A DNA stretch of 64,000 bases from IMG/VR virus record IMGVR_UViG_3300027741_000029, positions 52,400 through 116,399 of that record; one strand, 5' to 3'. The position numbers were made by a program, and so were the translations under genes. The DNA is from a virus. The notes beneath the pieces are model-generated. The model was not told where the DNA came from. It saw nothing but the letters and a program-made list of their open reading frames with translations, and did no database searches. Below, in pieces: positions 1 through 64,000 of this stretch. Each line of letters starts with the position of its first letter. Position 1 is the first letter of the stretch.

Positions 1-2
1 CA

Positions 3-149
3 ATTGCAGAAGAAATGAACATCAAGCCAAATCTACTTAAGAAGGCAATCAAGATGGCACAGAAGCGTGACTTTGATAAGGCTCGTGAAGACCTTGACAT
101 CATTGAAAGCATTCTTAACAGCACAAACAACTTGGATAGCGAACAATAA
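3..149 (+). CDS. 3' end of a small dsDNA-binding protein (T4 DsbA/GapR-like), truncated by the window
   Basis: My translation: IAEEMNIKPNLLKKAIKMAQKRDFDKAREDLDIIESILNSTNNLDSEQ*. TAA 147-149 overlaps the polymerase ATG (TAATG). The AEEM-IKP--LKKAI pattern is recalled from phage DsbA-like proteins. Confidence 0.5.
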   Translation: MAEEMNIKPNLLKKAIKMAQKRDFDKAREDLDIIESILNSTNNLDSEQ

Positions 150-2809
150 TGGCATATGTAGATGCACTACTTGACCGACAGAAAGAAAAAGTATTCGTTG
201 TTGAGCGAGTAGATGGAAAACGCATCTACAGAGACTATCCTATAAATTATGTATTTTACTATGAAGACGGCAACGGGAGTTTCAAAAGTATCTATGATAC
301 TCCTGTTCGTCGTGTATCGTGTCGCAGTAGCAAGGATTTTCGCAAGGAACTTGCAATACACAGTGGTAAGAAACTATATGAGGCTGATCTTAATCAGACA
401 TTTCGTTGTTTGGCTGAGAATTACCTTGGCAAGGACTCGCCACAGTTACAAACAGCTTTCTTCGATATTGAGACGGACTTTGATAATGTCCGTGGCTATA
501 GCACTCCAGACGATCCATTTACTAAAATTACAGCAATCACGTTATATCTTGATTGGTTAGACCAACTTATTACGCTTACCATACCGCCAAAAACAATGAG
601 CATTGATGAGGCTAATCGTATTGCCGCACGATTTGATAATACTTTTATCTTTGATAGTGAACGTGAGTTACTACTAACATTTCTTGAACTTATTGATGAT
701 GCTGATGTGCTAAGTGGTTGGAACAGTGAAGGGTTTGATATTCCTTATACCGTCAACCGTGTTGCTCGTGTGCTGAGCAAGGACGACACTCGTCGCTTCT
801 GTCTTTGGGATCAGTTTCCTAAAGAACGTGAATACGAGAAGTATGGCAAGATGAGCAAGACATTTGATTTAGTTGGACGTGTCCATTTAGATTATATGTT
901 GTTGTATCAAAAGTACACCTATGAAGAACGCCATTCCTATAGCCTTGATGCTATTGGCGAATATGAACTAAATGAACGCAAGACCGCATATGAAGGTTCA
1001 CTTGATCAGTTGTATAACCGTGATTTTGAAACATTCATTGCATACTCTCGTCAAGACGTTGCACTTCTTAATAAACTAGATAAGAAATTGCGGTTTCTTG
1101 ACCTAGCAAACGAAATTGCGCACGATAATACTGTGTTGTTGCAGACTACAATGGGTGCTGTTGCAGTGACAGATCAGGCAATCATTAATGAAGCGCATCG
1201 TCGTGGTATGGTTGTTCCTAGCCGCCGCCCACGCAGTGAAGAGGTTAATACACAGGTTGCTGGTGCCTATGTTGCATATCCTAAAAAGGGTTTGCATGAT
1301 TATATTGGTGCTATCGATATTAACTCACTGTATCCAAGTGTCATTCGTGCACTCAACATGGGACCAGAAACTATTATTGGTCAATTACGTCCCATTATGA
1401 CTGATGCTTACCTTTCAGCCAAGATTGCCGAAGGCAAAAGCATTGCTGCTGCGTGGGAAGGTTTGTTTGCTTCGCTAGAATATACTGCTGTAATGAACCG
1501 TGATATTGGTACGGAGATTACACTAGATTGGGCAAATGGTAGCAGCGAAGTTCACAGTGCTGCTGAAATCCATGATATGATCTTTGACAACTATGCGCCA
1601 TGGGCGTTGAGTGCCAATGGAACTATCTTTAACCTAGAACATCAAGGTATTATCCCAAGTTTGCTTGAGCGTTGGTATAGTGAACGTAAAGAATTACAAG
1701 CCAAGAAGAAAGATGCCAAGGATGCAAAGGAGATTGCGTTCTGGGATAAGCGTCAGTTGGTTAAGAAAATTAACTTGAACTCGCTATATGGTGCTATTCT
1801 TAATGCAGGTTGTCGTTTCTTTGACCAACGTATTGGACAAAGCACCACGCTATGTGGTCGCACGATTGCAAAGCATATGGATGCCACTGTCAATGAACTG
1901 ATTACAGGCGAGTATGATCACGTTGGTAAGTCAATCATTTATGGTGACACTGATTCCGTATACTTCTCTGCTTGGCCAGTTATCAAGGACGATGTTGAAG
2001 CTGGTCGTATGGAATGGAACAAAGAAATTTGTATCCAACTCTATGATTCTATTGGTGAACGAGTAAACGAAACGTTTCCAAAGTTTATGTATGAAGCATT
2101 TCATACAACGCCAGAACTTGGTGCTATCATCAAGGGTGGTCGTGAATTGATTGCGTCAAAAGGATTGTTTATTACAAAGAAACGTTATGCGGTTCTTATT
2201 TTTGATCTTGAAGGCAAACGTCTTGACGTGGAAGGCAAAACGGGCAAGGTTAAGGCAATGGGGCTTGATCTTAAACGCAGCGATACCCCAAAGATTGTGC
2301 AAGATTTCTTAAGTGATATTCTAAAGAAAGTGCTAGATGGTTCGCAACGTGAACAGATTATTGAAGAAGTTCGTCAGTTCAAATACACCTTCAAAGAGTT
2401 GCCAAGTTGGGAAAAGGGAACACCAAAGCGTGTTAATAAACTTACCTATTATGGTGCACTAGAAAAGAAGCAAGGCAAGGCAAATATGCCAGGTCATGTT
2501 CGTGCGGCGATAAACTGGAACAATCTTCGCAAAATGCACAGTGATTCTCGTTCAATTGAGATCGTAGATGGCATGAAGACCATTGTATGCAAGCTGCGTG
2601 ATAATCCACTTGGATTAACTAGTATTGGTTATCCAACTGATGAGTCACGCATACCACAATGGTTTAAGGATATGCCGTTTGACCAAGACCTAATGGAAGA
2701 TACTATCGTTACACAGAAAGTAGAAAACTTACTTGATGTGTTGGATTGGGATATCACCAATACAACTAATATTACTAATACATTTACTAGTTTGTTCGAG
2801 ATAGAATAA
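149..2809 (+). CDS. family B DNA polymerase (T4 gp43-like)
   Basis: ExoI FDIETD, ExoII GWNSEGFDIPY, motif A DINSLYPS, motif B KINLNSLYG, motif C YGDTDS, KKRYA. 886 aa with no intein-sized insert. Confidence 0.97.
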   Translation: MAYVDALLDRQKEKVFVVERVDGKRIYRDYPINYVFYYEDGNGSFKSIYDTPVRRVSCRSSKDFRKELAIHSGKKLYEADLNQTFRCLAENYLGKDSPQLQTAFFDIETDFDNVRGYSTPDDPFTKITAITLYLDWLDQLITLTIPPKTMSIDEANRIAARFDNTFIFDSERELLLTFLELIDDADVLSGWNSEGFDIPYTVNRVARVLSKDDTRRFCLWDQFPKEREYEKYGKMSKTFDLVGRVHLDYMLLYQKYTYEERHSYSLDAIGEYELNERKTAYEGSLDQLYNRDFETFIAYSRQDVALLNKLDKKLRFLDLANEIAHDNTVLLQTTMGAVAVTDQAIINEAHRRGMVVPSRRPRSEEVNTQVAGAYVAYPKKGLHDYIGAIDINSLYPSVIRALNMGPETIIGQLRPIMTDAYLSAKIAEGKSIAAAWEGLFASLEYTAVMNRDIGTEITLDWANGSSEVHSAAEIHDMIFDNYAPWALSANGTIFNLEHQGIIPSLLERWYSERKELQAKKKDAKDAKEIAFWDKRQLVKKINLNSLYGAILNAGCRFFDQRIGQSTTLCGRTIAKHMDATVNELITGEYDHVGKSIIYGDTDSVYFSAWPVIKDDVEAGRMEWNKEICIQLYDSIGERVNETFPKFMYEAFHTTPELGAIIKGGRELIASKGLFITKKRYAVLIFDLEGKRLDVEGKTGKVKAMGLDLKRSDTPKIVQDFLSDILKKVLDGSQREQIIEEVRQFKYTFKELPSWEKGTPKRVNKLTYYGALEKKQGKANMPGHVRAAINWNNLRKMHSDSRSIEIVDGMKTIVCKLRDNPLGLTSIGYPTDESRIPQWFKDMPFDQDLMEDTIVTQKVENLLDVLDWDITNTTNITNTFTSLFEIE

Positions 2810-3645
2810 TGGAACTATTAGAAAGCCAACAACATATCAATAACTTAAAAGCGGCACGAAACAGCTATCGTGCCAATGCTTCTTATTATAATGAAGTAGC
2901 AAATATGTTTACTGCTCTAATAGAAAAACTTGAGAATAATATAAAAATTGACAAGACTCAGTTAAAATCCAATACACAAAATTTAAGTTTCAAATTAAAA
3001 AGTCAAGATTTAGAAAATAGAAAGAATTTTATAAACCTTAACCCATTTAATGAACATGACATACAAAATTTGTCTAGCTTGTTATCAAATCAACTGGCAA
3101 ATAATTCACCAACACTAGAGTTATTTCCTGGTAGCGGTCAATTTTTGCCGCATGTAGTAGCTGCAGAACCGCTGTATGTTGCGGATAGATATATGGATAT
3201 ATGCGTCAATGCTGCAACTTCGCTAAACAATGAATTTTATGCAACTCGTAGACTTAGAAAATATGAAATATCCGATAATGATATGACTAGTTTACCCCAA
3301 AATGCATTTGGATTAGTTTATTGTTTTAATGAATTTTTTTACGCAGACGAAAACTATATCACTGATATTTCTAAACAAGTATTTGATCTGTTATATGATG
3401 GTGGTAAATGGATTTTTAATTTTCTACCAGATGACCAAATTTGGGCGCAGCAAGCAACCATGAAAAATGATTTAAGTTCAATAGATTATGATTTTGTAAT
3501 TCAGAATTTAATATTAATCGGGTTTGAACTTGTTTCATATGAGATTAAACCACTTAAAAGCAGTTACATGGTATTCAAGAAACCAGGCGATGTTGCATCA
3601 CGATTAAAAATAGGCGGTGGTGTTGCAGAAATAATTGACATCTGA
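2809..3645 (+). CDS. class I SAM-dependent methyltransferase-like protein
   Basis: Motif-I-like LELFPGSGQ, acidic residue after the next strand (YVADRY), and LPQNAFGLVYCFNEF and LLYDGGKWIFNF segments typical of the Rossmann methyltransferase fold. Helical N-terminus. Confidence 0.55.
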   Translation: MELLESQQHINNLKAARNSYRANASYYNEVANMFTALIEKLENNIKIDKTQLKSNTQNLSFKLKSQDLENRKNFINLNPFNEHDIQNLSSLLSNQLANNSPTLELFPGSGQFLPHVVAAEPLYVADRYMDICVNAATSLNNEFYATRRLRKYEISDNDMTSLPQNAFGLVYCFNEFFYADENYITDISKQVFDLLYDGGKWIFNFLPDDQIWAQQATMKNDLSSIDYDFVIQNLILIGFELVSYEIKPLKSSYMVFKKPGDVASRLKIGGGVAEIIDI

Positions 3646-3663
3646 TTCAACATACAGTATAAT
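3635..3663 (+). promoter_or_regulatory. consensus sigma70 promoter TTGACA-N17-TATAAT
   Basis: TTGACA 3635-3640, 17-nt spacer, TATAAT 3658-3663; AAGGA RBS, then ATG at 3687. Confidence 0.85.
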
Positions 3664-3686
3664 CAAAGAAAAGGTAAGGACAAAAT

Positions 3687-4415
3687 ATGAAAGATTTTCT
3701 CACAGATATCGTTGCGCACACACAGGCACTTGGAGTCATTGATACTATCAAGGTTACTGGTACAGATCAATCTACCGTAATTGAAAGCGTGAGCGAAGAT
3801 CGTAGTGTTATTCTTAATGCTACATTTAATACAGCAAATGCCGCATTTACTGGCGTATTTGGTATGCCTAATTTGAGCAAACTTAATACTATTCTTAACA
3901 TTCCTGAATATAAAGAAAATGAAAGAATTGGTGTGGTAACACAGCCCCGCAATGGCGAAAGCGTTCCTGTTGGATTGCACTTTGAAAATGCAAGCGGCGA
4001 TTTCAAGAACGACTATCGTTTTATGACAACCGAAACTGTCAACGAGAAGTTAAAGACTGTTAAGTTCAAGGGTGCCAATTGGAATATTACCATGCAGCCA
4101 AGCGTTACTAACATTCAACGTCTTAAGTTTCAGAGCCAGGCTAACAGTGAAGAAAAGATGTTTACTGTCAAGACCGAAGGTACCGACCTAAAGTTCTACT
4201 TTGGTGACCATTCAACTCATGCTGGTAACTTTGTATTCCAAAGTGGTGTTAGCGGCAAACTTACTAAGAATTGGTCGTGGCCAGTGGGTCTATTCTTATC
4301 AATTCTTAACCTTCATGGCGATAAGAGCATTCAGTTCAGTGATGATGGCGTAGCCAAGATTACGGTTGATAGCGGTCTTATCAAGTATGAGTATCTTCTA
4401 CCTGCAAAGGCATAA
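3687..4415 (+). CDS. DNA polymerase sliding clamp (T4 gp45-like)
   Basis: 242 aa, two-domain beta-rich pattern ending ITVDSGLIKYEYLLPA, located near the polymerase. Resembles gp45-like clamps of large myoviruses (recalled). Confidence 0.7.
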   Translation: MKDFLTDIVAHTQALGVIDTIKVTGTDQSTVIESVSEDRSVILNATFNTANAAFTGVFGMPNLSKLNTILNIPEYKENERIGVVTQPRNGESVPVGLHFENASGDFKNDYRFMTTETVNEKLKTVKFKGANWNITMQPSVTNIQRLKFQSQANSEEKMFTVKTEGTDLKFYFGDHSTHAGNFVFQSGVSGKLTKNWSWPVGLFLSILNLHGDKSIQFSDDGVAKITVDSGLIKYEYLLPAKA

Positions 4416-4417
4416 AA

Positions 4418-4741
4418 ATGAGCAATATTGAAGATATAACAGTTAAGCACGATGACTTTAAGGTATTTCTTTCTTGCGAATGTAGCAGTCCTGAACATAC
4501 CATTGTTGTCCAAGTTTTTGATTGGGGCGATAATTTGCCGTATAAACCAGATTTTATTGTCAACGTTCAGGCTTCAAATTACCGACCATTCTACAGGCGA
4601 GTTTGGGCAGCACTAAAGTATATTTTTGGCGCAGATTTGATATGGAATGATGTAATTGTAGATAGAAAAGATATTCCTAAACTACAAGCAGCAATTGATC
4701 ATTATAATAATTTACTTGACAAAGAAGTGAAAAACATCTAA
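4418..4741 (+). CDS. hypothetical protein (CECSSPEH metal-binding-like motif)
   Basis: Contiguous with the clamp gene; CxC---H motif. Confidence 0.6.
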   Translation: MSNIEDITVKHDDFKVFLSCECSSPEHTIVVQVFDWGDNLPYKPDFIVNVQASNYRPFYRRVWAALKYIFGADLIWNDVIVDRKDIPKLQAAIDHYNNLLDKEVKNI

Positions 4742-4747
4742 TATAAT
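4716..4747 (+). promoter_or_regulatory. probable sigma70-type promoter
   Basis: TTGACA 4716-4721, then TAATAT at N17 (4739-4744) or TATAAT at 4742-4747, upstream of ORF 4805. Confidence 0.5.
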
Positions 4748-4804
4748 AACTATGGCACTGGCAGTTCCATAATAATTTTAACCTCTAAGAAAAAGAGAAA
4801 AACA

Positions 4805-5026
4805 ATGATTCGTAATTCAAACGTAAACCGTGTGTTCAATGACTTGGACGCATTTCGTAATTTCTGCCGTGAATATGGTTTTGTCTTTAACGAGGCAAAC
4901 CTTTATCGTCGCAACAGCGAAGCCTATTATGCCTTTGAGCGTAAGCGCAAGGGAGAATACTTTAAAGATTTTAAGTGGGATGCTGATATTGGTCTTACCG
5001 AACAGCTTCATGGAACTGCTCACTAA
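4805..5026 (+). CDS. hypothetical protein
   Basis: AAGAG purine tract upstream; 73-aa ORF on the operon strand. Confidence 0.65.
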   Translation: MIRNSNVNRVFNDLDAFRNFCREYGFVFNEANLYRRNSEAYYAFERKRKGEYFKDFKWDADIGLTEQLHGTAH

Positions 5027-5043
5027 TTAATCGGATTCTGCCA

Positions 5044-5322
5044 GTGCCAAACCTAGATGTTGCAGTTTATAATAAAGATGAATCTAAAATAGCAAAGTTT
5101 CCACTTGCATCGTTAAAAGGTTCACCAAGATATAATTTGTGGAATAAACGTAATGCAGCAATGCGTCAATTAAAAGATATTTTTAATCACCATGGGCTGC
5201 GCAATGGACAAGATTATGTTTTTCTTCAACTTGACAATGGACAAGAATTGCCTGTTATGTTTGCAGATGAACACCATGTAAGTTTTTTTATGTTGGCTTA
5301 TGAATGTCAAAAAAACCCTTAA
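5044..5322 (+). CDS. hypothetical protein
   Basis: Tightly packed + strand ORF, GTG start. Confidence 0.55.
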   Translation: MPNLDVAVYNKDESKIAKFPLASLKGSPRYNLWNKRNAAMRQLKDIFNHHGLRNGQDYVFLQLDNGQELPVMFADEHHVSFFMLAYECQKNP

Positions 5323-5612
5323 TACTTGAATTTCCAAGTGCAGCACTTACCAAAAGACCTGTTTCAAACAGTTATGCAATTGGTCCCGGTGATTATGTAG
5401 AAGGCGGCGCACTCAACGCCAACTATCAGGATGTAGAGGCTGCTTGCATTATCTGCAATGCCATGGGCGAAGCAGGTTATAGATATAATGTAGATTTTAC
5501 ATTTTTAACTTGCGGTTTAGATAAGGTTCATATACAATTTCATAATGATGAAGCAGCCGCATTTGCTGCTATGCGATTACCAATGAAGAGAGAAACTTAT
5601 AATGATTTATAA
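5304..5612 (+). CDS. hypothetical protein
   Basis: Overlaps both neighbours, paralogue-like to 5044-5322 (shared pattern such as G.RY..DF.F...d....i.F.de..a.F). Confidence 0.55.
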   Translation: MSKKPLILEFPSAALTKRPVSNSYAIGPGDYVEGGALNANYQDVEAACIICNAMGEAGYRYNVDFTFLTCGLDKVHIQFHNDEAAAFAAMRLPMKRETYNDL

Positions 5613-5952
5613 TGAAGAAAGAATTTGGGGACATTTTACAGTGTTGCATGACGCTGGTAATGTCAAAGTAAAAGAACTTGTAGTAAAGCCAAGCCATTGC
5701 TTGAGTTACCAAAAACATAGTAAGCGCAGTGAATTTTGGGTTGTGCAAAGCGGTGTTGCCAGAGTTGTTACAAATCATAGCGATACAATGTACAATGACC
5801 GAACCGAAGTTTTACAGGCAGGTGAAACTATTACAATTTCAGTTGGTAACTGGCACCAAGTTATTAATATTGGCAATGAACCACTTGTTATTATTGAAAC
5901 GCAATATGGTGAGGCATGTGATGAAGATGATATTGAAAGGCAGTTTCAATGA
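5602..5952 (+). CDS. cupin, mannose-6-phosphate isomerase type II C-terminal-like
   Basis: EERIWGHFTVL, VKVKELVVKP, LSYQKHSKRSEFWVV, WHQVINIGNEPLVIIETQYGEACDEDDIER match the ManC/PMI cupin pattern. Confidence 0.85.
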   Translation: MIYNEERIWGHFTVLHDAGNVKVKELVVKPSHCLSYQKHSKRSEFWVVQSGVARVVTNHSDTMYNDRTEVLQAGETITISVGNWHQVINIGNEPLVIIETQYGEACDEDDIERQFQ

Positions 5953-6251
5953 AATGGTTTGATCGGTGGTTTCAACGGCAAACAAAGCGGTCTTGGGAAG
6001 CAGAACAAAAAGCACAGCACAACTTGATATATATTGATTCTAATCCAAGATCAATAAGTTCAAACAAAATTGGTGCCGATGGTATCAATATGAAACTACA
6101 TGTTGCCAATGGTGGTTACATTGTAGAATTTCACCGTTATGATAATATCAAAGATCGTGGTCTTAATGAACTGCATGTTATCAATGATAGTGAAGAATTA
6201 GGCGAGCGGTTAAGTGAAATCATAGTTCAGTACGTACTAAGTAATCATTGA
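5949..6251 (+). CDS. hypothetical protein
   Basis: ATGA overlap with the cupin gene. Confidence 0.65.
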   Translation: MKWFDRWFQRQTKRSWEAEQKAQHNLIYIDSNPRSISSNKIGADGINMKLHVANGGYIVEFHRYDNIKDRGLNELHVINDSEELGERLSEIIVQYVLSNH

Positions 6252-6490
6252 TGACCGAAGAAGAATTTTTAGAGATTGATATTACAGAAGAAGAAGTTGA
6301 GTATCTAATACTAAAGTACATTAGAGACCAAACTGCGTTAGGGCGAGACAAGATTCCTATTGCTGAAATCTATGAATATCTGGAGTCTGAACCGCCGGAA
6401 ATGGAAGATTTGGAAGAAACTTATGCGGTGCTGACCTCTAGTGCCGAACGGGTTATTGCCCAATTTGAGGCAAAAAATAGATTAAATTAG
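6251..6490 (+). CDS. small acidic hypothetical protein
   Basis: TGATG overlap; Glu-rich, 79 aa. Confidence 0.6.
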   Translation: MTEEEFLEIDITEEEVEYLILKYIRDQTALGRDKIPIAEIYEYLESEPPEMEDLEETYAVLTSSAERVIAQFEAKNRLN

Positions 6491-6493
6491 CCC

Positions 6494-6521
6494 TTGACAA
6501 ACCCGATAAATATGTTATATT
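6494..6521 (+). promoter_or_regulatory. early promoter, TTGACA-N16-TATATT with TGn extended -10
   Basis: TTGACA 6494-6499, TGT 6513-6515, TATATT 6516-6521, then ttatagtcaattGGAGA as in the 11-12.7 kb cassettes. Confidence 0.8.
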
Positions 6522-6548
6522 GGTTATAGTCAATTGGAGAGAACCACC

Positions 6549-6869
6549 ATGCGTAAAACCCTAGCAATCTTACTCGCAGCCGCAACATTATTTACCGCAA
6601 CGGCAGTAAATGCTGACTGGAACGGGCATCGTCATTATGGCGGTGGTGGTGGCAATGGTGGCAATTGGGTTGCTCCTCTGGTTGGTGGGTTGATTGTTGG
6701 TGGTATTCTAGGCGGTATGGCGCAACAGAACCAACAACAGTATTATGGTCAACCACAATATTATCCACAACCACAATACTATCAGCCGCAGACGTTTTGT
6801 CGCTTGGTTCCTGTGTATGATGCATGGGGCAATTATGTAGGTCGTCAACGTCAGTGCTGGCAACAATAA
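6549..6869 (+). CDS. exported Gly-zipper / Tyr-Gln-Pro-rich protein with signal peptide
   Basis: MRKTLAILLAAATLFTATAVNA signal peptide (AVNA cleavage-like), glycine zipper APLVGGLIVGGILGG, QPQYY repeats, C-terminal Cys pair CRLVPVYDAWG...RQC. Confidence 0.75.
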   Translation: MRKTLAILLAAATLFTATAVNADWNGHRHYGGGGGNGGNWVAPLVGGLIVGGILGGMAQQNQQQYYGQPQYYPQPQYYQPQTFCRLVPVYDAWGNYVGRQRQCWQQ

Positions 6870-6877
6870 GGTGATAT

Positions 6878-7321
6878 ATGGGATTTCTCGACAAACTACT
6901 TGGTAAATCAACAAACAATGACGCTAACGCTTCTGCTGTTGTTACAGAAAGCGCACCACTAGCCTCTACTAAAACTAGCACAAAACCTAAGAAACCTCGT
7001 AAACCACGTGTGAAGAAGGTTGTTGAGGAAACAACTGCTTCACAAATTGAACCGCAAGTCAAGGTTATAAAGTTTGACTTTGATCCTGCTAATCCACAAA
7101 TTGGTTCTATGGAACTTGATTGGAATGCAGAGTTTATTGAGATGCTACGTCAAAACGGCTATCGTGGTGTAAATCCAGAGGCACTCGTTGATGCGTGGCT
7201 AAATGATGTTGCTCGCAATATCATTAATAGTTCACAGCCAAGTACACAACAAAATCCTGACGGCACAAGCCGTTATGTCAATCGCCGTGATTTAGGTGAT
7301 GGACTCAGTGAATTCAGTTAA
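6878..7321 (+). CDS. hypothetical protein with Lys/Pro-rich linker
   Basis: GGTGA RBS; KTSTKPKKPRKPRVKK segment followed by a globular C-terminus. Confidence 0.7.
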   Translation: MGFLDKLLGKSTNNDANASAVVTESAPLASTKTSTKPKKPRKPRVKKVVEETTASQIEPQVKVIKFDFDPANPQIGSMELDWNAEFIEMLRQNGYRGVNPEALVDAWLNDVARNIINSSQPSTQQNPDGTSRYVNRRDLGDGLSEFS

Positions 7322-7324
7322 TAC

Positions 7325-7353
7325 TTGACAAACCCCTAACTAGGTATTATATT
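7325..7353 (+). promoter_or_regulatory. sigma70-type promoter TTGACA-N17-TATATT, ATG 6 nt downstream (leaderless candidate)
   Basis: TTGACA 7325-7330, TATATT 7348-7353, ATG 7360; no SD sequence in between. Confidence 0.7.
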
Positions 7354-7359
7354 AGTATT

Positions 7360-8361
7360 ATGAAATATCTTCTCGTAGATACAGCAAACCTGTTCGCTCG
7401 TGCACGTCACTCTACTGCACGTAGCGCAGATACTTGGCAAAAGATTGGATTGGCATTGCATATTATGTTCAATGTCATACAGAAAATGCATCGTCTGCAT
7501 AAGCCAGACCACGTTATCTTTGCTCTTGAGGCACGTAGCTGGCGCAAAGATCATAACACAACTTATAAGGCAAATCGTGCTGTTGTTAAGTCTAAGATGA
7601 CAGTTCGTGAAGCAGAAGAAGATAAAGAGTTTTGGGAAGTTTATAGTGAATTTACCAAATGGATTGATGAACGCACAAACTGCAGCGTAATTCGTGTTGA
7701 ACGTGCAGAAGCAGATGATATCATCGCTCGTTGGACTGCGCTTCATCCTAATGATGAACACATCATCCTATCCAACGATACTGATTTTTATCAGTTGCTT
7801 AGCGATAAGGTTACCATTTATAATGGTATGACCAATCAATATATCACTCTACAAGGTTTCTTTGAAGATAACGGCAAGACTGTTATGGATAAACTTACTA
7901 AAGCACCAAAGACTGTCGGTGATCCTAAGTTTATCCTCTTTGAGAAATGTATGCGTGGTGACCCCACAGATAATATTATGACTGCAAATCCTGGCGTTCG
8001 TACTAAGGGCAGTACCAAAAAGGTAGGTCTGGTAGAGGCTTATGCTGACCGTGATCGCAAAGGCTATGCATGGAATAATATGATGCTGCAACGTTGGGTT
8101 GATCATAATGGTGCGGAACACCGTGTGCTTGACCGATATGAAGAAAACCGTGTGCTTGTTGATCTCACTGCACAGCCCGAAGAAATTCGTGATGCTATTG
8201 ACGCTGCACTAATTGGAATTAATCCTAAAGAAAACCGTCAGATTGGTACACAATTGATTAAGTTCTGCTCCAAGTATGAACTTATTAAACTTAGTGAGAA
8301 TGTTCAACCTATTGCTGAAATACTCAGCAAACCACTTGTAAAGGAATATCAATATGCGTAA
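7360..8361 (+). CDS. rnh: RNase H / 5'-3' exonuclease (T4 Rnh, FEN1-like)
   Basis: Acidic motifs LLVDTANL, EADDIIA, SNDTDFYQL and RGDPTDNI are those of the PIN/FEN 5'-nuclease family. Confidence 0.88.
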   Translation: MKYLLVDTANLFARARHSTARSADTWQKIGLALHIMFNVIQKMHRLHKPDHVIFALEARSWRKDHNTTYKANRAVVKSKMTVREAEEDKEFWEVYSEFTKWIDERTNCSVIRVERAEADDIIARWTALHPNDEHIILSNDTDFYQLLSDKVTIYNGMTNQYITLQGFFEDNGKTVMDKLTKAPKTVGDPKFILFEKCMRGDPTDNIMTANPGVRTKGSTKKVGLVEAYADRDRKGYAWNNMMLQRWVDHNGAEHRVLDRYEENRVLVDLTAQPEEIRDAIDAALIGINPKENRQIGTQLIKFCSKYELIKLSENVQPIAEILSKPLVKEYQYA

Positions 8362-8563
8362 TTTTTTTGTAAAGTATTTTCCATGGGTAATTATCATTTT
8401 CTTTGGATATGAGATTTTTCACTATTGGAACCTTGACCAAGACCGTGTTCTAATGGATATCGTTGCTGCTATTGGTTGGGCTTCATTTATTGAAGTTCGT
8501 AGTGAATATAATTCATTTTTTGACATGATTGAAGGAAAGATTAAAGATGACACTCAAGGCTAA
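8354..8563 (+). CDS. small membrane protein
   Basis: Two hydrophobic stretches (FPWVIIIFFGYEIF; VLMDIVAAIGWASFI). Confidence 0.6.
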   Translation: MRNFFVKYFPWVIIIFFGYEIFHYWNLDQDRVLMDIVAAIGWASFIEVRSEYNSFFDMIEGKIKDDTQG

Positions 8564-9026
8564 AAACATTGTAGAAAATCGTTTCTGGATTATTGAAAAC
8601 GACAAAGGCGAACGCATTGGAAACATTGCGCAAACCAATAGCGGCGTTCGTTGCACAGTTAGTGATGTAGTAGAAGTATTTCCAAGTATGGCAGAAATGT
8701 CAGAAAAGAAAAATATCTCTATTGTTCGCAGAACTCGTGAACTTAAAACAAAAACAATTGATGGTGAAGTATATGGTTTTCCCACCAATCATACACCGCA
8801 CAATACGCTATGGAATGTAAAACTTAAACTTCCACTATACACTAAAAATGATAAGAGTAGTTCATTCTACTGTGCTGGTTATTATATTGTTAAGTATAAT
8901 AAATCATTCGTAGCAGAATATGCACCTAAACTTATTACGCTACAACGATATGAATATGAAGGTCCATTTAAGACCAAGTTGGAACAGCAAGAACGTTTAA
9001 GGATCATGAATAGTGAGACCGCCTAG
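8547..9026 (+). CDS. hypothetical protein
   Basis: Start moved to ATG 8547 (MTLKAK), which follows a GAAGGA RBS. Confidence 0.7.
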   Translation: MTLKAKNIVENRFWIIENDKGERIGNIAQTNSGVRCTVSDVVEVFPSMAEMSEKKNISIVRRTRELKTKTIDGEVYGFPTNHTPHNTLWNVKLKLPLYTKNDKSSSFYCAGYYIVKYNKSFVAEYAPKLITLQRYEYEGPFKTKLEQQERLRIMNSETA

Positions 9027-9237
9027 AACACATCATATTAGAGAATTTATTAATCGTGGACAAAACATTGTTGGCAATAACTTAGTTCTTGATAAGGAAA
9101 CCATTGCCAATGTTACAAAAGAACTTGCTGATGTTCTTGCACATGTGCTTGAACTTGAAAGTAAAATTGCAGAACTAGAAGAAAAAGTTCAGAATAACAA
9201 CGTTCTTACGGTTGAATTGGTAGGAGATAATTTTTAA
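9013..9237 (+). CDS. hypothetical coiled-coil protein
   Basis: GTG start overlapping the upstream stop; heptad pattern in the C-terminal half. Confidence 0.6.
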   Translation: MRPPRTHHIREFINRGQNIVGNNLVLDKETIANVTKELADVLAHVLELESKIAELEEKVQNNNVLTVELVGDNF

Positions 9238-9279
9238 ACCTAATTTCAATAGGCTAAATAATTTTAGCGAATACTCAAT

Positions 9280-9588
9280 ATGTCAAGACCTAAGCCTCAA
9301 GTACTACTTGAAATTACTAATAAACAAACATATAAGTCAGAACAAGTTTTGGCTAGCGAAGGCATATGGGCTATCTTCTTAGATAATAAGCCAGTTAATC
9401 TTAAAACTACAAGTATGTTAGCACAATATGCTGGTCCAAAATATAAGAAAAGTTCATTTTCAAATCCTGGTCACGCTATCAATCTTTGCAAGAAACTTAA
9501 TACACAATTCAAAACAACTCGTTTCAGTGTAGTTCTACTTAATAGTGGACCATCGGTTTATCCTGCAAAAAATGACACAAAAGTCTAA
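9280..9588 (+). CDS. hypothetical protein (TAAATA upstream at 9255-9260)
   Basis: 102-aa ORF with a candidate late promoter about 20 nt upstream. Confidence 0.7.
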   Translation: MSRPKPQVLLEITNKQTYKSEQVLASEGIWAIFLDNKPVNLKTTSMLAQYAGPKYKKSSFSNPGHAINLCKKLNTQFKTTRFSVVLLNSGPSVYPAKNDTKV

Positions 9589-9952
9589 GACCGATTGGAC
9601 ACATGAATTATATCATCTTGCACACGGTGAAGATGCGTTCATTCCACATATAAATCAAAAAAATATCTATATTCTTTATTGGTATAATAACAATAAAAAT
9701 TTTGGTTTCAGGCTCAATAACACTGCATTTGAGATTATGCGCAATGCTGGTTATAAATTCTATGAGCATCAAATTGACAGACGGAAGTATCAAATCAATG
9801 GCAAAGAACTAGTGTTAATGGATCGCTATCATAACCACCCTTGGTTTTACCAAATGAGCAAAGGTGAACTATTCCTAATGGATAGCGAACTCTCTATGAT
9901 GTTAGAACTTTGTGGTGGAAATTTAGGGCAAGCTATTCAAAATATGTCTTGA
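9572..9952 (+). CDS. hypothetical protein
   Basis: Likely start ATG 9572 (MTQKSK); its TGA lies inside the next -35 box. Confidence 0.6.
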   Translation: MTQKSKTDWTHELYHLAHGEDAFIPHINQKNIYILYWYNNNKNFGFRLNNTAFEIMRNAGYKFYEHQIDRRKYQINGKELVLMDRYHNHPWFYQMSKGELFLMDSELSMMLELCGGNLGQAIQNMS

Positions 9953-9976
9953 CAGATATATAATCCATGCTATATT
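9949..9976 (+). promoter_or_regulatory. early cassette promoter 1
   Basis: TTGACA 9949-9954, N16, TGC+TATATT 9971-9976, then cataatataagcaatgg and GGAAAGG RBS. Confidence 0.85.
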
Positions 9977-10002
9977 CATAATATAAGCAATGGGGAAAGG
10001 CA

Positions 10003-10122
10003 ATGCGCAGCGCAGAAGCAAGAGAATTAGCGAAACCGCTGTACCGTCAGCGAATAGTTCTTGCCAAAAAAGGCAAAGGCAGTTATAATCGTAAGAAGCA
10101 AAAGGAAACTAGCAATGACTGA
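10003..10122 (+). CDS. arfA: ArfA-like alternative ribosome-rescue factor, 39 aa (not in ORF track)
   Basis: My translation: MRSAEARELAKPLYRQRIVLAKKGKGSYNRKKQKETSND*. The core PLYRQRIVLAKKGKGSYNRK aligns ungapped to the E. coli ArfA core recalled as [20 protein letters not shown] (14/20 identical). RBS GGAAAGG directly upstream; stop overlaps the next ATG (ATGACTGA). Confidence 0.75.
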   Translation: MRSAEARELAKPLYRQRIVLAKKGKGSYNRKKQKETSND

Positions 10123-10762
10123 TACCATTTCTCTCAAAGATGCCATGACTGCCGCCGTAGCCGCCCAACGGGTTAATGGCAAGTATATCAAGCGTTATGA
10201 TGCCAAGGAAGGTGAACTTTCCAATGGCGCACTTATGCGTGAATTTCTCAATCCAGAAATGGTAAACTTTGACCATTTGCCACAAGACATTGAAATTGCT
10301 GATCAAATTCTAGAGTATCTTGATAGCAAAATGATTGAACTTATTGCTGGCACTCTCCATGATTATTGGAAGAATCTTGTCCTATTGACAGAACAAAAGG
10401 CAATTAATGCCAAGGATTTCAAGACCTTAGCCTTGGTTGCCAGCGTTCCTAACTCCTATTTTAACGCAATTGGGCGTGAAAAAGCGCAGGATGAACTGCG
10501 TGTTATTGCCGAAAATAGCCGTCATATTGGCAAGGTTGGCGACAATATTGAAGCAGATTTGACCATCAAATCAGCGGTTTATAGTGCCAACTATAACAAA
10601 TGGTATCATACCGCCCTCACTGCTGACCAAAATTTGGTCTGTTTTCCGCTGTCAGAACAGTTAAATCGGGGCGATATTATCGCTATTTCGGCTAGAATTC
10701 ACAAGCATGATGACAATAATCAGACCCGTTTACACTATGTGCGGATCAAAAAAAGTGCTTGA
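10115..10762 (+). CDS. hypothetical protein with C-terminal OB-fold-like domain
   Basis: True start probably ATG 10115 (MTDTISLK), coupled to the upstream stop. The C-terminal HIGKVGDNIEADLTIK...GDIIAISARIHKH...TRLHYVRI reads as an OB fold. Confidence 0.6.
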   Translation: MTDTISLKDAMTAAVAAQRVNGKYIKRYDAKEGELSNGALMREFLNPEMVNFDHLPQDIEIADQILEYLDSKMIELIAGTLHDYWKNLVLLTEQKAINAKDFKTLALVASVPNSYFNAIGREKAQDELRVIAENSRHIGKVGDNIEADLTIKSAVYSANYNKWYHTALTADQNLVCFPLSEQLNRGDIIAISARIHKHDDNNQTRLHYVRIKKSA

Positions 10763-10786
10763 CAACCCTTAAATCTGTGTTATATT
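10759..10786 (+). promoter_or_regulatory. early cassette promoter 2
   Basis: A-tract, TTGACA 10759-10764, N16, TATATT 10781-10786. Confidence 0.85.
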
Positions 10787-10816
10787 CATAATATAAGCAA
10801 TGGAAAGGTATACCCC

Positions 10817-11020
10817 ATGAACCACATCGAAGCCATCCGCATGGATTTAACCGCTCTTGAAGCCTCATATTCACTTTATATGGATACCGAATGTTATGAT
10901 GAAGCCAATATGGTATCAAAAGCCATCGACATGCAGTGGGGCTTGCTAATTGCGGCAATCCGTGCAGAAGACCCCCATACCACAGAAGCCGATATCCGTT
11001 ACTTTGAAAATAATGCTTGA
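10817..11020 (+). CDS. small early hypothetical protein
   Basis: Own promoter and GGAAAGG RBS; stop inside the next -35 box. Confidence 0.7.
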   Translation: MNHIEAIRMDLTALEASYSLYMDTECYDEANMVSKAIDMQWGLLIAAIRAEDPHTTEADIRYFENNA

Positions 11021-11044
11021 CAACTCCTAAATCCATGTTATATT
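11017..11044 (+). promoter_or_regulatory. early cassette promoter 3
   Basis: TTGACA 11017-11022, N16, TATATT 11039-11044, GGAGA RBS. Confidence 0.85.
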
Positions 11045-11073
11045 AAGTTATAGTCAATTGATGGAGAACACGG

Positions 11074-11244
11074 ATGCGCAATTCTTGGTCATTTTCTCAG
11101 TATCTTGAAGAAATCATCACCCTAAGCGAAATCGTTGAAATTCCTGGCATTGAGGAATCCCGTGCTTCTCTTATCACAGAAATGTGGGCTAAATTTCCTA
11201 AAGAATGTGTGGCAATCGGTCTCACTGACGGGGTTAAAAAATAA
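11074..11244 (+). CDS. small early hypothetical protein, 56 aa (not in ORF track)
   Basis: My translation: MRNSWSFSQYLEEIITLSEIVEIPGIEESRASLITEMWAKFPKECVAIGLTDGVKK*. Fills the space between promoters 3 and 4; GGAGA RBS. Confidence 0.75.
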   Translation: MRNSWSFSQYLEEIITLSEIVEIPGIEESRASLITEMWAKFPKECVAIGLTDGVKK

Positions 11245-11247
11245 CCC

Positions 11248-11275
11248 TTGACAGCCTCTAATTCTGTGTTATATT
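11248..11275 (+). promoter_or_regulatory. early cassette promoter 4
   Basis: TTGACA 11248-11253, N16, TATATT 11270-11275. Confidence 0.85.
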
Positions 11276-11301
11276 ACTAATATAAGCAATGGAGCGGCGA
11301 A

Positions 11302-11580
11302 ATGGCACAAGTAAGCACCCGTAAGGCTAAGATTTCCACTATCCTTCATAACCGTTATTTTACCAAAGGTGTACAGGATGCGGTAGCAGGTCGCCCATTT
11401 GACCCCGATTATGACAAGTGGGAAACTGCTTCTCACGGTGCCGCACAGTGGTGTTACGAGCGTGGTCGCCAATATGGTATTGCCACAGGCGGTAAAGTTC
11501 CTACTAAAACTGGTAAGCGAATTAACTATTTTGCTATTCGTGAGTTTAACCGTCTTTACCATGATGGTTCAATTATCTGA
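11302..11580 (+). CDS. small basic early hypothetical protein
   Basis: GGAG RBS, own promoter. Confidence 0.75.
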   Translation: MAQVSTRKAKISTILHNRYFTKGVQDAVAGRPFDPDYDKWETASHGAAQWCYERGRQYGIATGGKVPTKTGKRINYFAIREFNRLYHDGSII

Positions 11581-11590
11581 TAAAAAGTGC

Positions 11591-11618
11591 TTGACAACCC
11601 CTAAATCCGTGTTATATT
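11591..11618 (+). promoter_or_regulatory. early cassette promoter 5
   Basis: TTGACA 11591-11596, N16, TATATT 11613-11618. Confidence 0.85.
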
Positions 11619-11648
11619 AAGTTATAGTCAATTGATGGAGAGCGAGAC

Positions 11649-11894
11649 ATGACTGCCACCGATCTTACGATGTTTGGTATGACCAAAGCCGATATCCGTG
11701 ACCAATATATTAACAGTATCTCTGCCAAACTGGTTGGCGTGGAGATGGTCGTCATGGGTATTCTTTCCGATTGTCAGGAAATGATGGCTAGGCGGAATCC
11801 AACAATTCCGCACCCAAATGTAGATGAATTTATCCGTCAGCAGATGAATATCGCTAAGTTTATTCTTAGCGAAATGATGCAAAAAACTGCTTGA
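11649..11894 (+). CDS. small early hypothetical protein
   Basis: GGAGAG RBS; stop inside the next -35 box. Confidence 0.75.
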   Translation: MTATDLTMFGMTKADIRDQYINSISAKLVGVEMVVMGILSDCQEMMARRNPTIPHPNVDEFIRQQMNIAKFILSEMMQKTA

Positions 11895-11918
11895 CAAACC
11901 GCAATTCTGTGTTATTGT
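11891..11918 (+). promoter_or_regulatory. early cassette promoter 6
   Basis: TTGACA 11891-11896, N16, TATTGT 11913-11918. Confidence 0.8.
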
Positions 11919-11949
11919 TATAATATAAACAGTGCAACGGAGAATTTAA

Positions 11950-12243
11950 ATGCAGTTGATCCCAACCAATCGCTTTGATAAAAAACTGTTCGTCACCACG
12001 GGTGATTATGTTTTTTATGGTGCTGAACGCCGTTTTGTTGCACGTTTTAAACATTCTAAAAGCCCCTTTACTAAAGCAAAGTTCATCAAGGAACTGATTG
12101 CCAACCATACTGTTGAAGGCTACTTCATGGCTCTTGAACACAACCATCAGGCACCGCTTAATATCCTTCGTGACAAAAACGAGGACTGGTATTTTGAAAT
12201 TCTTGAGGAATTTTCTGGTCGTGATCTGCGGAAAGCAGCATAA
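11950..12243 (+). CDS. small early hypothetical protein
   Basis: GGAGA RBS, own promoter. Confidence 0.75.
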   Translation: MQLIPTNRFDKKLFVTTGDYVFYGAERRFVARFKHSKSPFTKAKFIKELIANHTVEGYFMALEHNHQAPLNILRDKNEDWYFEILEEFSGRDLRKAA

Positions 12244-12251
12244 TTTTTTGC

Positions 12252-12279
12252 TTGACATACCCCAATTCTGTGTTATTGT
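12252..12279 (+). promoter_or_regulatory. early cassette promoter 7
   Basis: TTGACA 12252-12257, N16, TATTGT 12274-12279. Confidence 0.8.
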
Positions 12280-12308
12280 TATAATATAAACAGCAACGGA
12301 GATTTCCC

Positions 12309-12635
12309 ATGGATATGCAATCTGGTCTCGCCGCTATCATTGAAAAGTCCAAAGCCGATTATCTTGCTTGGAATGGCAATCGTACTAATGATCCAATCGT
12401 CGCCAAGATGATTGAAGAATATAATGCCTCACTCCGCATTGAGGAAGGCAGCAAATATTTCAAGATTGTTCAGCGTAATTCGGTGCATTCCTTCGTGGTT
12501 AAGAAGGATGGTGGCAAGTTCCGTGCTGGCGATATCTTGAAGCCTGCTTCGTGGCGTTCGCCTGCTATAAACTTTGCTCGTGGCAATGTTCTAGACGGTA
12601 CTCTTGATTGCATTCGTTGGACGGGTGCGCTGTAA
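12309..12635 (+). CDS. conserved-looking T4-like phage hypothetical protein
   Basis: Motif GDILKPASWRSPA...ARGNV, recalled from many T4-like phage early proteins; function unknown. Confidence 0.7.
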   Translation: MDMQSGLAAIIEKSKADYLAWNGNRTNDPIVAKMIEEYNASLRIEEGSKYFKIVQRNSVHSFVVKKDGGKFRAGDILKPASWRSPAINFARGNVLDGTLDCIRWTGAL

Positions 12636-12644
12636 AAAAAGTTC

Positions 12645-12672
12645 TTGACAGAACAAAATAATATGCTATATT
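12645..12672 (+). promoter_or_regulatory. early cassette promoter 8
   Basis: A-tract, TTGACA 12645-12650, N16, TGC+TATATT 12667-12672, GGAGA RBS. Confidence 0.85.
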
Positions 12673-12701
12673 AAATTATAGTCAACTGATGGAGAAACAC
12701 A

Positions 12702-13832
12702 ATGGCTAAGAACACTGACAATGCACTTTCAGAAGTGCGCACGGTTACCCTCGCTGCTGCAAAGCGTGAGGTCATGGTTTGCGCTCGTCGCAAGCGTCCT
12801 GTATTCCTTTGGGGTGCGCCTGGTATCGGTAAGTCCGAACTCGTTGCAGACCTTTGCGAAAGCATGGGTGGCAAGTTGTATGACTTGCGTCTTGCACTCA
12901 TGGACCCTTCTGACTTGAAGGGCGTTCTCTACTACAATCCTACTGTTGGCAATGCTATGTGGAATGCGCCGCCTGATCTTCCTTCTAAGGAAGAGGCTGC
13001 TCAGTATCCTGTAGTGTTCCTGTTCCTTGACGAAATGAACTCTGCTGCACCAGCAACACAGGCTGCTGCATACCAGTTGGTTCTCAATCGTCGTGTTGGC
13101 ACCTATGAGTTGCCTGAGAACGTTGTTATCGTTGCCGCTGGTAACCGTGACACTGACCGTGGTGTAGTCTATCGTATGCCATCGCCACTTGCCAACCGTT
13201 TTGTTCACTTGAACTTGCGTGTTGACTTTGAGTCGTGGAATGATTGGGCTATCAACCATGCCATCAATCCTGATGTGGTTGCCTATGTCACCTGCAACAA
13301 GAACGACTTGTTCAACTTTGATCCTCGCTCGTCAGGTGCATCGTTTGCTACGCCTCGTTCGTGGTCGTTTGTCAGTGAGTTGCTGCAAGAAGACCTTAAC
13401 GATACCGAACTCAATGACCTTGTATCTGGTACGGTTGGCGAAGGTGTTGCACTCAAGTTTGCTGCCCATCGTAAGGTTGCAAGCCAGATGCCTAACCCTA
13501 GTGACATTTTGTCTGGCAAGGTCAAGGATTTGCGTACTAAGGAAATCGGTGCCAAGTATTCTCTCACGGTCTCTTGCTGCTATGAGTTGAAGGACTCGTT
13601 TGACAAGCGTGGCGGCGAGCGTATGAAGGAAAACGATATCGTTGCATGGCACGAAGAACTTGACAACGTGTTCCGTTTCTACCTTGACAACATGGACACC
13701 GAGTTGCAAGTTATGATGCTTGCTACTATCCTTCGTAACTACAAGCTGCCTATGAAGACTAGCCGCTTGAAGAACTACAAGGATTACCATGCAAAGAACG
13801 GTGACTACATCCTCGCCGCTGTGCGTGACTAA
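12702..13832 (+). CDS. MoxR-like AAA+ ATPase
   Basis: Walker A GAPGIGKS, Walker B LFLDEMN, sensor AAGNR, arginine finger LANRF, TPRSW. Confidence 0.92.
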   Translation: MAKNTDNALSEVRTVTLAAAKREVMVCARRKRPVFLWGAPGIGKSELVADLCESMGGKLYDLRLALMDPSDLKGVLYYNPTVGNAMWNAPPDLPSKEEAAQYPVVFLFLDEMNSAAPATQAAAYQLVLNRRVGTYELPENVVIVAAGNRDTDRGVVYRMPSPLANRFVHLNLRVDFESWNDWAINHAINPDVVAYVTCNKNDLFNFDPRSSGASFATPRSWSFVSELLQEDLNDTELNDLVSGTVGEGVALKFAAHRKVASQMPNPSDILSGKVKDLRTKEIGAKYSLTVSCCYELKDSFDKRGGERMKENDIVAWHEELDNVFRFYLDNMDTELQVMMLATILRNYKLPMKTSRLKNYKDYHAKNGDYILAAVRD

Positions 13833-13872
13833 TTCTCTCGCCCCATCGTTCTCCATCAGTGAGGGCGAGACT

Positions 13873-13904
13873 ATAGGGGGGTAAATTACCCCCCTATTTT
13901 TTTT
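13873..13904 (+). terminator. rho-independent terminator
   Basis: ATAGGGGGGTAA-A-TTACCCCCCTAT inverted repeat followed by a T8 run; a second hairpin (tctcgccc...gggcgaga) lies just upstream. Confidence 0.9.
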
Positions 13905-13905
13905 C

Positions 13906-13933
13906 TTGACAACCTATATAATTGTGGTATTAT
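13906..13933 (+). promoter_or_regulatory. early promoter 9
   Basis: TTGACA 13906-13911, N16, TGG+TATTAT 13928-13933, GGAGA RBS before ATG 13961. Confidence 0.8.
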
Positions 13934-13960
13934 AAATTATAAACATTGGAGAACGCAATT

Positions 13961-15226
13961 ATGGCTAAGATCAAACAAGGTGCTGGCAAACTCAGCGAGA
14001 CGATTGATGCGGTTCAGGACGAGGCAGCACGTCAGGCTATTCTTAAAGCCCGTATTGCCCTTGTGCTCAAGCAACCTTTCTTTGGCAATCTTGCCATGCG
14101 TCTTACCCTTAAGAACGCTGACAGTTGGTTGACGACTGCTGCTACCGATGGTCGCCACTTCTACTACAACAGTGAGTTTATCCTTAAACTTCCTACTAAT
14201 CAAATGATGTTCCTATTCTGCCATGAGTTGCTTCACTGCGCTTATGACCATATGAACCGTGGTCGTGGTTATAACCGTGACCTTGCTAACATTGCAATGG
14301 ACTATGTAGTCAATGCCGATTGCATCAAGTACAACCTTGGTCAAAAGATTACGGTTGTGCCTGTTCTTTATGATCGCAAGTATGACGAATGGAACTTTGA
14401 ACAGGTCTATGATGACCTTATCAAGAATGCTAAGCAGATCAACATTGAAGATTTGCTTGACCAGTTGCTTGACGAACACATGGATGGTTCGCAAGGCAAG
14501 GGTAATGGCGAAGATGGCAAGGATGAGAAGGATGGCAAGGGCAACGGTCGTCCTAACCCGCTGACACCAGAAGAACGTCAGGCTATCAAGGACGAGTTCA
14601 AAGAAGCTATGCTTGCTGCTGCACAGTCTGCAGGTGCTGGCAATACGCCTGGCAACATCAAGCGTATGATCAATGAACTCACGCAGCCTAAGATCAACTG
14701 GCGTGAACTCATTACACAGCAAATCCAATCTACCATCAAGAACGATTACACATGGACTATTCCTAACAAGAAAATGTTCTCACAAGGTTTCGTTCTGCCT
14801 AACATGCGCAAGGATCAAGCTATCGATGTTTGCATCGCCATTGATACCAGTGGTTCTATTGGCAATGATCAGTTGAATAACTTCTTTAGTGAAATCAACG
14901 GTATCATGCAATCCTATGATGACTACAAGGTCAAAATTTGGTGCTTTGATACGCAAGTTCATAATCCAGTAGACTATACTACTGCTGATGGTGATGACCT
15001 TATCAACTATGAAGCAGCAGGTTTTGGTGGCACTGATTTTGACGTAAATTGGAAGTGGATGAAGCATGAAGATGTAAATCCAAAACTCTTCATTGTGTTT
15101 ACTGATGGCGAACCATATGGTTCGTGGGGTGATGAAAACTATTGTGATACGGTGTGGATTATCCATAACAAGTATAACAAGAACATCGAACCACCATTTG
15201 GTATCCATGCCTACTACGAAGATTGA
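13961..15226 (+). CDS. putative metallopeptidase + vWA-like domain protein (DUF2201-type partner of MoxR ATPases)
   Basis: TAATDG, HExxH (CHELLH), low-complexity G/K/D linker, MIDAS-like IDTSGSI, GFGGTDF, FTDG. Start set at MAKIKQ after the RBS. Confidence 0.88.
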   Translation: MAKIKQGAGKLSETIDAVQDEAARQAILKARIALVLKQPFFGNLAMRLTLKNADSWLTTAATDGRHFYYNSEFILKLPTNQMMFLFCHELLHCAYDHMNRGRGYNRDLANIAMDYVVNADCIKYNLGQKITVVPVLYDRKYDEWNFEQVYDDLIKNAKQINIEDLLDQLLDEHMDGSQGKGNGEDGKDEKDGKGNGRPNPLTPEERQAIKDEFKEAMLAAAQSAGAGNTPGNIKRMINELTQPKINWRELITQQIQSTIKNDYTWTIPNKKMFSQGFVLPNMRKDQAIDVCIAIDTSGSIGNDQLNNFFSEINGIMQSYDDYKVKIWCFDTQVHNPVDYTTADGDDLINYEAAGFGGTDFDVNWKWMKHEDVNPKLFIVFTDGEPYGSWGDENYCDTVWIIHNKYNKNIEPPFGIHAYYED

Positions 15227-15230
15227 TACG

Positions 15231-15263
15231 AAAGGGCTAGAAAATTTCTAGCCCTTTTTCTTT
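15231..15263 (+). terminator. rho-independent terminator
   Basis: AAAGGGCTAGAAA-A-TTTCTAGCCCTTT followed by a T-rich tail. Confidence 0.9.
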
Positions 15264-15296
15264 ATAGTTAAATACTAATATAATACGGAGATTAAT

Positions 15297-15521
15297 ATGA
15301 CTGACACAACAACCACAGAAGTATCTGCTGAGCAAACACCACCAAGCATTGCCATTAATGACATTGCTTTTCTTGTACAAATTGTGGAGATTGTTGCACA
15401 GCGTGGCGCTTTCCGTGCCGAAGAATTAACCAGCGTTGGTGCTGTATACGACAAGGTAAAGGCATTTATTGTTGCTAATACCCCACAACCTGCACCAGCA
15501 GTTCAATCAACAGAGGAATAA
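15297..15521 (+). CDS. hypothetical protein (TAAATA at 15269-15274)
   Basis: GGAG RBS; candidate late promoter upstream. Confidence 0.7.
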   Translation: MTDTTTTEVSAEQTPPSIAINDIAFLVQIVEIVAQRGAFRAEELTSVGAVYDKVKAFIVANTPQPAPAVQSTEE

Positions 15522-15526
15522 AATCA

Positions 15527-16216
15527 ATGAGTTTTTTTAAACACGTAGGAACTGTCAATAACAAGAAGGTAATCATTGTTCAACGCCAGTTGAACGGCGA
15601 TGAAGCGCATATGGCAGTAGTAATTTATAGTGGTATTATGCCAAGCAAGTACCATGATGATGTTATGAAATTGCTAGAAAGTCCAGAAGGACAGGCTGCT
15701 TATGAGTTTCGTGATATCCTAGAACGTCGCATGATGGCAGATGGTCAAAACATGCTACAAGCCCTAAGTCACGAAAATTATCTAAAGCGTGTACCAGCGA
15801 ACAATGTTATTGTTACACCAAACAGCAAGAGCAGCATGCGTCTTGACGAACTTACCAAATTGTTAAACCAAGTTGGTAGAGGAGATGAGGCAGTTAAACA
15901 ACTTGACCGTATGGAAAATCAATTAGGCTATGCTGATCCAGCAAAGGCAGCTTTGACTGATAGTCAAGTTGCAGAAAGTGTTTCACTTGCTGATATGGGC
16001 ATTGATGTAGCAGCAGAGAATGCTAAGTTAAGTGCTCCAGTTGCTGCTGCACCAGCACCAATCGATCAAACTGCACTTATGATGCAGATGATGCAAACTA
16101 TGCAAGCGATGCAACAACAGATTGCTTCACTATCTGGTAACAAGGCACCAGCACCTGCTAAGGCAGCACCGAAGGCTGCTAAGGCAAAGACTGCTAAGAC
16201 CGCAGCACGTGCCTAA
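15527..16216 (+). CDS. hypothetical protein with Met/Gln-rich helix and Ala/Lys/Pro tail
   Basis: GAGGA RBS; C-terminus MMQMMQTMQAMQQQ...APAPAKAAPKAAKAKTAKTAARA. Confidence 0.75.
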   Translation: MSFFKHVGTVNNKKVIIVQRQLNGDEAHMAVVIYSGIMPSKYHDDVMKLLESPEGQAAYEFRDILERRMMADGQNMLQALSHENYLKRVPANNVIVTPNSKSSMRLDELTKLLNQVGRGDEAVKQLDRMENQLGYADPAKAALTDSQVAESVSLADMGIDVAAENAKLSAPVAAAPAPIDQTALMMQMMQTMQAMQQQIASLSGNKAPAPAKAAPKAAKAKTAKTAARA

Positions 16217-16517
16217 TAACACGAAGTTCAGTGATGAATTTTATGAGCGATGGGAACATCTGATTTCAACAGTTGAGATTTCAGAAGTTCCCATGCGTTT
16301 TATAAAAGAAGTATGTGTAAAACTTGATACAGGTGAAACTCATAGTTTTGATATTGGATTAATGTTAAATCGTGGATATGATCCAGAAACACTTGAAGAA
16401 ATTGTTCAAGAATATCTGGATGCCCACGATGATTTAATTGATGTAGTAGACTTCCATCTTAACCTACCTGCAATTGCCGAAGAGGTTGAAGGTAGAACTA
16501 ACGAATTATTGGACTAA
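16209..16517 (+). CDS. acidic hypothetical protein
   Basis: Probable GTG start at 16209 overlapping the upstream stop; TAATG coupling to DHFR. Confidence 0.6.
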   Translation: MPNNTKFSDEFYERWEHLISTVEISEVPMRFIKEVCVKLDTGETHSFDIGLMLNRGYDPETLEEIVQEYLDAHDDLIDVVDFHLNLPAIAEEVEGRTNELLD

Positions 16518-17014
16518 TGATTAAAGCTATCTTTGCTGTGGATCGTAATGGCGGCTTGGGGCATGGCGGAACACTGCCATGGCCTCACGATAAACAAGAT
16601 ATGCAATGGTTCTCTTCTAATACTCGCAATCATATCGTTGTAATGGGCAGCAACACCTGGTTAGACCCAAAGATGCCCAAACCGCTACCAGATCGTCATT
16701 GTTGTGTTGTGACCAATCAACCTGTTGATAGTTTTCGTGATGCGCATACTATTATTCATGGAAACTATATTGAACAAAGTTTAGCAGTTATCAAAGCACA
16801 AAATTCCGATAAAGATATATGGATTATTGGTGGTGGTAAACTCATAAACAGCACCAAACACCTTTTCAAAGAAATATATCTTACAGTATTTGATGATGAT
16901 TATAATTGCGATGTAAGCATAGATGTGGTAGAATTACTACAGAATTTCCAAATGGATTGGGAAACCTACGGCAAAGATAAAGTATTTCAGGTGTGGAAAC
17001 GTGCAAAATTATAA
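16517..17014 (+). CDS. folA: dihydrofolate reductase
   Basis: IFAVDRNGGLG..GTLPWP, D-M-WF, VVMGSNTW, KPLPDR, WIIGGG. Confidence 0.95.
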   Translation: MIKAIFAVDRNGGLGHGGTLPWPHDKQDMQWFSSNTRNHIVVMGSNTWLDPKMPKPLPDRHCCVVTNQPVDSFRDAHTIIHGNYIEQSLAVIKAQNSDKDIWIIGGGKLINSTKHLFKEIYLTVFDDDYNCDVSIDVVELLQNFQMDWETYGKDKVFQVWKRAKL

Positions 17015-17885
17015 TGAATTATGTAAGAAAATTATTTTAACTGGACCACAAAGCATTGACAGAACCGGCGTTGGAACTGTCAGTTTATTTGGTGAACAGC
17101 TACGATTTAATCTACAAGAAGGATTTCCAGCAGTTACAACAAAGCGTCTTGCGTGGAAAAGTGTAGTTAGCGAACTGCTGTGGTTTATAGAAGGTAGTGG
17201 CGATGAACGACGATTGGCAGAGATATTACACGGCACGAGAGATGAAGCAAAGAAAACCATATGGACTGCAAATGCTCGTGCAAGCTATTGGCTTCCAAAG
17301 TCTCGTTATCCTGGCGATTTGGGTCGTGTATATGGTGTACAATGGCGTCATTGGCGTTATGTAGATGAGAATACTCCCCCATTTAAAGAAGGTGCATTAA
17401 AAAGAAACTATGACGAAGTTGATCAGTTAAAAGAATTAATTGATGGTTTGATTGCAGAACCTACTGGTCGCCGTCATATTTTAACAGCATGGAATCCCGG
17501 TGAACTAAAGGAAATGGCGCTACCACCTTGCCATATGTTTGCACAGTTTTATATTCGCAATAACATACTGTCTTGTCAAATGTATCAACGCAGTGCAGAT
17601 TTGTTTTTGGGTGTGCCATTTAACATTGCAAGTTATGCGCTACTCACGCACCTAGTTGCCAAAACTATCGGTGTACAAGTAGGTGAACTTATCTTAACAT
17701 TCGGTGATGTTCATATCTACAATAACCATGTTGAACAGGTTATGGAACAGTTACGTCGTGAACCATATCCTCTTCCATTTCTTGATTTAAGTGATGTCAA
17801 GGATATTTGGAGTGCACAAATGGAAGATATTCGTTTGATGAATTACCAACATCATCCAGCAATTGTAGCAGAAATGGCGGTCTAA
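17001..17885 (+). CDS. thyA: thymidylate synthase (ThyA type)
   Basis: DRTGVGT, TTKRLAW, ELLWF, GRRHIL, catalytic PPCH, YQRSADLFLGVPFNIASY (dUMP-specifying Asn retained), HIYNNH. Confidence 0.97.
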   Translation: MQNYNELCKKIILTGPQSIDRTGVGTVSLFGEQLRFNLQEGFPAVTTKRLAWKSVVSELLWFIEGSGDERRLAEILHGTRDEAKKTIWTANARASYWLPKSRYPGDLGRVYGVQWRHWRYVDENTPPFKEGALKRNYDEVDQLKELIDGLIAEPTGRRHILTAWNPGELKEMALPPCHMFAQFYIRNNILSCQMYQRSADLFLGVPFNIASYALLTHLVAKTIGVQVGELILTFGDVHIYNNHVEQVMEQLRREPYPLPFLDLSDVKDIWSAQMEDIRLMNYQHHPAIVAEMAV

Positions 17886-17886
17886 C

Positions 17887-18762
17887 ATGCACGTATTAGT
17901 TACAGGCGGCTTTGGTTTTATTGGGCATCATGTTGTAAAACGTTTAAAGGATGGTGGTCATCAGGTTACTATCATTGATGATTTGCGTTTTATCAACACT
18001 GAACTTTATATGGCACGTGGGCGATATATGGATTTTGCATATGATGATTGGATCAATGCAGACTGTACGAGCACTATTATTCAGGATGTAGACGTGATTG
18101 TTCACCTTGCTTGCCACCCCAATCAAGCATCCTTTGCCAGAGATGGCGTAGCAGCATGGAAGAACGCTATCCAAAGCACCTTACATATGCTGACTGCCTA
18201 CCCTAATGCAAAGATGGTGTATATTTCTAGCAGCATGGTTTATAGTGATTGGAGCGGTGTAATTGGTGAAGATGCGCCACTAAAACCTATCAATGATTAT
18301 GGCAAGGCTAAACAAGAATGTGAGCAATTAGTCAGGGTTATTGCTAAACGTTGGGTAATTATTCGTCCAACTGCTGTATATGGTAATCGTGATGATGGCA
18401 ATCGTGTTATCTCTAAATGGGTTAAAGCTGCAGCAAATCAAGAACCAATTCATGTAGATGATCCACATGCTACACTTGATTTTACCTACGTAGAAGACAC
18501 TGCACAGGCAATTGCCAATGCTGCAATGTTTGATACCAATAATTTAATTGCCAATGTAAGTTATGGTCAAGCAAGAACTCTGCAAGACGCAATTGATATT
18601 ATCAAAGGTTGGACCAACACACAGAGTGAAATCGTGTATGGTGATGGTATACCATTTAATATGCCAAGGCGTGGTGCTATGGATATTCGCCGTGCTGTGC
18701 AGTATCTTGGATACACACCAAAGGTTAGTCTAGAAGACGGTATACAGAAACTTATTAAATGA
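17887..18762 (+). CDS. NAD-dependent sugar-nucleotide epimerase/dehydratase (extended SDR)
   Basis: VLVTGGFGFIG, VHLA, YISSSMVY, YxxxK (YGKAK), IRPTAVYG, DFTYVED. Confidence 0.92.
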   Translation: MHVLVTGGFGFIGHHVVKRLKDGGHQVTIIDDLRFINTELYMARGRYMDFAYDDWINADCTSTIIQDVDVIVHLACHPNQASFARDGVAAWKNAIQSTLHMLTAYPNAKMVYISSSMVYSDWSGVIGEDAPLKPINDYGKAKQECEQLVRVIAKRWVIIRPTAVYGNRDDGNRVISKWVKAAANQEPIHVDDPHATLDFTYVEDTAQAIANAAMFDTNNLIANVSYGQARTLQDAIDIIKGWTNTQSEIVYGDGIPFNMPRRGAMDIRRAVQYLGYTPKVSLEDGIQKLIK

Positions 18763-19826
18763 ATATTCCATTTACAGATTTACAATCACAATATCAGGAA
18801 GCCAAGAGTAGCATTGATGCAGCGATTGCGCACACGATTGCTACCAACAGCTTTATCACTGGTCCTGATGTAATCAAGTTTGAAACTACCCTAGCTGAAT
18901 ATCTTGGTGTGCCAGCCGTTGCTAGCACAGGTAGTTGCACAACCGCCCTACAAGTGGCTCTTAAAGCATGTGATATAGGCATCGGTGACGAAGTTATAAC
19001 CACCAGCCATACATTTGTAAGTACCGTAGAGGCTATTGTTAATATTGGTGCCATACCTGTTATGATCGATATTGATGAATTTTATCAATTATCGCCTTAC
19101 GAGTTAAAGAAACATATTACTCCAAAAACAAAAGCCATACTTGCAATGGATGCGTATGGACAAAGCTGCGATATTCATGCTCTTCGCTATTATGCAGACG
19201 AGTATGGATTAAAACTTATCAATGATAGTGCACACAGTTTTGGTAGTGCTATTATGAATATTGCTGATCTTAACTGCTTCTCGTTTAATCCTATCAAGAA
19301 CTTTGGAGCAATGGGCGATGCTGGTGCGGTTGTGGGCAAACCTGAACTAATAGAACGTGCCAGAATGTTCCGTGATCACGGACGCAATACCAAGTTTGTG
19401 TTTGAAGAAATTGGATACAATGCTAGAATTGATAACTTACAAGCCAACATTCTTCTTGCTAAACTTCCATACTTGAAAGAATGGAATGAAGGTCGCAAAC
19501 GTGTTGCCGCAAGATATGATGTTGAATTAAACCATGTTGTGAAGACACCAAAGAAATCTGGATTAAGTGATCATGTTTATTATGTATATGTCATTGAAGT
19601 TGAAAACCGTGATGACTTTGCAGCATACTTAAAAGAATGCGGTATAGCAACCAATATCCATTATCCTATACCGTGTCATATGCAACCAGCATTTAGCAAG
19701 TATAACGCATCTCTGCCCAACTGTGAAAGTGCAAGCAAGCGTATCCTAAGTTTGCCATGCTATCATACGCTAACAGAAGCACAACAAGATTATATTATCG
19801 ACAAAATTTGGGAGTGGCAAGCATGA
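18759..19826 (+). CDS. DegT/DnrJ/EryC1/StrS-family PLP aminotransferase
   Basis: SCTTALQVAL, GDEVIT..HTFVST, INDSAHS, SFNPIKNFGAMGDAG (PLP Lys), GYNARIDNLQA, IHYPIPCH, ILSLPCY. Confidence 0.95.
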   Translation: MNIPFTDLQSQYQEAKSSIDAAIAHTIATNSFITGPDVIKFETTLAEYLGVPAVASTGSCTTALQVALKACDIGIGDEVITTSHTFVSTVEAIVNIGAIPVMIDIDEFYQLSPYELKKHITPKTKAILAMDAYGQSCDIHALRYYADEYGLKLINDSAHSFGSAIMNIADLNCFSFNPIKNFGAMGDAGAVVGKPELIERARMFRDHGRNTKFVFEEIGYNARIDNLQANILLAKLPYLKEWNEGRKRVAARYDVELNHVVKTPKKSGLSDHVYYVYVIEVENRDDFAAYLKECGIATNIHYPIPCHMQPAFSKYNASLPNCESASKRILSLPCYHTLTEAQQDYIIDKIWEWQA

Positions 19827-20698
19827 AGATTTGGTTAGTAGGTTCGGGTTATTGGGGAAGTAAGATTGCAACCAAGTTGGAAAAACTACAAATAGATTAC
19901 TCTATCATTGATATTAAAAATGGTCAAACGATAAATGACATTGACACTCTTGATCCTGTTATGTTGGCAACACCGCTATGGGATCACTATGAACAAGCAA
20001 AGTATCTTATTGATCGTGGACATGATGTTTATATTGAAAAACCAGCCGCTGAAAACTATGACCAAATAGCAGAACTTGTTAAACTGACAAAAGATAATAT
20101 TGTAATGGTTGGACACATTTATATGTATAATCCAATCCTACATAAACTCAAAGACCTTATTGATAGCGGTAGACTTGGCGAGGTTCAATTTGTTAATAGC
20201 GTTCGCACTAATCTTGGCATTTACCAAACTAAGACAACTCCGCTGCTAAGTTTAGCACCACATGATTTTACTATTGTAAGTTATCTGTTAGGCGATTTGC
20301 ATGTTCGTAGTGCACAAGGATTTAAGTACAGTCCTAACAGTCCATATCCTGACCGTGTGCTAGTTAATGGAACAAACTGGCATATTGATGTTAGTTGGCT
20401 GCATCCTGAACGCAAACGTGAGGTCACTGTTATCGGTGATAAGGCACAAGCAATATGGAATGATGACACAAGAACACTGCGTATATATGAGAACAATATT
20501 GTAGGTGCCAAACTCCATTTAAATGATCCAGATGAGTATTGGGATTTTAATAATTTACCAGACCCACTAGAAAATGAATTAGCACATTTTATTAATTGTG
20601 TTGAAACTCGTGCTACGCCAGATAGTGATTTAAAATATGCTAGAAAAATTGCAGATTATATTGATATTGCACACTTTTTATTGGACATCACCATATAA
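19823..20698 (+). CDS. Gfo/Idh/MocA-family oxidoreductase
   Basis: True start ATG 19823 (MKIWLVGSGYWG, ATGA overlap); ATP..DH, YIEKP, VMVGHIYMYNP, APHD. Confidence 0.9.
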   Translation: MKIWLVGSGYWGSKIATKLEKLQIDYSIIDIKNGQTINDIDTLDPVMLATPLWDHYEQAKYLIDRGHDVYIEKPAAENYDQIAELVKLTKDNIVMVGHIYMYNPILHKLKDLIDSGRLGEVQFVNSVRTNLGIYQTKTTPLLSLAPHDFTIVSYLLGDLHVRSAQGFKYSPNSPYPDRVLVNGTNWHIDVSWLHPERKREVTVIGDKAQAIWNDDTRTLRIYENNIVGAKLHLNDPDEYWDFNNLPDPLENELAHFINCVETRATPDSDLKYARKIADYIDIAHFLLDITI

Positions 20699-22231
20699 TT
20701 GAGTAAAGTGATTGCGCAACCATTCCCAACGAAATGTGTTGCGACGAATCTCTGGCGTATCCATGTTATCTTCATAGAAACGTACACCATCATTAGCACC
20801 ACGTAATGCCCATTCAGCATAATTACCATTAGCAATCGTGTGCCAAATATGTAATCTATATTGTGTTTCAACGTTTGGCATTGTATCTGTAAATTCACGA
20901 AGTTTGTGTGCTTCACGAAACGCTGTTCTCCAAGTATGATAAGGAGAAGCATTGAAAGAACCATAGCAAGAAACAATAGGCACAACTTCGTGATCAAAAC
21001 TCAAGGTATAATCAGTGCCAAACTCGCCAAATGGTGGAGCATTTAGCACCATATCCCGATTATATAATACGATTCCCATGTGACCATAACGCAAACCATT
21101 AACAGTGTTCTCACTATAAAATATATAGTGTTTGGGTTTTTGCCAATAGTCAGCACCAATGTCAAAATTAAATGTTGGATGAATTTCAGTCTTGGCAAAT
21201 ACAGCATAGAAGTACGGCGTATCAGATTTGCCTGCTGCTGCTTTAAGAGCATTTTCCATTCCGCTAACACCATGAACTCGTTTAGCACGTGGAAATTTTT
21301 CTACTAGTTTATACCAGTTGGCATCTGCTTCTGGTTCATCATAGGATATAAAAATAATATCATTGAGTGCATCAAACCCATATTGCGGATAACGTAGCAG
21401 ATGTGGGTATTCATATAGTTCATCTTTTACAATGCAATCTCGTGGCACAAGCGTGGTGCTATTGTTTTTATTGATGCTAATTACTGGTCTTTTATCCCAT
21501 AAGCAAACATCTGGATAATCAACAAATCCAGTATGCGAGTAAACAGTGTATATGGCATTTAATCTGTTAGTTAGATTAAGTTCTCTTGCCAAACTATCTT
21601 GTGTAATTTTAATATTTGGCCAACGTTTGCGTTTTATTGGCACATGATCAAAATTATAATTTTGTTCGCCTCTCTTATAAGCATCTGCATTTATTAAAAA
21701 GGTATCGCCCTTCTCACAGGTTCCACTTGGCCAACAATGGATATAGTTCATATCATGATTGCTAGGCAACCAACTAAAATCAAATCCATCATAATCACAG
21801 CAATCTGCTATAATCCATAACCAAGGTTTTGTGCATTTATTAACAGCAGAATCAATCGCTGCTTGCATGGTGGTTATTAAACGAACTTGAAAATCTACCG
21901 AATGTGTATTATCAAAACTATTAGTGTTTAACAAACATGTATCATAATATTTGTTATCACTTGCAGACAATATTTCATCGTGATGTACGGTTCCGTTATC
22001 ATTATCTACTGGTATCAACCATGTTGAATAATGTTGCGCATTGTTATGGCTTGGCCAAGCATGTTTATATTGTAACTGATGGCGGTTAGGCATCCAACGA
22101 AAATTAAACTTGCTATAATCTACATCACGATTAGCAAGCCATACATATTCTGTTTTGCTACATTGTTTTGCTTTCGCAATTAAAATTTCAATATCACCAT
22201 CACTATAATCATACCAAACTATATCAAACAT
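20678..22231 (-). CDS. multi-domain glycosyltransferase-like protein (GT-A-like C-terminal domain, repeated N-terminal modules)
   Basis: C-terminal IFISYDEPEADANW...KRVHGVSG...KAAA...W RTAFRE is paralogous to 33499-34437, but the DxD is replaced by VFAK. Two N-terminal repeats W(L)...D.DY..F.F.W.P......Y.H.WPS. Confidence 0.55.
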   Translation of the reverse strand: MFDIVWYDYSDGDIEILIAKAKQCSKTEYVWLANRDVDYSKFNFRWMPNRHQLQYKHAWPSHNNAQHYSTWLIPVDNDNGTVHHDEILSASDNKYYDTCLLNTNSFDNTHSVDFQVRLITTMQAAIDSAVNKCTKPWLWIIADCCDYDGFDFSWLPSNHDMNYIHCWPSGTCEKGDTFLINADAYKRGEQNYNFDHVPIKRKRWPNIKITQDSLARELNLTNRLNAIYTVYSHTGFVDYPDVCLWDKRPVISINKNNSTTLVPRDCIVKDELYEYPHLLRYPQYGFDALNDIIFISYDEPEADANWYKLVEKFPRAKRVHGVSGMENALKAAAGKSDTPYFYAVFAKTEIHPTFNFDIGADYWQKPKHYIFYSENTVNGLRYGHMGIVLYNRDMVLNAPPFGEFGTDYTLSFDHEVVPIVSCYGSFNASPYHTWRTAFREAHKLREFTDTMPNVETQYRLHIWHTIANGNYAEWALRGANDGVRFYEDNMDTPEIRRNTFRWEWLRNHFTQLYGDVQ

Positions 22232-23336
22232 GGCTATTATAACCAGGCATCAAATAATCAATTTGACGTTGTTCATGGTCTGCATCAGCCCAACTATAAT
22301 CATATATTGCCTTGATGCCATCCACTTCTATAGAATAGATATCAAGTTTATCACCCATAACATCCCAAATTTTGAAAATATCATGTGTTCCAAAACTGCG
22401 TTCTAAATCAATATGTCCAAGTTCAAGATAACCTAGACTTAGATTAGTATCTTGTGGATCATAACCTTCACGAACTAACCATTCATTAAATTTAACCACT
22501 TCTTCTCGTAGCCAAGGACTTAAATTCATCGTAACATCACGACCCCACTCAATATCAAACTCACCGCTATAATATTGTAAATGTGTGATAGCATCACAGG
22601 TTGCTTGGTCTAATACGGGAGCGCCTTCATCACGAAATACTTCCATAAGTGTTTTGCCAATCTGTGTCCAATGCATATAAACATGTGCAAACCTGCGATC
22701 ATGTCCATTTACAGTAAATCCTTCACGATGCTCTGCAGTTAGATTATAACGAGTAGCATTTAAAAAAGTAGTAATTTGAGATGGACGAATCCATTCAGGT
22801 TTAAATCTTTGCTTGCGTAAACTTAAACAAAGTGTTTCAATTTCATGACACAGATTGTTAACTTGCCTAATACTATATTTTACATTTGGAGGCGCAAGTT
22901 TATAGTACAAACTTAAATTTTCAACCGTGCCTTGTAAGTGTTCAAAATAATTATGGACTTCATTCATTACTTCGTGATTTGGTCCACCGCTACTAGGATC
23001 ATCTGTTAATGGTAGCATTACAGTTGCGGGTGTGTAGAAAGTTTTAATGTTTATACTATCTAATCCAGCCGATTGCCATACACCAATTTCGTTAAAGGTG
23101 TAAATTCTAAGTGTATGCTTGCGCAATTCTTTGCATAGATAATTAAGGTCACGTGCACCGTTTGGCCAACCATGCCAACAATAATTTTTTTCAAGTTCAC
23201 TATTTTTTTGTAATTCTAATTTAAGAGCAGTAACCCAATCACGTGCTAATCCAGTATCATTTGGTTTAATATAATATGTTAATTTTTCTTCTTTGCGCAT
23301 GGGATTGCGCAGCGTTACAGCAATTTCACTCATCAA
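22224..23336 (-). CDS. hypothetical protein within the radical SAM cluster
   Basis: 370 aa, overlaps both neighbours; no motif recognised. Confidence 0.7.
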   Translation of the reverse strand: MMSEIAVTLRNPMRKEEKLTYYIKPNDTGLARDWVTALKLELQKNSELEKNYCWHGWPNGARDLNYLCKELRKHTLRIYTFNEIGVWQSAGLDSINIKTFYTPATVMLPLTDDPSSGGPNHEVMNEVHNYFEHLQGTVENLSLYYKLAPPNVKYSIRQVNNLCHEIETLCLSLRKQRFKPEWIRPSQITTFLNATRYNLTAEHREGFTVNGHDRRFAHVYMHWTQIGKTLMEVFRDEGAPVLDQATCDAITHLQYYSGEFDIEWGRDVTMNLSPWLREEVVKFNEWLVREGYDPQDTNLSLGYLELGHIDLERSFGTHDIFKIWDVMGDKLDIYSIEVDGIKAIYDYSWADADHEQRQIDYLMPGYNSHV

Positions 23337-24648
23337 TATTTTTCCACCAATTCAAAACATCTCCAGTTAAGATGTCTTCCATTTTTATTTTAACATCTTT
23401 TCTTAGAGATTCCAATTTTAAAAGATGTGCTTTGCCTTTTATTGCCTCTTGTTTATAATTGTTAGGAAACTGCTCAGCAAACGTAGGGCGAGTTTTAAGA
23501 TGTTCTAACACATCCCAAAGACTTTGTGTACGACGAGTGATGAGCGGTTTAATACGCTCCTGTATGCCCTCTAGGAGTGGTTCTAGGACCGTTCTAGGCA
23601 GCGCAAGAGGGCTGAGTAGTATATCAGGAGAGAAAGCAAATACAACCTTGCTCAACAGTTCTACATTCAGTTCATCGGATAAATTGATAATGCTCTCAAG
23701 GTCGTAAAGACCAGGTAAAGTAAGAGTAAAATCAATACGCATTTGTCTAGGGGTTTTTGAAGATTCAATCCCCCGTCGAAAGCTATTATACCACTCGCTA
23801 TAATTAAGGCCAGTCCTAACATATTCGCCAATTGCTCCTGTTCCATCTAAACTTGCGCATATTTCCCAATGTGGGAAATTTTCAAGAAGTTCCCATAGGG
23901 TTCCTTCTTTATCCTGACAATAACTCAAGTTTGTATTATATCTTACACGAACTTGGTCAGCATAGTCAAGTTCTATTATTCGCCGCATGAATGTCCAATG
24001 CTCATCGTAGAGTAATGGTTCGCCACCTACCCAATAGATTTCACGCACACTTTTATTTTCAATAGCTTCACGAAACTCTGGTATTACTACATCACGAGTA
24101 AAGTCACGAATAGCATGACGGTTTTTAGGTTGCATCCAGTGATTTTTTGGGTTAGACAAATCAACCATATTGTTTTTACGAACTTCAACTTCCCATGCAC
24201 TACTCAACATATCGCCACACATACGGCACTTGAAGTTACATACATTGCTATAGCGATAGTCCCAAGAGATAGGTTCTAAGGTTGTGTAGCCATTGCTATC
24301 TGTAGAAGAAACAATGTCCCCTCGTAAATGCCCAAAGAGGTTCCCAAAATAATCACGATATACAGAAGTGTTAAGCAACTTTTTATCACATACTTCGCAA
24401 GCAGAAGGAACCACACCAGCCAACCACTGTTTTCTAATTTCTCTAATATGTTCGCCATTCCACCAATCTTTTAATGTAAGTGGCGTAAACTTACCATCGC
24501 CACCAGCAGTATCGATATACTGTTGAAAATTTTGTGCAGGTTCACGAGAAGCACAGCATAGGCGTCTTTCACCGACAGGAGAAATAAATGTGTGCGTAAA
24601 TGGGGCTAGGCAGAAGTCCATAAATTGTTCTTTATTATTTTCTGTCAT
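23326..24648 (-). CDS. radical SAM protein with N-terminal Cys (twitch/SPASM-like) cluster
   Basis: CxxxCxxC = CNFKCRMC, GGEP, YNTN, SLDG; N-terminal FC.APF...LCC...CEVC. Confidence 0.93.
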   Translation of the reverse strand: MTENNKEQFMDFCLAPFTHTFISPVGERRLCCASREPAQNFQQYIDTAGGDGKFTPLTLKDWWNGEHIREIRKQWLAGVVPSACEVCDKKLLNTSVYRDYFGNLFGHLRGDIVSSTDSNGYTTLEPISWDYRYSNVCNFKCRMCGDMLSSAWEVEVRKNNMVDLSNPKNHWMQPKNRHAIRDFTRDVVIPEFREAIENKSVREIYWVGGEPLLYDEHWTFMRRIIELDYADQVRVRYNTNLSYCQDKEGTLWELLENFPHWEICASLDGTGAIGEYVRTGLNYSEWYNSFRRGIESSKTPRQMRIDFTLTLPGLYDLESIINLSDELNVELLSKVVFAFSPDILLSPLALPRTVLEPLLEGIQERIKPLITRRTQSLWDVLEHLKTRPTFAEQFPNNYKQEAIKGKAHLLKLESLRKDVKIKMEDILTGDVLNWWKNIDE

Positions 24649-24649
24649 T

Positions 24650-25329
24650 ATTTGCCTAAATAATAGTGTAGGCCACGGACTGCAATCCCGCCTACTCTAT
24701 GTTGAAAAGGAACACAGCAATGGTATTTAATACCCAACAATTCCCACAAAATTATTATGTCTATGCGTTTTTACGAGAAACTGATTTAACTCCATATTAT
24801 ATTGGCAAAGGCATTGGTAAAAGAGCATTTGCAACACACGGCAGAAGAGTTTCTGCCCCCAAAGACAAAAATAGAATAATAATATTATATCAAAATCTTA
24901 CAGAAAATCAAGCATATAATATAGAAATATTGTTGATTGATTTTTATGGACGAGAAGACCTTGGGACTGGTCGTTTATTAAACATGACAAGTGGGGGCGA
25001 TGGTAGAAGTAAAATTATTGTCAAGGAAGAAACAAGAGAAAAACTCAGCAATGCGAGCAAAGGAAAAAATAATCCAATGTTTGGAAAAACTGCATGGAAT
25101 AGAGGACAGACAAAAGAAACTAATCAAAAATTAGCAGAGATTGGAAATAAATTGAAGGGGCATAAAGCATGGAATGTTGGAGTTCCACACACCGATGAGG
25201 CAAAAAATAAAATGTCAATTTCCAGAAAGGGTAGAAAATTATCAGAAGAACACAAAAGAAAGTTAAGTGAAAGCAAACGAGGAGATAAAAATCCAAACTT
25301 TGGAAAAATACCGTGGAATAAAAAATAAA
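24650..25329 (+). mobile_element. free-standing homing endonuclease cassette flanked by a TCATT direct repeat
   Basis: TCATT at 24645-24649 and 25330-25334. Removing one copy plus the insert restores an ATGA stop/start overlap of the two flanking radical SAM genes. Confidence 0.7.
24720..25328 (+). CDS. GIY-YIG homing endonuclease with NUMOD3-type DNA-binding repeats
   Basis: YYVYAFLRE...PYYIGKG...R, E..LI..YGR, LLNMTSGGDG; NUMOD3-like SEEHKRKLSES and GKNNPMFGK/KNPNFGK. AAGGAA RBS before ATG 24720 (alternative ATG 24699). Confidence 0.9.
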   Translation: MVFNTQQFPQNYYVYAFLRETDLTPYYIGKGIGKRAFATHGRRVSAPKDKNRIIILYQNLTENQAYNIEILLIDFYGREDLGTGRLLNMTSGGDGRSKIIVKEETREKLSNASKGKNNPMFGKTAWNRGQTKETNQKLAEIGNKLKGHKAWNVGVPHTDEAKNKMSISRKGRKLSEEHKRKLSESKRGDKNPNFGKIPWNKK

Positions 25330-26493
25330 TCATTCATAACCTATCGCCGCTGCTACTTCTGGATGATGATCACTAAATTTTTGATTGCGTTGAATGTCAC
25401 TATTCTTTAATGCTTCTACAAGTTTAGTACAATCACTGCCTTCACCTTGCATCATAAACTGCAATAAATTAACAACTTCGTCATTATATGGACCGCTATA
25501 ATTTTTAAGTTTATTATTAATAAGTTCTTTTGCAGCAGCATTTAATCGTGAAATACTGAAATGCCAAGCATCATGTAGCACATTAAAATATACATAATCA
25601 AAACGTTGTTGGGCAATCCATTCACACATTTCATCAATATAATAGAAGTTTTGTACATTTGAAGTCATACATAATTGTAATTTAATATTTGTATTAGTAT
25701 CACGGAGATCATAAAGACGTTGGAGATTATCCATCGCCTTATCCCAATTAGAACCATAACGTTGATATTCAAAGCGTGGACCAATATCATCTACACTAAC
25801 TGCTATTTCAACTAATTTAAAATGAGGCCAAATTTCTAATCCACGTTTTGGAAATGTAGTTAAATTGGTATTATAATGTATTTCAATGTCTTTGGCATAT
25901 CCCATTTCAACTGCTATTTCCAATAGAGTAAAGTGCTCATCAATAAGAAATGGTTCACCGCCTGTAAACTCAAAATATTTTGAATTTGCTAGAAGTTCAG
26001 TTAAATCTGACCAAAAACGCTGAGCCTCACGAGGCCAACGACCTTTTTCAAGGTTTTCACGAGCAGTTGTATTGCCAGGATGAATATCAATTTCTTCTTG
26101 CGCCCATTTTGAACTGCTGAAACTGCCACATATACGACATTTTAAATTACAAATGTTACCAAGTTTTAAATCAAGAAATGCAAGACTGCCATCGCTACTA
26201 CTAGTAAATTTTTTGTCACCTATAATTTGCCGTAATCTAGAAATGCTATGCATACGTTTGCTTGTGCGTCCGCTATCTTCTTCTGCCCAACATCGATTAC
26301 AGTTAGCAGGTTTTTCACCATCTAAGAAACTTTGACGAAGCGCAACCATATAAGAACTATTAAATGCTTCGGTTAGCGTATTTGTTTTTAAATCAATATC
26401 TGGAATAGTTTCATAACTTAAACAACATACTTTGCATTTACCCATTGGGTCTGCTTCAATACTTACAAAAGGTAATACACAAAAGTTATCCAT
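25330..26493 (-). CDS. radical SAM protein with N-terminal Cys cluster
   Basis: CNLKCRIC, TGGEP, HYNTN, VSVDD; N-terminal FCVLPF...VCC...CNRCW. Confidence 0.93.
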   Translation of the reverse strand: MDNFCVLPFVSIEADPMGKCKVCCLSYETIPDIDLKTNTLTEAFNSSYMVALRQSFLDGEKPANCNRCWAEEDSGRTSKRMHSISRLRQIIGDKKFTSSSDGSLAFLDLKLGNICNLKCRICGSFSSSKWAQEEIDIHPGNTTARENLEKGRWPREAQRFWSDLTELLANSKYFEFTGGEPFLIDEHFTLLEIAVEMGYAKDIEIHYNTNLTTFPKRGLEIWPHFKLVEIAVSVDDIGPRFEYQRYGSNWDKAMDNLQRLYDLRDTNTNIKLQLCMTSNVQNFYYIDEMCEWIAQQRFDYVYFNVLHDAWHFSISRLNAAAKELINNKLKNYSGPYNDEVVNLLQFMMQGEGSDCTKLVEALKNSDIQRNQKFSDHHPEVAAAIGYE

Positions 26494-27802
26494 TTAACAT
26501 TCCTAACTCTGGAACAATGTCAAGTAATTTTTCAGTGCGTATTGCATCCATCTTATTTGTACGATCCCAAAACTTTGGTATTAAATTAGTTTTATCATCT
26601 GCCATCATAAAATTAATAGCACTTTCAAACCCTGTCGTGGCACGTCTTAAACTATCTAAAGGCGTTAACCATTCAATATGCTCTAGATACATTGATTTAA
26701 TATCAGATTTACACTTTTGTGGTAGTATATCGATTCTAAAAAATGGCGGGTCTTGTAGAATATTAACATTTAAATCTTGTGGTTTTAAAAAACCTTTTTG
26801 TACCCAATCTTTATGAAATTTAGGTAACTGCCATATGTTCATAACACTTAATGTTGGACTAATATAAAAGTCAACCTGTGGACATACACGCAACATTTCT
26901 TCACGATTGCGCTCAGTTTGTGACCAGTCAGTTCCTTTGCGTACTAATTCTGCAAGTGGTCCCATGGCATCTAGGCTAGCACCAACACATACATTACTAA
27001 ACTCATTCCAAAGTTCTAACACGTTTTGTTTTTTATAACGCAATTCACTAAAGTTAGTATTATAGATAAGTCTTACATCATTTTTGCCTTTCTTTAGCAA
27101 CGCATTAAGAATACGATAGTGTTCTTCCATAATAAGCGGTTCACCACCAGCAAAATAGATATGTTCAACATAATCAAGATGCGGCTCTAGTTGCTCCCAA
27201 ACATCTAATTGTGTACGTCCAGCATATTCAATTCTTTTATTATGTTTCTTAAAATATTCTGAATCATTTCCTTCAACTTCGAGCAATTTAACCTGGTCAT
27301 CATACCAATTTGAACTAAAAATATGACCACAACTACGGCAACGAAAATTACATAGATTACTAAAACGAATATCCCAATAAGACAATGTTAATTCTTCAAG
27401 ATGTCCTTCGCCGGTAGTACTGTCAACTCTGCCGATATGGTGACCAAATCTTTTATTGCTACTATTACGCATACTAAAAAATCCAGCATCTTCTTGTTCA
27501 TAACATTTTTTACAAGCCCCACATGATTTTTCGGTAAGCATGTTTGTTCTAGTTTGCCGCATAGCATCACTATTCCAAACTTCTTTAATTGTAGATTCTC
27601 GCAAATTGCCAACTGGATGATCCATTTCAGCAGCGCAACAAATATATGCTGGTCCTGTTGGGAATGCATGCAAATGCGTCCAAGGCAACATACAAAAAGT
27701 TTTACTTTCCATAAGCAAAAATTTTTGTCGTTCGTCTAGTTTTTCTAGTTCAATAAACTCTGGAGTTCTTTCATTATAATTATAAACTGTCATACCAATC
27801 AC
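26486..27802 (-). CDS. radical SAM protein with N-terminal Cys cluster
   Basis: CNFRCRSC, AGGEP, YNTN, ASLD; N-terminal FCMLPW...ICC...CKKCY. Confidence 0.93.
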   Translation of the reverse strand: MIGMTVYNYNERTPEFIELEKLDERQKFLLMESKTFCMLPWTHLHAFPTGPAYICCAAEMDHPVGNLRESTIKEVWNSDAMRQTRTNMLTEKSCGACKKCYEQEDAGFFSMRNSSNKRFGHHIGRVDSTTGEGHLEELTLSYWDIRFSNLCNFRCRSCGHIFSSNWYDDQVKLLEVEGNDSEYFKKHNKRIEYAGRTQLDVWEQLEPHLDYVEHIYFAGGEPLIMEEHYRILNALLKKGKNDVRLIYNTNFSELRYKKQNVLELWNEFSNVCVGASLDAMGPLAELVRKGTDWSQTERNREEMLRVCPQVDFYISPTLSVMNIWQLPKFHKDWVQKGFLKPQDLNVNILQDPPFFRIDILPQKCKSDIKSMYLEHIEWLTPLDSLRRATTGFESAINFMMADDKTNLIPKFWDRTNKMDAIRTEKLLDIVPELGMLNG

Positions 27803-29126
27803 TCAATTCTGGAAATGTTTTTGTAAAATTTTTATCACGGCGTTGGTCATACTGAGTATAAAATGTCTTAAAATCTTGCTGCAATATATCCATTGAACTA
27901 GCACCAGCATGTGGCGATTCCACACTATTTAAGTATTCAATCAGACGACGAATATGTTCTATCTCCATCTGATGCAACCAATGGCTATCACTCCAACGAT
28001 CAAGAAACTGTTGTAGTTGTTCTTTACAACGTTGTTTAACTTCGCTAGGCATTACCAACGGGCTTTGAAAACTAGGGAAACGTAAGATATTAAGCGTGAT
28101 GGTAAGACTATCACGACCATATGCTTGCTTAAAATCAATCATATGTTCAAGGAAGTTGGGAAGTTTAGGCAAGCACAATCCATTAATAGTTGCCATAACA
28201 TGCATCTGTTTTACAGCACCACTCTTATAAAGTTTAACCATATTATCAAACCATTGGTAATAATTTAAACCATCACGAATATATTCTGCTTGACCATTCA
28301 AACTTTCACAACTGGTATAAACTTCAACATCTAAACCACAAACAGCATCAATGAACTCATCAATTTTCTTTGTTTCTAAACCAAGGTTACTATTGATGGC
28401 AAGTTTGGTTTGACTCTTACCACGATTTTCTTTAAACCATTTTAGTAGTTTCCATGTATGTCCACTCATAAGTGGCTCGCCACCCGTGATGCGAAGTTCA
28501 CGCAGCGTTTTGTGTAGGTCACTTTCCCACCACTTAAAGAATGCTTCTACATAAGGATTGGTATCGGTATATCCATAGACTTGGCTACTGTCGTGAGGAT
28601 GTGTAAAATGATTACGCCCATCGCTAACCAACCCGCTATAACCGCCATTCGTTTTAATATCTCGGACCCAGGTCGTGCTAAATGCAGGATTACAATAGCT
28701 ACAGGCAAAATTGCAAGTACGGTCAAAGGCTATCTCCAAGGTTCTAAGGTTTACATCACTATCAGGTGGAAGATTAAACGCATCATTGAGTTCTTCTTCA
28801 CTAAATATCATACTTTTATAAGGTCTATCACTGATAGCAGTAGCACTGGTATCTTCAATCTTCCAACAATATTCACAACCAGTAGGTCGTTCTCCTCGCT
28901 GCATTTGTGCACGTTGTTTTTTCTTTTCAGGTGTGTTGTGCAGAGCAGAGGGGTTGGTTAACACTTGTTCAACACTGACTTGATGTGGTAGAGGGTGATG
29001 GCAACTAGTAGTTTGCCCACTGCCCAACCAAATAGTTGCGTTATACCATTTAGCTCCACAAAAAGAAGCACTTTTGCTATCTAGAACACGTTTCTTATAT
29101 TCTGAATAAAAGTTATTTTCTACCAT
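27780..29126 (-). CDS. radical SAM protein with N-terminal Cys/His cluster
   Basis: CNFACSYC, TGGEP, INSN; N-terminal FCGAKW...SCHHP...CEYCW. Confidence 0.93.
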   Translation of the reverse strand: MVENNFYSEYKKRVLDSKSASFCGAKWYNATIWLGSGQTTSCHHPLPHQVSVEQVLTNPSALHNTPEKKKQRAQMQRGERPTGCEYCWKIEDTSATAISDRPYKSMIFSEEELNDAFNLPPDSDVNLRTLEIAFDRTCNFACSYCNPAFSTTWVRDIKTNGGYSGLVSDGRNHFTHPHDSSQVYGYTDTNPYVEAFFKWWESDLHKTLRELRITGGEPLMSGHTWKLLKWFKENRGKSQTKLAINSNLGLETKKIDEFIDAVCGLDVEVYTSCESLNGQAEYIRDGLNYYQWFDNMVKLYKSGAVKQMHVMATINGLCLPKLPNFLEHMIDFKQAYGRDSLTITLNILRFPSFQSPLVMPSEVKQRCKEQLQQFLDRWSDSHWLHQMEIEHIRRLIEYLNSVESPHAGASSMDILQQDFKTFYTQYDQRRDKNFTKTFPELSDWYDSL

Positions 29127-30160
29127 TTAGTTGAATATTCCTGTGTAACAATGTGTGATGCGCATTTATTTAAGCATTCAGAAATTGATCCAAATTTATT
29201 AAACATGTCAGTCCAACCATCCCAATTTAATACAGTTTCCATATTAAAAGTATTTAAATTTAACTCAGATCGTATGAACAAGTTATATGTATTCATATCA
29301 TAACGATTTCCCATCCAACAACAAGGAAAGAAAATTCCTTGACTATTAATATATAAACCCTTGTTGCCAATCCAACATAATGGTGTTAAATTTCCAATAC
29401 TACTACGATTTTCATAGTACATTAAATTTGCAGCAAGACTATGTGTAATATCAGGTGTTCTGTCAGTAAAGTTTATCACATCTCGTGTAAAACGACCATT
29501 TGTTATATATTGCTCTTCGGGTTGAAGTTCGTCTATGCCATTGGTATTATAATTATCATAGTTAATTCCAAATTTAGAACTACGAGTAAGTTGGAAACTA
29601 TCAAATCCTAATTGTTGTGCAATATTTTGCATATTTTCAATTTTATGTTGATTATATTTGAATACAATCGCTGCCCAACGAATCGTTACTTTAGTATTTT
29701 TTCTTAATTCAATAACACCATCAATAATGCTCTGCCAATTACTATTTTTTCTATATGTTGAATTACTTTCTTGGTTCCATCCATCCAAGCTAAAATGAAT
29801 TTCATCATATTCATTCAATAGCGTGGATAACTTACTCCACCAATCAATTGTTTTATAACTACCATTAGTTACTATCAATAAATTAATAGATGGCTTACAT
29901 TTTTTAATATATTCAATGATTTTTAAGAAATCTTTTGCGTATATCGGATCACCATCATCACCACAAAAACTCATTCGTGTGACATGAGTTTGTAAAAAAT
30001 GTGGAGTAAAATTTCTTTCAAAAAATTTCAAACTTAAACTAGTTTGTATAAGTGTATCTGGTAATTCTGTACGAGGACAACGAGGGCATTGCAGAGTGCA
30101 AATACTACTTGCCTCAAAATGCCAGTGCCACAATGGCCACCGATAAATATTTTTCACCAT
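29120..30160 (-). CDS. radical SAM protein with C-terminal twitch/SPASM-like Cys cluster
   Basis: CTLQCPRC, FCGDDGDP, VTNGS, FSLDG; C-terminal C...GIFFPCCW...CLNKC. Start set at MVKNIY (ATG 30160). Confidence 0.9.
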   Translation of the reverse strand: MVKNIYRWPLWHWHFEASSICTLQCPRCPRTELPDTLIQTSLSLKFFERNFTPHFLQTHVTRMSFCGDDGDPIYAKDFLKIIEYIKKCKPSINLLIVTNGSYKTIDWWSKLSTLLNEYDEIHFSLDGWNQESNSTYRKNSNWQSIIDGVIELRKNTKVTIRWAAIVFKYNQHKIENMQNIAQQLGFDSFQLTRSSKFGINYDNYNTNGIDELQPEEQYITNGRFTRDVINFTDRTPDITHSLAANLMYYENRSSIGNLTPLCWIGNKGLYINSQGIFFPCCWMGNRYDMNTYNLFIRSELNLNTFNMETVLNWDGWTDMFNKFGSISECLNKCASHIVTQEYSTKW

Positions 30161-31628
30161 GATAGATTTAATTCTCCTCAATGTACCTGCTGTTAGTTTG
30201 TCATATCCACTGGCAGGCACTGCAATCTTAAAAGCAGCCGTAGAAAAAAATGGCTATACAAGTAAGATTATTGATCTTAATTATAACCTAATGCATGACA
30301 TAAATCAAGATTATTCAGTTGCATTAGAAAGTTATTTTACACTTGGTCATTCATTAGACGAAGTGTTTAATTTAATCTATCAACAGTTTTTAGAAGAAAG
30401 TGTAAACACTATACTATCATTAAACCCAAGATTTATAGGAATAAGTGTTTTTACATTTGAATGTCAAAAATTTACGGTTGATATCTGCAATACATTACAT
30501 GATAAAAGCTATAGTGGAAAGATAGTTATAGGTGGTGCTGGATTGAGCACAACTGGAATAGCAACAAAAGTTAATGATTTTGGCAATAAAATGGTTAATA
30601 TTGGATTAGTAGATTATTATATAAGAGGCGAAGCCGATATTGCTATTGTTGAATTATTAAATGGTAATACTACATTTGCTGGTATAAACAACGATGATTT
30701 TAAACAAATTGACGATTTAAATGTTAATTATGTTCCTGATTATGTTGATATATTGGGCAATCAGTATGCCTGGCCATACGGTAAACCAGTTATTCCTATA
30801 ACTGGAAGCCGTGGATGCGTTAGAGAATGCACATTCTGTGATATTCATAAGTTTTGGCATAAATTTAGATTTCGTACTGGTGATAATATTGCTGCAGAAA
30901 TGATAAAACAATATCAGAAATATGGCATTAGAGATTTTTACTTTACTGACAGTTTAATCAATGGAAGCATGCGAGCATTCAGGAATCTATGTGAAAGTTT
31001 GATTAATTACTATGCAGAAAATAACTTACCAAACAAATATTTTAGTTGGGGTGGACAATTTATTATTCGTAGTTCACTGCAAATGTCCGCAGAAGATTAT
31101 AAACTAGCATCAAAAGCAGGACTAAACGGTGTTGCCATAGGTATTGAAAGTGGCAGCGATTCGGTTCGTGAACATATGAAAAAGAAATTTAGCAACGTTG
31201 ATATTGATTTTGCAATTGAAAATCTTAGTAAAAACAATATAAACTGTTATTTTTTAATCATAGTTGGATATCCTACCGAAACAGAACAAGATTTTCAAGA
31301 TACAATTAATATGTTTGAAAGATATCAACCATATAGTGTTGATGGAACTATATTTGGTGTAAACTTAGGCGGTACTTTAAGCATAGACGAGGGTACTGAA
31401 ATTTATGAAAAACAAGTTGAACTTGGAATGTCAGAATTAGATAATAATTTATTTGGTTTAAATTGGGTTTCAAAGTATAATGAAACACTTACCATTGAAG
31501 AAAGAATACGCCGTCGCATTGTATTACAAGAAAAACTTATGGATATGAACTATCAAGTATGGAATGGCGATCATCAATTGAAGAGATTAATAAAAAGTTA
31601 TGAACGAATTGCAAACAGAACATATTGA
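30159..31628 (+). CDS. cobalamin (B12)-binding class B radical SAM enzyme, probable methyltransferase
   Basis: N-terminal B12-binding pattern (YPLAGTAILKA...IDLN, IGISVF, IVIGG, IRGEAD), SRGCVRECTFC, FTDSLING, IGIESGS, IVGYPTETEQDF. Confidence 0.92.
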   Translation: MIDLILLNVPAVSLSYPLAGTAILKAAVEKNGYTSKIIDLNYNLMHDINQDYSVALESYFTLGHSLDEVFNLIYQQFLEESVNTILSLNPRFIGISVFTFECQKFTVDICNTLHDKSYSGKIVIGGAGLSTTGIATKVNDFGNKMVNIGLVDYYIRGEADIAIVELLNGNTTFAGINNDDFKQIDDLNVNYVPDYVDILGNQYAWPYGKPVIPITGSRGCVRECTFCDIHKFWHKFRFRTGDNIAAEMIKQYQKYGIRDFYFTDSLINGSMRAFRNLCESLINYYAENNLPNKYFSWGGQFIIRSSLQMSAEDYKLASKAGLNGVAIGIESGSDSVREHMKKKFSNVDIDFAIENLSKNNINCYFLIIVGYPTETEQDFQDTINMFERYQPYSVDGTIFGVNLGGTLSIDEGTEIYEKQVELGMSELDNNLFGLNWVSKYNETLTIEERIRRRIVLQEKLMDMNYQVWNGDHQLKRLIKSYERIANRTY

Positions 31629-32100
31629 GTTAGTAATTAATTATAGAAGTCAGGCAAATAATGGCTGGCCAATTATTAGTTTCTATGTAAATGATATCTT
31701 AATTGATACGATACATGCAGATAATGATAAAGTTAATTTATCATTTAACGTACCCATTGGAGATTGGAAATTTAGTGCAATTCATTGGGGCAAGAACCCG
31801 CACAATGAGTCAAGCCCAGATAAATTTTTTGAAATTACGGATATAACTATCAATAAAGTAAACATTAGTAGAATAATTCACCGTGGTATACAATATCCAC
31901 AATTGCCCCCGTGGGAAAAAGCACAGGTATCGTGGGTGGGAAATTTATATATGGGACATAATGGCAAGATTGAATGGAATTTTACTAGTCCAATATATGA
32001 TTATTTGCGCCAAGAATTTAATACAGTGGTAAAACCAATTGTTGGACAAGAAACAACAAGAGAAGTATTAGAGCAGACAAAGAAATTCTTTAATCTTTAA
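31600..32100 (+). CDS. hypothetical beta-rich protein
   Basis: Overlaps the B12 radical SAM gene; its TAA shares TTAA with the convergent gene. Confidence 0.65.
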   Translation: MNELQTEHIELVINYRSQANNGWPIISFYVNDILIDTIHADNDKVNLSFNVPIGDWKFSAIHWGKNPHNESSPDKFFEITDITINKVNISRIIHRGIQYPQLPPWEKAQVSWVGNLYMGHNGKIEWNFTSPIYDYLRQEFNTVVKPIVGQETTREVLEQTKKFFNL

Positions 32101-33605
32101 CCCTTATCCGCCCAATACTTACAATTATTATACCAATCTACCATTTCTGGAAATGTCGCAAGGAAATTTGTCTTACGGCGAGCATCATGTTCACTAAAGA
32201 AACGATAGAAATCTGCCGCTGCATTAGTATCTTCACGGTGATGTTCGTGCATCCAATCTACCACACGTTGAAGTTTAGCAATTTCATAATCCTTGAACCC
32301 ATTGAAGCGTGTAGCAACTGTTTCTGCTTGTGGTTTCATCCAATGGACAATATTTTGCAAGAACCAAGCATAACTTGGCGGTAGTATATCAATACACTGC
32401 CATTGAGGTTCACGAAGAATTGGAGTATCAAACCAAATGCGCTGATAGGTCTTGCTATACTTGGCACGAAGTTGTAGTATCCATTGCATCAATTCTTGAA
32501 GACTTGTGATGTTTAGCACGTTCATCGTAATGATAAATGTCACGCTATTACGACTTGGAACTTCTTCCAAGAAACGCTCAACATTTCGTTTCATAAGTTC
32601 AAATTCAAGACCATGGCGAGCATATTCAGCACGTTCTCCGTATCCGTCGATAGAGACAAACTGCATGAAATGCTCTAGCACATGGTTACCACACATATGT
32701 TTAACATAGGTTAGATACTTGTCAAACACATATTCATCTTGACTAAAGTTAGAGGTTACATTAAGATGTAAATCTTTCTTTGGGTTTTCTAATACGTAGT
32801 CAAATACACGATAAGTATTGCGATCCATAAGAGGCTCGCCGCCTGTCATACGGAAGTGTTTTAGGTTAGGGTAGAGTTCTGGCCACCATCTCCAGAACGC
32901 ATCAACATAAGGATTATCTTCCCGATTCGGTATAGGTTTACGATCACCCCGAAAGTAAGCAGGACTATTATGACTATTAGAGGTAGGATAAGCACCAAAA
33001 TCATTGATTTCCTTCATCCACGAACTACTAAACTGTGGACTGCAATATGAACAACTTAAATTACAAGCACTGTTAAAGTTTACTTCAACATAACTTGGAT
33101 TTGGATTCCACGTTAGTGGGTCTTGAACCAAAATCTCGCTAAACTTCTCAGCAGCCCAAGGTTCTCCACTGCGGTAATGTCGGTCAGATAAGTTTCCCGT
33201 GGCTTCAACTCGCCAGCAATATGAACATTCTTCTGGCTTTTCTCCACCAAGCATTCTTGCTCTCTGGGTCTTTTTATGAGCGGTGTTATGGAGCGCACTG
33301 GGGTTATCTTGTAACTCATTGGCATCAATCCTATGTAGTGGTGGGTGGTAACAACTGTTGGTATGACCTGTTGTTAGGTGTATACTGGTCTGCTGCCACT
33401 TTGCAAGGCAAAGAGCGGGTCCAAGTTTTGTTTGCATTTGTTCAGCAGAGAACATAAAGTCGCTGTGAAGATTGCCTTCATTATCAGCAACTGCCCGATC
33501 ACCACTGTTGTCTAGCCGCACTTCTGATGACACTATGGACATCCCTTTCTGGTAACATGATATCAATATTTTGATATGCTCGCTGATGCTTTTTATACCA
33601 AGCAC
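32097..33605 (-). CDS. radical SAM protein with N-terminal Cys/His cluster (true start probably at or after 33542)
   Basis: CNLSCSYC, MTGGEP, VTSN, VSIDG; N-terminal LCLAKW...SCYHP...CSYCW. Paralogue of 27780-29126. Confidence 0.92.
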   Translation of the reverse strand: MLGIKSISEHIKILISCYQKGMSIVSSEVRLDNSGDRAVADNEGNLHSDFMFSAEQMQTKLGPALCLAKWQQTSIHLTTGHTNSCYHPPLHRIDANELQDNPSALHNTAHKKTQRARMLGGEKPEECSYCWRVEATGNLSDRHYRSGEPWAAEKFSEILVQDPLTWNPNPSYVEVNFNSACNLSCSYCSPQFSSSWMKEINDFGAYPTSNSHNSPAYFRGDRKPIPNREDNPYVDAFWRWWPELYPNLKHFRMTGGEPLMDRNTYRVFDYVLENPKKDLHLNVTSNFSQDEYVFDKYLTYVKHMCGNHVLEHFMQFVSIDGYGERAEYARHGLEFELMKRNVERFLEEVPSRNSVTFIITMNVLNITSLQELMQWILQLRAKYSKTYQRIWFDTPILREPQWQCIDILPPSYAWFLQNIVHWMKPQAETVATRFNGFKDYEIAKLQRVVDWMHEHHREDTNAAADFYRFFSEHDARRKTNFLATFPEMVDWYNNCKYWADKG

Positions 33606-34437
33606 TTTGTTCAGGAGACATGCTTATTATATCAAGATTAAGACGTTTACGCAATATGTTTGCATACTGCTCACTTTGTTGTAAACCTTTATCTATTGTA
33701 AAGTTCCACAATATATCTAGTTTTTTGAAATCACGAACTTCACGATAATCCCAATCATCGTCAAACATAGTCATATAGGCACCTTGTCTGGCACCCATTA
33801 TTGCCCATTTGCCGAACTCAACATCGCTACCAACAGTACACCAAATAACAAGATTCGCACGATTCCCAATCCAAGTGGCATTTTCAAACTCCTCTGGCGT
33901 AGGTCTACGACCACGATCTAAACATAATTTAACTCCTTCACGGAATCCTGCTTGCCATGCTTGCTGTGGACTGCCATTTGGATCGGTTGTACTCCACACA
34001 TCATGCATAGCCCAATAACGATTATCAAAACAAAACTCAACAGCGGTATGATTACTGCCATCGGTTGCTTCATGTGTGCGCATATTGTTTACAAAATCTT
34101 TTGTCCAACTACTAATGCCACCATTTCCATAACAAAGACCATTAATAATATTCTTTGCTCTCCAACGAAATACACAATCCCTGTTACGATCATCAATGCG
34201 TAATTGTTGATTAAAAAATTCTGGGTTTGGTAGATTGTCAGCATCAATAAGAATAAATCGTTCTGTGTCACTGGCAGCAGCCGCTGCCTTGTGTGCAGCA
34301 TCCGAACCTTCTATACCATCAACTCGTTTTGCCCATGGAGCAAATGAACGCACATATGACCAATTTGCATCAGCATTTGGTTCTTTGTAACTTAGAAAGA
34401 TACAATCTAATTCACTAATATCAATAATCTCAGACAC
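33499..34437 (-). CDS. glycosyltransferase-like protein (GT-A, DxD)
   Basis: CIFLSYKEPNADANW, KRVDGIEGSDAAHKAAA, FILIDADN (DxD), YGNGG, AWQAGFREG. GTG start at 34437 overlapping the upstream stop. Confidence 0.6.
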   Translation of the reverse strand: MSEIIDISELDCIFLSYKEPNADANWSYVRSFAPWAKRVDGIEGSDAAHKAAAAASDTERFILIDADNLPNPEFFNQQLRIDDRNRDCVFRWRAKNIINGLCYGNGGISSWTKDFVNNMRTHEATDGSNHTAVEFCFDNRYWAMHDVWSTTDPNGSPQQAWQAGFREGVKLCLDRGRRPTPEEFENATWIGNRANLVIWCTVGSDVEFGKWAIMGARQGAYMTMFDDDWDYREVRDFKKLDILWNFTIDKGLQQSEQYANILRKRLNLDIISMSPEQSAWYKKHQRAYQNIDIMLPERDVHSVIRSAARQQW

Positions 34438-34663
34438 TTTTCCATCCTTGTGCATTGGGATAATCAACATCTACAGGAAACTGATAATCATCATGCAGCG
34501 TATAAACTTCGCTTCCACCACGTTTATAAACAATCTGTGTGGGAAAATTATATGTTGGTGGCGGAGGAGGAACAAATTTAGGCATTTCTGGCAGAACTTG
34601 TTTTGCTAACTCACGTTCTACTTCATCCCACCAAGCCTTGATCTCTTCTTCTGTTAAACTCAT
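34430..34663 (-). CDS. small hypothetical protein with a poly-Pro stretch
   Basis: Likely start MSLTEEE (34663); contains PPPPP. Confidence 0.5.
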   Translation of the reverse strand: MSLTEEEIKAWWDEVERELAKQVLPEMPKFVPPPPPTYNFPTQIVYKRGGSEVYTLHDDYQFPVDVDYPNAQGWKSV

Positions 34664-35480
34664 GTGTATATCTATCCAATAATTCATCCGTTGCAAAGGT
34701 TTTTTCAACATAATGTAGCGGTCTTGACTGCTTATAATGACCAATAGTGGGAGTAAAATCGTTTTGAATGTCCCAGTTTAATTGTTCATGCCATGGTTGT
34801 GTGCTAAAACAATTCTGCAATTTTGATTTCATATGAACAAAACCAAATCCTGTATCCTGCGGTTTTACATCTAATATCTTTAGCGCAAGCGCATATACTT
34901 CATCTGTGCGTGGTTCATCATAGCGACAATTGACAAGATAGTTATCACGATAATAATCCCAATCATCTGTAATCATACGCATAGTATCATAAATTTCTTT
35001 ACATGCGGTATCATAGGTGAAATAAGTCCAAGCACTATAAATGTTTGGCATTAGATTTTCATCAAATTGTTGACGATATTTGCGATTGTCAATTGCGTGT
35101 CCATCATAGGTATAAACGCTTTGTGTAAAACTATATGTAAATTGTGCATATGTATTCCATAACCAACTTAAATTGGTTGTGAATAACATATCACATTCTG
35201 TTTTAATCGTGCTTTTGTAAGGACTATATGCAAATGCCTGACATTCATTTTGCATCTTGATCTTGCTGCTTTGTGCAAGGTCATGTTTTAGCACGATAAC
35301 TTTATCAAAAACTGCAAGATGCGCATCTGTTACTTGTTCATATGTTTCTTTATCTACAATAACGCTGAAATTATTATCTAGGCTTTGCGTAAGTTTGCAA
35401 CTTAAGGCTTGTAGATAAGCCATTCGTAAATAATCCACGTCTCCGCTGTTCTGTGCAATACAAAGATAACCGTTGCTCAT
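34623..35480 (-). CDS. glycosyltransferase-like protein (GT-A, GT8/mannosyltransferase-like)
   Basis: GYLCIAQN...YLRMAY, SPYKSTIKTECDMLF (ExD at the DxD position), YSAWTYF, RTDEVYALA, FVHMK, LHY. Confidence 0.6.
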   Translation of the reverse strand: MSNGYLCIAQNSGDVDYLRMAYLQALSCKLTQSLDNNFSVIVDKETYEQVTDAHLAVFDKVIVLKHDLAQSSKIKMQNECQAFAYSPYKSTIKTECDMLFTTNLSWLWNTYAQFTYSFTQSVYTYDGHAIDNRKYRQQFDENLMPNIYSAWTYFTYDTACKEIYDTMRMITDDWDYYRDNYLVNCRYDEPRTDEVYALALKILDVKPQDTGFGFVHMKSKLQNCFSTQPWHEQLNWDIQNDFTPTIGHYKQSRPLHYVEKTFATDELLDRYTHEFNRRRDQGLVG

Positions 35481-36238
35481 TGTAATTGTCCCTTATTCAT
35501 CAAATGCAAATCTAAATTTTGTAGTTTATTTGCGCATAGTTTTGTTGTTTCGTAATGGTAAACTAACTTATCGTTTTCAAAACTAATATACTTTGTAAAA
35601 TTATCGCAATTAACAAGCGGATACTTCACAAATCCATAATTTTTTGAACCATATCCGCCGATAATATGGCAAGCAATGGTAAAGATATAATCATTGCGTA
35701 CTGGAATACGCTTAAACCCATACAACTCGCTATAATATACATAATGTTTTTGAACATGCTTTGCCATTTCAAATATGTTCTTTGCTTCCTCACACTTGTT
35801 GAAGATAGCAACAGTTGCCCAATACATGTCTATTTGGGTGTTGCCAAGTTTATATCGCTCAACCGTGCCAGTTCGTACATTATACACATCACGAGTCATA
35901 ATAAAATCTGTGTTACTGTTTATATGAGCAAGCAGGTTAGGGGTGCAAATATAATAATCACTATCTATGAGTAGCGTTCTGTTATATGGACTAATATCAT
36001 ATAGATCGGTTCTTGAAAGATTATACCATGTAAAATCTTTGCGTAAATTTGCTGTTGGTTTTATGGCAACAATACGATTATGTGATCCAACATTGGCGGT
36101 TTCATCATCTGTTATAATTGTTACAGGTATGTTTAAGTGCTGCACAACACGGTCAGCCGCAGCCACCGCCATCTTTAGATGGTCATGTTTTTCATTATTA
36201 AATGCGGTAATTATGCATCCATTAGAGTTGACGAGCAT
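35477..36238 (-). CDS. glycosyltransferase-like protein (GT-A, paralogue of 34623-35480)
   Basis: GCIITAFN, YDISPYNRTLLIDSDYYI (DxD), YWATVAIF, RNDYIFTIA, LHLMNK. Start probably MLVNS (36238). Confidence 0.65.
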   Translation of the reverse strand: MLVNSNGCIITAFNNEKHDHLKMAVAAADRVVQHLNIPVTIITDDETANVGSHNRIVAIKPTANLRKDFTWYNLSRTDLYDISPYNRTLLIDSDYYICTPNLLAHINSNTDFIMTRDVYNVRTGTVERYKLGNTQIDMYWATVAIFNKCEEAKNIFEMAKHVQKHYVYYSELYGFKRIPVRNDYIFTIACHIIGGYGSKNYGFVKYPLVNCDNFTKYISFENDKLVYHYETTKLCANKLQNLDLHLMNKGQLQ

Positions 36239-36563
36239 TTCTAACTTTTGTAAACTCTTCGTATTCTGCTGCAAACTCGTTCATTACTTCATACCAACGG
36301 CGCTGACAAATATATAACAGTTCATGCGGAATAACTTTAACTGGAACATCATAGGCATCCATCATAAAAATTACACCATCCCAATCTTTCCAATTTGGGC
36401 CAAACCATGAATGTAAGAAAGCAATAAGTTCTTGGGTTACGATAAACATACCACCATTATAATTCACGGTCATTCGTGATTCAATGGCAGTATTGATATT
36501 TTGTTTTGCCAGTTCACGATCATATGCTACTCTGGCTGCATCACGCAATTCTTCTGTGTTCAT
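36222..36563 (-). CDS. hypothetical protein heading the glycosyltransferase/radical SAM cluster
   Basis: 113 aa; YNGGMFIVTQELIAF motif; directly after a consensus promoter. Confidence 0.7.
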   Translation of the reverse strand: MNTEELRDAARVAYDRELAKQNINTAIESRMTVNYNGGMFIVTQELIAFLHSWFGPNWKDWDGVIFMMDAYDVPVKVIPHELLYICQRRWYEVMNEFAAEYEEFTKVRNARQL

Positions 36564-36569
36564 ATTACG

Positions 36570-36598
36570 ATTATAATAGAAAAGATAGGAAATGTCAA
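36570..36598 (-). promoter_or_regulatory. consensus sigma70 promoter TTGACA-N17-TATAAT on the - strand, ATG 6 nt downstream
   Basis: Minus strand reads TTGACA TTTCCTATCTTTTCTAT TATAAT CGTAAT ATG (36598 to 36561). Confidence 0.88.
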
Positions 36599-36604
36599 AT
36601 AATA

Positions 36605-37528
36605 TTAGGCTTGAGTATTAACGTTACCGCTGAAGTTTACTACACCCCAAGTGTTTGCCAAGTTTGATGCTTCTGGATAAACAACAAATGGTGTTGCAGT
36701 AGTTGTTCCAGTATTAGTTTGACCAAACGTATTCGTATCATTATCATACAATCTTAAAGTAAGAATAATAACAGAACCTTTGTCGCCGTTCGCACCGAAC
36801 GGTGCACCACCAGCAACTTTGACATCAATTACGTTATTGTTATAATTTGCATTACCAGTTCCGGTTTCAACAAGTGTCAAAAATGAAGTTGGAGTAGTAG
36901 TTAAATTATAATAACCACTGGTACTTGTATAAACGTTACGAGTATATGTTCCAACTGTACCCGCATGAACGCTGGCATTTGAACCCATATAAAAATAGTT
37001 GTATCCAGTATCAACAAAAGTATCCCACGCAGTACCAGCACTTGGACTTGTTATGGTATTTGTATTACTTTGTAGACCAATTCTTCCACCAGCATTGAAG
37101 AAATATCTTGCTTGGTCTGCGCTTGCAAAGGTATATGTAAATGTTTTGGTACTGAGTGATGACCAAGCTGTAGCATTTGTATTTGCAGTAGCATTTACGG
37201 TGCTACCACTGCTAGCATAGGTATATTTGCTGTTAATCATATTTGTAATAAATGAGTCAACTGTGTTCAAATATGTAATAACCGCACCACTGGTTGGCGA
37301 AGTAATACCAGTACCGCTGCCATATTGGTGGTTCTGTATTGAGTTCATACGAGCAACGAGTGTTGACCAATCAGTTGCAGGCACAACAGTACCAGCACTG
37401 GTTGTAGCAATAGTAGTGCTTTGTCCATATCCGTTGCCAGCATTACCCGTTCCCCAAAGAGCGTTTATTTGGTTTACACGAAGATTGAAATCAGTTGCTT
37501 CAATTATACCGCCGCTGCTATATGCCAT
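36605..37528 (-). CDS. virion structural protein (tail/fibre-associated)
   Basis: Thr/Ser/Gly/Asn-rich; MAYSSGGIIEATDFN start; ARYFFNAGG motif; TAAATA upstream at 37550-37559. Confidence 0.6.
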   Translation of the reverse strand: MAYSSGGIIEATDFNLRVNQINALWGTGNAGNGYGQSTTIATTSAGTVVPATDWSTLVARMNSIQNHQYGSGTGITSPTSGAVITYLNTVDSFITNMINSKYTYASSGSTVNATANTNATAWSSLSTKTFTYTFASADQARYFFNAGGRIGLQSNTNTITSPSAGTAWDTFVDTGYNYFYMGSNASVHAGTVGTYTRNVYTSTSGYYNLTTTPTSFLTLVETGTGNANYNNNVIDVKVAGGAPFGANGDKGSVIILTLRLYDNDTNTFGQTNTGTTTATPFVVYPEASNLANTWGVVNFSGNVNTQA

Positions 37529-37583
37529 ATTTTATAGTTCCCACACTTCTATTTATTTAATCTGTCTAAGTATTTAGAATTTG

Positions 37584-38804
37584 TTATGGGGCAATGTTTG
37601 CCATACTATAAGCACCAAGATAACTGCTGCCTCCATCATATGTAATAAATGATACAACATCACGATATGATACAGTAGTAGTTAAAGTAGGAGCCTGACC
37701 ATAACTCCAACGAACAGAAGCTGGATATGTAAGGTTATAACCACCGCTACCACCCTGTGTGGCTACAATAGTAACAGTTTGTGCCTTACCACTTGCTGGT
37801 GGATTGGTAAATGAAAGTGTACAATTTGTTGTTAACGTAATCGTATGAACATCGCTTGCACTCCAATCAACTGTATAAGTTGATCCAACACTGCCAGCAA
37901 CGTAAACATTTTCTATAATACGATTATTAATGGTAGCACTTGTAAATGTAGCAGAATTTGGCGTAACCCCACCAACAATACCGTTTAACGCACCAACATG
38001 ATTAACTGCAGTAATTGTGCCACTGCTTGTAAGACTTGTTAATGTTCCTGTGCTTGTGATATTTGGTTGACTTGCGCCTGTTACGTTCGTTGCATTATAG
38101 ATACTACCAATAATTGGTGTTGAAACTGTTAAACCAGTTAGCGTACCAAGACTAGTAATATAAGGTTGTGCATTTGTAATAAGTTGACCACTTAGTGGAA
38201 TAGCGCCAGTAAAAATATTTACGTTAATATTATAGCCTGGATTAATAGTAGAGAAACCAGGATAACTGGATACCCATGTAGAAGTAGGAGTAAATGAAGG
38301 GTCTTTACTTAATATACCAGTAAGTTGATTACCAACAAATAGCGCAAGAACTACGTGAGTTGCACTTGTGACATCAGTAATACTCATAGCAATAGCAGTT
38401 GTTTGTTGCTGTGAACTTGAATAAGTTGGACCAACTACTAACCATCCACTACCACTATAAATGTATAGTTGCTGATCATCGCTCTTATACCATAAATCGC
38501 CCTGAATAGCAGTAGAAGTAGGCGCAGTTACTGCAACAGTTGCTCCGCCGACAGTTTTAAAAGTTGAACCAGTATAAATTTGCAGTGAATTTGATGTAGT
38601 GTTCCACCATAGTTGACCAGTAATCGCATTAGACGGCTGAGAAGAACCTGCCCAACTTTGTAGCATGCTAACTAAATCTTGTTGCAGCAACTGTCCATAG
38701 TTTGGATAATTTTTACCAACAAGAGTAATACTTGTTGTAGTATCAGTAGTGCCGTCAAGAATAGTTATTGGCGAGTGATTGACTACAGTAATTGTATAAG
38801 ACAT
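37584..38804 (-). CDS. tail fibre protein
   Basis: Shared N-terminal anchor (LVGKNYPNYG...GQLWW), second GDLWY repeat, NAQPYITSLGTLT shaft repeats, beta-sandwich C-terminus. Confidence 0.75.
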   Translation of the reverse strand: MSYTITVVNHSPITILDGTTDTTTSITLVGKNYPNYGQLLQQDLVSMLQSWAGSSQPSNAITGQLWWNTTSNSLQIYTGSTFKTVGGATVAVTAPTSTAIQGDLWYKSDDQQLYIYSGSGWLVVGPTYSSSQQQTTAIAMSITDVTSATHVVLALFVGNQLTGILSKDPSFTPTSTWVSSYPGFSTINPGYNINVNIFTGAIPLSGQLITNAQPYITSLGTLTGLTVSTPIIGSIYNATNVTGASQPNITSTGTLTSLTSSGTITAVNHVGALNGIVGGVTPNSATFTSATINNRIIENVYVAGSVGSTYTVDWSASDVHTITLTTNCTLSFTNPPASGKAQTVTIVATQGGSGGYNLTYPASVRWSYGQAPTLTTTVSYRDVVSFITYDGGSSYLGAYSMANIAP

Positions 38805-38825
38805 ATTTACAACCTAGTTTATAAC

Positions 38826-39053
38826 TTATTTATTAGAAATAACTGCGGTACTTGTATCCTTGTCTATATGCATGTAACCTTCGCATGCAATGTTCCAATC
38901 TTGACCATCAGTTTCATCCCAACAAGGCACATTTATCTGTACATGCTTTACAATAAATTCCTTGCCATTTTCAAAGATCCGCCACACGTGCTCTAACGAA
39001 CCACGCCCCTCACTTCCACGAGATTTATTAAAACGTATATGATACTTGTTCAT
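38826..39053 (-). CDS. small hypothetical protein
   Basis: ATGA overlap with the oxygenase gene. Confidence 0.6.
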   Translation of the reverse strand: MNKYHIRFNKSRGSEGRGSLEHVWRIFENGKEFIVKHVQINVPCWDETDGQDWNIACEGYMHIDKDTSTAVISNK

Positions 39054-39664
39054 ACAATATTCGCAGTTTTATAAATGGCACTAACATTAAAATGCAGCAT
39101 TTTAAAAAATTCTTTGCTACTATTCTTTGTGAAAGTATGTGGCAAATATGCGTTAGTAATAATTAATTGGCCAGCCACTGGATTAAAATTAATAGCCTCA
39201 CTAGCATCTGTTCCGTTATTGACATCTTTCTCTGGTAAATAATTTCCAAATTCTTTTGCTGGTCTAGGATCATGAATAACTAATTTACAACTATCTTCTG
39301 GACATTCTAAAAAATAAAATCCAGTTAATATATTGCCATTACCATGAACATGTCGTTCTTGTCCACCACCATACTGATGTTCTTGAACCCAAAATTCGGT
39401 AAATACTAGTTCATAATTACTCATATCATATCCTTGATTATCTAACACCGTATTACAGGTTTTGATTATCTCAGTTGCCAATGTTGCAATTCTATGATCT
39501 TCGTTGAAATTTTCAGTATTGTAGTATGGAAATAAATCGCTAAACTCGACTATTGTTTTAATTTTTTCAATATATTCATTGCTAACCTCTTTAGCATTTT
39601 CAAGATATTCTGGCAACATTTTACTGTAAACAGGGCTGCTAAAATAAAACCAACTATCCATCAT
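39050..39664 (-). CDS. putative 2OG-Fe(II) oxygenase (TIGR02466-like)
   Basis: WVQEH...HVH (HxH), GFYFL, IHDPRP, FNPVAGQLII..AYLPH, LHFNV. Confidence 0.8.
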   Translation of the reverse strand: MMDSWFYFSSPVYSKMLPEYLENAKEVSNEYIEKIKTIVEFSDLFPYYNTENFNEDHRIATLATEIIKTCNTVLDNQGYDMSNYELVFTEFWVQEHQYGGGQERHVHGNGNILTGFYFLECPEDSCKLVIHDPRPAKEFGNYLPEKDVNNGTDASEAINFNPVAGQLIITNAYLPHTFTKNSSKEFFKMLHFNVSAIYKTANIV

Positions 39665-40380
39665 TTCTTTATTGCAACCTCATCTCTATAGTAACTTTCA
39701 TGTGCTTTTAATTTTCGTGAAGCAATATCTACTTTTTTATAATCTGATTCTGAAAATTTTTCAATTTTTGATTTACTTAATATATCATCTCGTTTAATAG
39801 GAATAGCCTGAACTAGTGGTGTTCCAGCAGGTATAATTCCTGTAAAATTTGGTTGAGTGAACATAAATGGGAAATTAATAAAATTATCATAAACATCTGT
39901 ATCAACCAAACCACCAATGCAAGCAAATCGTGTGTCTTCTCTATTGATTGGTGGTATGAACAGTGTACTCCAACCCGGCGGAGTTTGTATTAGCCAAGGA
40001 TTAATAAATTTTAATGGCGGAATATGTTCACGTGGATGTGGCGATTTTTGACTTGTAATTTGTGCTTTGCCATGTTTATCGATGATATTTTTATAAAATT
40101 TACTATCCCACTCTATGCCACTTGCATCGTCATTTGTTTTAATTTCAACATCTGCTGCCAATGGTATAATATAACCCACACTCATAGCATCAAGAAAAGG
40201 AACACATCTTTTAACTGTGCTATTGTTCAATCGTTCAACATTATCAATGCGCATAGGCAAAGCCTTGAACCATTCAGGTATATATTTTCTTGCGCTATAT
40301 GGTTTTGGAATAACATTCCAATCTTCTTCCATGCAAGCAAACTTAATTTGATTGTTTATTCCAAAAAACGATTTAAACAT
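39661..40380 (-). CDS. conserved jelly-roll protein often linked to 2OG oxygenases (DUF6065-like)
   Basis: PEWFK, TVKRCVPFLDAMSVGY, KFINPWLIQTPPGWSTLF, GLVDTD, IPAGTPLVQAIP. Confidence 0.65.
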   Translation of the reverse strand: MFKSFFGINNQIKFACMEEDWNVIPKPYSARKYIPEWFKALPMRIDNVERLNNSTVKRCVPFLDAMSVGYIIPLAADVEIKTNDDASGIEWDSKFYKNIIDKHGKAQITSQKSPHPREHIPPLKFINPWLIQTPPGWSTLFIPPINREDTRFACIGGLVDTDVYDNFINFPFMFTQPNFTGIIPAGTPLVQAIPIKRDDILSKSKIEKFSESDYKKVDIASRKLKAHESYYRDEVAIKK

Positions 40381-40589
40381 TAATTTTGTCCATTGCCCTT
40401 ATAGTATCTTATCTCGCCAGCATTATCCACATAAATTTTACAGTTTCTCACTTCCCGTTCACCACGAAGTATATGATCGTCATGAAGTGAAAAATGTAAA
40501 TTTGCTATCCACTGACGCAATTCAAAGGGTAATTTATCAAAGCAACTCATGACAATCTGCATTCTGCGGATGTCAATGTCATTGTTCAT
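40380..40589 (-). CDS. small hypothetical protein
   Basis: TAATG coupling at both ends. Confidence 0.6.
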   Translation of the reverse strand: MNNDIDIRRMQIVMSCFDKLPFELRQWIANLHFSLHDDHILRGEREVRNCKIYVDNAGEIRYYKGNGQN

Positions 40590-40897
40590 TATAATTTGCT
40601 TAGTTCAACTATATTGCTGCGTGTGATTTCATCAAGACCAACAAGAACAACACCAGTAATATTATACTGATCATCTACTTCATGATAATGAAGAATTGGA
40701 AATGTATCTATCGCTTTGTCGTGAACCCAAGTTTGAAGACTTGCAAACACATCTGCATGTTGATTGATATCCCAATACGCAAGATGTTTAAAATCTACAC
40801 CTTGTTCTGTTAACCAATCATATGCACTGCGATTTTCATTGTTGTCTTTAACTAAACCAGTGCATAAACATATATCTTTAATTTTTACAATACTCAT
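40589..40897 (-). CDS. glutaredoxin/thioredoxin-fold-like protein lacking CxxC
   Basis: GGAG RBS; WL..QGVDF..L.Y...FP(cis-Pro-like)ILHY...G..EI pattern. Confidence 0.45.
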   Translation of the reverse strand: MSIVKIKDICLCTGLVKDNNENRSAYDWLTEQGVDFKHLAYWDINQHADVFASLQTWVHDKAIDTFPILHYHEVDDQYNITGVVLVGLDEITRSNIVELSKL

Positions 40898-40911
40898 TTT
40901 TATCTCCGTGT

Positions 40912-42210
40912 TTATAGACCCTGATTAGGCCAAGAAATTGTAATTGTTCCAGTGTTGCCAGAGGTACCACTTGAACCTGAACTTCCGCTGCTGCCAGTAG
41001 AACCAGTAGACCCACCTGTTCCACCACTGCCACCACTCCCAGCACCGCCACCGCTACCGCCTGTTCCGCCATTTCCAACAGTAATACTATAAGTCGTAAA
41101 CGGTGCAACAGTTGCACTAGCGTTGCTTGTATTATTTAATGTTGCAGTACCACCAGCATTACCGCTACCGCCAGCATTTCCAGATGCACCAGTATTTCCT
41201 GCATTGCCACTGCCAGCACCAGTACCACTATTGCCACTATTACCACTTGCACCAGTGCCGCCAGCATTGCCTGGACTTCCTGCTGAATTATTAGGAGCGT
41301 TTGGATTTCCGCTTGCGCCACCATTGCCTGGACTAGTACCACCAGTTCCAGCACTTCCATTTGTGTTACCATTTAAATTACGATCACGCCAGTCGCTTCC
41401 ACCGCCACTTCCACCGCCGCCGCCTGCTCCGCCAGTTCCACCTGCGTTACCGCTATTTCCTGCATTACCCGCTGCTCCGCCAGTACCGCCGTTACCACCA
41501 GCACCGCCATTACCACCAGCACCGCCATTACCACCAGCACCGCCATTACCACCAGAAAAATTAACTATATTGCTAAATTGTGTTGCATTTCCCACATTGC
41601 CGCTGCTGCCTACGCTGCCGCTTGCTCCTGTTCCGCCAGAATTACCCGCAGCACCGCTATTGCCCGCAGCACCGCTATTGCCGCTATTGCCTGCGTTGCC
41701 TGCTGTGCCATAACCACCTCCGCCACCACTGCCCCCCGATGAAGTAGTATATCCACCGCAACTATTAGGTGCGTTGTTCGTAGCGTGTCCGCCAGTACCA
41801 CCAGTTGTGCCACAGCCGCTGCCACCAGCGCCGCCGCTTGGTCCGTTACTTCCACGTCCCTTAGTGCCATTTCCACCGGCACTGCCACCAGGTGTTCCAG
41901 CAGAACCAGCAGTGCCCGGACTAGTACAATTACCGCTGCCGGTTCCTTGATTCCCACCACCACCGCCATTGCCGCCAGCACCGCCAGTGCCGCCATTACC
42001 GCCTGTGCCTACGTTGCCGCTGTTTCCACTAACACCTTGTCCGCCTTGTCCACCTTGTCCACCGTTTCCGCCAGCACCGCCATTGCCGCCATTTCCGCCA
42101 TAACCACTTATAGTGACTCTGCGAACACCGAAAGGTGCCTTCCAAGTAGTGCTGCTGTTAAAGGTTGCTGAGCCTGCATTTATTCTTGTGTTGAGTAATA
42201 ATGCTCTCAT
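40912..42210 (-). CDS. glycine-rich (GGX/GXX repeat, PGRS-like) protein, probably fibre-associated
   Basis: AAGGAG RBS; beta-strand spacers (FNSSTTWKAP, TQFSNIVNF, YSITVG, GTITISW) separating long GGN/GGA/GNS runs. Confidence 0.8.
   Translation of the reverse strand: MRALLLNTRINAGSATFNSSTTWKAPFGVRRVTISGYGGNGGNGGAGGNGGQGGQGGQGVSGNSGNVGTGGNGGTGGAGGNGGGGGNQGTGSGNCTSPGTAGSAGTPGGSAGGNGTKGRGSNGPSGGAGGSGCGTTGGTGGHATNNAPNSCGGYTTSSGGSGGGGGYGTAGNAGNSGNSGAAGNSGAAGNSGGTGASGSVGSSGNVGNATQFSNIVNFSGGNGGAGGNGGAGGNGGAGGNGGTGGAAGNAGNSGNAGGTGGAGGGGGSGGGSDWRDRNLNGNTNGSAGTGGTSPGNGGASGNPNAPNNSAGSPGNAGGTGASGNSGNSGTGAGSGNAGNTGASGNAGGSGNAGGTATLNNTSNASATVAPFTTYSITVGNGGTGGSGGGAGSGGSGGTGGSTGSTGSSGSSGSSGTSGNTGTITISWPNQGL
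41485..41555 (-). repeat. 18-bp tandem repeat x4 (GGNGGA)
   Basis: ACCGCC(A/G)TTACCACCAGC units start at 41485, 41503, 41521 and 41539. Confidence 0.9.
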
Positions 42211-42219
42211 TTTTACTCC

Positions 42220-43674
42220 TTACAGAATTACTGCCTCAATTATAGTTTGGATTTGGTCTGCAATTGTTTCCATTGCAATAGCAAATGTATATGGGCTGCT
42301 TTGTTCTTCTGCAATAGCTACACCCCATGGTGATCCACGCAGTGATTGTCCTTTTAATACAGGACCGCTTACACGAACAGGAACTCGTCCCTTAAGTGCA
42401 ATATAAGTTCCACCATCAAGATCATCATTCATTTTAAAAGCTGGATTTTGACTGACTGTTCCAATAGCACGAACCGCACGACCATCATGTTGAGTAACTT
42501 CAGCATCGCCGCCTACCATAACAACAGTTCCAACAGGATATTCCGTATCTGTTAAGTATTTTTCGGCCAAGTCGGCGTATTTTGCGGTGGTTGATGTACC
42601 ATAGAAACTTGTTCCATAGAAATTATTAGCAAAACTGTAACTAAACATTGTATTGATATTGCCAATATTTGCAGTTAAATTGCCGTTTGTTAAAAATATA
42701 TTACCAATACCAAGATTTCCAGTATATGTTGGAAGATATGCAGCAACTTGTGTATTGCCATAGGAACTAGTAGTGCCGAATACTGTACCATTTGCCCAAT
42801 AATAAGCAGCACTATAAGTTGCGGTGTTAGCAACATGATTAGCGGCATACATATTTGCGCTTTGTGCAGTAATGTTGCCGCTTGCAACAACTGTTGTAAA
42901 TGAACCAGTATTTGCTGTATTAGCACCAATTGCACCAGTTAGGTAACCAATATGTTGTCCGCCACCGCTCGTAGTAAAACTTGGGCTTGTTAGCGAACCA
43001 GTACTTGTTATATTAGTTTGTGCATTAGTTATTAAGGTTCCACTTAAACCGCTATTTGCTACTACATAAGCAGCATATACGTTAGCGGTCTGTGCAGTAA
43101 TATTGCCGCTTGATATAACTGTAGTGAATGTACCACTGTTTGCGGCATTAGCACCAATTGCGCCATTATGATAACCAATAATTTGTCCAGCGCCAGTGAT
43201 AGTTCCTTGTGAAACTATTGTACTTGTTGCAGTAACTGTTGTAAATGCACCCGTATTGGCAGTGTTTGCACCAATAGCACCAGTGTGATAGCCGATTAAT
43301 TGCCCACCACCGCTGGCTGTTAAAGCACTAGCCGTTAAAGCACTAGCCGTTAAACTACTAGCCAACGTTACTGCACTGTTAACATTTAAGGTTTCTAAAT
43401 TACCATATACGGTTTTCCAAGCACTATTATCATAAACGTTAAGAAATTTATAAGTGCTATCCCACCATAGTTGTCCTTGAACAGGATATGCAGGTGGATT
43501 ACTACTTGTATTACTAAAATTTTCTAAAAGATAAACAAAGTTTTCATTGAGAGCCGTGCCATAATTTGCCAAACTCTTACCGATAAGAGTCAAACTTATT
43601 GCGTTAGTATTAGCAGTTCCATCGTTAACTGTGTATGTTACGGTCTGTGCTGAATTTTTAATCGTATATGACAT
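42220..43674 (-). CDS. tail fibre protein with C-terminal autoproteolytic-chaperone-like (peptidase G2-type) domain
   Basis: Shared N-terminal anchor; three G.GQ.IGY..GAIGAN.AN.G.FTTV repeats; YADLAEKY...GTVV..GG..EV...IALKGRVPV C-terminus; TAAATA at 43692-43697. Confidence 0.75.
   Translation of the reverse strand: MSYTIKNSAQTVTYTVNDGTANTNAISLTLIGKSLANYGTALNENFVYLLENFSNTSSNPPAYPVQGQLWWDSTYKFLNVYDNSAWKTVYGNLETLNVNSAVTLASSLTASALTASALTASGGGQLIGYHTGAIGANTANTGAFTTVTATSTIVSQGTITGAGQIIGYHNGAIGANAANSGTFTTVISSGNITAQTANVYAAYVVANSGLSGTLITNAQTNITSTGSLTSPSFTTSGGGQHIGYLTGAIGANTANTGSFTTVVASGNITAQSANMYAANHVANTATYSAAYYWANGTVFGTTSSYGNTQVAAYLPTYTGNLGIGNIFLTNGNLTANIGNINTMFSYSFANNFYGTSFYGTSTTAKYADLAEKYLTDTEYPVGTVVMVGGDAEVTQHDGRAVRAIGTVSQNPAFKMNDDLDGGTYIALKGRVPVRVSGPVLKGQSLRGSPWGVAIAEEQSSPYTFAIAMETIADQIQTIIEAVIL
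43316..43363 (-). repeat. 15-bp tandem repeat x3 (AS(A/S)LT)
   Basis: GC(T/C)GTTAAA(GC/CT)ACTA units at 43316, 43331 and 43346. Confidence 0.85.
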
Positions 43675-43702
43675 AGCTGATTCCCACTAACTATTTATGG
43701 GT

Positions 43703-44638
43703 TTAGCTAACTAATCTAATTGAGAGACTTGCGTTGGCAGTATCAATCTGCCCATTAGCATCAGCAATCATAATAAGTTGCAATTGATCACCTGCATTGC
43801 ACTGTAAATATCCGCTGGCAACCATCGGAATGTTAAAAGTATCGCTTAACAAGCTATTAATATTGGTTGCTTCGGTACTTAAACCACTATTTGCAGAATT
43901 TTGCCACCATTGCAGTTGTTGCTTAGTATAGTTAGAAGCATAACCAAGACTGACAGCATGCCCATATACTTGATAAACGCCAGCAACTGGACAAGTGAAG
44001 ATACCAGTTGTAGCATTAAAATGACTACCAATATTAATTGTAACTGATGCTGGCACCATTGTAGTTGGGCTTGCAATACCACTGCTAGTATATGTTCCAC
44101 CAGATATACCAGTGCCTTGTACAACAGGATTATAGGCTGCGTTTACACGACCATAAGCATCAACCGTGAATACGTTGTTACCACCAATCTGCACAATGAA
44201 ACTATTGGTTCCACTAACACGATTTAGACCATCGTTAGTTGTTTGTGGACCAATTGTAATCCAATTTAATTGATCATAATATTTCAACTGTTGGTTAGTG
44301 CTATCCCACCAGAAATCATTTTGTTGTGGGCTGCTTGGTGTGCTACTGCTATAAAGAATATTAGCAACATCTTGCCAGTAATTACTTGCGGCACCACCAC
44401 GATAATACTTAATTACGTTATTGCTACTATCATACCATAACTGACCAACAAGTGGATAATTTGGACTTGTGCTATTCGCAAAATTTTCTAACATGCTAAC
44501 TAAGTCTTGGTTTAATAACTGACCATATGTTGGAAAATTTTTACCAATAAGTGTTAAACTTGTTGATGTTGTATTGATTGTACCATCACTAATTGCAGTT
44601 AAGTTGGCACCATTTGTATAGTTTATATAAAAAGTCAT
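43703..44638 (-). CDS. short tail fibre protein with C1q/TNF-like tip
   Basis: Shared N-terminal anchor; NIGSHFNATTGIFTCPVAGVYQV and L..GDQL are the C1q-domain signature. Confidence 0.75.
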   Translation of the reverse strand: MTFYINYTNGANLTAISDGTINTTSTSLTLIGKNFPTYGQLLNQDLVSMLENFANSTSPNYPLVGQLWYDSSNNVIKYYRGGAASNYWQDVANILYSSSTPSSPQQNDFWWDSTNQQLKYYDQLNWITIGPQTTNDGLNRVSGTNSFIVQIGGNNVFTVDAYGRVNAAYNPVVQGTGISGGTYTSSGIASPTTMVPASVTINIGSHFNATTGIFTCPVAGVYQVYGHAVSLGYASNYTKQQLQWWQNSANSGLSTEATNINSLLSDTFNIPMVASGYLQCNAGDQLQLIMIADANGQIDTANASLSIRLVS

Positions 44639-44641
44639 GCG

Positions 44642-45262
44642 TTATACCTGTGAACTTAAGTTGGTTAGAGTTTGTACACGAATTGTGTAATCAATTTGAA
44701 TAAGACGATTTAAACTTTTCTGAATAGGATGGAAAATAACATGAGTAATCAGATTACCCTGATCAATCGTGCTTCCATTCCATACTTTAAGTCCTAATTC
44801 GTCAAACACGTAAGTGTCATTAAAGTTAGTTGTATTGTCAAATGCCTGTTGACCACTTGGCTCACCATAATCTAAGGTACAAGTAACAAAGATATCACTA
44901 TAAACTGTGCCACTAACGTGACGAATTTCAATTCGGTTACGAGTTGGATCGGTGTTGTAAGTTGAATTATTATCAACTACTTTATAATAAGTTTGATTAT
45001 AAAGTGAACTATTGCTGCCACTTGTGTTTGTAGGAAGATAAGTGATAACACCAGTTGGGTCTACACTTGTTCCACCATTGCCAAATGCCATTTCACTGAT
45101 ATAACCTTGACCTTGGTTACTGATACTTTGCGCAAGAGCAAGTGAGAAATTTTCATAATGAATCGCATTGCGTTTGTTTACAAATACTTCTCCTGTTTCT
45201 GGATTATGTATTTTAATATGACCGCTTAGCGCAATGCCACTTGTCTCGTTAGGACTACTCAT
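44642..45262 (-). CDS. baseplate/tail structural protein
   Basis: Start probably MSSPNE (45262) after TAAATA 45292-45297; NAIHYEN, FGNGGT, FDELGL, HVIFHPIQKSLNR motifs. Confidence 0.65.
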   Translation of the reverse strand: MSSPNETSGIALSGHIKIHNPETGEVFVNKRNAIHYENFSLALAQSISNQGQGYISEMAFGNGGTSVDPTGVITYLPTNTSGSNSSLYNQTYYKVVDNNSTYNTDPTRNRIEIRHVSGTVYSDIFVTCTLDYGEPSGQQAFDNTTNFNDTYVFDELGLKVWNGSTIDQGNLITHVIFHPIQKSLNRLIQIDYTIRVQTLTNLSSQV

Positions 45263-45321
45263 TTTTTTCTTTCCAGTATTTTCTGTTATAGTATTTATTG
45301 GTTTAGAATTGGTAGTATTTT

Positions 45322-48300
45322 TCATTTCGTTGCTCTTATAAATTGTGCATATTGAGTAGTGCTAGATTGTAAACTTTCATTGAAATTTGTAAAAATCTTG
45401 CCTTGTTTAATTGTACTATTAGCTGTTACGAGTATACTAGTAACAAAAGATACTGTATTGCTCAATAGCAGATTTCCAGTAGATTTAGTTGTCAGGTTTG
45501 CAGTAAGATTGGCACTCAACTTGACACTACTATTACCTTTATATATATTAGTTACAGTAGTATTTGAAGGAATAATACCACTTATGTTAGAAAATACATA
45601 TTGATTTAATGAGATATTGGTTATGTCATTTAAGGCAATAACATTTGTTCCGCTATAAGCATTTGCACTAATAAATTTAACATTTGTAGCACCACCACCT
45701 AGATATGTGTCATTTGGTGTGACAACATATGTATCACGACTATTTGGTATTTCAAGAGTGCTGCTGCTATCAATCACACGGGTGCCACTAACATATAGAT
45801 TAGCTGCACCAGTTCCACCTGTTGAACGACGAACATTGCCTAAACGTTTATTAACCGTATCTATTAGACCATATGTAATACGCTCACCGTTAATAACAAC
45901 AACGCCTGCTGTATTAGTGATTGGTTCTGGGCTTTGAAGAGTGGTAATATCACTTACATAAATCCATTGATCAGTAATATGTAAATTTGCTGCCAAGAAT
46001 GTTTCACGTGCAGAACGAACCGCATAATAACGAGTATTATCATTTAGGTCTTTGAATATACGATATTCTAGTGTAGTTTCACGCACAGGTTCACCAAAGA
46101 TACGAACCCCAATAACACTTGTTGAACTTATTGTAAGTTCACTGCTTAATACTACGATTGTTGGCGTAACGAGTCTAAAATCACGATATGGCAACAGCGG
46201 CAATCCACCAGTTGTATTTGGAGATTTAAGAGTCATATACAATTGGTTAATATTTGTTACTGCACGTGGCAGAGTATAATATATGGTACCAATGAAATTA
46301 CTTAATTCATTATCAAATCCAACTGTGTCAAACCCAGTCGTATCAAGACCATTATCTATTACACTTGTGTTATTAGTATCGCCACTAAACAACTTAGTAT
46401 ATTGTTGATTAACATCGTGATTTCCTTGAGTAAAAACTGTTAATTTACTAGGTATAGAAATGTTAACCGCAGGATTAATCCAAAGTTGGTTGCCATCATA
46501 AATTTTAAAATCACTTTGGCTGCTATCGCTGAATACGATTAAACTTCCACTATTTGGTGCAACGGTAAATTGCACAATTGGCATAGCAACATTTGTAGGG
46601 TCATGATATATTGTATAGTCAATATTGTTTGTTTGTAAAACATTATCTATCAACACCATTACTTCTGCATCTGTAATATTAGCAATATTTTCTACCCAAC
46701 TATTAGTTAAACTAAAGTTTTTAGTAATACCATCGCCAATATTATATGTTTGTTGTGGAGGCAATAGGTCACTGCCATTCAAACGAACAATCGCATACGC
46801 ACTGATAGGTTGTGCATATATTTCTGGATTGTCTATTGTAAAGTTATAACCAGTTGGATAATTTGCTGAAGTAATAACAAAGGTTTGCTCATATATTTCA
46901 CTGTATGCACGAGTTCCAAGTGGAACTCCATATAAATGAACTTGAACATAATCATTAGCATTTGGTGCAGTATTAAAACGAACTGCTAATATTCCCCTAC
47001 TATTTTCTAATTTATTAACCAATGTCCAATTGTCAACCTTGATACCATTTACTTTGACATATGCTTGTTCAACACTATTAAGTGTCGAATCATCTATATT
47101 AAAGTCAGTTTGCACACCATCAGCATAATAATCTTGGTCAAAGATTGGACTTTCACCATTACTACCAAACATCATAACATAGAAAAATGTTCCTACTTGG
47201 GGTTCATATACGGTAGTAATAGTTTTTGTTTGATAGTTTATAGTATAGTGATAAGTTTCAGCAATTGGTCCAAGCGCACGGTCAATTACATAGAATTTCT
47301 CAATACCACCCAGTGGATAATCAACACCAGTAACTAGTGGATCAAAACTAAACGTTTTACTTCCAACATAGTTAGATGTAAAGATTTTAATGTCTGGACC
47401 ACCATTTTGTATAGGAAGTGTCTTGACCTTGATATCTAAGGTATCGTTAATGATACTTGGCACAAATTCTTCTGGTGCATGGCTGCTATAAGTGTCAGTA
47501 AAAGCACCGCCGTCTACATTAATATCTTGTGGACGCAGCCCCAAACCAGTATCTGTGAAGAGCGAACGAATAATAGTATCTTCGGTTTGTGAACCATAAA
47601 CATCATATACGTTTTCCACATCTTTTGTAGCTAGATCATATGCAATGCTATCATAGTTATTAACATCATAACCAGGAGTTTGATTAAATGCTGGTCCTAA
47701 AATTTGATTACCAGAATACTCAATTCCTACCATTACTTGTGCAAGATCACGACCAGCCATTCCGCTTATTGGTGCATAATATGACCATACACGGTCACAT
47801 GCATTATCAAGCCATAGTCCATTATATGCTACCAAGCTGGCAGTATCAAAATTAAGATTGGATGTAAATGTTTCTGTTGCAACATAACTTGTATTTTTGT
47901 AAACAACAACATCATTTATTGCATATAAAGTTTGTGGATACCAAACTTTAACACGCAATTCTACAAACTTGGTAAAGTCAAATGTAGAACCACTAGTATG
48001 ATTAGTAATAACACGATATGGTTGCGCTTCATACACAATAACTGTATTAATCGTATAGGCAGTATTAGCAGCCCAATCAATAACTGTATTGAAATAAGAA
48101 ATACGATCAAATTTAATATAGGTGTCTAGGGTACGAGTTAATCCGTTTCCAACAATAGCAACAGCCTTAGCGCCAGTTCCTACACCATTGATTTGAACTG
48201 TAGCATATGTATAGTTGACACCATTATTTGTAACAACAATAGTATTTACTGCACCATTAACAATATATGCACGTGCTGTGGCACCAGTTCCATCGCCATT

Positions 48301-51300
48301 GATTAAAACTTCGGTTGTTCCATCATAACCGCTTCCACCATCAACAATGTCAACGAGTCTGACATTATATTTGTGGTTGATAACCCAAGGTTGATAAAGC
48401 GCCTGTGTTGCCAATATAGTTGTATCAAGAGTATTTCCTAATTGTGGGCTGCGATATTTTTTTATTACTGTATTATAATAAGGTTGCAGATCAAAATCAG
48501 TGGCATTTGTATAAGCATAATCTAGTGCATTATTATTATCATACTTTGCAACATACTGTTTGAGTTTAGTATGGAATGGTTTAACTTCACTGAAGAAATC
48601 TGTAACAGTGTTTTCTGGTTGTGGAAGATAAACAGGAAGCTGATCCAAACCACGAACACGATGATATAGGTCAACAAATGAAGTTTTCATCATCCAATCT
48701 GTTTGTAGATGTTGACTTGCAATTGTGTCAATCATCAATGTCAGAGTTTGTTTATACTCAGTTCTATATTCATTTGTTAACAAATAATTAGTAACAACGT
48801 CAAATATTCTATTAAATTCTAAATTACTATCAGTGTCAAATCCAACTGCTTGGAATGAACTTGTTTGGAATCCTTGTCCAGCAGCAACCTGACTATAAAG
48901 GTTTTCTTTGAATTGAATAGTAGCATTTTGCTGCGCAAGCAATTCAAGATTTGCGTAGTTTACAAGAACAATTTTCCAACCACCATTTGTACTATTACGA
49001 ACATAAATTATATCATTTACATTAAGTGATAGTTGACTAATATCACTTTCGTTATCTACTGATGTTGTGATAGGAACTAATGGATTATAGTTAGCACTAT
49101 ACCAATCACTATAACTCCAATAATCATTTAGATTATATGTTTGAACTTGATATGTTTCCCAACTTCTAGTATTTGGGAATTTTACAATCAAGCGGTTTAA
49201 ACTCCAACCATTGTTATGTGTGTTGCTATCTTGTAACACAAGCACACTATCGCCAGCAGCATATGTATTTTTGTCAAGATAACCAAGTTCAGTTATATTA
49301 GCAACTACTGTTTTATAAGTGCCGCTGCTTGGTAGTGGATCGCTGTTGTTTAGTGCAGCAATTGCCTCACTACGAGTTAACACCATTGGATATGTTTTAC
49401 ATATATTGTTAATTTTTTCTACGTAAAGCTGACGAGCAAAATACTGATTATTAAACAAACTTTGACGAGGAGCAGTATCCATTCCATACTTTTGACCAAT
49501 TGGTAGATTAGGATCAGGAATGATACGACCGCTTGCATCTTGACCAGTTAAACTATCATTTAGTTTATTGATAAATTCAATGGCAACACCAAGATCAGTG
49601 CCATCATCAAACATTGTCCATTCACTGTGAACAAGTTGTGGTTTTAAAGTATCTTTATATTCAATTACAAGATTTGTATCATCTGTGATAATATTCTGTG
49701 CATTGAATACAGCAAATGCATTAGTTCCAACAATGGCAGCAAACGGTTCACTGCTGTTTCTAGCATTAGCAATATAACTTTGAAGTTCAAGAGCGCTTGG
49801 ACGACTGCTATTAGTGCTATTGGTACTGTTATGAATCCAGAAATAGTATTTTGTTACTGGTTGACCAGTATTTTCATCAATTACTATTTGGCTACTATAT
49901 ACATCATTTACTGTATAAAGTGGTTGAGTTAGTGGGTAACTTGTTGCATAATCTTTAGGCAACTGATCACTTTCAATCCATTCATAAATGGTTACAGTAC
50001 TAGCAGGGAAAGCAAGCCCCCACTTGTTAAATTTTTCAAGAGTATTGCCCTGTGAAGCATCATAGTATTTTATGCTATTGGTATCCCACCAAAGTGTTCC
50101 AACTTTTTCACTTCCCCATGCATTTTTACGATCATATGCAAAACTTACAGTTGTAGGAACATGATTATAAACGGCTGGGTCATAGTTGATTGTATAATCA
50201 ATATAACTTTCGGCACTGTTCGGTAGTGCACCATGTGTTAAATCATATACTGGCAGATCAGCAATAAGTCTGCTGCTTTTAGTATTGTATAGATAAACAC
50301 GCTCTACAATTCTGCTATCAAACTTTTCACCTTCACTGCGAATATTTTTCCAAATTGGTTGTGCATTCTTGTTATAGTAAACATACATTGCGCCGGTATT
50401 GTTGCCAAGAATCTTAGCATATGGAGCGCCTACTAGAATAAAATTATTGCTAATATCAACACCACTAGCATATCTGTCAAGCGCACCAGCAAACTTGTCG
50501 TTAAGTAACGTTGCATATGCAAAACTGCCTTGATCGCTTGCTGTTTCAGTAGCACTAGTTTGATATTCATAAACATGTGCTGCACCACTGCGATAAACAA
50601 TGTCTACATAACGAACAGTGGCACGGTCAAATGTTGTTTTTGCGCTATCAAATGTGGTAGTAATACGAGTATTTGATAGGGTACTGCCAACAACCAACGT
50701 ATTTGCATCTGGACTTATGCTCAGTATTTCACCAAATCTTGCGGTATCTTGCACAAGTGGATTGAACATTTTTTGTACAGATTGCCATTGGTCAATACCC
50801 ATTGTTGATAATGGATTACCATATTCATTACGCATGTATATCTTGCTTGTTGAATGCAGATCGCTGCTACTAATATAAATTGCGCCGTTGCTTATTACAC
50901 CAGCAGTTATATAAGGAATCTTTGCTGCATTAATAGTGTTTGCTGCTTGATATACATCGCTGTTGTAATAAATTGTAGAATATGGCGGTCTTAAAGTTTG
51001 ACCAAATGTTACAAGGTAATCATTAATACGAATACTGCTGTTTGCAGTAACTATGAAATTAGTTTTATTACCAACAATATTGCCATACATTCTTGGAACA
51101 TTTACAAGACGATATACTGCACCATTTTGTGAACTGCTTTGTGAATAACCAGGCGCACTACTAAACGCTAGGCTACCGTTTTGACTTAGTTTAACTGCTT
51201 GACCAAAGTTACTGTTTTGTTGACCAACATCTGTAGTTGCAATTTTAATAGGTATAAACTGATTAGTTTCTACATTAACAATGCTTCCACTGCTTGGAAT

Positions 51301-54300
51301 AGCTGCCAATACAACCTGATTTGTAGTATAGTTGAATGTAGCTGCAACATTTGCACCATCAACAGTTACACTAGGATGTGTAATTACATTTGGTGTGGTA
51401 ATAGTAGTCAAACCAACAAGAGCATTGCTTAATTGGAATGTGCTTGTTGTGCCAGTTGCTACAAAATTTTCAGCAGTGCGTTCAAATACATATGTTTTGC
51501 CTGCATTAGTATAAGAAGTATCTGTTGTTGCAGTGCTGCCAGGCGCACCAATTACAACAATTCTACCGTCGTTGTTTGTGCTTACACTGGTGCCAAATCC
51601 ACTTACTTCAGGATCATCTGTAATAATACGGTTTACTTCAGTAAATGAACTTTCATATATCAGATTAATAATTGAATTATTTGGAGGCGCAACGTCAAAA
51701 GTAATTGATTCTTGTGATGGGGTTTTAATATAATCCAAACCAGGAACCTTTAGAACACTATTAACATACACTTTAATATCACGAGCACTTAGATTTAATC
51801 CAGTTGCATTAATAGGATATGAGAATGAAGTACTGCTGCCATCACCTGTGCGTGTACTTGTTGCAGCTACTGCTACATTGCTGTACTTGTAAACATATAC
51901 ACTGTTTGTTGCTGGTTCGCCAATGAATAACCAATTTCCATCGCCGCTTGCGCTTATGCTTGTGCCAAATGCACTGCTTGGCGTAACGTTAGGATAAATT
52001 CCAATTTTTTGGTTTGCAGAAATAGTTGCAGCATTTGTTAATCCAATCAAATTGTAAGCACTTCCAATTGAAAGGTTTGAAATAACAGTTCCATTGGCAA
52101 TGTTTGCACCAACAATTGGCTGTCCGTTCGCAACGCCATATAGTGACTGATATCCATTAACAATAAAATGTGAATTATTTGTTGTTGTTGCTGCTGAAGT
52201 AATAGATTGAGTAATACCTAAATTTGAACCAACAAAAGTAAGTAGGTTTCCAGTTGGTGTAGTTACATTACTACTAAGAGTAAGAACTTTATACCCTGTA
52301 ATATTACTGATACTTTTAATATATGTCCCAACTGGAATACCGTTACCTAAAACTGGCATAGTATTTGCCACAATTCCAGTGATAGATTGACCAGTATTTC
52401 CAATGTAAACATTGGCGTTGCTGCTTGTAATATTTGCATAAAGAGTAGTAAAGATTGAACTATTGGCAGTTAATATAGTAGCAGCATCACTAAACTTAAG
52501 TGTGGCATTTTTAGACATTGTTATGTCATTTAAAGCTGCCACAGGAGTTAGATTAGCAATAGTAGTTCCACTTGGAATGCCTGCACCCACTACTTTCATA
52601 CCTACTGCAAAGTTTGCAAGACTATAACTTGCAGTTTGTGCAATATTTGCAGTTGTGCTTAGTGTTGCAGTTGGACTAATCAATATATAACTATTGCTTG
52701 TGCTAAATCCAGCACTTAACACATATAGATTATCATAGTGAATTGCTTGATTTAGACTAACTTGCTGACTGTTAACAACAGCAGTGTACACAATACCTTT
52801 ATTGCCGCTTGGAGCAGCAATAATAGCAATGTCATTGCCGTTAATATCGACATTAGCGCCAAAGCTAGCCGAACTATTTGCAGGAGTTAAAATTCCAATT
52901 TCTTGCCAAGTATCATCTTGTTTTTTACCGTAAACAAATGCTTGACCTGTTGTATTTCTACTACTTGCACCAACAACAGCAAATCCTTGATTGTGATTTA
53001 TCTTTACGCTGCTGCCAAAATTATCGGTTGGTTTTGTAAACACAGGACTGCGTGTGTCATTATATACCCAACTATTTGTATTTTGTTTTACAGCGTATCC
53101 ATCAGGTCCATTATCAATATAAACAATTTCACCAGTTTGCCATCCACGTACAGGAACAAATGCGGCGAAGTCATTAACTGTGCTATAACGAACATTGATT
53201 AATTTAAACAACTGTGCGTTTAATTGTCCGCTGCTAATAGTTACATTGTTATTGATTTTAACAGTAAATGTTGTATTAGTTACTGCACTAATGCGATAAA
53301 ATCCACTTAGATCAGCAATACTGCTTGTGCTTTGTGCACTGTTAATCTTTGCATTTCTTAACATAACATAATCAAGGTTAACAAGATTATGTGCACTATT
53401 TGTAGTAAAAGTAAGTTCAGTTGGGCTAGTATGTGATACGCCAATAACAAATACACGACCAGTTTGGCTTAAGCGATACACGCCCCATTGATTTCCGCTA
53501 TCTGCAGCAATCCAAACTTTACTGCTTTCGCCCATTACAGTATTCAATCCACTAATATTGTAAATTTTGCTAATATCAAATACAGTTGCGCTTACATCTG
53601 CAGTGTTTACAGGACCAGCATATGGAATTATTTGCTTAGATGGTTCTGTTTGAGCAAAGATATTAGTTTTATAGGTTCTTGGACGAATAACCAAATCACT
53701 TGGCTTGACAGTATTGTATATGTCACTTCTTGCATCGCTTTGATTTGTAAATTCAAATAGATATTGGTTATTGATTGCTATAGAATTTCCAATACTAAAC
53801 TCTAGTTTATCTGTATTAGCGGTTCCACCATAGTTGCCAAGTTTAATTGCCCACTGTTCACTAATACGTATATCACTATCAATACGTTTTTGTTGATTAC
53901 GCAAGAAAGCATTTAGAACTGCTTGTGTTCCTTTTTGTGCAATCATACCAAGATAGAACTTATATTGACTTGTTATATCTAATCCAAGATCAGTAAAGTA
54001 TTGGCGGCTGGTAAATCCAGTTTCGTGTTTACCAAGTAAATCGGCTGCGCTATTTAAATCTGCTGCATCAGGATTATGGAAGTTGGCAAATTGAGCAGCA
54101 CCCGATGCCATATTTGGAATAAGTTCTTTGTCAAGTAAAGAACCATTAATCGGATACCAATCACTGATCGCAAATTTTTGTGTACCAGGAATAAATTTTT
54201 GTGCAGCAAAGTATTGATTCTTAAGCAGAACAATATCGCCAGTATAATAATCAGTATAACTTACCCATTGTGGAATCTCGCTTACATTTACAAAGAAACC

Positions 54301-57300
54301 TGGTGCATAAAGTGAACCATTCCAATCTTGAGTTTTTGCGCCATCTACACGAAGACGGAACTGACGACTACCAACTTGCTCATCATAAAGAATATCATTG
54401 AACACTGTATTATTATCAAATATAATAGTGTGTTCATACTGAACAATAGCAATATCTAAAAGATGTATACCTTTTTGTGCATTCTTCAATTCTATAGAGA
54501 ATGTATTGTCATCACGATAAACACGATAATCACGACCTGTTAATGTTGTATTATCACTGTCTACAACTTTAGTATAGTTGTTTGTATTAGAAATAGTATC
54601 AACAATTCCATATGGTGATGAGAAATTAAGTTTAGTTCCAGCAGGTGTTAAACTGATTACAGTGTCATTACCCCAATTTTGTTGGTTCCAAAATAAAAAT
54701 TCTTTTGCTGCAAGTGTCCAATCACTTTGTGTTGTATTATCAGCAAGGAAGTTATTGAATGAAAAACCTTGGCTGGTTAGATAACGACCATAACTTACAA
54801 GAAAATCTACAACTTGTTGCTTGTTATTAAATATTGAACCATATGGATAAGATGCTACGGTATCTTCGCTGTCCTTGTAAATGATAGCGGTTTCACTTCC
54901 AACACTAATTCCATAGTTGTTGGCACTTACACGGCTAGGTATAGTCAAGAAGTACGGGCGTGCTTTGTCAAATCCAGTTACTTGATATCCACCAGTTACT
55001 TTTTTAACAATTACTGCACTATATACAGCACGAGCAACAGGAGCACTCTTGGTTACCTTAACACGATAGTTTTCTTGCGGAATAATAACACTACTGTTTG
55101 TGCTTTGTGGACTTACTTGGTCAGCAACAATAGTTAGATAACTCTTGTCTGTGTATGCACCCATCTTATAAACAAGATTGAATGTGCTGTTTCTAGCAAT
55201 ATTAATCCAATTCTCATTGACATCTAAGTTATTGCTGACAAGATAATCACGAATCCAAACATTGATACCTGGTATATAATCATTAGCATCAGTAATACTG
55301 TAATCAAATACACGACTATTTGACTTACTATTGATTATTTGATTTAAATTGCTGTTGTATGTTAAGTCACGAGTATTGTACTTTAGCGCACAGTATTCTG
55401 CTGGTCTTGCCAATGCCCATGCAATTTGTACTGCAAATGGATAGCTGCTGCTACGACGCCATGCAGTTTCTTGTGGACTTTGATCACCAACTCGCCAATT
55501 AAGTGCAGCATCATTTGAATTATAATTTACCACAACGCTCTGTAGCGGTGGAAGTAGATTACCATGACTATCTACAGGTATGATCTTACTCAAGCCTGTG
55601 CGAGTATAACTGCTATTAATATAACTTTTATTTGGCGCACCATTATAAACAAAACCAAGTTCTAAATCACCCCAGAGAACACTGTTTTCACTGCTATATG
55701 GCGCTGGACCATAGCGGTTATCCCACCATGTTGGTTTTTCTGCAAATCCTAGCATTTCCCAAGGATTGGTATGTGGACGATCAGTATCATAGAAATAATT
55801 ATAGATACCACGCCAATAACCAGGCACAGAATTACCAAATATCTTATCAACACCGCTGCTATAATTGTAGGTGAATACATCATTGGATACAGTTGTATTT
55901 GTAAAGATATCTACATTGTTGGAATTACTCCAACGTAAATATTCTGAACTTAACAATTGTGTCCATTCAGGAAAACTATAATCACGCACACGGAATGCAC
56001 CTGGTTCTACGCTTATTAAGTCATAATCAGTATTGTTAGCATAATCAACTGTTAAATTGTTATAAACACGCTTTTCAAATTCAAGCAAGATATTATCACG
56101 ATAGTCACCATATCCAACTGTGAAGCTGCCATCGTGACCAACGATACCAAGAATGCCATTGCCTTCACCTGATACTGCATATGTGTTATCGTAAACGATT
56201 TCAGGTTTAAATTTTGGATAAACACCAAGTTTAGTTGGAGTAGCAGGTACGTTGCAACCTTGAGTTGATTTATATTCATTGGTAACGATTTTATCACCAC
56301 GACTCAAAGTTACGCTGCTATTGATTACAATAGTAGCGCCAGATATAGTATAATCTACATTATTAATAAGCAATACGCCGTTTAGATAAACAAGAACTGC
56401 ACGATATTCTTTTGTTGCATTTGTATAAGATTCTGTAAGGTTATATGTACGATAAGTTGTATTTTGAACAGTGTAACTATTTTCAACATAATTTTTTCCA
56501 CCTGCTATCATATCAGTATAATAGAATGTAGAATTGCTATTGGTTGTTTGCGCAAATTCACTTAAAATATCATCAATATTATCACGATAGTTAGATGGGT
56601 CGGGAAATTCTCGTTTATTAATATAGTCAAGCAATTGATTTTTGAATACTGCATAACTATCTGCACCAAAACGAATTGCTGCAATTGGATCAACATCATT
56701 GTTGGCATACATTAATGCGGCTGGTCGTAAACTTGCGCTATGTTGCAGCAATTTACCGCCAACATAGTTAAAGTTTAAATCACGGAAATTATTGCTGCCA
56801 GCAGGTTCACCTTGCAGATTTTGTAAATTATTACCAATTTCAATAAGGTGGTTACGAATTTGTCCAAGCGTAATAGTAGTAAATTCTGTATTCTCACTGT
56901 TATTGGTTAAGTTGCGAGGCATAGTATATGTTTGTTTATATGCGGCACTAGTGCCAAATATCTTTACGAATACTCTATCGCCCACAGAAAGATCATATGT
57001 GAATACTATCTTACTAGTAATAGAACTTGTTTGTAGTGTATATGTGCCTTTTTGTAAAACATTATTAACATAAACAAATACGTTGTTTTCATAATAACTG
57101 TTAGCGTATACAACACCTAAGTCAAAATTATTTTTCTGAACACCAGTTGCAGAAAAAGTTTTTGTTATATATTGTTTGCTCTTATCTTGAACACGATACC
57201 AACCATTGGCAAAGGTATAATTATTCCAACCCTTGATAACCGCAGCATATCCAATGTTTACATTTAATACTTTGTCTGCTTGGTTTAGATTATAGTTAAA

Positions 57301-59841
57301 AGTTTCTGTTTGGTAATAGTTGTCAAACACAATATCACCAAGATTACCAATACTTTTATAAACTAATGGAAATCCAAGTTCACTATCACGAGCACCAGTT
57401 CCAACTGCATATCCAAATAGTTTAGAACCAGCAAAAGAGCTACTTGGGTATAGTGATTGATCACTTAAACTATAACCATTGCTGTCAATAATATCAAATA
57501 GCGGAAATTGCGGACGACTATTGCGAATCTGAGCACGAGTCCAACTGCCATTTGCATAATAATACATATTACCTTGGTCAACTACACCTTCCATAGCAAC
57601 AACGGTGTCGCCATCAGCAAATGTGTCGATGGGAATTAAATGTACTTGGTCTGCACTGTTATCAAAGGTTATTGTAGTTCCACTAGGAATTTCAGCAATA
57701 GTATTATTGCTTATTGTAACAACGCCATTTGTGCTATCAAGTGCAACAATGGTGGTATGTGGAGGAATATAATTTAATAGAGTTACTGACTGTCCAATTG
57801 CCAAATTAGTAAAAGTATTAACAAATAATTTATTTGTTCCACTATTGACAAATGCGTTTGTTGCAACGTTATAACTTGAAGTTGCACGAGTTCTGTTATT
57901 TTGAACACGATAAAGTGTTTTGCGAACATCAGGGTTCGTATCATTAATAAATGCAACTGTAACGCCATTTAGTAACTGTATACCATCAGTGTTATAAACA
58001 TATCGGTTATTTGCTGAATCATAAACTGTTTTTGGTATAGCAAAATTATTAAAACCTTCAATTTGTGCAAAGGCATCCGTGGTTTTACTATCGATACAAG
58101 TTACAGAACCACGATAATTTGTTCCATAGTTGAATAGTTTATAATTTGGCAAGAACTCAACAATCGGGCGTTTTGCTTGCTGTGTTGCATCAAATGCATA
58201 GGTTCCATTATTTTTCTCTGCTGCATATTGTAGCACATCACGATGGAACCAACGATTATTGCGACTCCAACTATTGCCATCTACGCTAGCACGATTTATT
58301 GTAATATAATCTTTTTCTTCTGGACTATTAGTTGTCCCATCATATCCTGTTTCATCATATCCACGACTGTTACCAAATGAACTGCCAAGATTTGTATTGA
58401 TAGTTTCAGGAGTAACTAAAGTATCATATTTTATAAGTTTGATACTGCTGCCAACGCCTTCAACAATATATTCGTTGCCTTGATATTCAGCAGGCAGTAC
58501 ATAACCAGTAAACTTTACCTTAAGTCCACTTGTAAACTGTACCCCATTTGGACTTGTGTAATTTGGACGACCGATAATATCATCAACATTGAGCAAACTC
58601 TGTGGATCAGGTTCAACAAGTTGAATTTCACCATAGATAAGAGGATTATCTTGGTCAACATAAAAAAGAACGCTTTGTTGTGCACTTAGTGTTGGAAATT
58701 TAGTGATTACATTTACTGAACTCTTGTAAGCATAAACGTGACCATATACATCGCCTTGACCAACGAATACTTTATAAAGCGGAGTCCAATCAGTAACATA
58801 ACTTAATGACATCGTTCTATTAGATTGAACATTGATTTGCCAAATGCCAGTGCGTTGACTGCTTGGAACGCTTCCCCAACCAGTGGTTGAGGTCAGTACA
58901 ATATACTTTGTATCAAATGCACGAACACCATCTAAACCGTTAGTTAAAATAAAATCATCATAATTTTGACCTTGAAGTTGTTGATAGGTCACGCCATCAA
59001 CGATCATATCAACGCTTTGTGCTAGGGTTGGATAGCTTAACAAATAATCTTGTGCGGTTGATTGTGGCACATTAAATGTGATAGTTCCAGTATCAACGCC
59101 ATTATTAGTTACACCCAATACTTGACGAGTAGAGATATTGTTTTGAACACTGCTTACGCCGCTGGTTCCAATTTCAGTTTGAATCCATAATTTATGTCCG
59201 CCCTGACTAATATTAAATTCATAAGTGCCACCACGAACTAGGGTAATGGTTGGATTAATAACAGTGGTATAACCATCAACAGTGTATCCACTAATGCCTA
59301 GCGCAGCACTTTGAAGTTCTGTTTCATTATTAGCAACATAACTGTTGCGATGGAAATAATAATTTTTTTCAGTAGCAACGCCACTTGCAGTTACATCAAC
59401 TGTTTGTGGTCCATTTGGCACCCAATAGTACTGACGATGATTTGTAATCTTGTCAAGGTCTATAAACCCATTGTAACTATAATAACGATTTTTAAACAAA
59501 CGTTCATGGTCATTGTTAATGCCGCCATCAGCAACAATCTGGTTTAGCAAATCTACATAATTATAAACATTATTAATTTTATAAGTGTTTGTTCCAAGTT
59601 GGCGCTTCCATAGTACAATGCCTGGTTCAAGTTGATAAAATTGACTATAATTGTCGCCTTCTGCAATATAATAATCATTCTTATTAAACACTGGACTTTG
59701 ATCTTGCTGACCAATATAACCATAAAATTTCTTAAGATTTGGTTCTTGAATCAACGGATCAAGAGTTGCATTTAAGAAACGTTTATTGGATAACGTCTTG
59801 AATACTGAGGGTAGAAAAACTTCACTTTTACGCTTTGCCAT
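45322..59841 (-). CDS. giant baseplate wedge / virion structural protein (4839 aa)
   Basis: Follows the gp25- and gp6-like genes; FG-GAP-like propeller repeats (FGSSV, FGANV, FGTSI, FGTSV, FGQAV, FGEIL), GDG..F Ig-like repeats, (F/Y)Dxxx(F/Y)D repeats. Confidence 0.8.
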   Translation of the reverse strand: MAKRKSEVFLPSVFKTLSNKRFLNATLDPLIQEPNLKKFYGYIGQQDQSPVFNKNDYYIAEGDNYSQFYQLEPGIVLWKRQLGTNTYKINNVYNYVDLLNQIVADGGINNDHERLFKNRYYSYNGFIDLDKITNHRQYYWVPNGPQTVDVTASGVATEKNYYFHRNSYVANNETELQSAALGISGYTVDGYTTVINPTITLVRGGTYEFNISQGGHKLWIQTEIGTSGVSSVQNNISTRQVLGVTNNGVDTGTITFNVPQSTAQDYLLSYPTLAQSVDMIVDGVTYQQLQGQNYDDFILTNGLDGVRAFDTKYIVLTSTTGWGSVPSSQRTGIWQINVQSNRTMSLSYVTDWTPLYKVFVGQGDVYGHVYAYKSSVNVITKFPTLSAQQSVLFYVDQDNPLIYGEIQLVEPDPQSLLNVDDIIGRPNYTSPNGVQFTSGLKVKFTGYVLPAEYQGNEYIVEGVGSSIKLIKYDTLVTPETINTNLGSSFGNSRGYDETGYDGTTNSPEEKDYITINRASVDGNSWSRNNRWFHRDVLQYAAEKNNGTYAFDATQQAKRPIVEFLPNYKLFNYGTNYRGSVTCIDSKTTDAFAQIEGFNNFAIPKTVYDSANNRYVYNTDGIQLLNGVTVAFINDTNPDVRKTLYRVQNNRTRATSSYNVATNAFVNSGTNKLFVNTFTNLAIGQSVTLLNYIPPHTTIVALDSTNGVVTISNNTIAEIPSGTTITFDNSADQVHLIPIDTFADGDTVVAMEGVVDQGNMYYYANGSWTRAQIRNSRPQFPLFDIIDSNGYSLSDQSLYPSSSFAGSKLFGYAVGTGARDSELGFPLVYKSIGNLGDIVFDNYYQTETFNYNLNQADKVLNVNIGYAAVIKGWNNYTFANGWYRVQDKSKQYITKTFSATGVQKNNFDLGVVYANSYYENNVFVYVNNVLQKGTYTLQTSSITSKIVFTYDLSVGDRVFVKIFGTSAAYKQTYTMPRNLTNNSENTEFTTITLGQIRNHLIEIGNNLQNLQGEPAGSNNFRDLNFNYVGGKLLQHSASLRPAALMYANNDVDPIAAIRFGADSYAVFKNQLLDYINKREFPDPSNYRDNIDDILSEFAQTTNSNSTFYYTDMIAGGKNYVENSYTVQNTTYRTYNLTESYTNATKEYRAVLVYLNGVLLINNVDYTISGATIVINSSVTLSRGDKIVTNEYKSTQGCNVPATPTKLGVYPKFKPEIVYDNTYAVSGEGNGILGIVGHDGSFTVGYGDYRDNILLEFEKRVYNNLTVDYANNTDYDLISVEPGAFRVRDYSFPEWTQLLSSEYLRWSNSNNVDIFTNTTVSNDVFTYNYSSGVDKIFGNSVPGYWRGIYNYFYDTDRPHTNPWEMLGFAEKPTWWDNRYGPAPYSSENSVLWGDLELGFVYNGAPNKSYINSSYTRTGLSKIIPVDSHGNLLPPLQSVVVNYNSNDAALNWRVGDQSPQETAWRRSSSYPFAVQIAWALARPAEYCALKYNTRDLTYNSNLNQIINSKSNSRVFDYSITDANDYIPGINVWIRDYLVSNNLDVNENWINIARNSTFNLVYKMGAYTDKSYLTIVADQVSPQSTNSSVIIPQENYRVKVTKSAPVARAVYSAVIVKKVTGGYQVTGFDKARPYFLTIPSRVSANNYGISVGSETAIIYKDSEDTVASYPYGSIFNNKQQVVDFLVSYGRYLTSQGFSFNNFLADNTTQSDWTLAAKEFLFWNQQNWGNDTVISLTPAGTKLNFSSPYGIVDTISNTNNYTKVVDSDNTTLTGRDYRVYRDDNTFSIELKNAQKGIHLLDIAIVQYEHTIIFDNNTVFNDILYDEQVGSRQFRLRVDGAKTQDWNGSLYAPGFFVNVSEIPQWVSYTDYYTGDIVLLKNQYFAAQKFIPGTQKFAISDWYPINGSLLDKELIPNMASGAAQFANFHNPDAADLNSAADLLGKHETGFTSRQYFTDLGLDITSQYKFYLGMIAQKGTQAVLNAFLRNQQKRIDSDIRISEQWAIKLGNYGGTANTDKLEFSIGNSIAINNQYLFEFTNQSDARSDIYNTVKPSDLVIRPRTYKTNIFAQTEPSKQIIPYAGPVNTADVSATVFDISKIYNISGLNTVMGESSKVWIAADSGNQWGVYRLSQTGRVFVIGVSHTSPTELTFTTNSAHNLVNLDYVMLRNAKINSAQSTSSIADLSGFYRISAVTNTTFTVKINNNVTISSGQLNAQLFKLINVRYSTVNDFAAFVPVRGWQTGEIVYIDNGPDGYAVKQNTNSWVYNDTRSPVFTKPTDNFGSSVKINHNQGFAVVGASSRNTTGQAFVYGKKQDDTWQEIGILTPANSSASFGANVDINGNDIAIIAAPSGNKGIVYTAVVNSQQVSLNQAIHYDNLYVLSAGFSTSNSYILISPTATLSTTANIAQTASYSLANFAVGMKVVGAGIPSGTTIANLTPVAALNDITMSKNATLKFSDAATILTANSSIFTTLYANITSSNANVYIGNTGQSITGIVANTMPVLGNGIPVGTYIKSISNITGYKVLTLSSNVTTPTGNLLTFVGSNLGITQSITSAATTTNNSHFIVNGYQSLYGVANGQPIVGANIANGTVISNLSIGSAYNLIGLTNAATISANQKIGIYPNVTPSSAFGTSISASGDGNWLFIGEPATNSVYVYKYSNVAVAATSTRTGDGSSTSFSYPINATGLNLSARDIKVYVNSVLKVPGLDYIKTPSQESITFDVAPPNNSIINLIYESSFTEVNRIITDDPEVSGFGTSVSTNNDGRIVVIGAPGSTATTDTSYTNAGKTYVFERTAENFVATGTTSTFQLSNALVGLTTITTPNVITHPSVTVDGANVAATFNYTTNQVVLAAIPSSGSIVNVETNQFIPIKIATTDVGQQNSNFGQAVKLSQNGSLAFSSAPGYSQSSSQNGAVYRLVNVPRMYGNIVGNKTNFIVTANSSIRINDYLVTFGQTLRPPYSTIYYNSDVYQAANTINAAKIPYITAGVISNGAIYISSSDLHSTSKIYMRNEYGNPLSTMGIDQWQSVQKMFNPLVQDTARFGEILSISPDANTLVVGSTLSNTRITTTFDSAKTTFDRATVRYVDIVYRSGAAHVYEYQTSATETASDQGSFAYATLLNDKFAGALDRYASGVDISNNFILVGAPYAKILGNNTGAMYVYYNKNAQPIWKNIRSEGEKFDSRIVERVYLYNTKSSRLIADLPVYDLTHGALPNSAESYIDYTINYDPAVYNHVPTTVSFAYDRKNAWGSEKVGTLWWDTNSIKYYDASQGNTLEKFNKWGLAFPASTVTIYEWIESDQLPKDYATSYPLTQPLYTVNDVYSSQIVIDENTGQPVTKYYFWIHNSTNSTNSSRPSALELQSYIANARNSSEPFAAIVGTNAFAVFNAQNIITDDTNLVIEYKDTLKPQLVHSEWTMFDDGTDLGVAIEFINKLNDSLTGQDASGRIIPDPNLPIGQKYGMDTAPRQSLFNNQYFARQLYVEKINNICKTYPMVLTRSEAIAALNNSDPLPSSGTYKTVVANITELGYLDKNTYAAGDSVLVLQDSNTHNNGWSLNRLIVKFPNTRSWETYQVQTYNLNDYWSYSDWYSANYNPLVPITTSVDNESDISQLSLNVNDIIYVRNSTNGGWKIVLVNYANLELLAQQNATIQFKENLYSQVAAGQGFQTSSFQAVGFDTDSNLEFNRIFDVVTNYLLTNEYRTEYKQTLTLMIDTIASQHLQTDWMMKTSFVDLYHRVRGLDQLPVYLPQPENTVTDFFSEVKPFHTKLKQYVAKYDNNNALDYAYTNATDFDLQPYYNTVIKKYRSPQLGNTLDTTILATQALYQPWVINHKYNVRLVDIVDGGSGYDGTTEVLINGDGTGATARAYIVNGAVNTIVVTNNGVNYTYATVQINGVGTGAKAVAIVGNGLTRTLDTYIKFDRISYFNTVIDWAANTAYTINTVIVYEAQPYRVITNHTSGSTFDFTKFVELRVKVWYPQTLYAINDVVVYKNTSYVATETFTSNLNFDTASLVAYNGLWLDNACDRVWSYYAPISGMAGRDLAQVMVGIEYSGNQILGPAFNQTPGYDVNNYDSIAYDLATKDVENVYDVYGSQTEDTIIRSLFTDTGLGLRPQDINVDGGAFTDTYSSHAPEEFVPSIINDTLDIKVKTLPIQNGGPDIKIFTSNYVGSKTFSFDPLVTGVDYPLGGIEKFYVIDRALGPIAETYHYTINYQTKTITTVYEPQVGTFFYVMMFGSNGESPIFDQDYYADGVQTDFNIDDSTLNSVEQAYVKVNGIKVDNWTLVNKLENSRGILAVRFNTAPNANDYVQVHLYGVPLGTRAYSEIYEQTFVITSANYPTGYNFTIDNPEIYAQPISAYAIVRLNGSDLLPPQQTYNIGDGITKNFSLTNSWVENIANITDAEVMVLIDNVLQTNNIDYTIYHDPTNVAMPIVQFTVAPNSGSLIVFSDSSQSDFKIYDGNQLWINPAVNISIPSKLTVFTQGNHDVNQQYTKLFSGDTNNTSVIDNGLDTTGFDTVGFDNELSNFIGTIYYTLPRAVTNINQLYMTLKSPNTTGGLPLLPYRDFRLVTPTIVVLSSELTISSTSVIGVRIFGEPVRETTLEYRIFKDLNDNTRYYAVRSARETFLAANLHITDQWIYVSDITTLQSPEPITNTAGVVVINGERITYGLIDTVNKRLGNVRRSTGGTGAANLYVSGTRVIDSSSTLEIPNSRDTYVVTPNDTYLGGGATNVKFISANAYSGTNVIALNDITNISLNQYVFSNISGIIPSNTTVTNIYKGNSSVKLSANLTANLTTKSTGNLLLSNTVSFVTSILVTANSTIKQGKIFTNFNESLQSSTTQYAQFIRATK

Positions 59842-59843
59842 TA

Positions 59844-62800
59844 TTAATAACTCACATAGTACTGACCGATGCCAGCACTGTTAATACCACTTAACACACC
59901 TTGGACTATTTGAACATTCTCAACAGTTGCTGCACTTAAAAATAATTCATTTGGTTGACAACGAATTTCGTATAAACTACCAAAATAACTATTAATATCA
60001 GCAGGAATTAGCACAATAGAACTTATATAATCACTTAATTGTTTATGAAGATAACCAGAAAGTTCACTGAAATAGAAAGTATCTCCAAAATCCCAGTTAT
60101 CTAAGCTGAAATATGCATTTACCGTATCAATGACACGACTTTTAACTTCAGTATCACTTAGCGTAGTGCTAGGATTTTTAACAACTTGGAAATTTGCTCG
60201 TAAACTTGGAATAGCCTTTGTACCAAATAACAATTTATATACGCCTGCATTCAATATCATTTCATCACTTATCATTTTATAATTAAACAATCCGCTATAA
60301 GAACTGTTTAATTGAACACTATCAAGGTCAGCAGGTTTAGCAACTACGCCAGTGGTATCAAGAACGTAATTACGATATGCTTCGTCATAACTGCGTGTTA
60401 AAATATAGGTGTCAATAAGATTAGTTGCCGCAGGATCAAGACGACGAGTATTTTCAGCATTGTGTTGATATTCAAATACTAAATCTTGACGACCTATATA
60501 CGCATAATAATTTGCGGTAACATCAACTACTGTTACAACACCATTTACAGATTGTATTTGATAGAATGAATCTTCTGATAATGCATAAAAGACAGTTCCT
60601 ACTGGAAAACTATTACGAACATAGTTAATATCACTATAAGTTTTATAAATTGAATTTACTGCACCTGTTGGCGATAACTGCAAACGAAGCAAGTTATCAC
60701 TGTCAATATATGTATTATAAAATATATAATTCATACCATCTGTAGTCTCAGTGAATATATCTGGATCGGTTGGCAACTTGCTAGTATTACTAATAGGATA
60801 AGTTACATAGATGCGTGTGCTATCAGTATAACCATCATTTAATACTACATTTTTATAAATGTTCATATTAACTTCACGGGAAATTCCACTGTTTACAGTT
60901 AATAATCTTATATTATCTTTAACAATAGTATTTGTTGCTGCATCATAAACAGGCAATGGACTTGTTCCGATAAAAGATACTTGCTTGCCACTGCCAAATA
61001 CAAAGTCAAGTTGACGATATGTTACTGTGTATCTTACCCCATCAGTTGTAAAATACATTAACCAACTGCTATCATTCGTTGAATATTGTGAAGCAAGATC
61101 AAATTGTGGTAGTTGATTGCTAGTACCCATATTGACGCTGCTTATAGGAATAATTGTCCACGGGTCACTTGTTGTGCTTGCAGTTTTATTATAATCATAA
61201 ACTAAACCAAATTCAGTTTTGTTTAGAATATAATTGGTCATAGCATTAATTGTTGTATTTTGAATAGTAGTTGCAAAGGTTGTATACACACGACTAACAA
61301 TAGCGCCGGTTGGAATACTTTCACTCAGCGTAACTGCACCAATATTACGACCAGCAACCAACACAGTACTTGCACCAGTTCCAGTGACATTTTGAATACT
61401 TGCCCAAATAACGGTACGATCACTTGTTAGCGTTGGATTACCGTTTACAAGCGTATTAGTAGCATCAAAATAATAACCAGTTGGTGCAGTAAATTTAATC
61501 AAGCTGTTAGTGTTTAAAAACTTACGATAATTTGTAATACTGCTGCCAATTTGCACAGGAGTTTTGGTAGTATCGCTAGGGTCTAGGAAGAAACCTGTAC
61601 TTGTTGTGGTATCATCAGTACTGCGAGTCCAAGTAGTTGGCTGCAACACAGTAAAATCAAGTGGTGTCCAATTTTCATAATAGAACTGACGCATTGGATA
61701 ATCTTGGATAATAGGAGTAATTTGGTTATTAATAACCTTTAAGATGTCATTGCGACTATTATAGGTAAAATGAAAACTTTGCACAAAATCATCTTTATAA
61801 AACACACCATCACGAGCATAAAGATCAGTAGATGTATATTTTCCAGTTGGGTCAGTGATATCTAAACCACGAGACACGCCACTAGCAAAACGATTTACAG
61901 ATTTTACTTTTACGATATCGCTATAGCTTGTGTATGGGAAAGTATTATAATCTTCGCCATTAACCATACGATTTTGTGCATAATATGCTTGTGGGGCTTT
62001 TTGCTTAATATCATTTGTCAAGTCACGACGTGAAGAATTGCTTACAGTATATTGTAGGCTAGCACCAATAGTAAGAGTTTCTGGGCGACCATTAGCACTG
62101 ATATAAGGAATAGCCACACTAATATTTGCCATATCACTTGGAGCAATGCGATAAGTTAAGCCATTTGATACACGATAATATGCACGATAGTTGCCAAGTG
62201 GAATTTCACTGAAACTTCCATCGCCAAATACAAGATCAATTTGGTCATTAATACGAGTGTTTACACTATAAAGTGTGCGAATACCACGAGCAGTAGAATT
62301 GTAAATGGCGTTTGTACCAGAAGTACTTGCAACCTTTGTCCATTCATTACCAATGGTACCATTAGTAATTTCATACATCCAGATATCACTGTTATTAATG
62401 TTGGCTACGTCAATCCCAAATACACGATTGGCTACTTTTTCAGTAATAGAAAAATCAGTAGAATTTAACACACCTTGCTTAAAGAATAAGAAGAATCCTG
62501 TGTTATGACTTGCATTACCACGACTATCATTTTGATAGATGATACCAAATTGTCCACGTGTGCCAGGATCATATTCACTAATTGTGTCACTTGTTAAGAT
62601 ATTTGCACTTACTACTTCAAAGTTAGTTGCAACATCGCCTACTAATGCGCCAAAAGTAAAGATAGGTAGAATAGTATTTGGAACTGCAATGTTATATTGT
62701 TCAGTCTTGATACCATTAATAGTCTTGCTAGCATAAGGTTTACCAACTTTCTGGCTCTTATTGATAGCAGCATTCATAATTTGTGTAAATTGATTTACCC

Positions 62801-63254
62801 AACTTGCATTATTAGCATCATTCCAATTGATGGTAGTACGACTTAAATTTGAACCATTGATATCAAATAGGTTCTCAGTTGTGTTGACACTGTTAATCTT
62901 TAAGAAGCCACTTGCGGCACGATTACGATTTGGAACATAATTTAATTGTTTTACTAGTTTCAGGACGCTATCACGGCGTTCTGCTGTTTCTAAAAAGTTT
63001 TCACGTGCATTGAGGTCTGTTCTAAATGCGACACTTTGTGCAGTAAATGCAATAAGGTCAAGTAGGGCTACATACTCACTGCTTTCAATGAAATCATTAA
63101 AATCTTCAGCATAATAGGTCTTGACATAATCAACCATAACCTTGCGCAGAGTTTCAAAGTCGTAACTTTGGAAATCGGCATTAGAAAATGTTGTATATAT
63201 TTTCTTCCAATCTTCCGCAGCAAAGATATTAGTTTGACGAGCATTAGTAGCCAT
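59844..63254 (-). CDS. baseplate wedge subunit (T4 gp6-like)
   Basis: DFETLR, DFIESSE, LDLIAF, DLNARENFLETAERRDSV, AYYAQNRMVNGEDY; position next to gp25. Confidence 0.85.
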   Translation of the reverse strand: MATNARQTNIFAAEDWKKIYTTFSNADFQSYDFETLRKVMVDYVKTYYAEDFNDFIESSEYVALLDLIAFTAQSVAFRTDLNARENFLETAERRDSVLKLVKQLNYVPNRNRAASGFLKINSVNTTENLFDINGSNLSRTTINWNDANNASWVNQFTQIMNAAINKSQKVGKPYASKTINGIKTEQYNIAVPNTILPIFTFGALVGDVATNFEVVSANILTSDTISEYDPGTRGQFGIIYQNDSRGNASHNTGFFLFFKQGVLNSTDFSITEKVANRVFGIDVANINNSDIWMYEITNGTIGNEWTKVASTSGTNAIYNSTARGIRTLYSVNTRINDQIDLVFGDGSFSEIPLGNYRAYYRVSNGLTYRIAPSDMANISVAIPYISANGRPETLTIGASLQYTVSNSSRRDLTNDIKQKAPQAYYAQNRMVNGEDYNTFPYTSYSDIVKVKSVNRFASGVSRGLDITDPTGKYTSTDLYARDGVFYKDDFVQSFHFTYNSRNDILKVINNQITPIIQDYPMRQFYYENWTPLDFTVLQPTTWTRSTDDTTTSTGFFLDPSDTTKTPVQIGSSITNYRKFLNTNSLIKFTAPTGYYFDATNTLVNGNPTLTSDRTVIWASIQNVTGTGASTVLVAGRNIGAVTLSESIPTGAIVSRVYTTFATTIQNTTINAMTNYILNKTEFGLVYDYNKTASTTSDPWTIIPISSVNMGTSNQLPQFDLASQYSTNDSSWLMYFTTDGVRYTVTYRQLDFVFGSGKQVSFIGTSPLPVYDAATNTIVKDNIRLLTVNSGISREVNMNIYKNVVLNDGYTDSTRIYVTYPISNTSKLPTDPDIFTETTDGMNYIFYNTYIDSDNLLRLQLSPTGAVNSIYKTYSDINYVRNSFPVGTVFYALSEDSFYQIQSVNGVVTVVDVTANYYAYIGRQDLVFEYQHNAENTRRLDPAATNLIDTYILTRSYDEAYRNYVLDTTGVVAKPADLDSVQLNSSYSGLFNYKMISDEMILNAGVYKLLFGTKAIPSLRANFQVVKNPSTTLSDTEVKSRVIDTVNAYFSLDNWDFGDTFYFSELSGYLHKQLSDYISSIVLIPADINSYFGSLYEIRCQPNELFLSAATVENVQIVQGVLSGINSAGIGQYYVSY

Positions 63255-63297
63255 TTATAAACCTCTTATTATTTATTTTAAGAATTATATACGACTA

Positions 63298-63684
63298 TTA
63301 AAGTACGTAAAGTCTGCTGCTTGACTTATCAAATAGCACACTTAAATCTGCTACTTTATTGTCAGTGGTAAATTGAAGAGAAAAATTTAGTACAAGTCCA
63401 TGACCATCTGGACTTTCTTGCACAATTGTTTGACTAACAACATTGAATCTTGGGTCATATGCAATTATTCTATCAATATCTTGCTTAATTTCATTCTTTA
63501 ATGCTGGTGTAAGAGGATCAAAAAGTCGATTCCAAATAATACAACCAATATTTGGATTGTGAAGTTTTTCACCCTTACGAATCTGCAAATGATTTAATAA
63601 ATCTTGGACTATGAGATCATTGTCACTGATCGCATAGGGTCCAAAATCACGATTAACTGAACTATAACCTTTATATGTTACCAT
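63298..63684 (-). CDS. baseplate wedge subunit (T4 gp25-like)
   Basis: DLLNHLQIRKGEKLHNPNIGCIIW..LFDP, I..I..YDPR. Confidence 0.88.
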   Translation of the reverse strand: MVTYKGYSSVNRDFGPYAISDNDLIVQDLLNHLQIRKGEKLHNPNIGCIIWNRLFDPLTPALKNEIKQDIDRIIAYDPRFNVVSQTIVQESPDGHGLVLNFSLQFTTDNKVADLSVLFDKSSSRLYVL

Positions 63685-63699
63685 ATTAATATTTACCCA

Positions 63700-64000
63700 T
63701 TAACAACTTGCTGCTCCTTGCCCAGTAGCAGCACTGCCTCCAGGCGTTCCTTGAGCACCGCCCGGTGCCGCACTGCCTGCGCCAGGTGCTTTTGTATCAG
63801 CAGTGATTGGTGCGGTTGGTTGCGATGCATCAGCATGCACTACTTCATTAGTTCTTGGATCATACTTTAATTCTCCAGTATCAGAACTTGGAGCAGAACT
63901 GAAACTGCTTCCGCCGCCAGTACCTGATACTGAGCTTGGTCCACCGCTCATACTATCGCCGCCGCCAGTACCTGATACTATACTTGGTCCTTCACTCATG
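63700..64000 (-). CDS. 3' end of a probable baseplate hub/spike gene, likely truncated by the window
   Basis: Gly/Ser/Ala-rich C-terminus with two 16-aa repeats; lies upstream of gp25. The N-terminus is probably outside the window. Confidence 0.5.
   Translation of the reverse strand, partial: MSEGPSIVSGTGGGDSMSGGPSSVSGTGGGSSFSSAPSSDTGELKYDPRTNEVVHADASQPTAPITADTKAPGAGSAAPGGAQGTPGGSAATGQGAASC

Follow-up and report, generated by a model that had tools for sequence, protein, structure and literature searches.

Bacterial arfA is translated from mRNA that has been cut or terminated before its stop codon, and in this way tmRNA keeps ArfA low. In E. coli ArfA, the A18T substitution abolishes activation while binding is retained. 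The contact roles of the E. coli residues were taken from Demo et al. 2017 (PMC5378476) and from a review (PMC8012679) and were mapped onto the phage protein described here by alignment. In these accounts the folding of the E. coli minidomain (residues 2-16, with an Ile11-Ala18 core) is coupled to the opening of RF2, Ala18 packs between Ile11 and C1914 of h69, Pro23 stacks on A1492/A1493, Leu24 and Phe25 form a hydrophobic patch on RF2 Trp319, Val198, and Phe217, and residues Q27-E30 augment the beta-sheet of RF2 domain 2 (PMC5378476, PMC8012679). The E. coli protein is active if truncated at Asn47 and inactive if cut after Met40 (PMC5378476). A second small factor, ArfT of Francisella tularensis, has 40 aa, ends at a real stop, and has no non-stop regulation, and in vitro either RF1 or RF2 can serve as its partner in ribosome rescue (PMC6299226). 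Among alphaproteobacteria, arfA was found in 0 of the 2,376 genomes surveyed, and Caulobacter is stated to lack ArfA (PMC11633108).

As a kind, phage ArfA genes are already known, widespread, and sometimes annotated. GenBank contains 39-aa "alternative ribosome-rescue factor" genes in Brevundimonas jumbo phages, and the annotated cases considered here are the following.

BAMBUS_05560 of Brevundimonas phage vB_BpoS-Bambus: 39 aa, annotated as ArfA-type.
g10 of Citromicrobium phage RXM: 60 aa, annotated as ArfA and discussed as ArfA in PMC8953757.
p093 of Ochrobactrum phage vB_OspM_OC: annotated as "putative ArfA", adjoining a T4-like RNase H gene.

In addition, gp30 of pelagiphage HTVC027P, which has an ArfA domain, is reported to be highly transcribed both early and late (PMC12753301).

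The window, that is, the whole 64-kb stretch of viral DNA analysed here, is assigned to an uncultured giant (jumbo) phage related to T4. The features of its arfA locus are as follows.

9949..9976, + strand: sigma-70-type early promoter, near-consensus (TTGACA, 16 nt, TG-n-TATATT).
9977..10002, + strand: conserved leader with a ribosome-binding site (RBS), GGGG 7 nt before the arfA ATG.
10003..10122, + strand: minimal arfA gene (P0001, 39 aa), running from ATG to a real TGA at codon 40.
10115..10762, + strand: gene overlapping the arfA stop (215 aa), with no Pfam family.

An earlier sequence-only reading had proposed this small gene, and its open reading frame (ORF) and translation were reproduced exactly, the product being MRSAEARELAKPLYRQRIVLAKKGKGSYNRKKQKETSND. 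The promoter and RBS that it had been credited with were also found: the promoter matches the consensus at 11 of 12 positions, carries an extended -10 element, and lies 27 nt upstream of the ATG. The proposed coupling of the stop to the next gene is likewise seen in the overlap of the arfA TGA (10120-10122) with the ATG of the following gene (10115-10117), as ATGACTGA. The promoter is identical in the relatives L005, L013, and L014, and at the RBS position L005 and L014 have GGAG compared with GGGG here. The module to which these signals belong (TTGACA, 16 nt, TG-n-TATATT, a conserved leader, and GGAG, with one or a few small genes per copy) is present in ten copies on the + strand, from 6494 to 13906, and just once elsewhere in the window. 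Its leader exists in two versions, ATAATATAAGCAATGG or TTATAGTCAATTGATGGAG, and the arfA leader motif ATAATATAAGCAATGG is found again in the cassettes at 10759 and 11248. The region from 6494 to 13933 is a genuine promoter-per-gene early array, and the early type of the promoter ahead of arfA was read correctly. The gene had also been described as the first of the array; it does open the stretch in which the promoters are densely spaced, but that stretch is preceded by two module copies (6494 and 7325).

E. coli ArfA has a hydrophobic C-terminal tail, and its gene has an RNase III or terminator hairpin, whereas the phage gene has none of these and ends at a real stop instead, in line with the earlier statement that it has neither the tail nor the non-stop design. 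The folding energy of the arfA RNA (9985-10180) was no better than that of shuffled sequences (z = 0.08), and an Rfam search of the window produced no gathering-level match. With its own stop at codon 40, no tail, and no special RNA structure, arfA should be expressed whenever its promoter fires; the same stop, together with the lack of an internal hairpin, should free it from the tmRNA-dependent repression of bacterial arfA. The phage copy also differs from the ArfA (YhdL) of E. coli and of other gamma- and betaproteobacteria in being phage-borne and in lying behind an early promoter. What sets it apart from the annotated phage ArfAs is that it belongs to a T4-related jumbo phage and lies there in an early array with a promoter for each gene. 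The ArfAs of Bambus, RXM, OC, and HTVC027P share the minimal build and the motif of the window copy, but they are about 50-60% identical to it or lower and belong to different phage lineages.

P0001 matched the Pfam ArfA model (PF03889) with 38.8 bits, the gathering score being 25.5, and an E value of 6e-10; the match spans P0001 residues 11-34, corresponding to model positions 20-43 of 44. In a search of the PDB sequences, the sole meaningful matches were E. coli ArfA chains from ribosome structures (5MGP, 7OJ0, 5U4I, 5MDV, and 5H5U; E value of about 3e-4), and the phmmer alignment to these chains gave 14 of 20 identities in the E. coli core, the same count as had been made from the sequence alone. 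Profiles were then compared for 28 minimal forms (A6) and 12 canonical gammaproteobacterial ArfAs from genome loci (A5). The hhalign probability for the minimal against the canonical profile was 98.7% (E value of 4e-16), and PF03889 was matched by all 28 of the sampled minimal forms. The proposed ArfA membership was therefore upheld, and by alignment P0001 is a true, shortened ArfA relative. Since phage residues 1-38 align ungapped to canonical ArfA residues 12-49, P0001 is best described as canonical ArfA without residues 1-11 and without everything past about residue 50. An NCBIfam search with P0001 gave no match, and in PHROGs there was a weak match alone, to phrog_20887 (function not assigned). 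Long proteins of 562-1552 aa among the top matches of an exhaustive representative search were discarded, as Pfam identified them as TPR-repeat proteins with summed repeat matches. Searches by tblastn with the SAR11 and Bambus proteins gave no match, even to the gene of the Bambus phage itself, which we ascribe to the low-complexity filter, and they therefore carry no information.

Conservation of the gene was followed in IMG/VR, where at least 81 viral contigs carry 37-53-aa ArfA homologs, 12 of them representing the same phage lineage. In all 12 of these lineage relatives the pair formed by arfA and the downstream gene lies between the same flanking genes, and the smaller cassettes further downstream vary. 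P0001 is 100% identical in nine related contigs, with 0-3 synonymous and no non-synonymous changes in the gene, and the 300-nt flanks in these contigs are 82-87% identical in most cases. The ArfA of the relative L014 has three conservative replacements. These data bear on whether the gene is a chance ORF or a decayed remnant without function, as its very short length and the match to half of the Pfam model might suggest. We give this explanation almost no weight, given that the Pfam score exceeds the gathering cut-off at an E value of 6e-10, that diverged relatives show synonymous changes only, that the promoter, leader, and Shine-Dalgarno sequence are conserved, and that the family is large.

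Several variations were observed among the viral contigs. The small cassettes g10817, g11302, and g11950 of the array are present or absent, depending on the relative. In L036 (4001-4114) and L022 (4001-4120), ArfA is just 63-67% identical and the flanking proteins are mostly 72-94% identical. The slot is thus filled by a different, much more divergent arfA allele, which suggests allele replacement at a fixed position. In two IMG/VR contigs, L041 (~3980-4125) and L065, the encoded ArfA has a full N-terminal minidomain but only a short tail, and it ends at a real stop after 48-50 aa; phages therefore hold both full-N and minimal ArfA.

When the E. coli contact residues were mapped onto P0001, the earlier description of a kept core was found to apply to KKGKGSY, the RF2-pairing strand, and the Pro/Leu/aromatic positions, but it had missed the loss of canonical residues 1-11. 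E. coli Pro23 is kept as phage P12, and Leu24/Phe25 are kept as L13/Y14. The strand Q27-E30 is kept, by alignment, as Q16-V19, with RQR(V/I) shared and Glu30 replaced by Val19. The channel-binding KKGKGSY is identical in the phage protein, where it is likewise predicted to bind the channel, and is followed by NRKKQK. The basic tail has four further basic residues and reaches the equivalent of E. coli Asn50, past Asn47, the shortest active E. coli truncation (PMC5378476).

At the other end of the protein, there is no counterpart of E. coli residues 1-11, which form part of the N-terminal minidomain. Thr7/Lys8, which bind h44, are missing from the phage form, as are Gly9 and Ile11, both invariant in the 12 canonical ArfAs. 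E. coli Ala18 falls on phage Arg7, as the sequence-only reading had cautioned, and the position is Lys or Arg throughout the minimal family. With Ile11 absent, the constraint on position 18 is gone, which accounts for the replacement of Ala18 by Arg. Leu19, part of the hydrophobic patch, is replaced by Glu8. Two defining features of the ArfA family, the minidomain and synthesis from a non-stop mRNA, are thus absent from P0001, and the loss of the minidomain is common to the whole minimal subfamily. Because residues 1-11 are missing and Ala18 and Leu19 are replaced by Arg and Glu, RF2 activation cannot proceed exactly as it does in E. coli.

Taking these observations together, we favor the reading, with a probability of roughly 0.6, that P0001 is a constitutive, early-expressed, RF2-dependent ribosome-rescue factor. 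The promoter would be read by the host RNA polymerase, giving constitutive early synthesis of an ArfA-type factor. The basic tail K22-K34 (KKGKGSYNRKKQK) would enter the mRNA entry channel, left empty in ribosomes that have stalled at the 3' end of a cut or truncated mRNA, and R15-V19 (RQRIV) would extend the beta-sheet of RF2 domain 2 by one strand. The short N-terminal helix (Leu9, Pro12, Leu13, and Tyr14) would then face the RF2 switch loop at the decoding centre, and RF2 would open and hydrolyse the peptidyl-tRNA, with no stop codon required and no SsrA tag added. The phage would gain in that ribosomes on host mRNA that had been degraded, or on mRNA cut by a defence RNase, would be quickly freed at the start of infection. 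The ORF with its signals, its conservation, its ArfA membership, and the pattern of kept and lost segments come from the data; that the protein binds ribosomes, that it recruits RF2 and activates it although residues 1-11 are missing, and that the phage benefits are inferred. A precedent is given by Francisella ArfT, which shows that a small unregulated rescue factor of ~40 aa can be fully active (PMC6299226). A complex prediction for the 39-mer (alignment A3) with RF2_ECOLI, in which E. coli RF2 served as a stand-in, gave a score of 0.06, the mark being 0.32; as the binding of ArfA to RF2 takes place solely on the ribosome, this value counts neither for nor against the scheme. If the minimal form is active, residues 12-50 would suffice for ArfA function, and the protein would be a compact reagent for studies of RF2 activation.

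The loss of the minidomain keeps two other explanations alive. According to the first, P0001 binds the channel without activating: it would fill the vacant mRNA channel, and perhaps dock closed RF2, with no hydrolysis. It would then act as a competitor keeping tmRNA-SmpB off non-stop ribosomes, with the result that phage products escape SsrA tagging or that host rescue is modulated. The retention of the tail and of the RF2-docking strand, combined with the loss of residues 1-11 and an Arg at position 18, would be consistent with such A18T-like behavior. We nevertheless regard this as unlikely, since trapped ribosomes and trapped RF2 would harm phage translation too, and since the N-terminal helix residues Ala6, Leu9, and Tyr14 are conserved in the minimal family, indicating that the helix does something.

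According to the second, the partner is altered, and P0001 would recruit RF1 as well as RF2, in the manner of ArfT, or another hydrolase, through a contact other than the minidomain. By its published description, ArfT resembles the phage form in length (about 40 aa), in its real stop, in lacking non-stop control, and in its basic C-terminal motif. The size and unregulated design of ArfT (40 aa, real stop, and a basic KKGG-type tail) speak for this explanation (PMC6299226), as does the fact that the elements behind strict RF2 dependence are only partly kept in P0001, Leu19 being replaced by Glu and the minidomain lost. ArfT itself differs in having little sequence similarity to ArfA and in acting with either RF1 or RF2 (PMC6299226). 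Against this explanation, P0001 belongs by sequence to ArfA and not to a family of its own, and it conserves both the strand that pairs with RF2 and the equivalents of Leu24/Phe25, which contact RF2 Trp319. An altered choice of partner consequently appears improbable to us.

A scan of genomes showed that the minimal build of P0001 also occurs in bacteria, with at least 30 Pelagibacterales loci among the 80 matches listed. The representative locus is given here.

L131:2992-3105, + strand: SAR11 ArfA-family gene, also present at L145, L142, and 27 more Pelagibacterales loci (L085-L163).

Most of the SAR11 loci encode 38 aa (a few 33-48) of the type MKKRNIFAKDLFSKKYRKRVVKPKKGKGSYNRKKIKKV and end at a real stop, and all of the sampled SAR11 members matched PF03889. 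The SAR11 and phage proteins have the same length, boundaries, and real stop and are 50-54% identical; the SAR11 genes differ in being chromosomal and syntenic, and their products are richer in lysine, with Lys at the position of phage Pro12. In the three genomes checked, arfA lies directly after a response-regulator gene and beside genes for a pfkB-kinase, endonuclease III (nth), and dapB. Because the locus is the same in three different genomes, the SAR11 arfA is a native gene and not phage contamination. Among the papers searched, none mentions a SAR11 ArfA, and the survey cited above lists no alphaproteobacterial arfA (PMC11633108). The supposition that the hosts rely on tmRNA and ArfB should be limited, given that a native 38-aa ArfA of this build exists in SAR11, which are alphaproteobacteria.

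The presence of the short build in streamlined, free-living SAR11 is the best available argument that the build is functional. It also bears on the explanation that P0001 binds the channel without activating, since streamlined genomes would hardly be expected to retain an inhibitor of this short build at a conserved place in the chromosome. Beyond the rescue function that we favor for P0001, it is conceivable, although doubtful at present, that the 37-50-aa minimal ArfAs constitute a distinct functional subfamily that covers canonical residues 12-50, native to SAR11 and widespread in phages of Alphaproteobacteria, with activation of a release factor that requires neither the minidomain nor tmRNA-linked regulation. 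If this were true, ArfA-type rescue would possess two activation modes, not one, and phages would deploy minimal ArfA at the very start of infection, either reclaiming ribosomes or blunting RNA-cutting defences. Provided that the minimal form is active, phages would also give a host such as Caulobacter, in which ArfA is stated to be missing (PMC11633108), a way of terminating translation that does not depend on a stop codon.

The pattern linking minimal ArfA, SAR11, and phages of Alphaproteobacteria is of more interest than the single gene. The gene in the window had been presented as hidden, and this description does not stand for public data: JGI already names a 39-aa ortholog, P0003 (90% identical), "stalled ribosome alternative rescue factor ArfA". 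Nor is the gene novel as a kind, as phage ArfA genes had been annotated before, one of them, HTVC027P gp30, being reported as transcribed. The window gene is one more well-supported example and not a new principle.

Further relatives were observed in cultured phages. An unannotated ArfA-like ORF (…SKRNPIAKALRSSHLQPKIVKPRKGKGSFTRKGK) lies in an intergenic gap of Caulobacter phage Cr30 (L167:1147-1299, + strand), two genes upstream of a T4-type RNA ligase gene. Roseobacter phage CRP-212 has an unannotated 41-aa ArfA-like ORF (MRQKNPVAKILRTPRYRQRKVMPKKGKGSY…; L003:1480-1605, + strand) that is out of frame within the 3' end of the annotated 1203-aa gp38, so either gp38 is over-called or the two genes overlap. 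In Sinorhizobium phage phiM12, gp232 (L165:292-432), annotated as hypothetical, is a 46-aa relative that has lost the GKGS core (…VVKSKKTYNRKK…), and the copy of the phiM12 group is a degenerate or re-purposed variant.

The cultured phages found with the gene all infect alphaproteobacteria, their hosts being Brevundimonas, Caulobacter, Citromicrobium, Ochrobactrum, Sinorhizobium, and Roseobacter, in addition to the host of the pelagiphage (PMC12753301). Among the genes of the window is one for a T4-type family B DNA polymerase (PolB), whose best matches, at 45-49% identity, are in Sinorhizobium phage Phosso, Agrobacterium phage Atu_ph07, and Vibrio and Erwinia jumbo phages. Since all cultured carriers of the gene infect alphaproteobacteria and PolB is nearest to that of Sinorhizobium/Agrobacterium jumbo phages, an alphaproteobacterial host is plausible for this phage as well. 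Inference of the host from composition or from promoter type was rejected as too weak. A megablast search of 8500-13500 against cultured phages gave no match, and no tRNA or tmRNA genes were found in the 64-kb window. A MoxR/VWA pair is also encoded there. On the - strand, a 4839-aa ORF was observed at 45322-59841, followed by a 1136-aa ORF at 59844-63254, for which a Pfam scan gave no match.

Two neighbors of arfA were also characterized. The upstream one is the following.

7360-8361: RNase H-like 5'-3' exonuclease gene, 1.6 kb upstream of arfA.

The 215-aa gene downstream, whose start overlaps the arfA stop, occurs in this phage lineage alone, with homologs on contigs of up to 348 kb. Modeling of its product with an alignment gave a pLDDT of 88, compared with 36 for the single-sequence fold. 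The model consists of a helical N-terminal part and a C-terminal OB fold, the latter with a generic likeness to S1/IF1-type and other nucleic-acid-binding OB domains (Z up to 8.9).

Follow-up and report, generated by a model that had tools for sequence, protein, structure and literature searches.

The seven radical SAM (rSAM) genes that lie beside the tail-fibre genes of an uncultured giant T4-like phage (a jumbo phage) raise a question: do these genes and their neighbours form a single enzymatic system, and on what kind of molecule would such a system act? The DNA that we analysed, hereafter the window, is a 64,000-nt stretch, one strand, covering positions 52,400–116,399 of the IMG/VR record IMGVR_UViG_3300027741_000029. 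A preliminary description had proposed that the region 17887–36598 of the window encodes an undescribed phage system for the radical tailoring of a glycan. The inventory on which this proposal rested was accurate (Table 1). All seven rSAM genes are real, and each retains an intact CxxxCxxC motif; the SDR epimerase/dehydratase, the DegT aminotransferase and the Gfo/Idh/MocA dehydrogenase were confirmed by family matches; and the fibre genes directly adjoin the cluster. The four GT-A-like glycosyltransferase (GT) candidates were also confirmed, but the support differs in strength between them.

Table 1. Features of the radical SAM cluster and its flanks (coordinates are those of the window).
Feature	Coordinates	Strand	Evidence or remarks
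NAD-dependent SDR epimerase/dehydratase	17887..18762	+	PF01370, E 2e-32
DegT/DnrJ/EryC1 sugar aminotransferase	18759..19826	+	PF01041, E 2e-97
Gfo/Idh/MocA oxidoreductase, accessory	19757..20698	+ (convergent)	Family match
u517, last operon gene; N-terminal W..P..H.WP repeats and u323-like GT-A domain	20678..22231	-	C-terminal half 32% identical to u323
u370, phage-specific cyclophilin-like beta-barrel with helical insertion	22224..23336	-	AlphaFold2
rS1, N-twitch rSAM, CC subtype	23326..24648	-	NF033640, 264 bits
NUMOD3 homing endonuclease, between rS1 and rS2	24699..25328	+	PF07460, E 3e-25
rS2, N-twitch rSAM, CC subtype	25330..26493	-	NF033640, 341 bits
rS3, N-twitch rSAM, CC subtype	26486..27802	-	NF033640, 395 bits
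rS4, N-twitch rSAM, SCxH subtype	27780..29126	-	NF033640, 300 bits
rSAM with C-terminal twitch/SPASM-like motif, accessory	29120..30220	-	CTLQCPRC and CX13GX4C
Class-B-like (B12-type) rSAM, accessory cassette, inverted here	30159..31628	+	CVRECTFC
u166, partner gene of the B12-rSAM cassette	31600..32100	+	Accompanies the B12-rSAM in L027 and L031
rS5, N-twitch rSAM, SCxH subtype	32097..33542	-	NF033640, 338 bits
u323, GT-A-fold GT-like protein with C-terminal helical domain	33499..34470	-	AlphaFold2, DxD
u104, ~77 aa	34430..34663	-	N-terminal helix, Pro-rich linker, conserved C-terminal YTLxxDxQFxV...GW
u285, GT8-like (GT-A) protein	34623..35480	-	ExD instead of DxD
u265, GT8-like (GT-A) protein	35477..36274	-	Invariant DxD (D104, D106)
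u113, first operon gene; small, highly conserved	36222..36563	-	Orthologues
Sigma-70-type promoter, consensus, directly before u113	36570..36598	-	TTGACA-N17-TATAAT
Fibre-like structural protein; context, outside operon	36605..37528	-	Directly upstream of promoter
Gene next after the fibre-like gene	37584-38804		Matches tail-fibre PHROGs

Are these genes inherited together? The cluster divides into a conserved core of 11–12 genes and a group of separately distributed accessory genes. The core order, u113-u265-u285-u104-u323-rS5-rS4-rS3-rS2-rS1-u370-u517, is kept in 26 IMG/VR phage loci at protein identities of 25–95%; given this recurrence, the cluster is not a chance assembly. The accessory genes comprise the SPASM rSAM, the B12-rSAM cassette and those for amino sugars, and their distribution among relatives is independent. 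The claim of a genuine, co-inherited phage enzyme system holds for the core: its genes are not scattered independently across phages, the pattern that would have spoken against the preliminary description.

The operon also has a promoter of its own. Perfect TTGACA-N17-TATAAT sites occur three times in the window, against 0.15 expected, and the arrangement upstream of u113 orthologues is conserved in most related loci. Only 6–7 nt separate the -10 box from the ATG of u113, so the mRNA should be leaderless or nearly so. A consensus host-type promoter of this kind suggests early expression. Because the cluster has its own promoter, it stands apart from the late fibre operon, and the virion-coat reading is weakened; an early-type promoter fits poorly with the decoration of late virion proteins. 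An orthologue of the fibre-like gene at 36605–37528 precedes u113 in most loci.

Five of the seven rSAM proteins belong to NF033640 (N_Twi_rSAM), scoring 264–395 bits against a curated full-model cut-off of 170 bits. As in that model, four N-terminal cysteines precede the CxxxCxxC core in all five (invariant positions C13, C31, C84 and C87, then C137, C141 and C144), and the Pfam SPASM match sits N-terminal to the Radical_SAM match. The core motif is retained in 77 of the 77 phage orthologues checked. In the tree, rS1–rS5 form five separate orthogroups; hence the duplications are old and every copy has been kept. This distinguishes them from NF033640 at large: here, five old orthogroups travel as one set. 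The alignment of orthologues indicates that rS5 likely starts at the ATG at 33542 rather than at the GTG at 33605. The NUMOD3 homing endonuclease is an insertion and stands outside the pathway; its relatives occupy other operon sites in loci L002 and L009.

As NF033640 is a sequence model that has no characterised member, membership assigns no function. BtrN and HygY are twitch radical SAM enzymes that act on aminocyclitols and sugars. Compared with the PDB, the rS3 profile gave marginal scores to viperin (E 0.006) and to the twitch domain of BtrN (4m7s, E 0.01, aligning the N-terminal region of rS3 with the twitch region only), and the rS5 profile matched BtrN at E 0.6. Like BtrN and HygY, the N-twitch enzymes combine one auxiliary [4Fe-4S]-type Cys domain with a radical SAM core in the company of carbohydrate genes. 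Unlike them, they carry the auxiliary domain at the N-terminus rather than the C-terminus, aminoglycoside pathway genes are absent here, and the sequence similarity is marginal.

At least one of the GT-like proteins has a GT-A fold, as judged from predicted structure: the AlphaFold2 model of u323 (pLDDT 86), in which D76 and D78 of the DxD motif are invariant in 22 sequences. Its top Foldseek match was PBCV-1 A64R (2p6w; E 4e-4, probability 1.0), with TM-scores of 0.29 by query and 0.42 by target; GT2 enzymes likewise reached a probability of 1.0. VIA aligned residues 15–165 with B4GALNT1 and other GT-A enzymes (Z 9.9; 140 aligned, rmsd 3.3), a score nearly equalled by nucleotidyltransferases (Z 8.9). 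The related half of u517, the C-terminal one, has A346-K347 in place of DxD, invariant in 9 orthologues; this domain may be metal-independent or non-catalytic, and we count the missing motif against the explanation that we favour below. Also counted against it is the weak GT8 assignment of u285 and u265. These two are paralogues (hhalign probability 99.5%), and the u285 family profile matches glycogenin-1 (3v90, GT8) weakly, at E 0.002 over residues 5–111; the u265 profile had no match in the PDB, and neither protein had one in Pfam. PBCV-1 A64R and the mycobacteriophage glycosyltransferases are similarly soluble, virus-encoded GT-A enzymes beside structural genes. However, those virion glycosylation systems have no radical SAM enzymes, and the present module differs further in its early-type promoter and in that virion glycosylation is only a candidate role here.

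Three further core proteins have no role that we could assign from sequence or predicted structure, which again counts against the favoured explanation. Orthologues of u113 occur in 22 loci, with identities of up to 96%, and u104 always lies between u285 and u323; neither has a family match in Pfam or NCBIfam. The u370 model (pLDDT 89) displays invariant His/Glu motifs and a VIA Z of ~10 to cyclophilin-fold proteins; Foldseek found no match in the PDB, and in BFVD it matched only uncharacterised phage proteins, one of them from Atu_ph07. No membrane segment was predicted in any protein of the cluster. Searches of Pfam and NCBIfam detected no exporter, peptidase or RRE/PqqD family, a small-ORF screen found no RiPP precursor peptide, no self-resistance gene was found, and the cluster contains no flippase, polymerase or initiating phosphoglycosyltransferase. 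The preliminary description had likewise reported no obvious precursor, peptidase or exporter; RiPP hallmarks were indeed not detected, and the small conserved proteins u113 and u104 do exist.

The gentamicin pathway, in which GenD2, GenS2 and GenD1 act in series, had been offered as a precedent for this locus. As in that set, a dehydrogenase, a DegT-type aminotransferase and a B12-type rSAM all lie within the window; unlike in that set, the triad is not co-distributed. The Gfo/Idh/MocA gene is present in only 3 of the 26 loci (L001, L011 and L023), and the B12-rSAM in none of them; the latter occurs only in two MAG-binned phage contigs, L027 and L031. In L027 its cassette occupies the same slot, but co-oriented with the operon, and there is no match there to the Gfo/Idh/MocA or DegT genes. 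The SPASM-like rSAM is present in some loci only. With the accessory genes distributed independently, the analogy is unsupported, and the Gfo/Idh/MocA, DegT and B12-rSAM genes are best regarded, from their distribution, as interchangeable accessories outside the core. Nor do their family assignments favour gentamicin. The B12-type rSAM has a Radical_SAM match above cut-off (E 5e-18, 66 bits) but falls far under every equivalog cut-off (best NCBIfam match PhpK, 111 bits vs. 600), and its B12-binding match (PF02310) reached 21.7 bits against 32.1. Its partner u166 had no family match in Pfam, NCBIfam or PHROGs. The best NCBIfam match of the Gfo/Idh/MocA protein was UDP-GlcNAc 3-dehydrogenase (94 bits vs. 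a cut-off of 450), and the DegT protein gave PseC-like and WecE-like matches below cut-off; such a pair is just as typical of ordinary UDP-sugar 3-amination as of gentamicin synthesis.

Relatives elsewhere give the cluster a context. The cultured Ralstonia phage RsoM2USA (MG752970) carries a mini-module (ORFs 348–354) that follows a fibre-like gene and preserves the gene order: a u113-like gene (RsoM2USA_354, a distant homologue), u265-like, u285-like, an unrelated ORF, u323-like (46% identity), an rS5-type rSAM (35%) and another u323-like gene. It differs from the window in having a single rSAM and no u370, and DxD is kept in both its u323-like proteins. All seven ORFs bear the annotation "hypothetical", and the paper describing the phage does not discuss any of them; this minimal version opens the question to ordinary phage genetics and mass spectrometry. 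The only cultured phages matching rS3 at E <= 1e-5 were Vibrio K566/K567 and RsoM2USA. Pelagimyophages have a host-recognition cluster that unites radical SAM cassettes and GT8 glycosyltransferases with fibre genes and the gene of a giant structural protein, and O-antigen modification has been proposed for the GT8 genes (PMC7029224). The resemblance lies in a T4-like phage that groups GT8-like genes, rSAMs and fibre genes; that report gives a gene list and a proposal, without the rSAM family, order or promoter described here.

In bacteria, the commonest neighbour families of 25 single-copy NF033640 loci are GT2 and PhyH, and GT4 also recurs. Bacteroidota loci include DegT, SDR, carbamoyltransferase, a UbiA-GT4-GDSL fusion and sulfotransferase genes, and two GT2 genes are set among the rSAM genes of a Bdellovibrionales array. 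The arrays of Bacteriovoracaceae contain hardly anything but rSAM genes. In one of them, L034, each of the five phage rSAM orthogroups has a counterpart next to it in the tree, but there is no GT-like gene within 10 kb on either side; the rSAM set is therefore able to function in the absence of these transferases, which argues against the explanation that follows.

We give about an even chance to the explanation that the operon, expressed from its own sigma-70-consensus promoter, encodes soluble cytoplasmic enzymes that make and radical-tailor an unusual carbohydrate. What we observed is the set of genes and their joint inheritance, a promoter of their own, a GT-A fold and soluble proteins; that the substrate is a sugar, and each of the reactions below, we infer. 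The accessory SDR, DegT and Gfo/Idh/MocA enzymes would supply keto- or amino-sugar nucleotides. Each of the five non-redundant N-twitch rSAMs would then perform one radical step on a sugar carbon (oxidation, epimerisation, dehydration or C-C/C-methyl chemistry), most simply at the level of a nucleotide-sugar or short oligosaccharide, and a cytoplasmic acceptor would receive the products from three or four GT-A-type proteins. Supposing that this is so, a virion fibre would be the leading candidate acceptor, at well under even chances; a host envelope glycan would be a possible one and a free small molecule a doubtful one, with DNA and all other acceptors equally improbable.

A carbohydrate pathway is supported by the core order conserved in 26 viral loci, the age and retention of the five rSAM orthogroups, the GT-A fold and invariant DxD of u323 together with the GT8-like u285 and u265, the bacterial NF033640 genes among sugar genes, the sugar-like small-molecule substrates of the nearest (marginal) solved proteins, viperin and BtrN, the lack of any detected membrane segment, exporter, peptidase or RRE family, and the RsoM2USA mini-module. 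With no NF033640 member of known reaction, the case is one of association. The preliminary description was right that sequence does not determine the substrate; its carbohydrate is still the best reading, on the strength of the bacterial neighbourhoods and the weak BtrN/viperin similarity, and its gentamicin-type route is unsupported.

Alternatively, the rSAMs might act on side chains or backbone of a phage protein (the fibre, u104 or u113), introducing epimerisations or cross-links, while the GT-like proteins glycosylate the same protein in a RiPP-like system. Many SPASM/twitch rSAMs are peptide maturases, the cluster rSAMs give weak NCBIfam cross-matches to sactipeptide and ranthipeptide maturases, and the many structural matches of u323 count the S-glycosyltransferases SunS and ThuS among them. 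Moreover, two small conserved proteins are always in the operon, which keeps its place next to a fibre-like gene even in the distant RsoM2USA. Yet u113 exceeds the enzymes in conservation and resembles a folded protein rather than a variable-core precursor, although a folded small protein may serve as an rSAM substrate. Homologues of u104 and u113 are absent from the bacterial arrays, where the neighbours are sugar enzymes, and the RRE/PqqD, peptidase and exporter families went undetected. We therefore consider protein modification unlikely, if the foremost of the alternatives. Close behind it comes remodelling of the host envelope, in which an early operon would alter an LPS, capsule or peptidoglycan precursor at the cytoplasmic face, masking the receptor against superinfection or freeing new virions from trapping. 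The host-type promoter, the role proposed for the pelagimyophage GT8 genes (PMC7029224) and the Bacteroidota neighbours (UbiA-prenyltransferase/GT4, carbamoyltransferase and DegT/SDR, typical of lipid-linked glycan synthesis) all agree with this; the lack of hydrophobic segments, membrane-associated enzymes and flippase-type functions does not, and exclusion would come at a high cost if it took five oxygen-sensitive enzymes.

A free small molecule, aminoglycoside-like or a modified nucleotide, with the host or competitors as its target, is rated a shade lower still. It would suit the solubility of every enzyme, the marginal similarity to the small-molecule enzymes viperin and BtrN, the nearly solitary rSAMs of Bacteriovoracaceae and the attached amino-sugar genes, but it would not explain why each phage locus conserves three or four transferase-like proteins, and neither the failure to find an exporter or a self-resistance gene nor the scattered gentamicin-type triad agrees with it. 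Least probable, and distinctly so, is DNA hypermodification, in which sugars would first be placed on phage bases and afterwards radical-tailored to evade restriction. Radical SAM enzymes do occur in some phage DNA base modification pathways, the promoter is early-type, as with the T4 glucosyltransferases, and the cluster converges on thyA and folA. However, ThyA passes the thymidylate synthase equivalog cut-offs, and the complete 338-kb relative G001 has no second ThyA-family gene; with a single, true thymidylate synthase, there is no hydroxymethylase to provide an hmC/hmU handle, so the earlier suggestion of DNA as the glycan target is improbable for glycosylation of that type. Furthermore, the T4 alpha- and beta-glucosyltransferases have a GT-B fold, whereas the GT-like proteins here are GT-A.

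A bolder form of the carbohydrate reading is speculative, and we hold it to be rather unlikely in full: the five-orthogroup N-twitch set would be a multi-step radical pathway not described before, common to jumbo phages and the predatory Bdellovibrionota, and its product would be a sugar or nucleotide-sugar of a new, heavily C-modified class; in the phages, a phage-only GT-A family would install this product on a macromolecule of host recognition or exclusion. Five conserved, non-redundant rSAMs do imply new enzymology. The families concerned are very abundant and carry no annotation: rS3 relatives form >7400 clusters in metagenomes and the u323 family at least 8000, on contigs of up to ~350 kb. 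Such genes have probably been misread as "ahbD" auxiliary metabolic genes in virome surveys.

An uncultured T4-like phage is the source of the window, whose genes include those for a T4-type DNA polymerase, a baseplate wedge protein and a structural protein of 4839 amino acids, along with several fibre genes. The cluster had no megablast match among 50,697 records of cultured phages, and protein searches of cultured phages found matches only in the Vibrio phages K566 and K567 and the Ralstonia phage RsoM2USA. The relatives in IMG/VR were contigs of up to 338 kb, one of which had terminal repeats and was rated 100% complete; we thus assign the source to a jumbo-phage lineage. The 4839-aa ORF contains an FG-GAP repeat and is located between the baseplate wedge and fibre genes; it parallels RsoM2USA ORF361, a structural protein of >288 kDa.

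All of the gene classes named in the preliminary description of the cluster were found there. Across 26 IMG/VR loci, gene maps and a matrix of proteins by locus revealed a fixed order: fibre-like gene, u113, u265, u285, u104, u323, rS5, (SPASM radical SAM), rS4, rS3, rS2, rS1, u370, u517. Here, rS1–rS5 are five N-twitch radical SAM enzymes, and the “u” names denote other proteins of the cluster. This core block is convergent with DegT, SDR, thyA and folA genes on the opposite strand, and the cluster has only two intergenic gaps. We conclude that this phage enzyme module is real, widespread and uncharacterised.

Other genes proved to be accessory. The Gfo/Idh/MocA gene occurred in only 3 of the 26 loci and the SPASM radical SAM gene in about one-third of them; the B12-type radical SAM gene and its partner, u166, were in none, being present in two phage contigs binned into metagenome-assembled genomes (MAGs), L027 and L031. 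Both in the window and in L027, the cassette is placed between rS5 and rS4; because it is co-oriented with the operon in L027, the block is inverted in the window. The preliminary description had likened the dehydrogenase, aminotransferase and B12 enzyme to the GenD2/GenS2/GenD1 series of gentamicin synthesis. That analogy is not supported, as these genes are not inherited together. A NUMOD3 homing endonuclease gene is a mobile insert antisense to the operon, between rS1 and rS2; related endonucleases in two other loci (L002 and L009) sit between u285 and u104, and the element appears to hop within the operon.

Coordinates of the features discussed (in the window unless another locus is named)
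Feature	Position	Strand	Remark
Sigma-70 consensus site	3635-3663	+	perfect
u517	20678-22231	-	
u370	22224-23336	-	
rS1	23326-24648	-	
Intergenic gap	24649-24698		
NUMOD3 homing endonuclease	24699-25328	+	mobile insert
rS2	25330-26493	-	
rS3	26486-27802	-	
rS4	27780-29126	-	
B12 radical SAM + u166 cassette	30159-32100	+	between rS5 and rS4
rS5 ORF as listed	32097-33605	-	GTG start at 33605; 106-nt overlap with u323
u323	33499-34470	-	
u104	34430-34663	-	
u285	34623-35480	-	
u265	35477-36274	-	
u113	36222-36563	-	
Intergenic gap	36564-36604		
Fibre-like gene	36605-37528		
Sigma-70 consensus site	36819-36846	+	perfect
Oxygenase (PF13759) + DUF6065 pair	39050-40380	-	
4839-aa ORF	45322-59841	-	
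B12 radical SAM + u166 cassette, L027	4453-6385	co-oriented with operon	between rS5 and rS4
Radical SAM array, L034	6040-18036		flanked by obg and rplU

Five genes matched the NCBIfam N-terminal-twitch radical SAM family NF033640 over their full length (264–395 bits; cut-off, 170), and their products have in common four invariant N-terminal cysteines and the CxxxCxxC core. The sixth radical SAM enzyme is of a conventional type, with a C-terminal CX13GX4C twitch/SPASM-like motif; the seventh, of the B12 type, scored far under every equivalog cut-off. An alignment with orthologues favours the ATG at 33542 as the true start of rS5. In a FastTree phylogeny, the radical SAM proteins formed five supported orthogroups, each with every phage locus represented. 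The duplications are therefore old and each copy has been kept, which implies five different jobs. The solved proteins nearest to the rS3 profile, both marginal, were viperin (E 0.006, core) and BtrN (E 0.011, twitch region), the substrates of which are sugar-like small molecules; a PDB sequence search with the single rS3 protein found no match. Among the other enzymes, the SDR epimerase/dehydratase, DegT aminotransferase and Gfo/Idh/MocA oxidoreductase had clear Pfam matches, the last being nearest to UDP-GlcNAc 3-dehydrogenase with a score under the cut-off.

The four glycosyltransferase (GT)-like proteins were tested separately because they had no match in Pfam, PHROG or NCBIfam. The AlphaFold2 model of u323 (pLDDT 86) has a GT-A fold: its best Foldseek match was A64R, the capsid-glycosylating enzyme of PBCV-1, in VIA the model reached Z 9.9 against GT-A enzymes, B4GALNT1 among them, and D76-x-D78 is invariant. 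The C-terminal half of u517 is 32% identical to u323, with an invariant Ala-Lys at the DxD position of the GT-A-like domain in 9/9 orthologues; its N-terminal half comprises W..P..H.WP-type repeats, which number from two to more than three among orthologues. With an hhalign value of 99.5%, u285 and u265 are paralogues. The profile of the former matched glycogenin (GT8) weakly (E 0.002), and that of the latter had no match in the PDB. Kinship of u323 with u285 or with u370 was rejected, hhalign finding each pair unrelated, and a three-chain complex prediction for u285, u323 and u104 returned no verdict, with a score of 0.00.

The confident model of u370 (pLDDT 89) comprises a cyclophilin-like barrel with a helical insertion, at a VIA Z of about 10 that is barely above the background level stated for that method. 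Neither the model (Foldseek) nor the profile (sequence search) matched the PDB; in BFVD the protein resembled only uncharacterised phage proteins, and its ESM Atlas matches, from unrelated families and all sub-threshold, were rejected. The small proteins u113 and u104 are conserved and have no assignable family.

Between the fibre-like gene and u113, a gap of 41 bp contains a perfect TTGACA-N17-TATAAT, with the ATG 6 nt past the −10 box. Perfect sigma-70 sites number three in 64 kb, versus 0.15 expected; one further such site lies antisense inside the fibre-like gene. Most loci have the same arrangement before their u113 orthologues, at times after a terminator hairpin. This conserved site indicates that the module is its own transcription unit and no extension of the late fibre operon; the predicted promoter is host-type and probably early. 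The 64-kb window has no copy of the T4 late motif TATAAATA, against 9.9 predicted by shuffles: either this lineage’s late promoter differs, or the motif is avoided. The intergenic sequence that precedes ORF354 in RsoM2USA contains a hairpin and lacks a consensus sigma-70 promoter.

RsoM2USA (344 kb) retains the order after its fibre-like gene, in ORFs 348–354: homologues of u113, u265 and u285, an unrelated ORF, a u323-like gene (46% identity), one rS5-type radical SAM gene (35% identity) and, last, a second u323-like gene with its DxD intact. These genes go unmentioned in the paper that described the phage. Vibrio phage K566 has four N-twitch-like radical SAM genes and none of the transferases. 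Literature searches on the N-twitch family, or on jumbo phages with radical SAM and glycosyltransferase, found nothing specific. Pelagimyophage “host recognition clusters” contain GT8 genes and radical SAM cassettes, with a proposed role in O-antigen modification (PMC7029224). In virome surveys, “ahbD” auxiliary metabolic genes, defined by PF13186 and PF04055, are abundant; a Baltic study counted 261, of uncertain function (PMC9301287). Because phage radical SAM enzymes like these would fit that definition, the “ahbD” genes may be of this kind, and their label is probably mistaken.

A genome scan yielded 78 distinct loci; the five-paralogue alignment diverged too far to be of use for it. The five best matches (L027–L031) were phage contigs binned into MAGs, with phage core genes in three of them. 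The remainder were bacterial loci of diverse origin, from MAGs as well as isolates, with Bacteroidota, Bdellovibrionota and Elusimicrobia accounting for many. By Pfam scans, the commonest neighbours of 25 single-copy loci were GT2 and PhyH dioxygenase genes, followed by radical SAM/SPASM, ABC transporter and GT4 genes. Two three-copy Bacteroidota loci also had DegT, SDR, carbamoyltransferase, a UbiA-GT4-GDSL fusion, a sulfotransferase-like gene and PhyH. A Bdellovibrionales array has two interleaved GT2 genes. The Bacteriovoracaceae MAG UBA6144 (L034) carries an array of eight N-twitch genes. Each of the five phage orthogroups has a member of this array beside it, and the 10 kb to either side of the array are devoid of GT-like genes; the radical SAM set is thus apparently able to work without the phage transferases.

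The reading of the module with most support is a carbohydrate pathway, in which glycan synthesis encoded by the virus is joined to sugar tailoring by radical SAM enzymes; we consider this about evenly balanced between right and wrong. The observation of the preliminary description is confirmed, and its interpretation is supported in part. In such a pathway, keto- or amino-sugar nucleotides would come from the accessory enzymes, each of the five radical enzymes would edit one sugar carbon, and transfer of the product to a cytoplasmic acceptor would fall to the GT-A proteins. Screening of the cluster proteins brought up no membrane-like segment, nor any flippase, polymerase, exporter or peptidase family, which constrains the target. 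A protein-directed, RiPP-like role for the radical SAM enzymes is possible; a screen of the cluster for a short conserved peptide gave nothing but alternative-frame artefacts, which agrees with the earlier failure to see an obvious precursor.

The candidate acceptors of a glycan draw on different evidence. Virion proteins are favoured by position, as the place beside the fibre genes is kept across distant phages, and host-envelope precursors by the early-type promoter and the Bacteroidota gene contexts. The arrays of radical SAM genes alone in predatory bacteria and the viperin and BtrN hints favour a small-molecule product instead. DNA is the least likely acceptor: the neighbouring ThyA passes the thymidylate synthase equivalog cut-offs, and IMGVR_UViG_3300032334_001259, the complete relative of 338 kb, has no ThyA-family gene besides it, leaving no hydroxymethyl handle for T4-style DNA glycosylation.

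Apart from the module, genes for a 2OG-Fe(II) oxygenase (PF13759) and for a DUF6065 protein lie amid the tail-fibre genes, and their products may constitute a separate protein-modifying pair.
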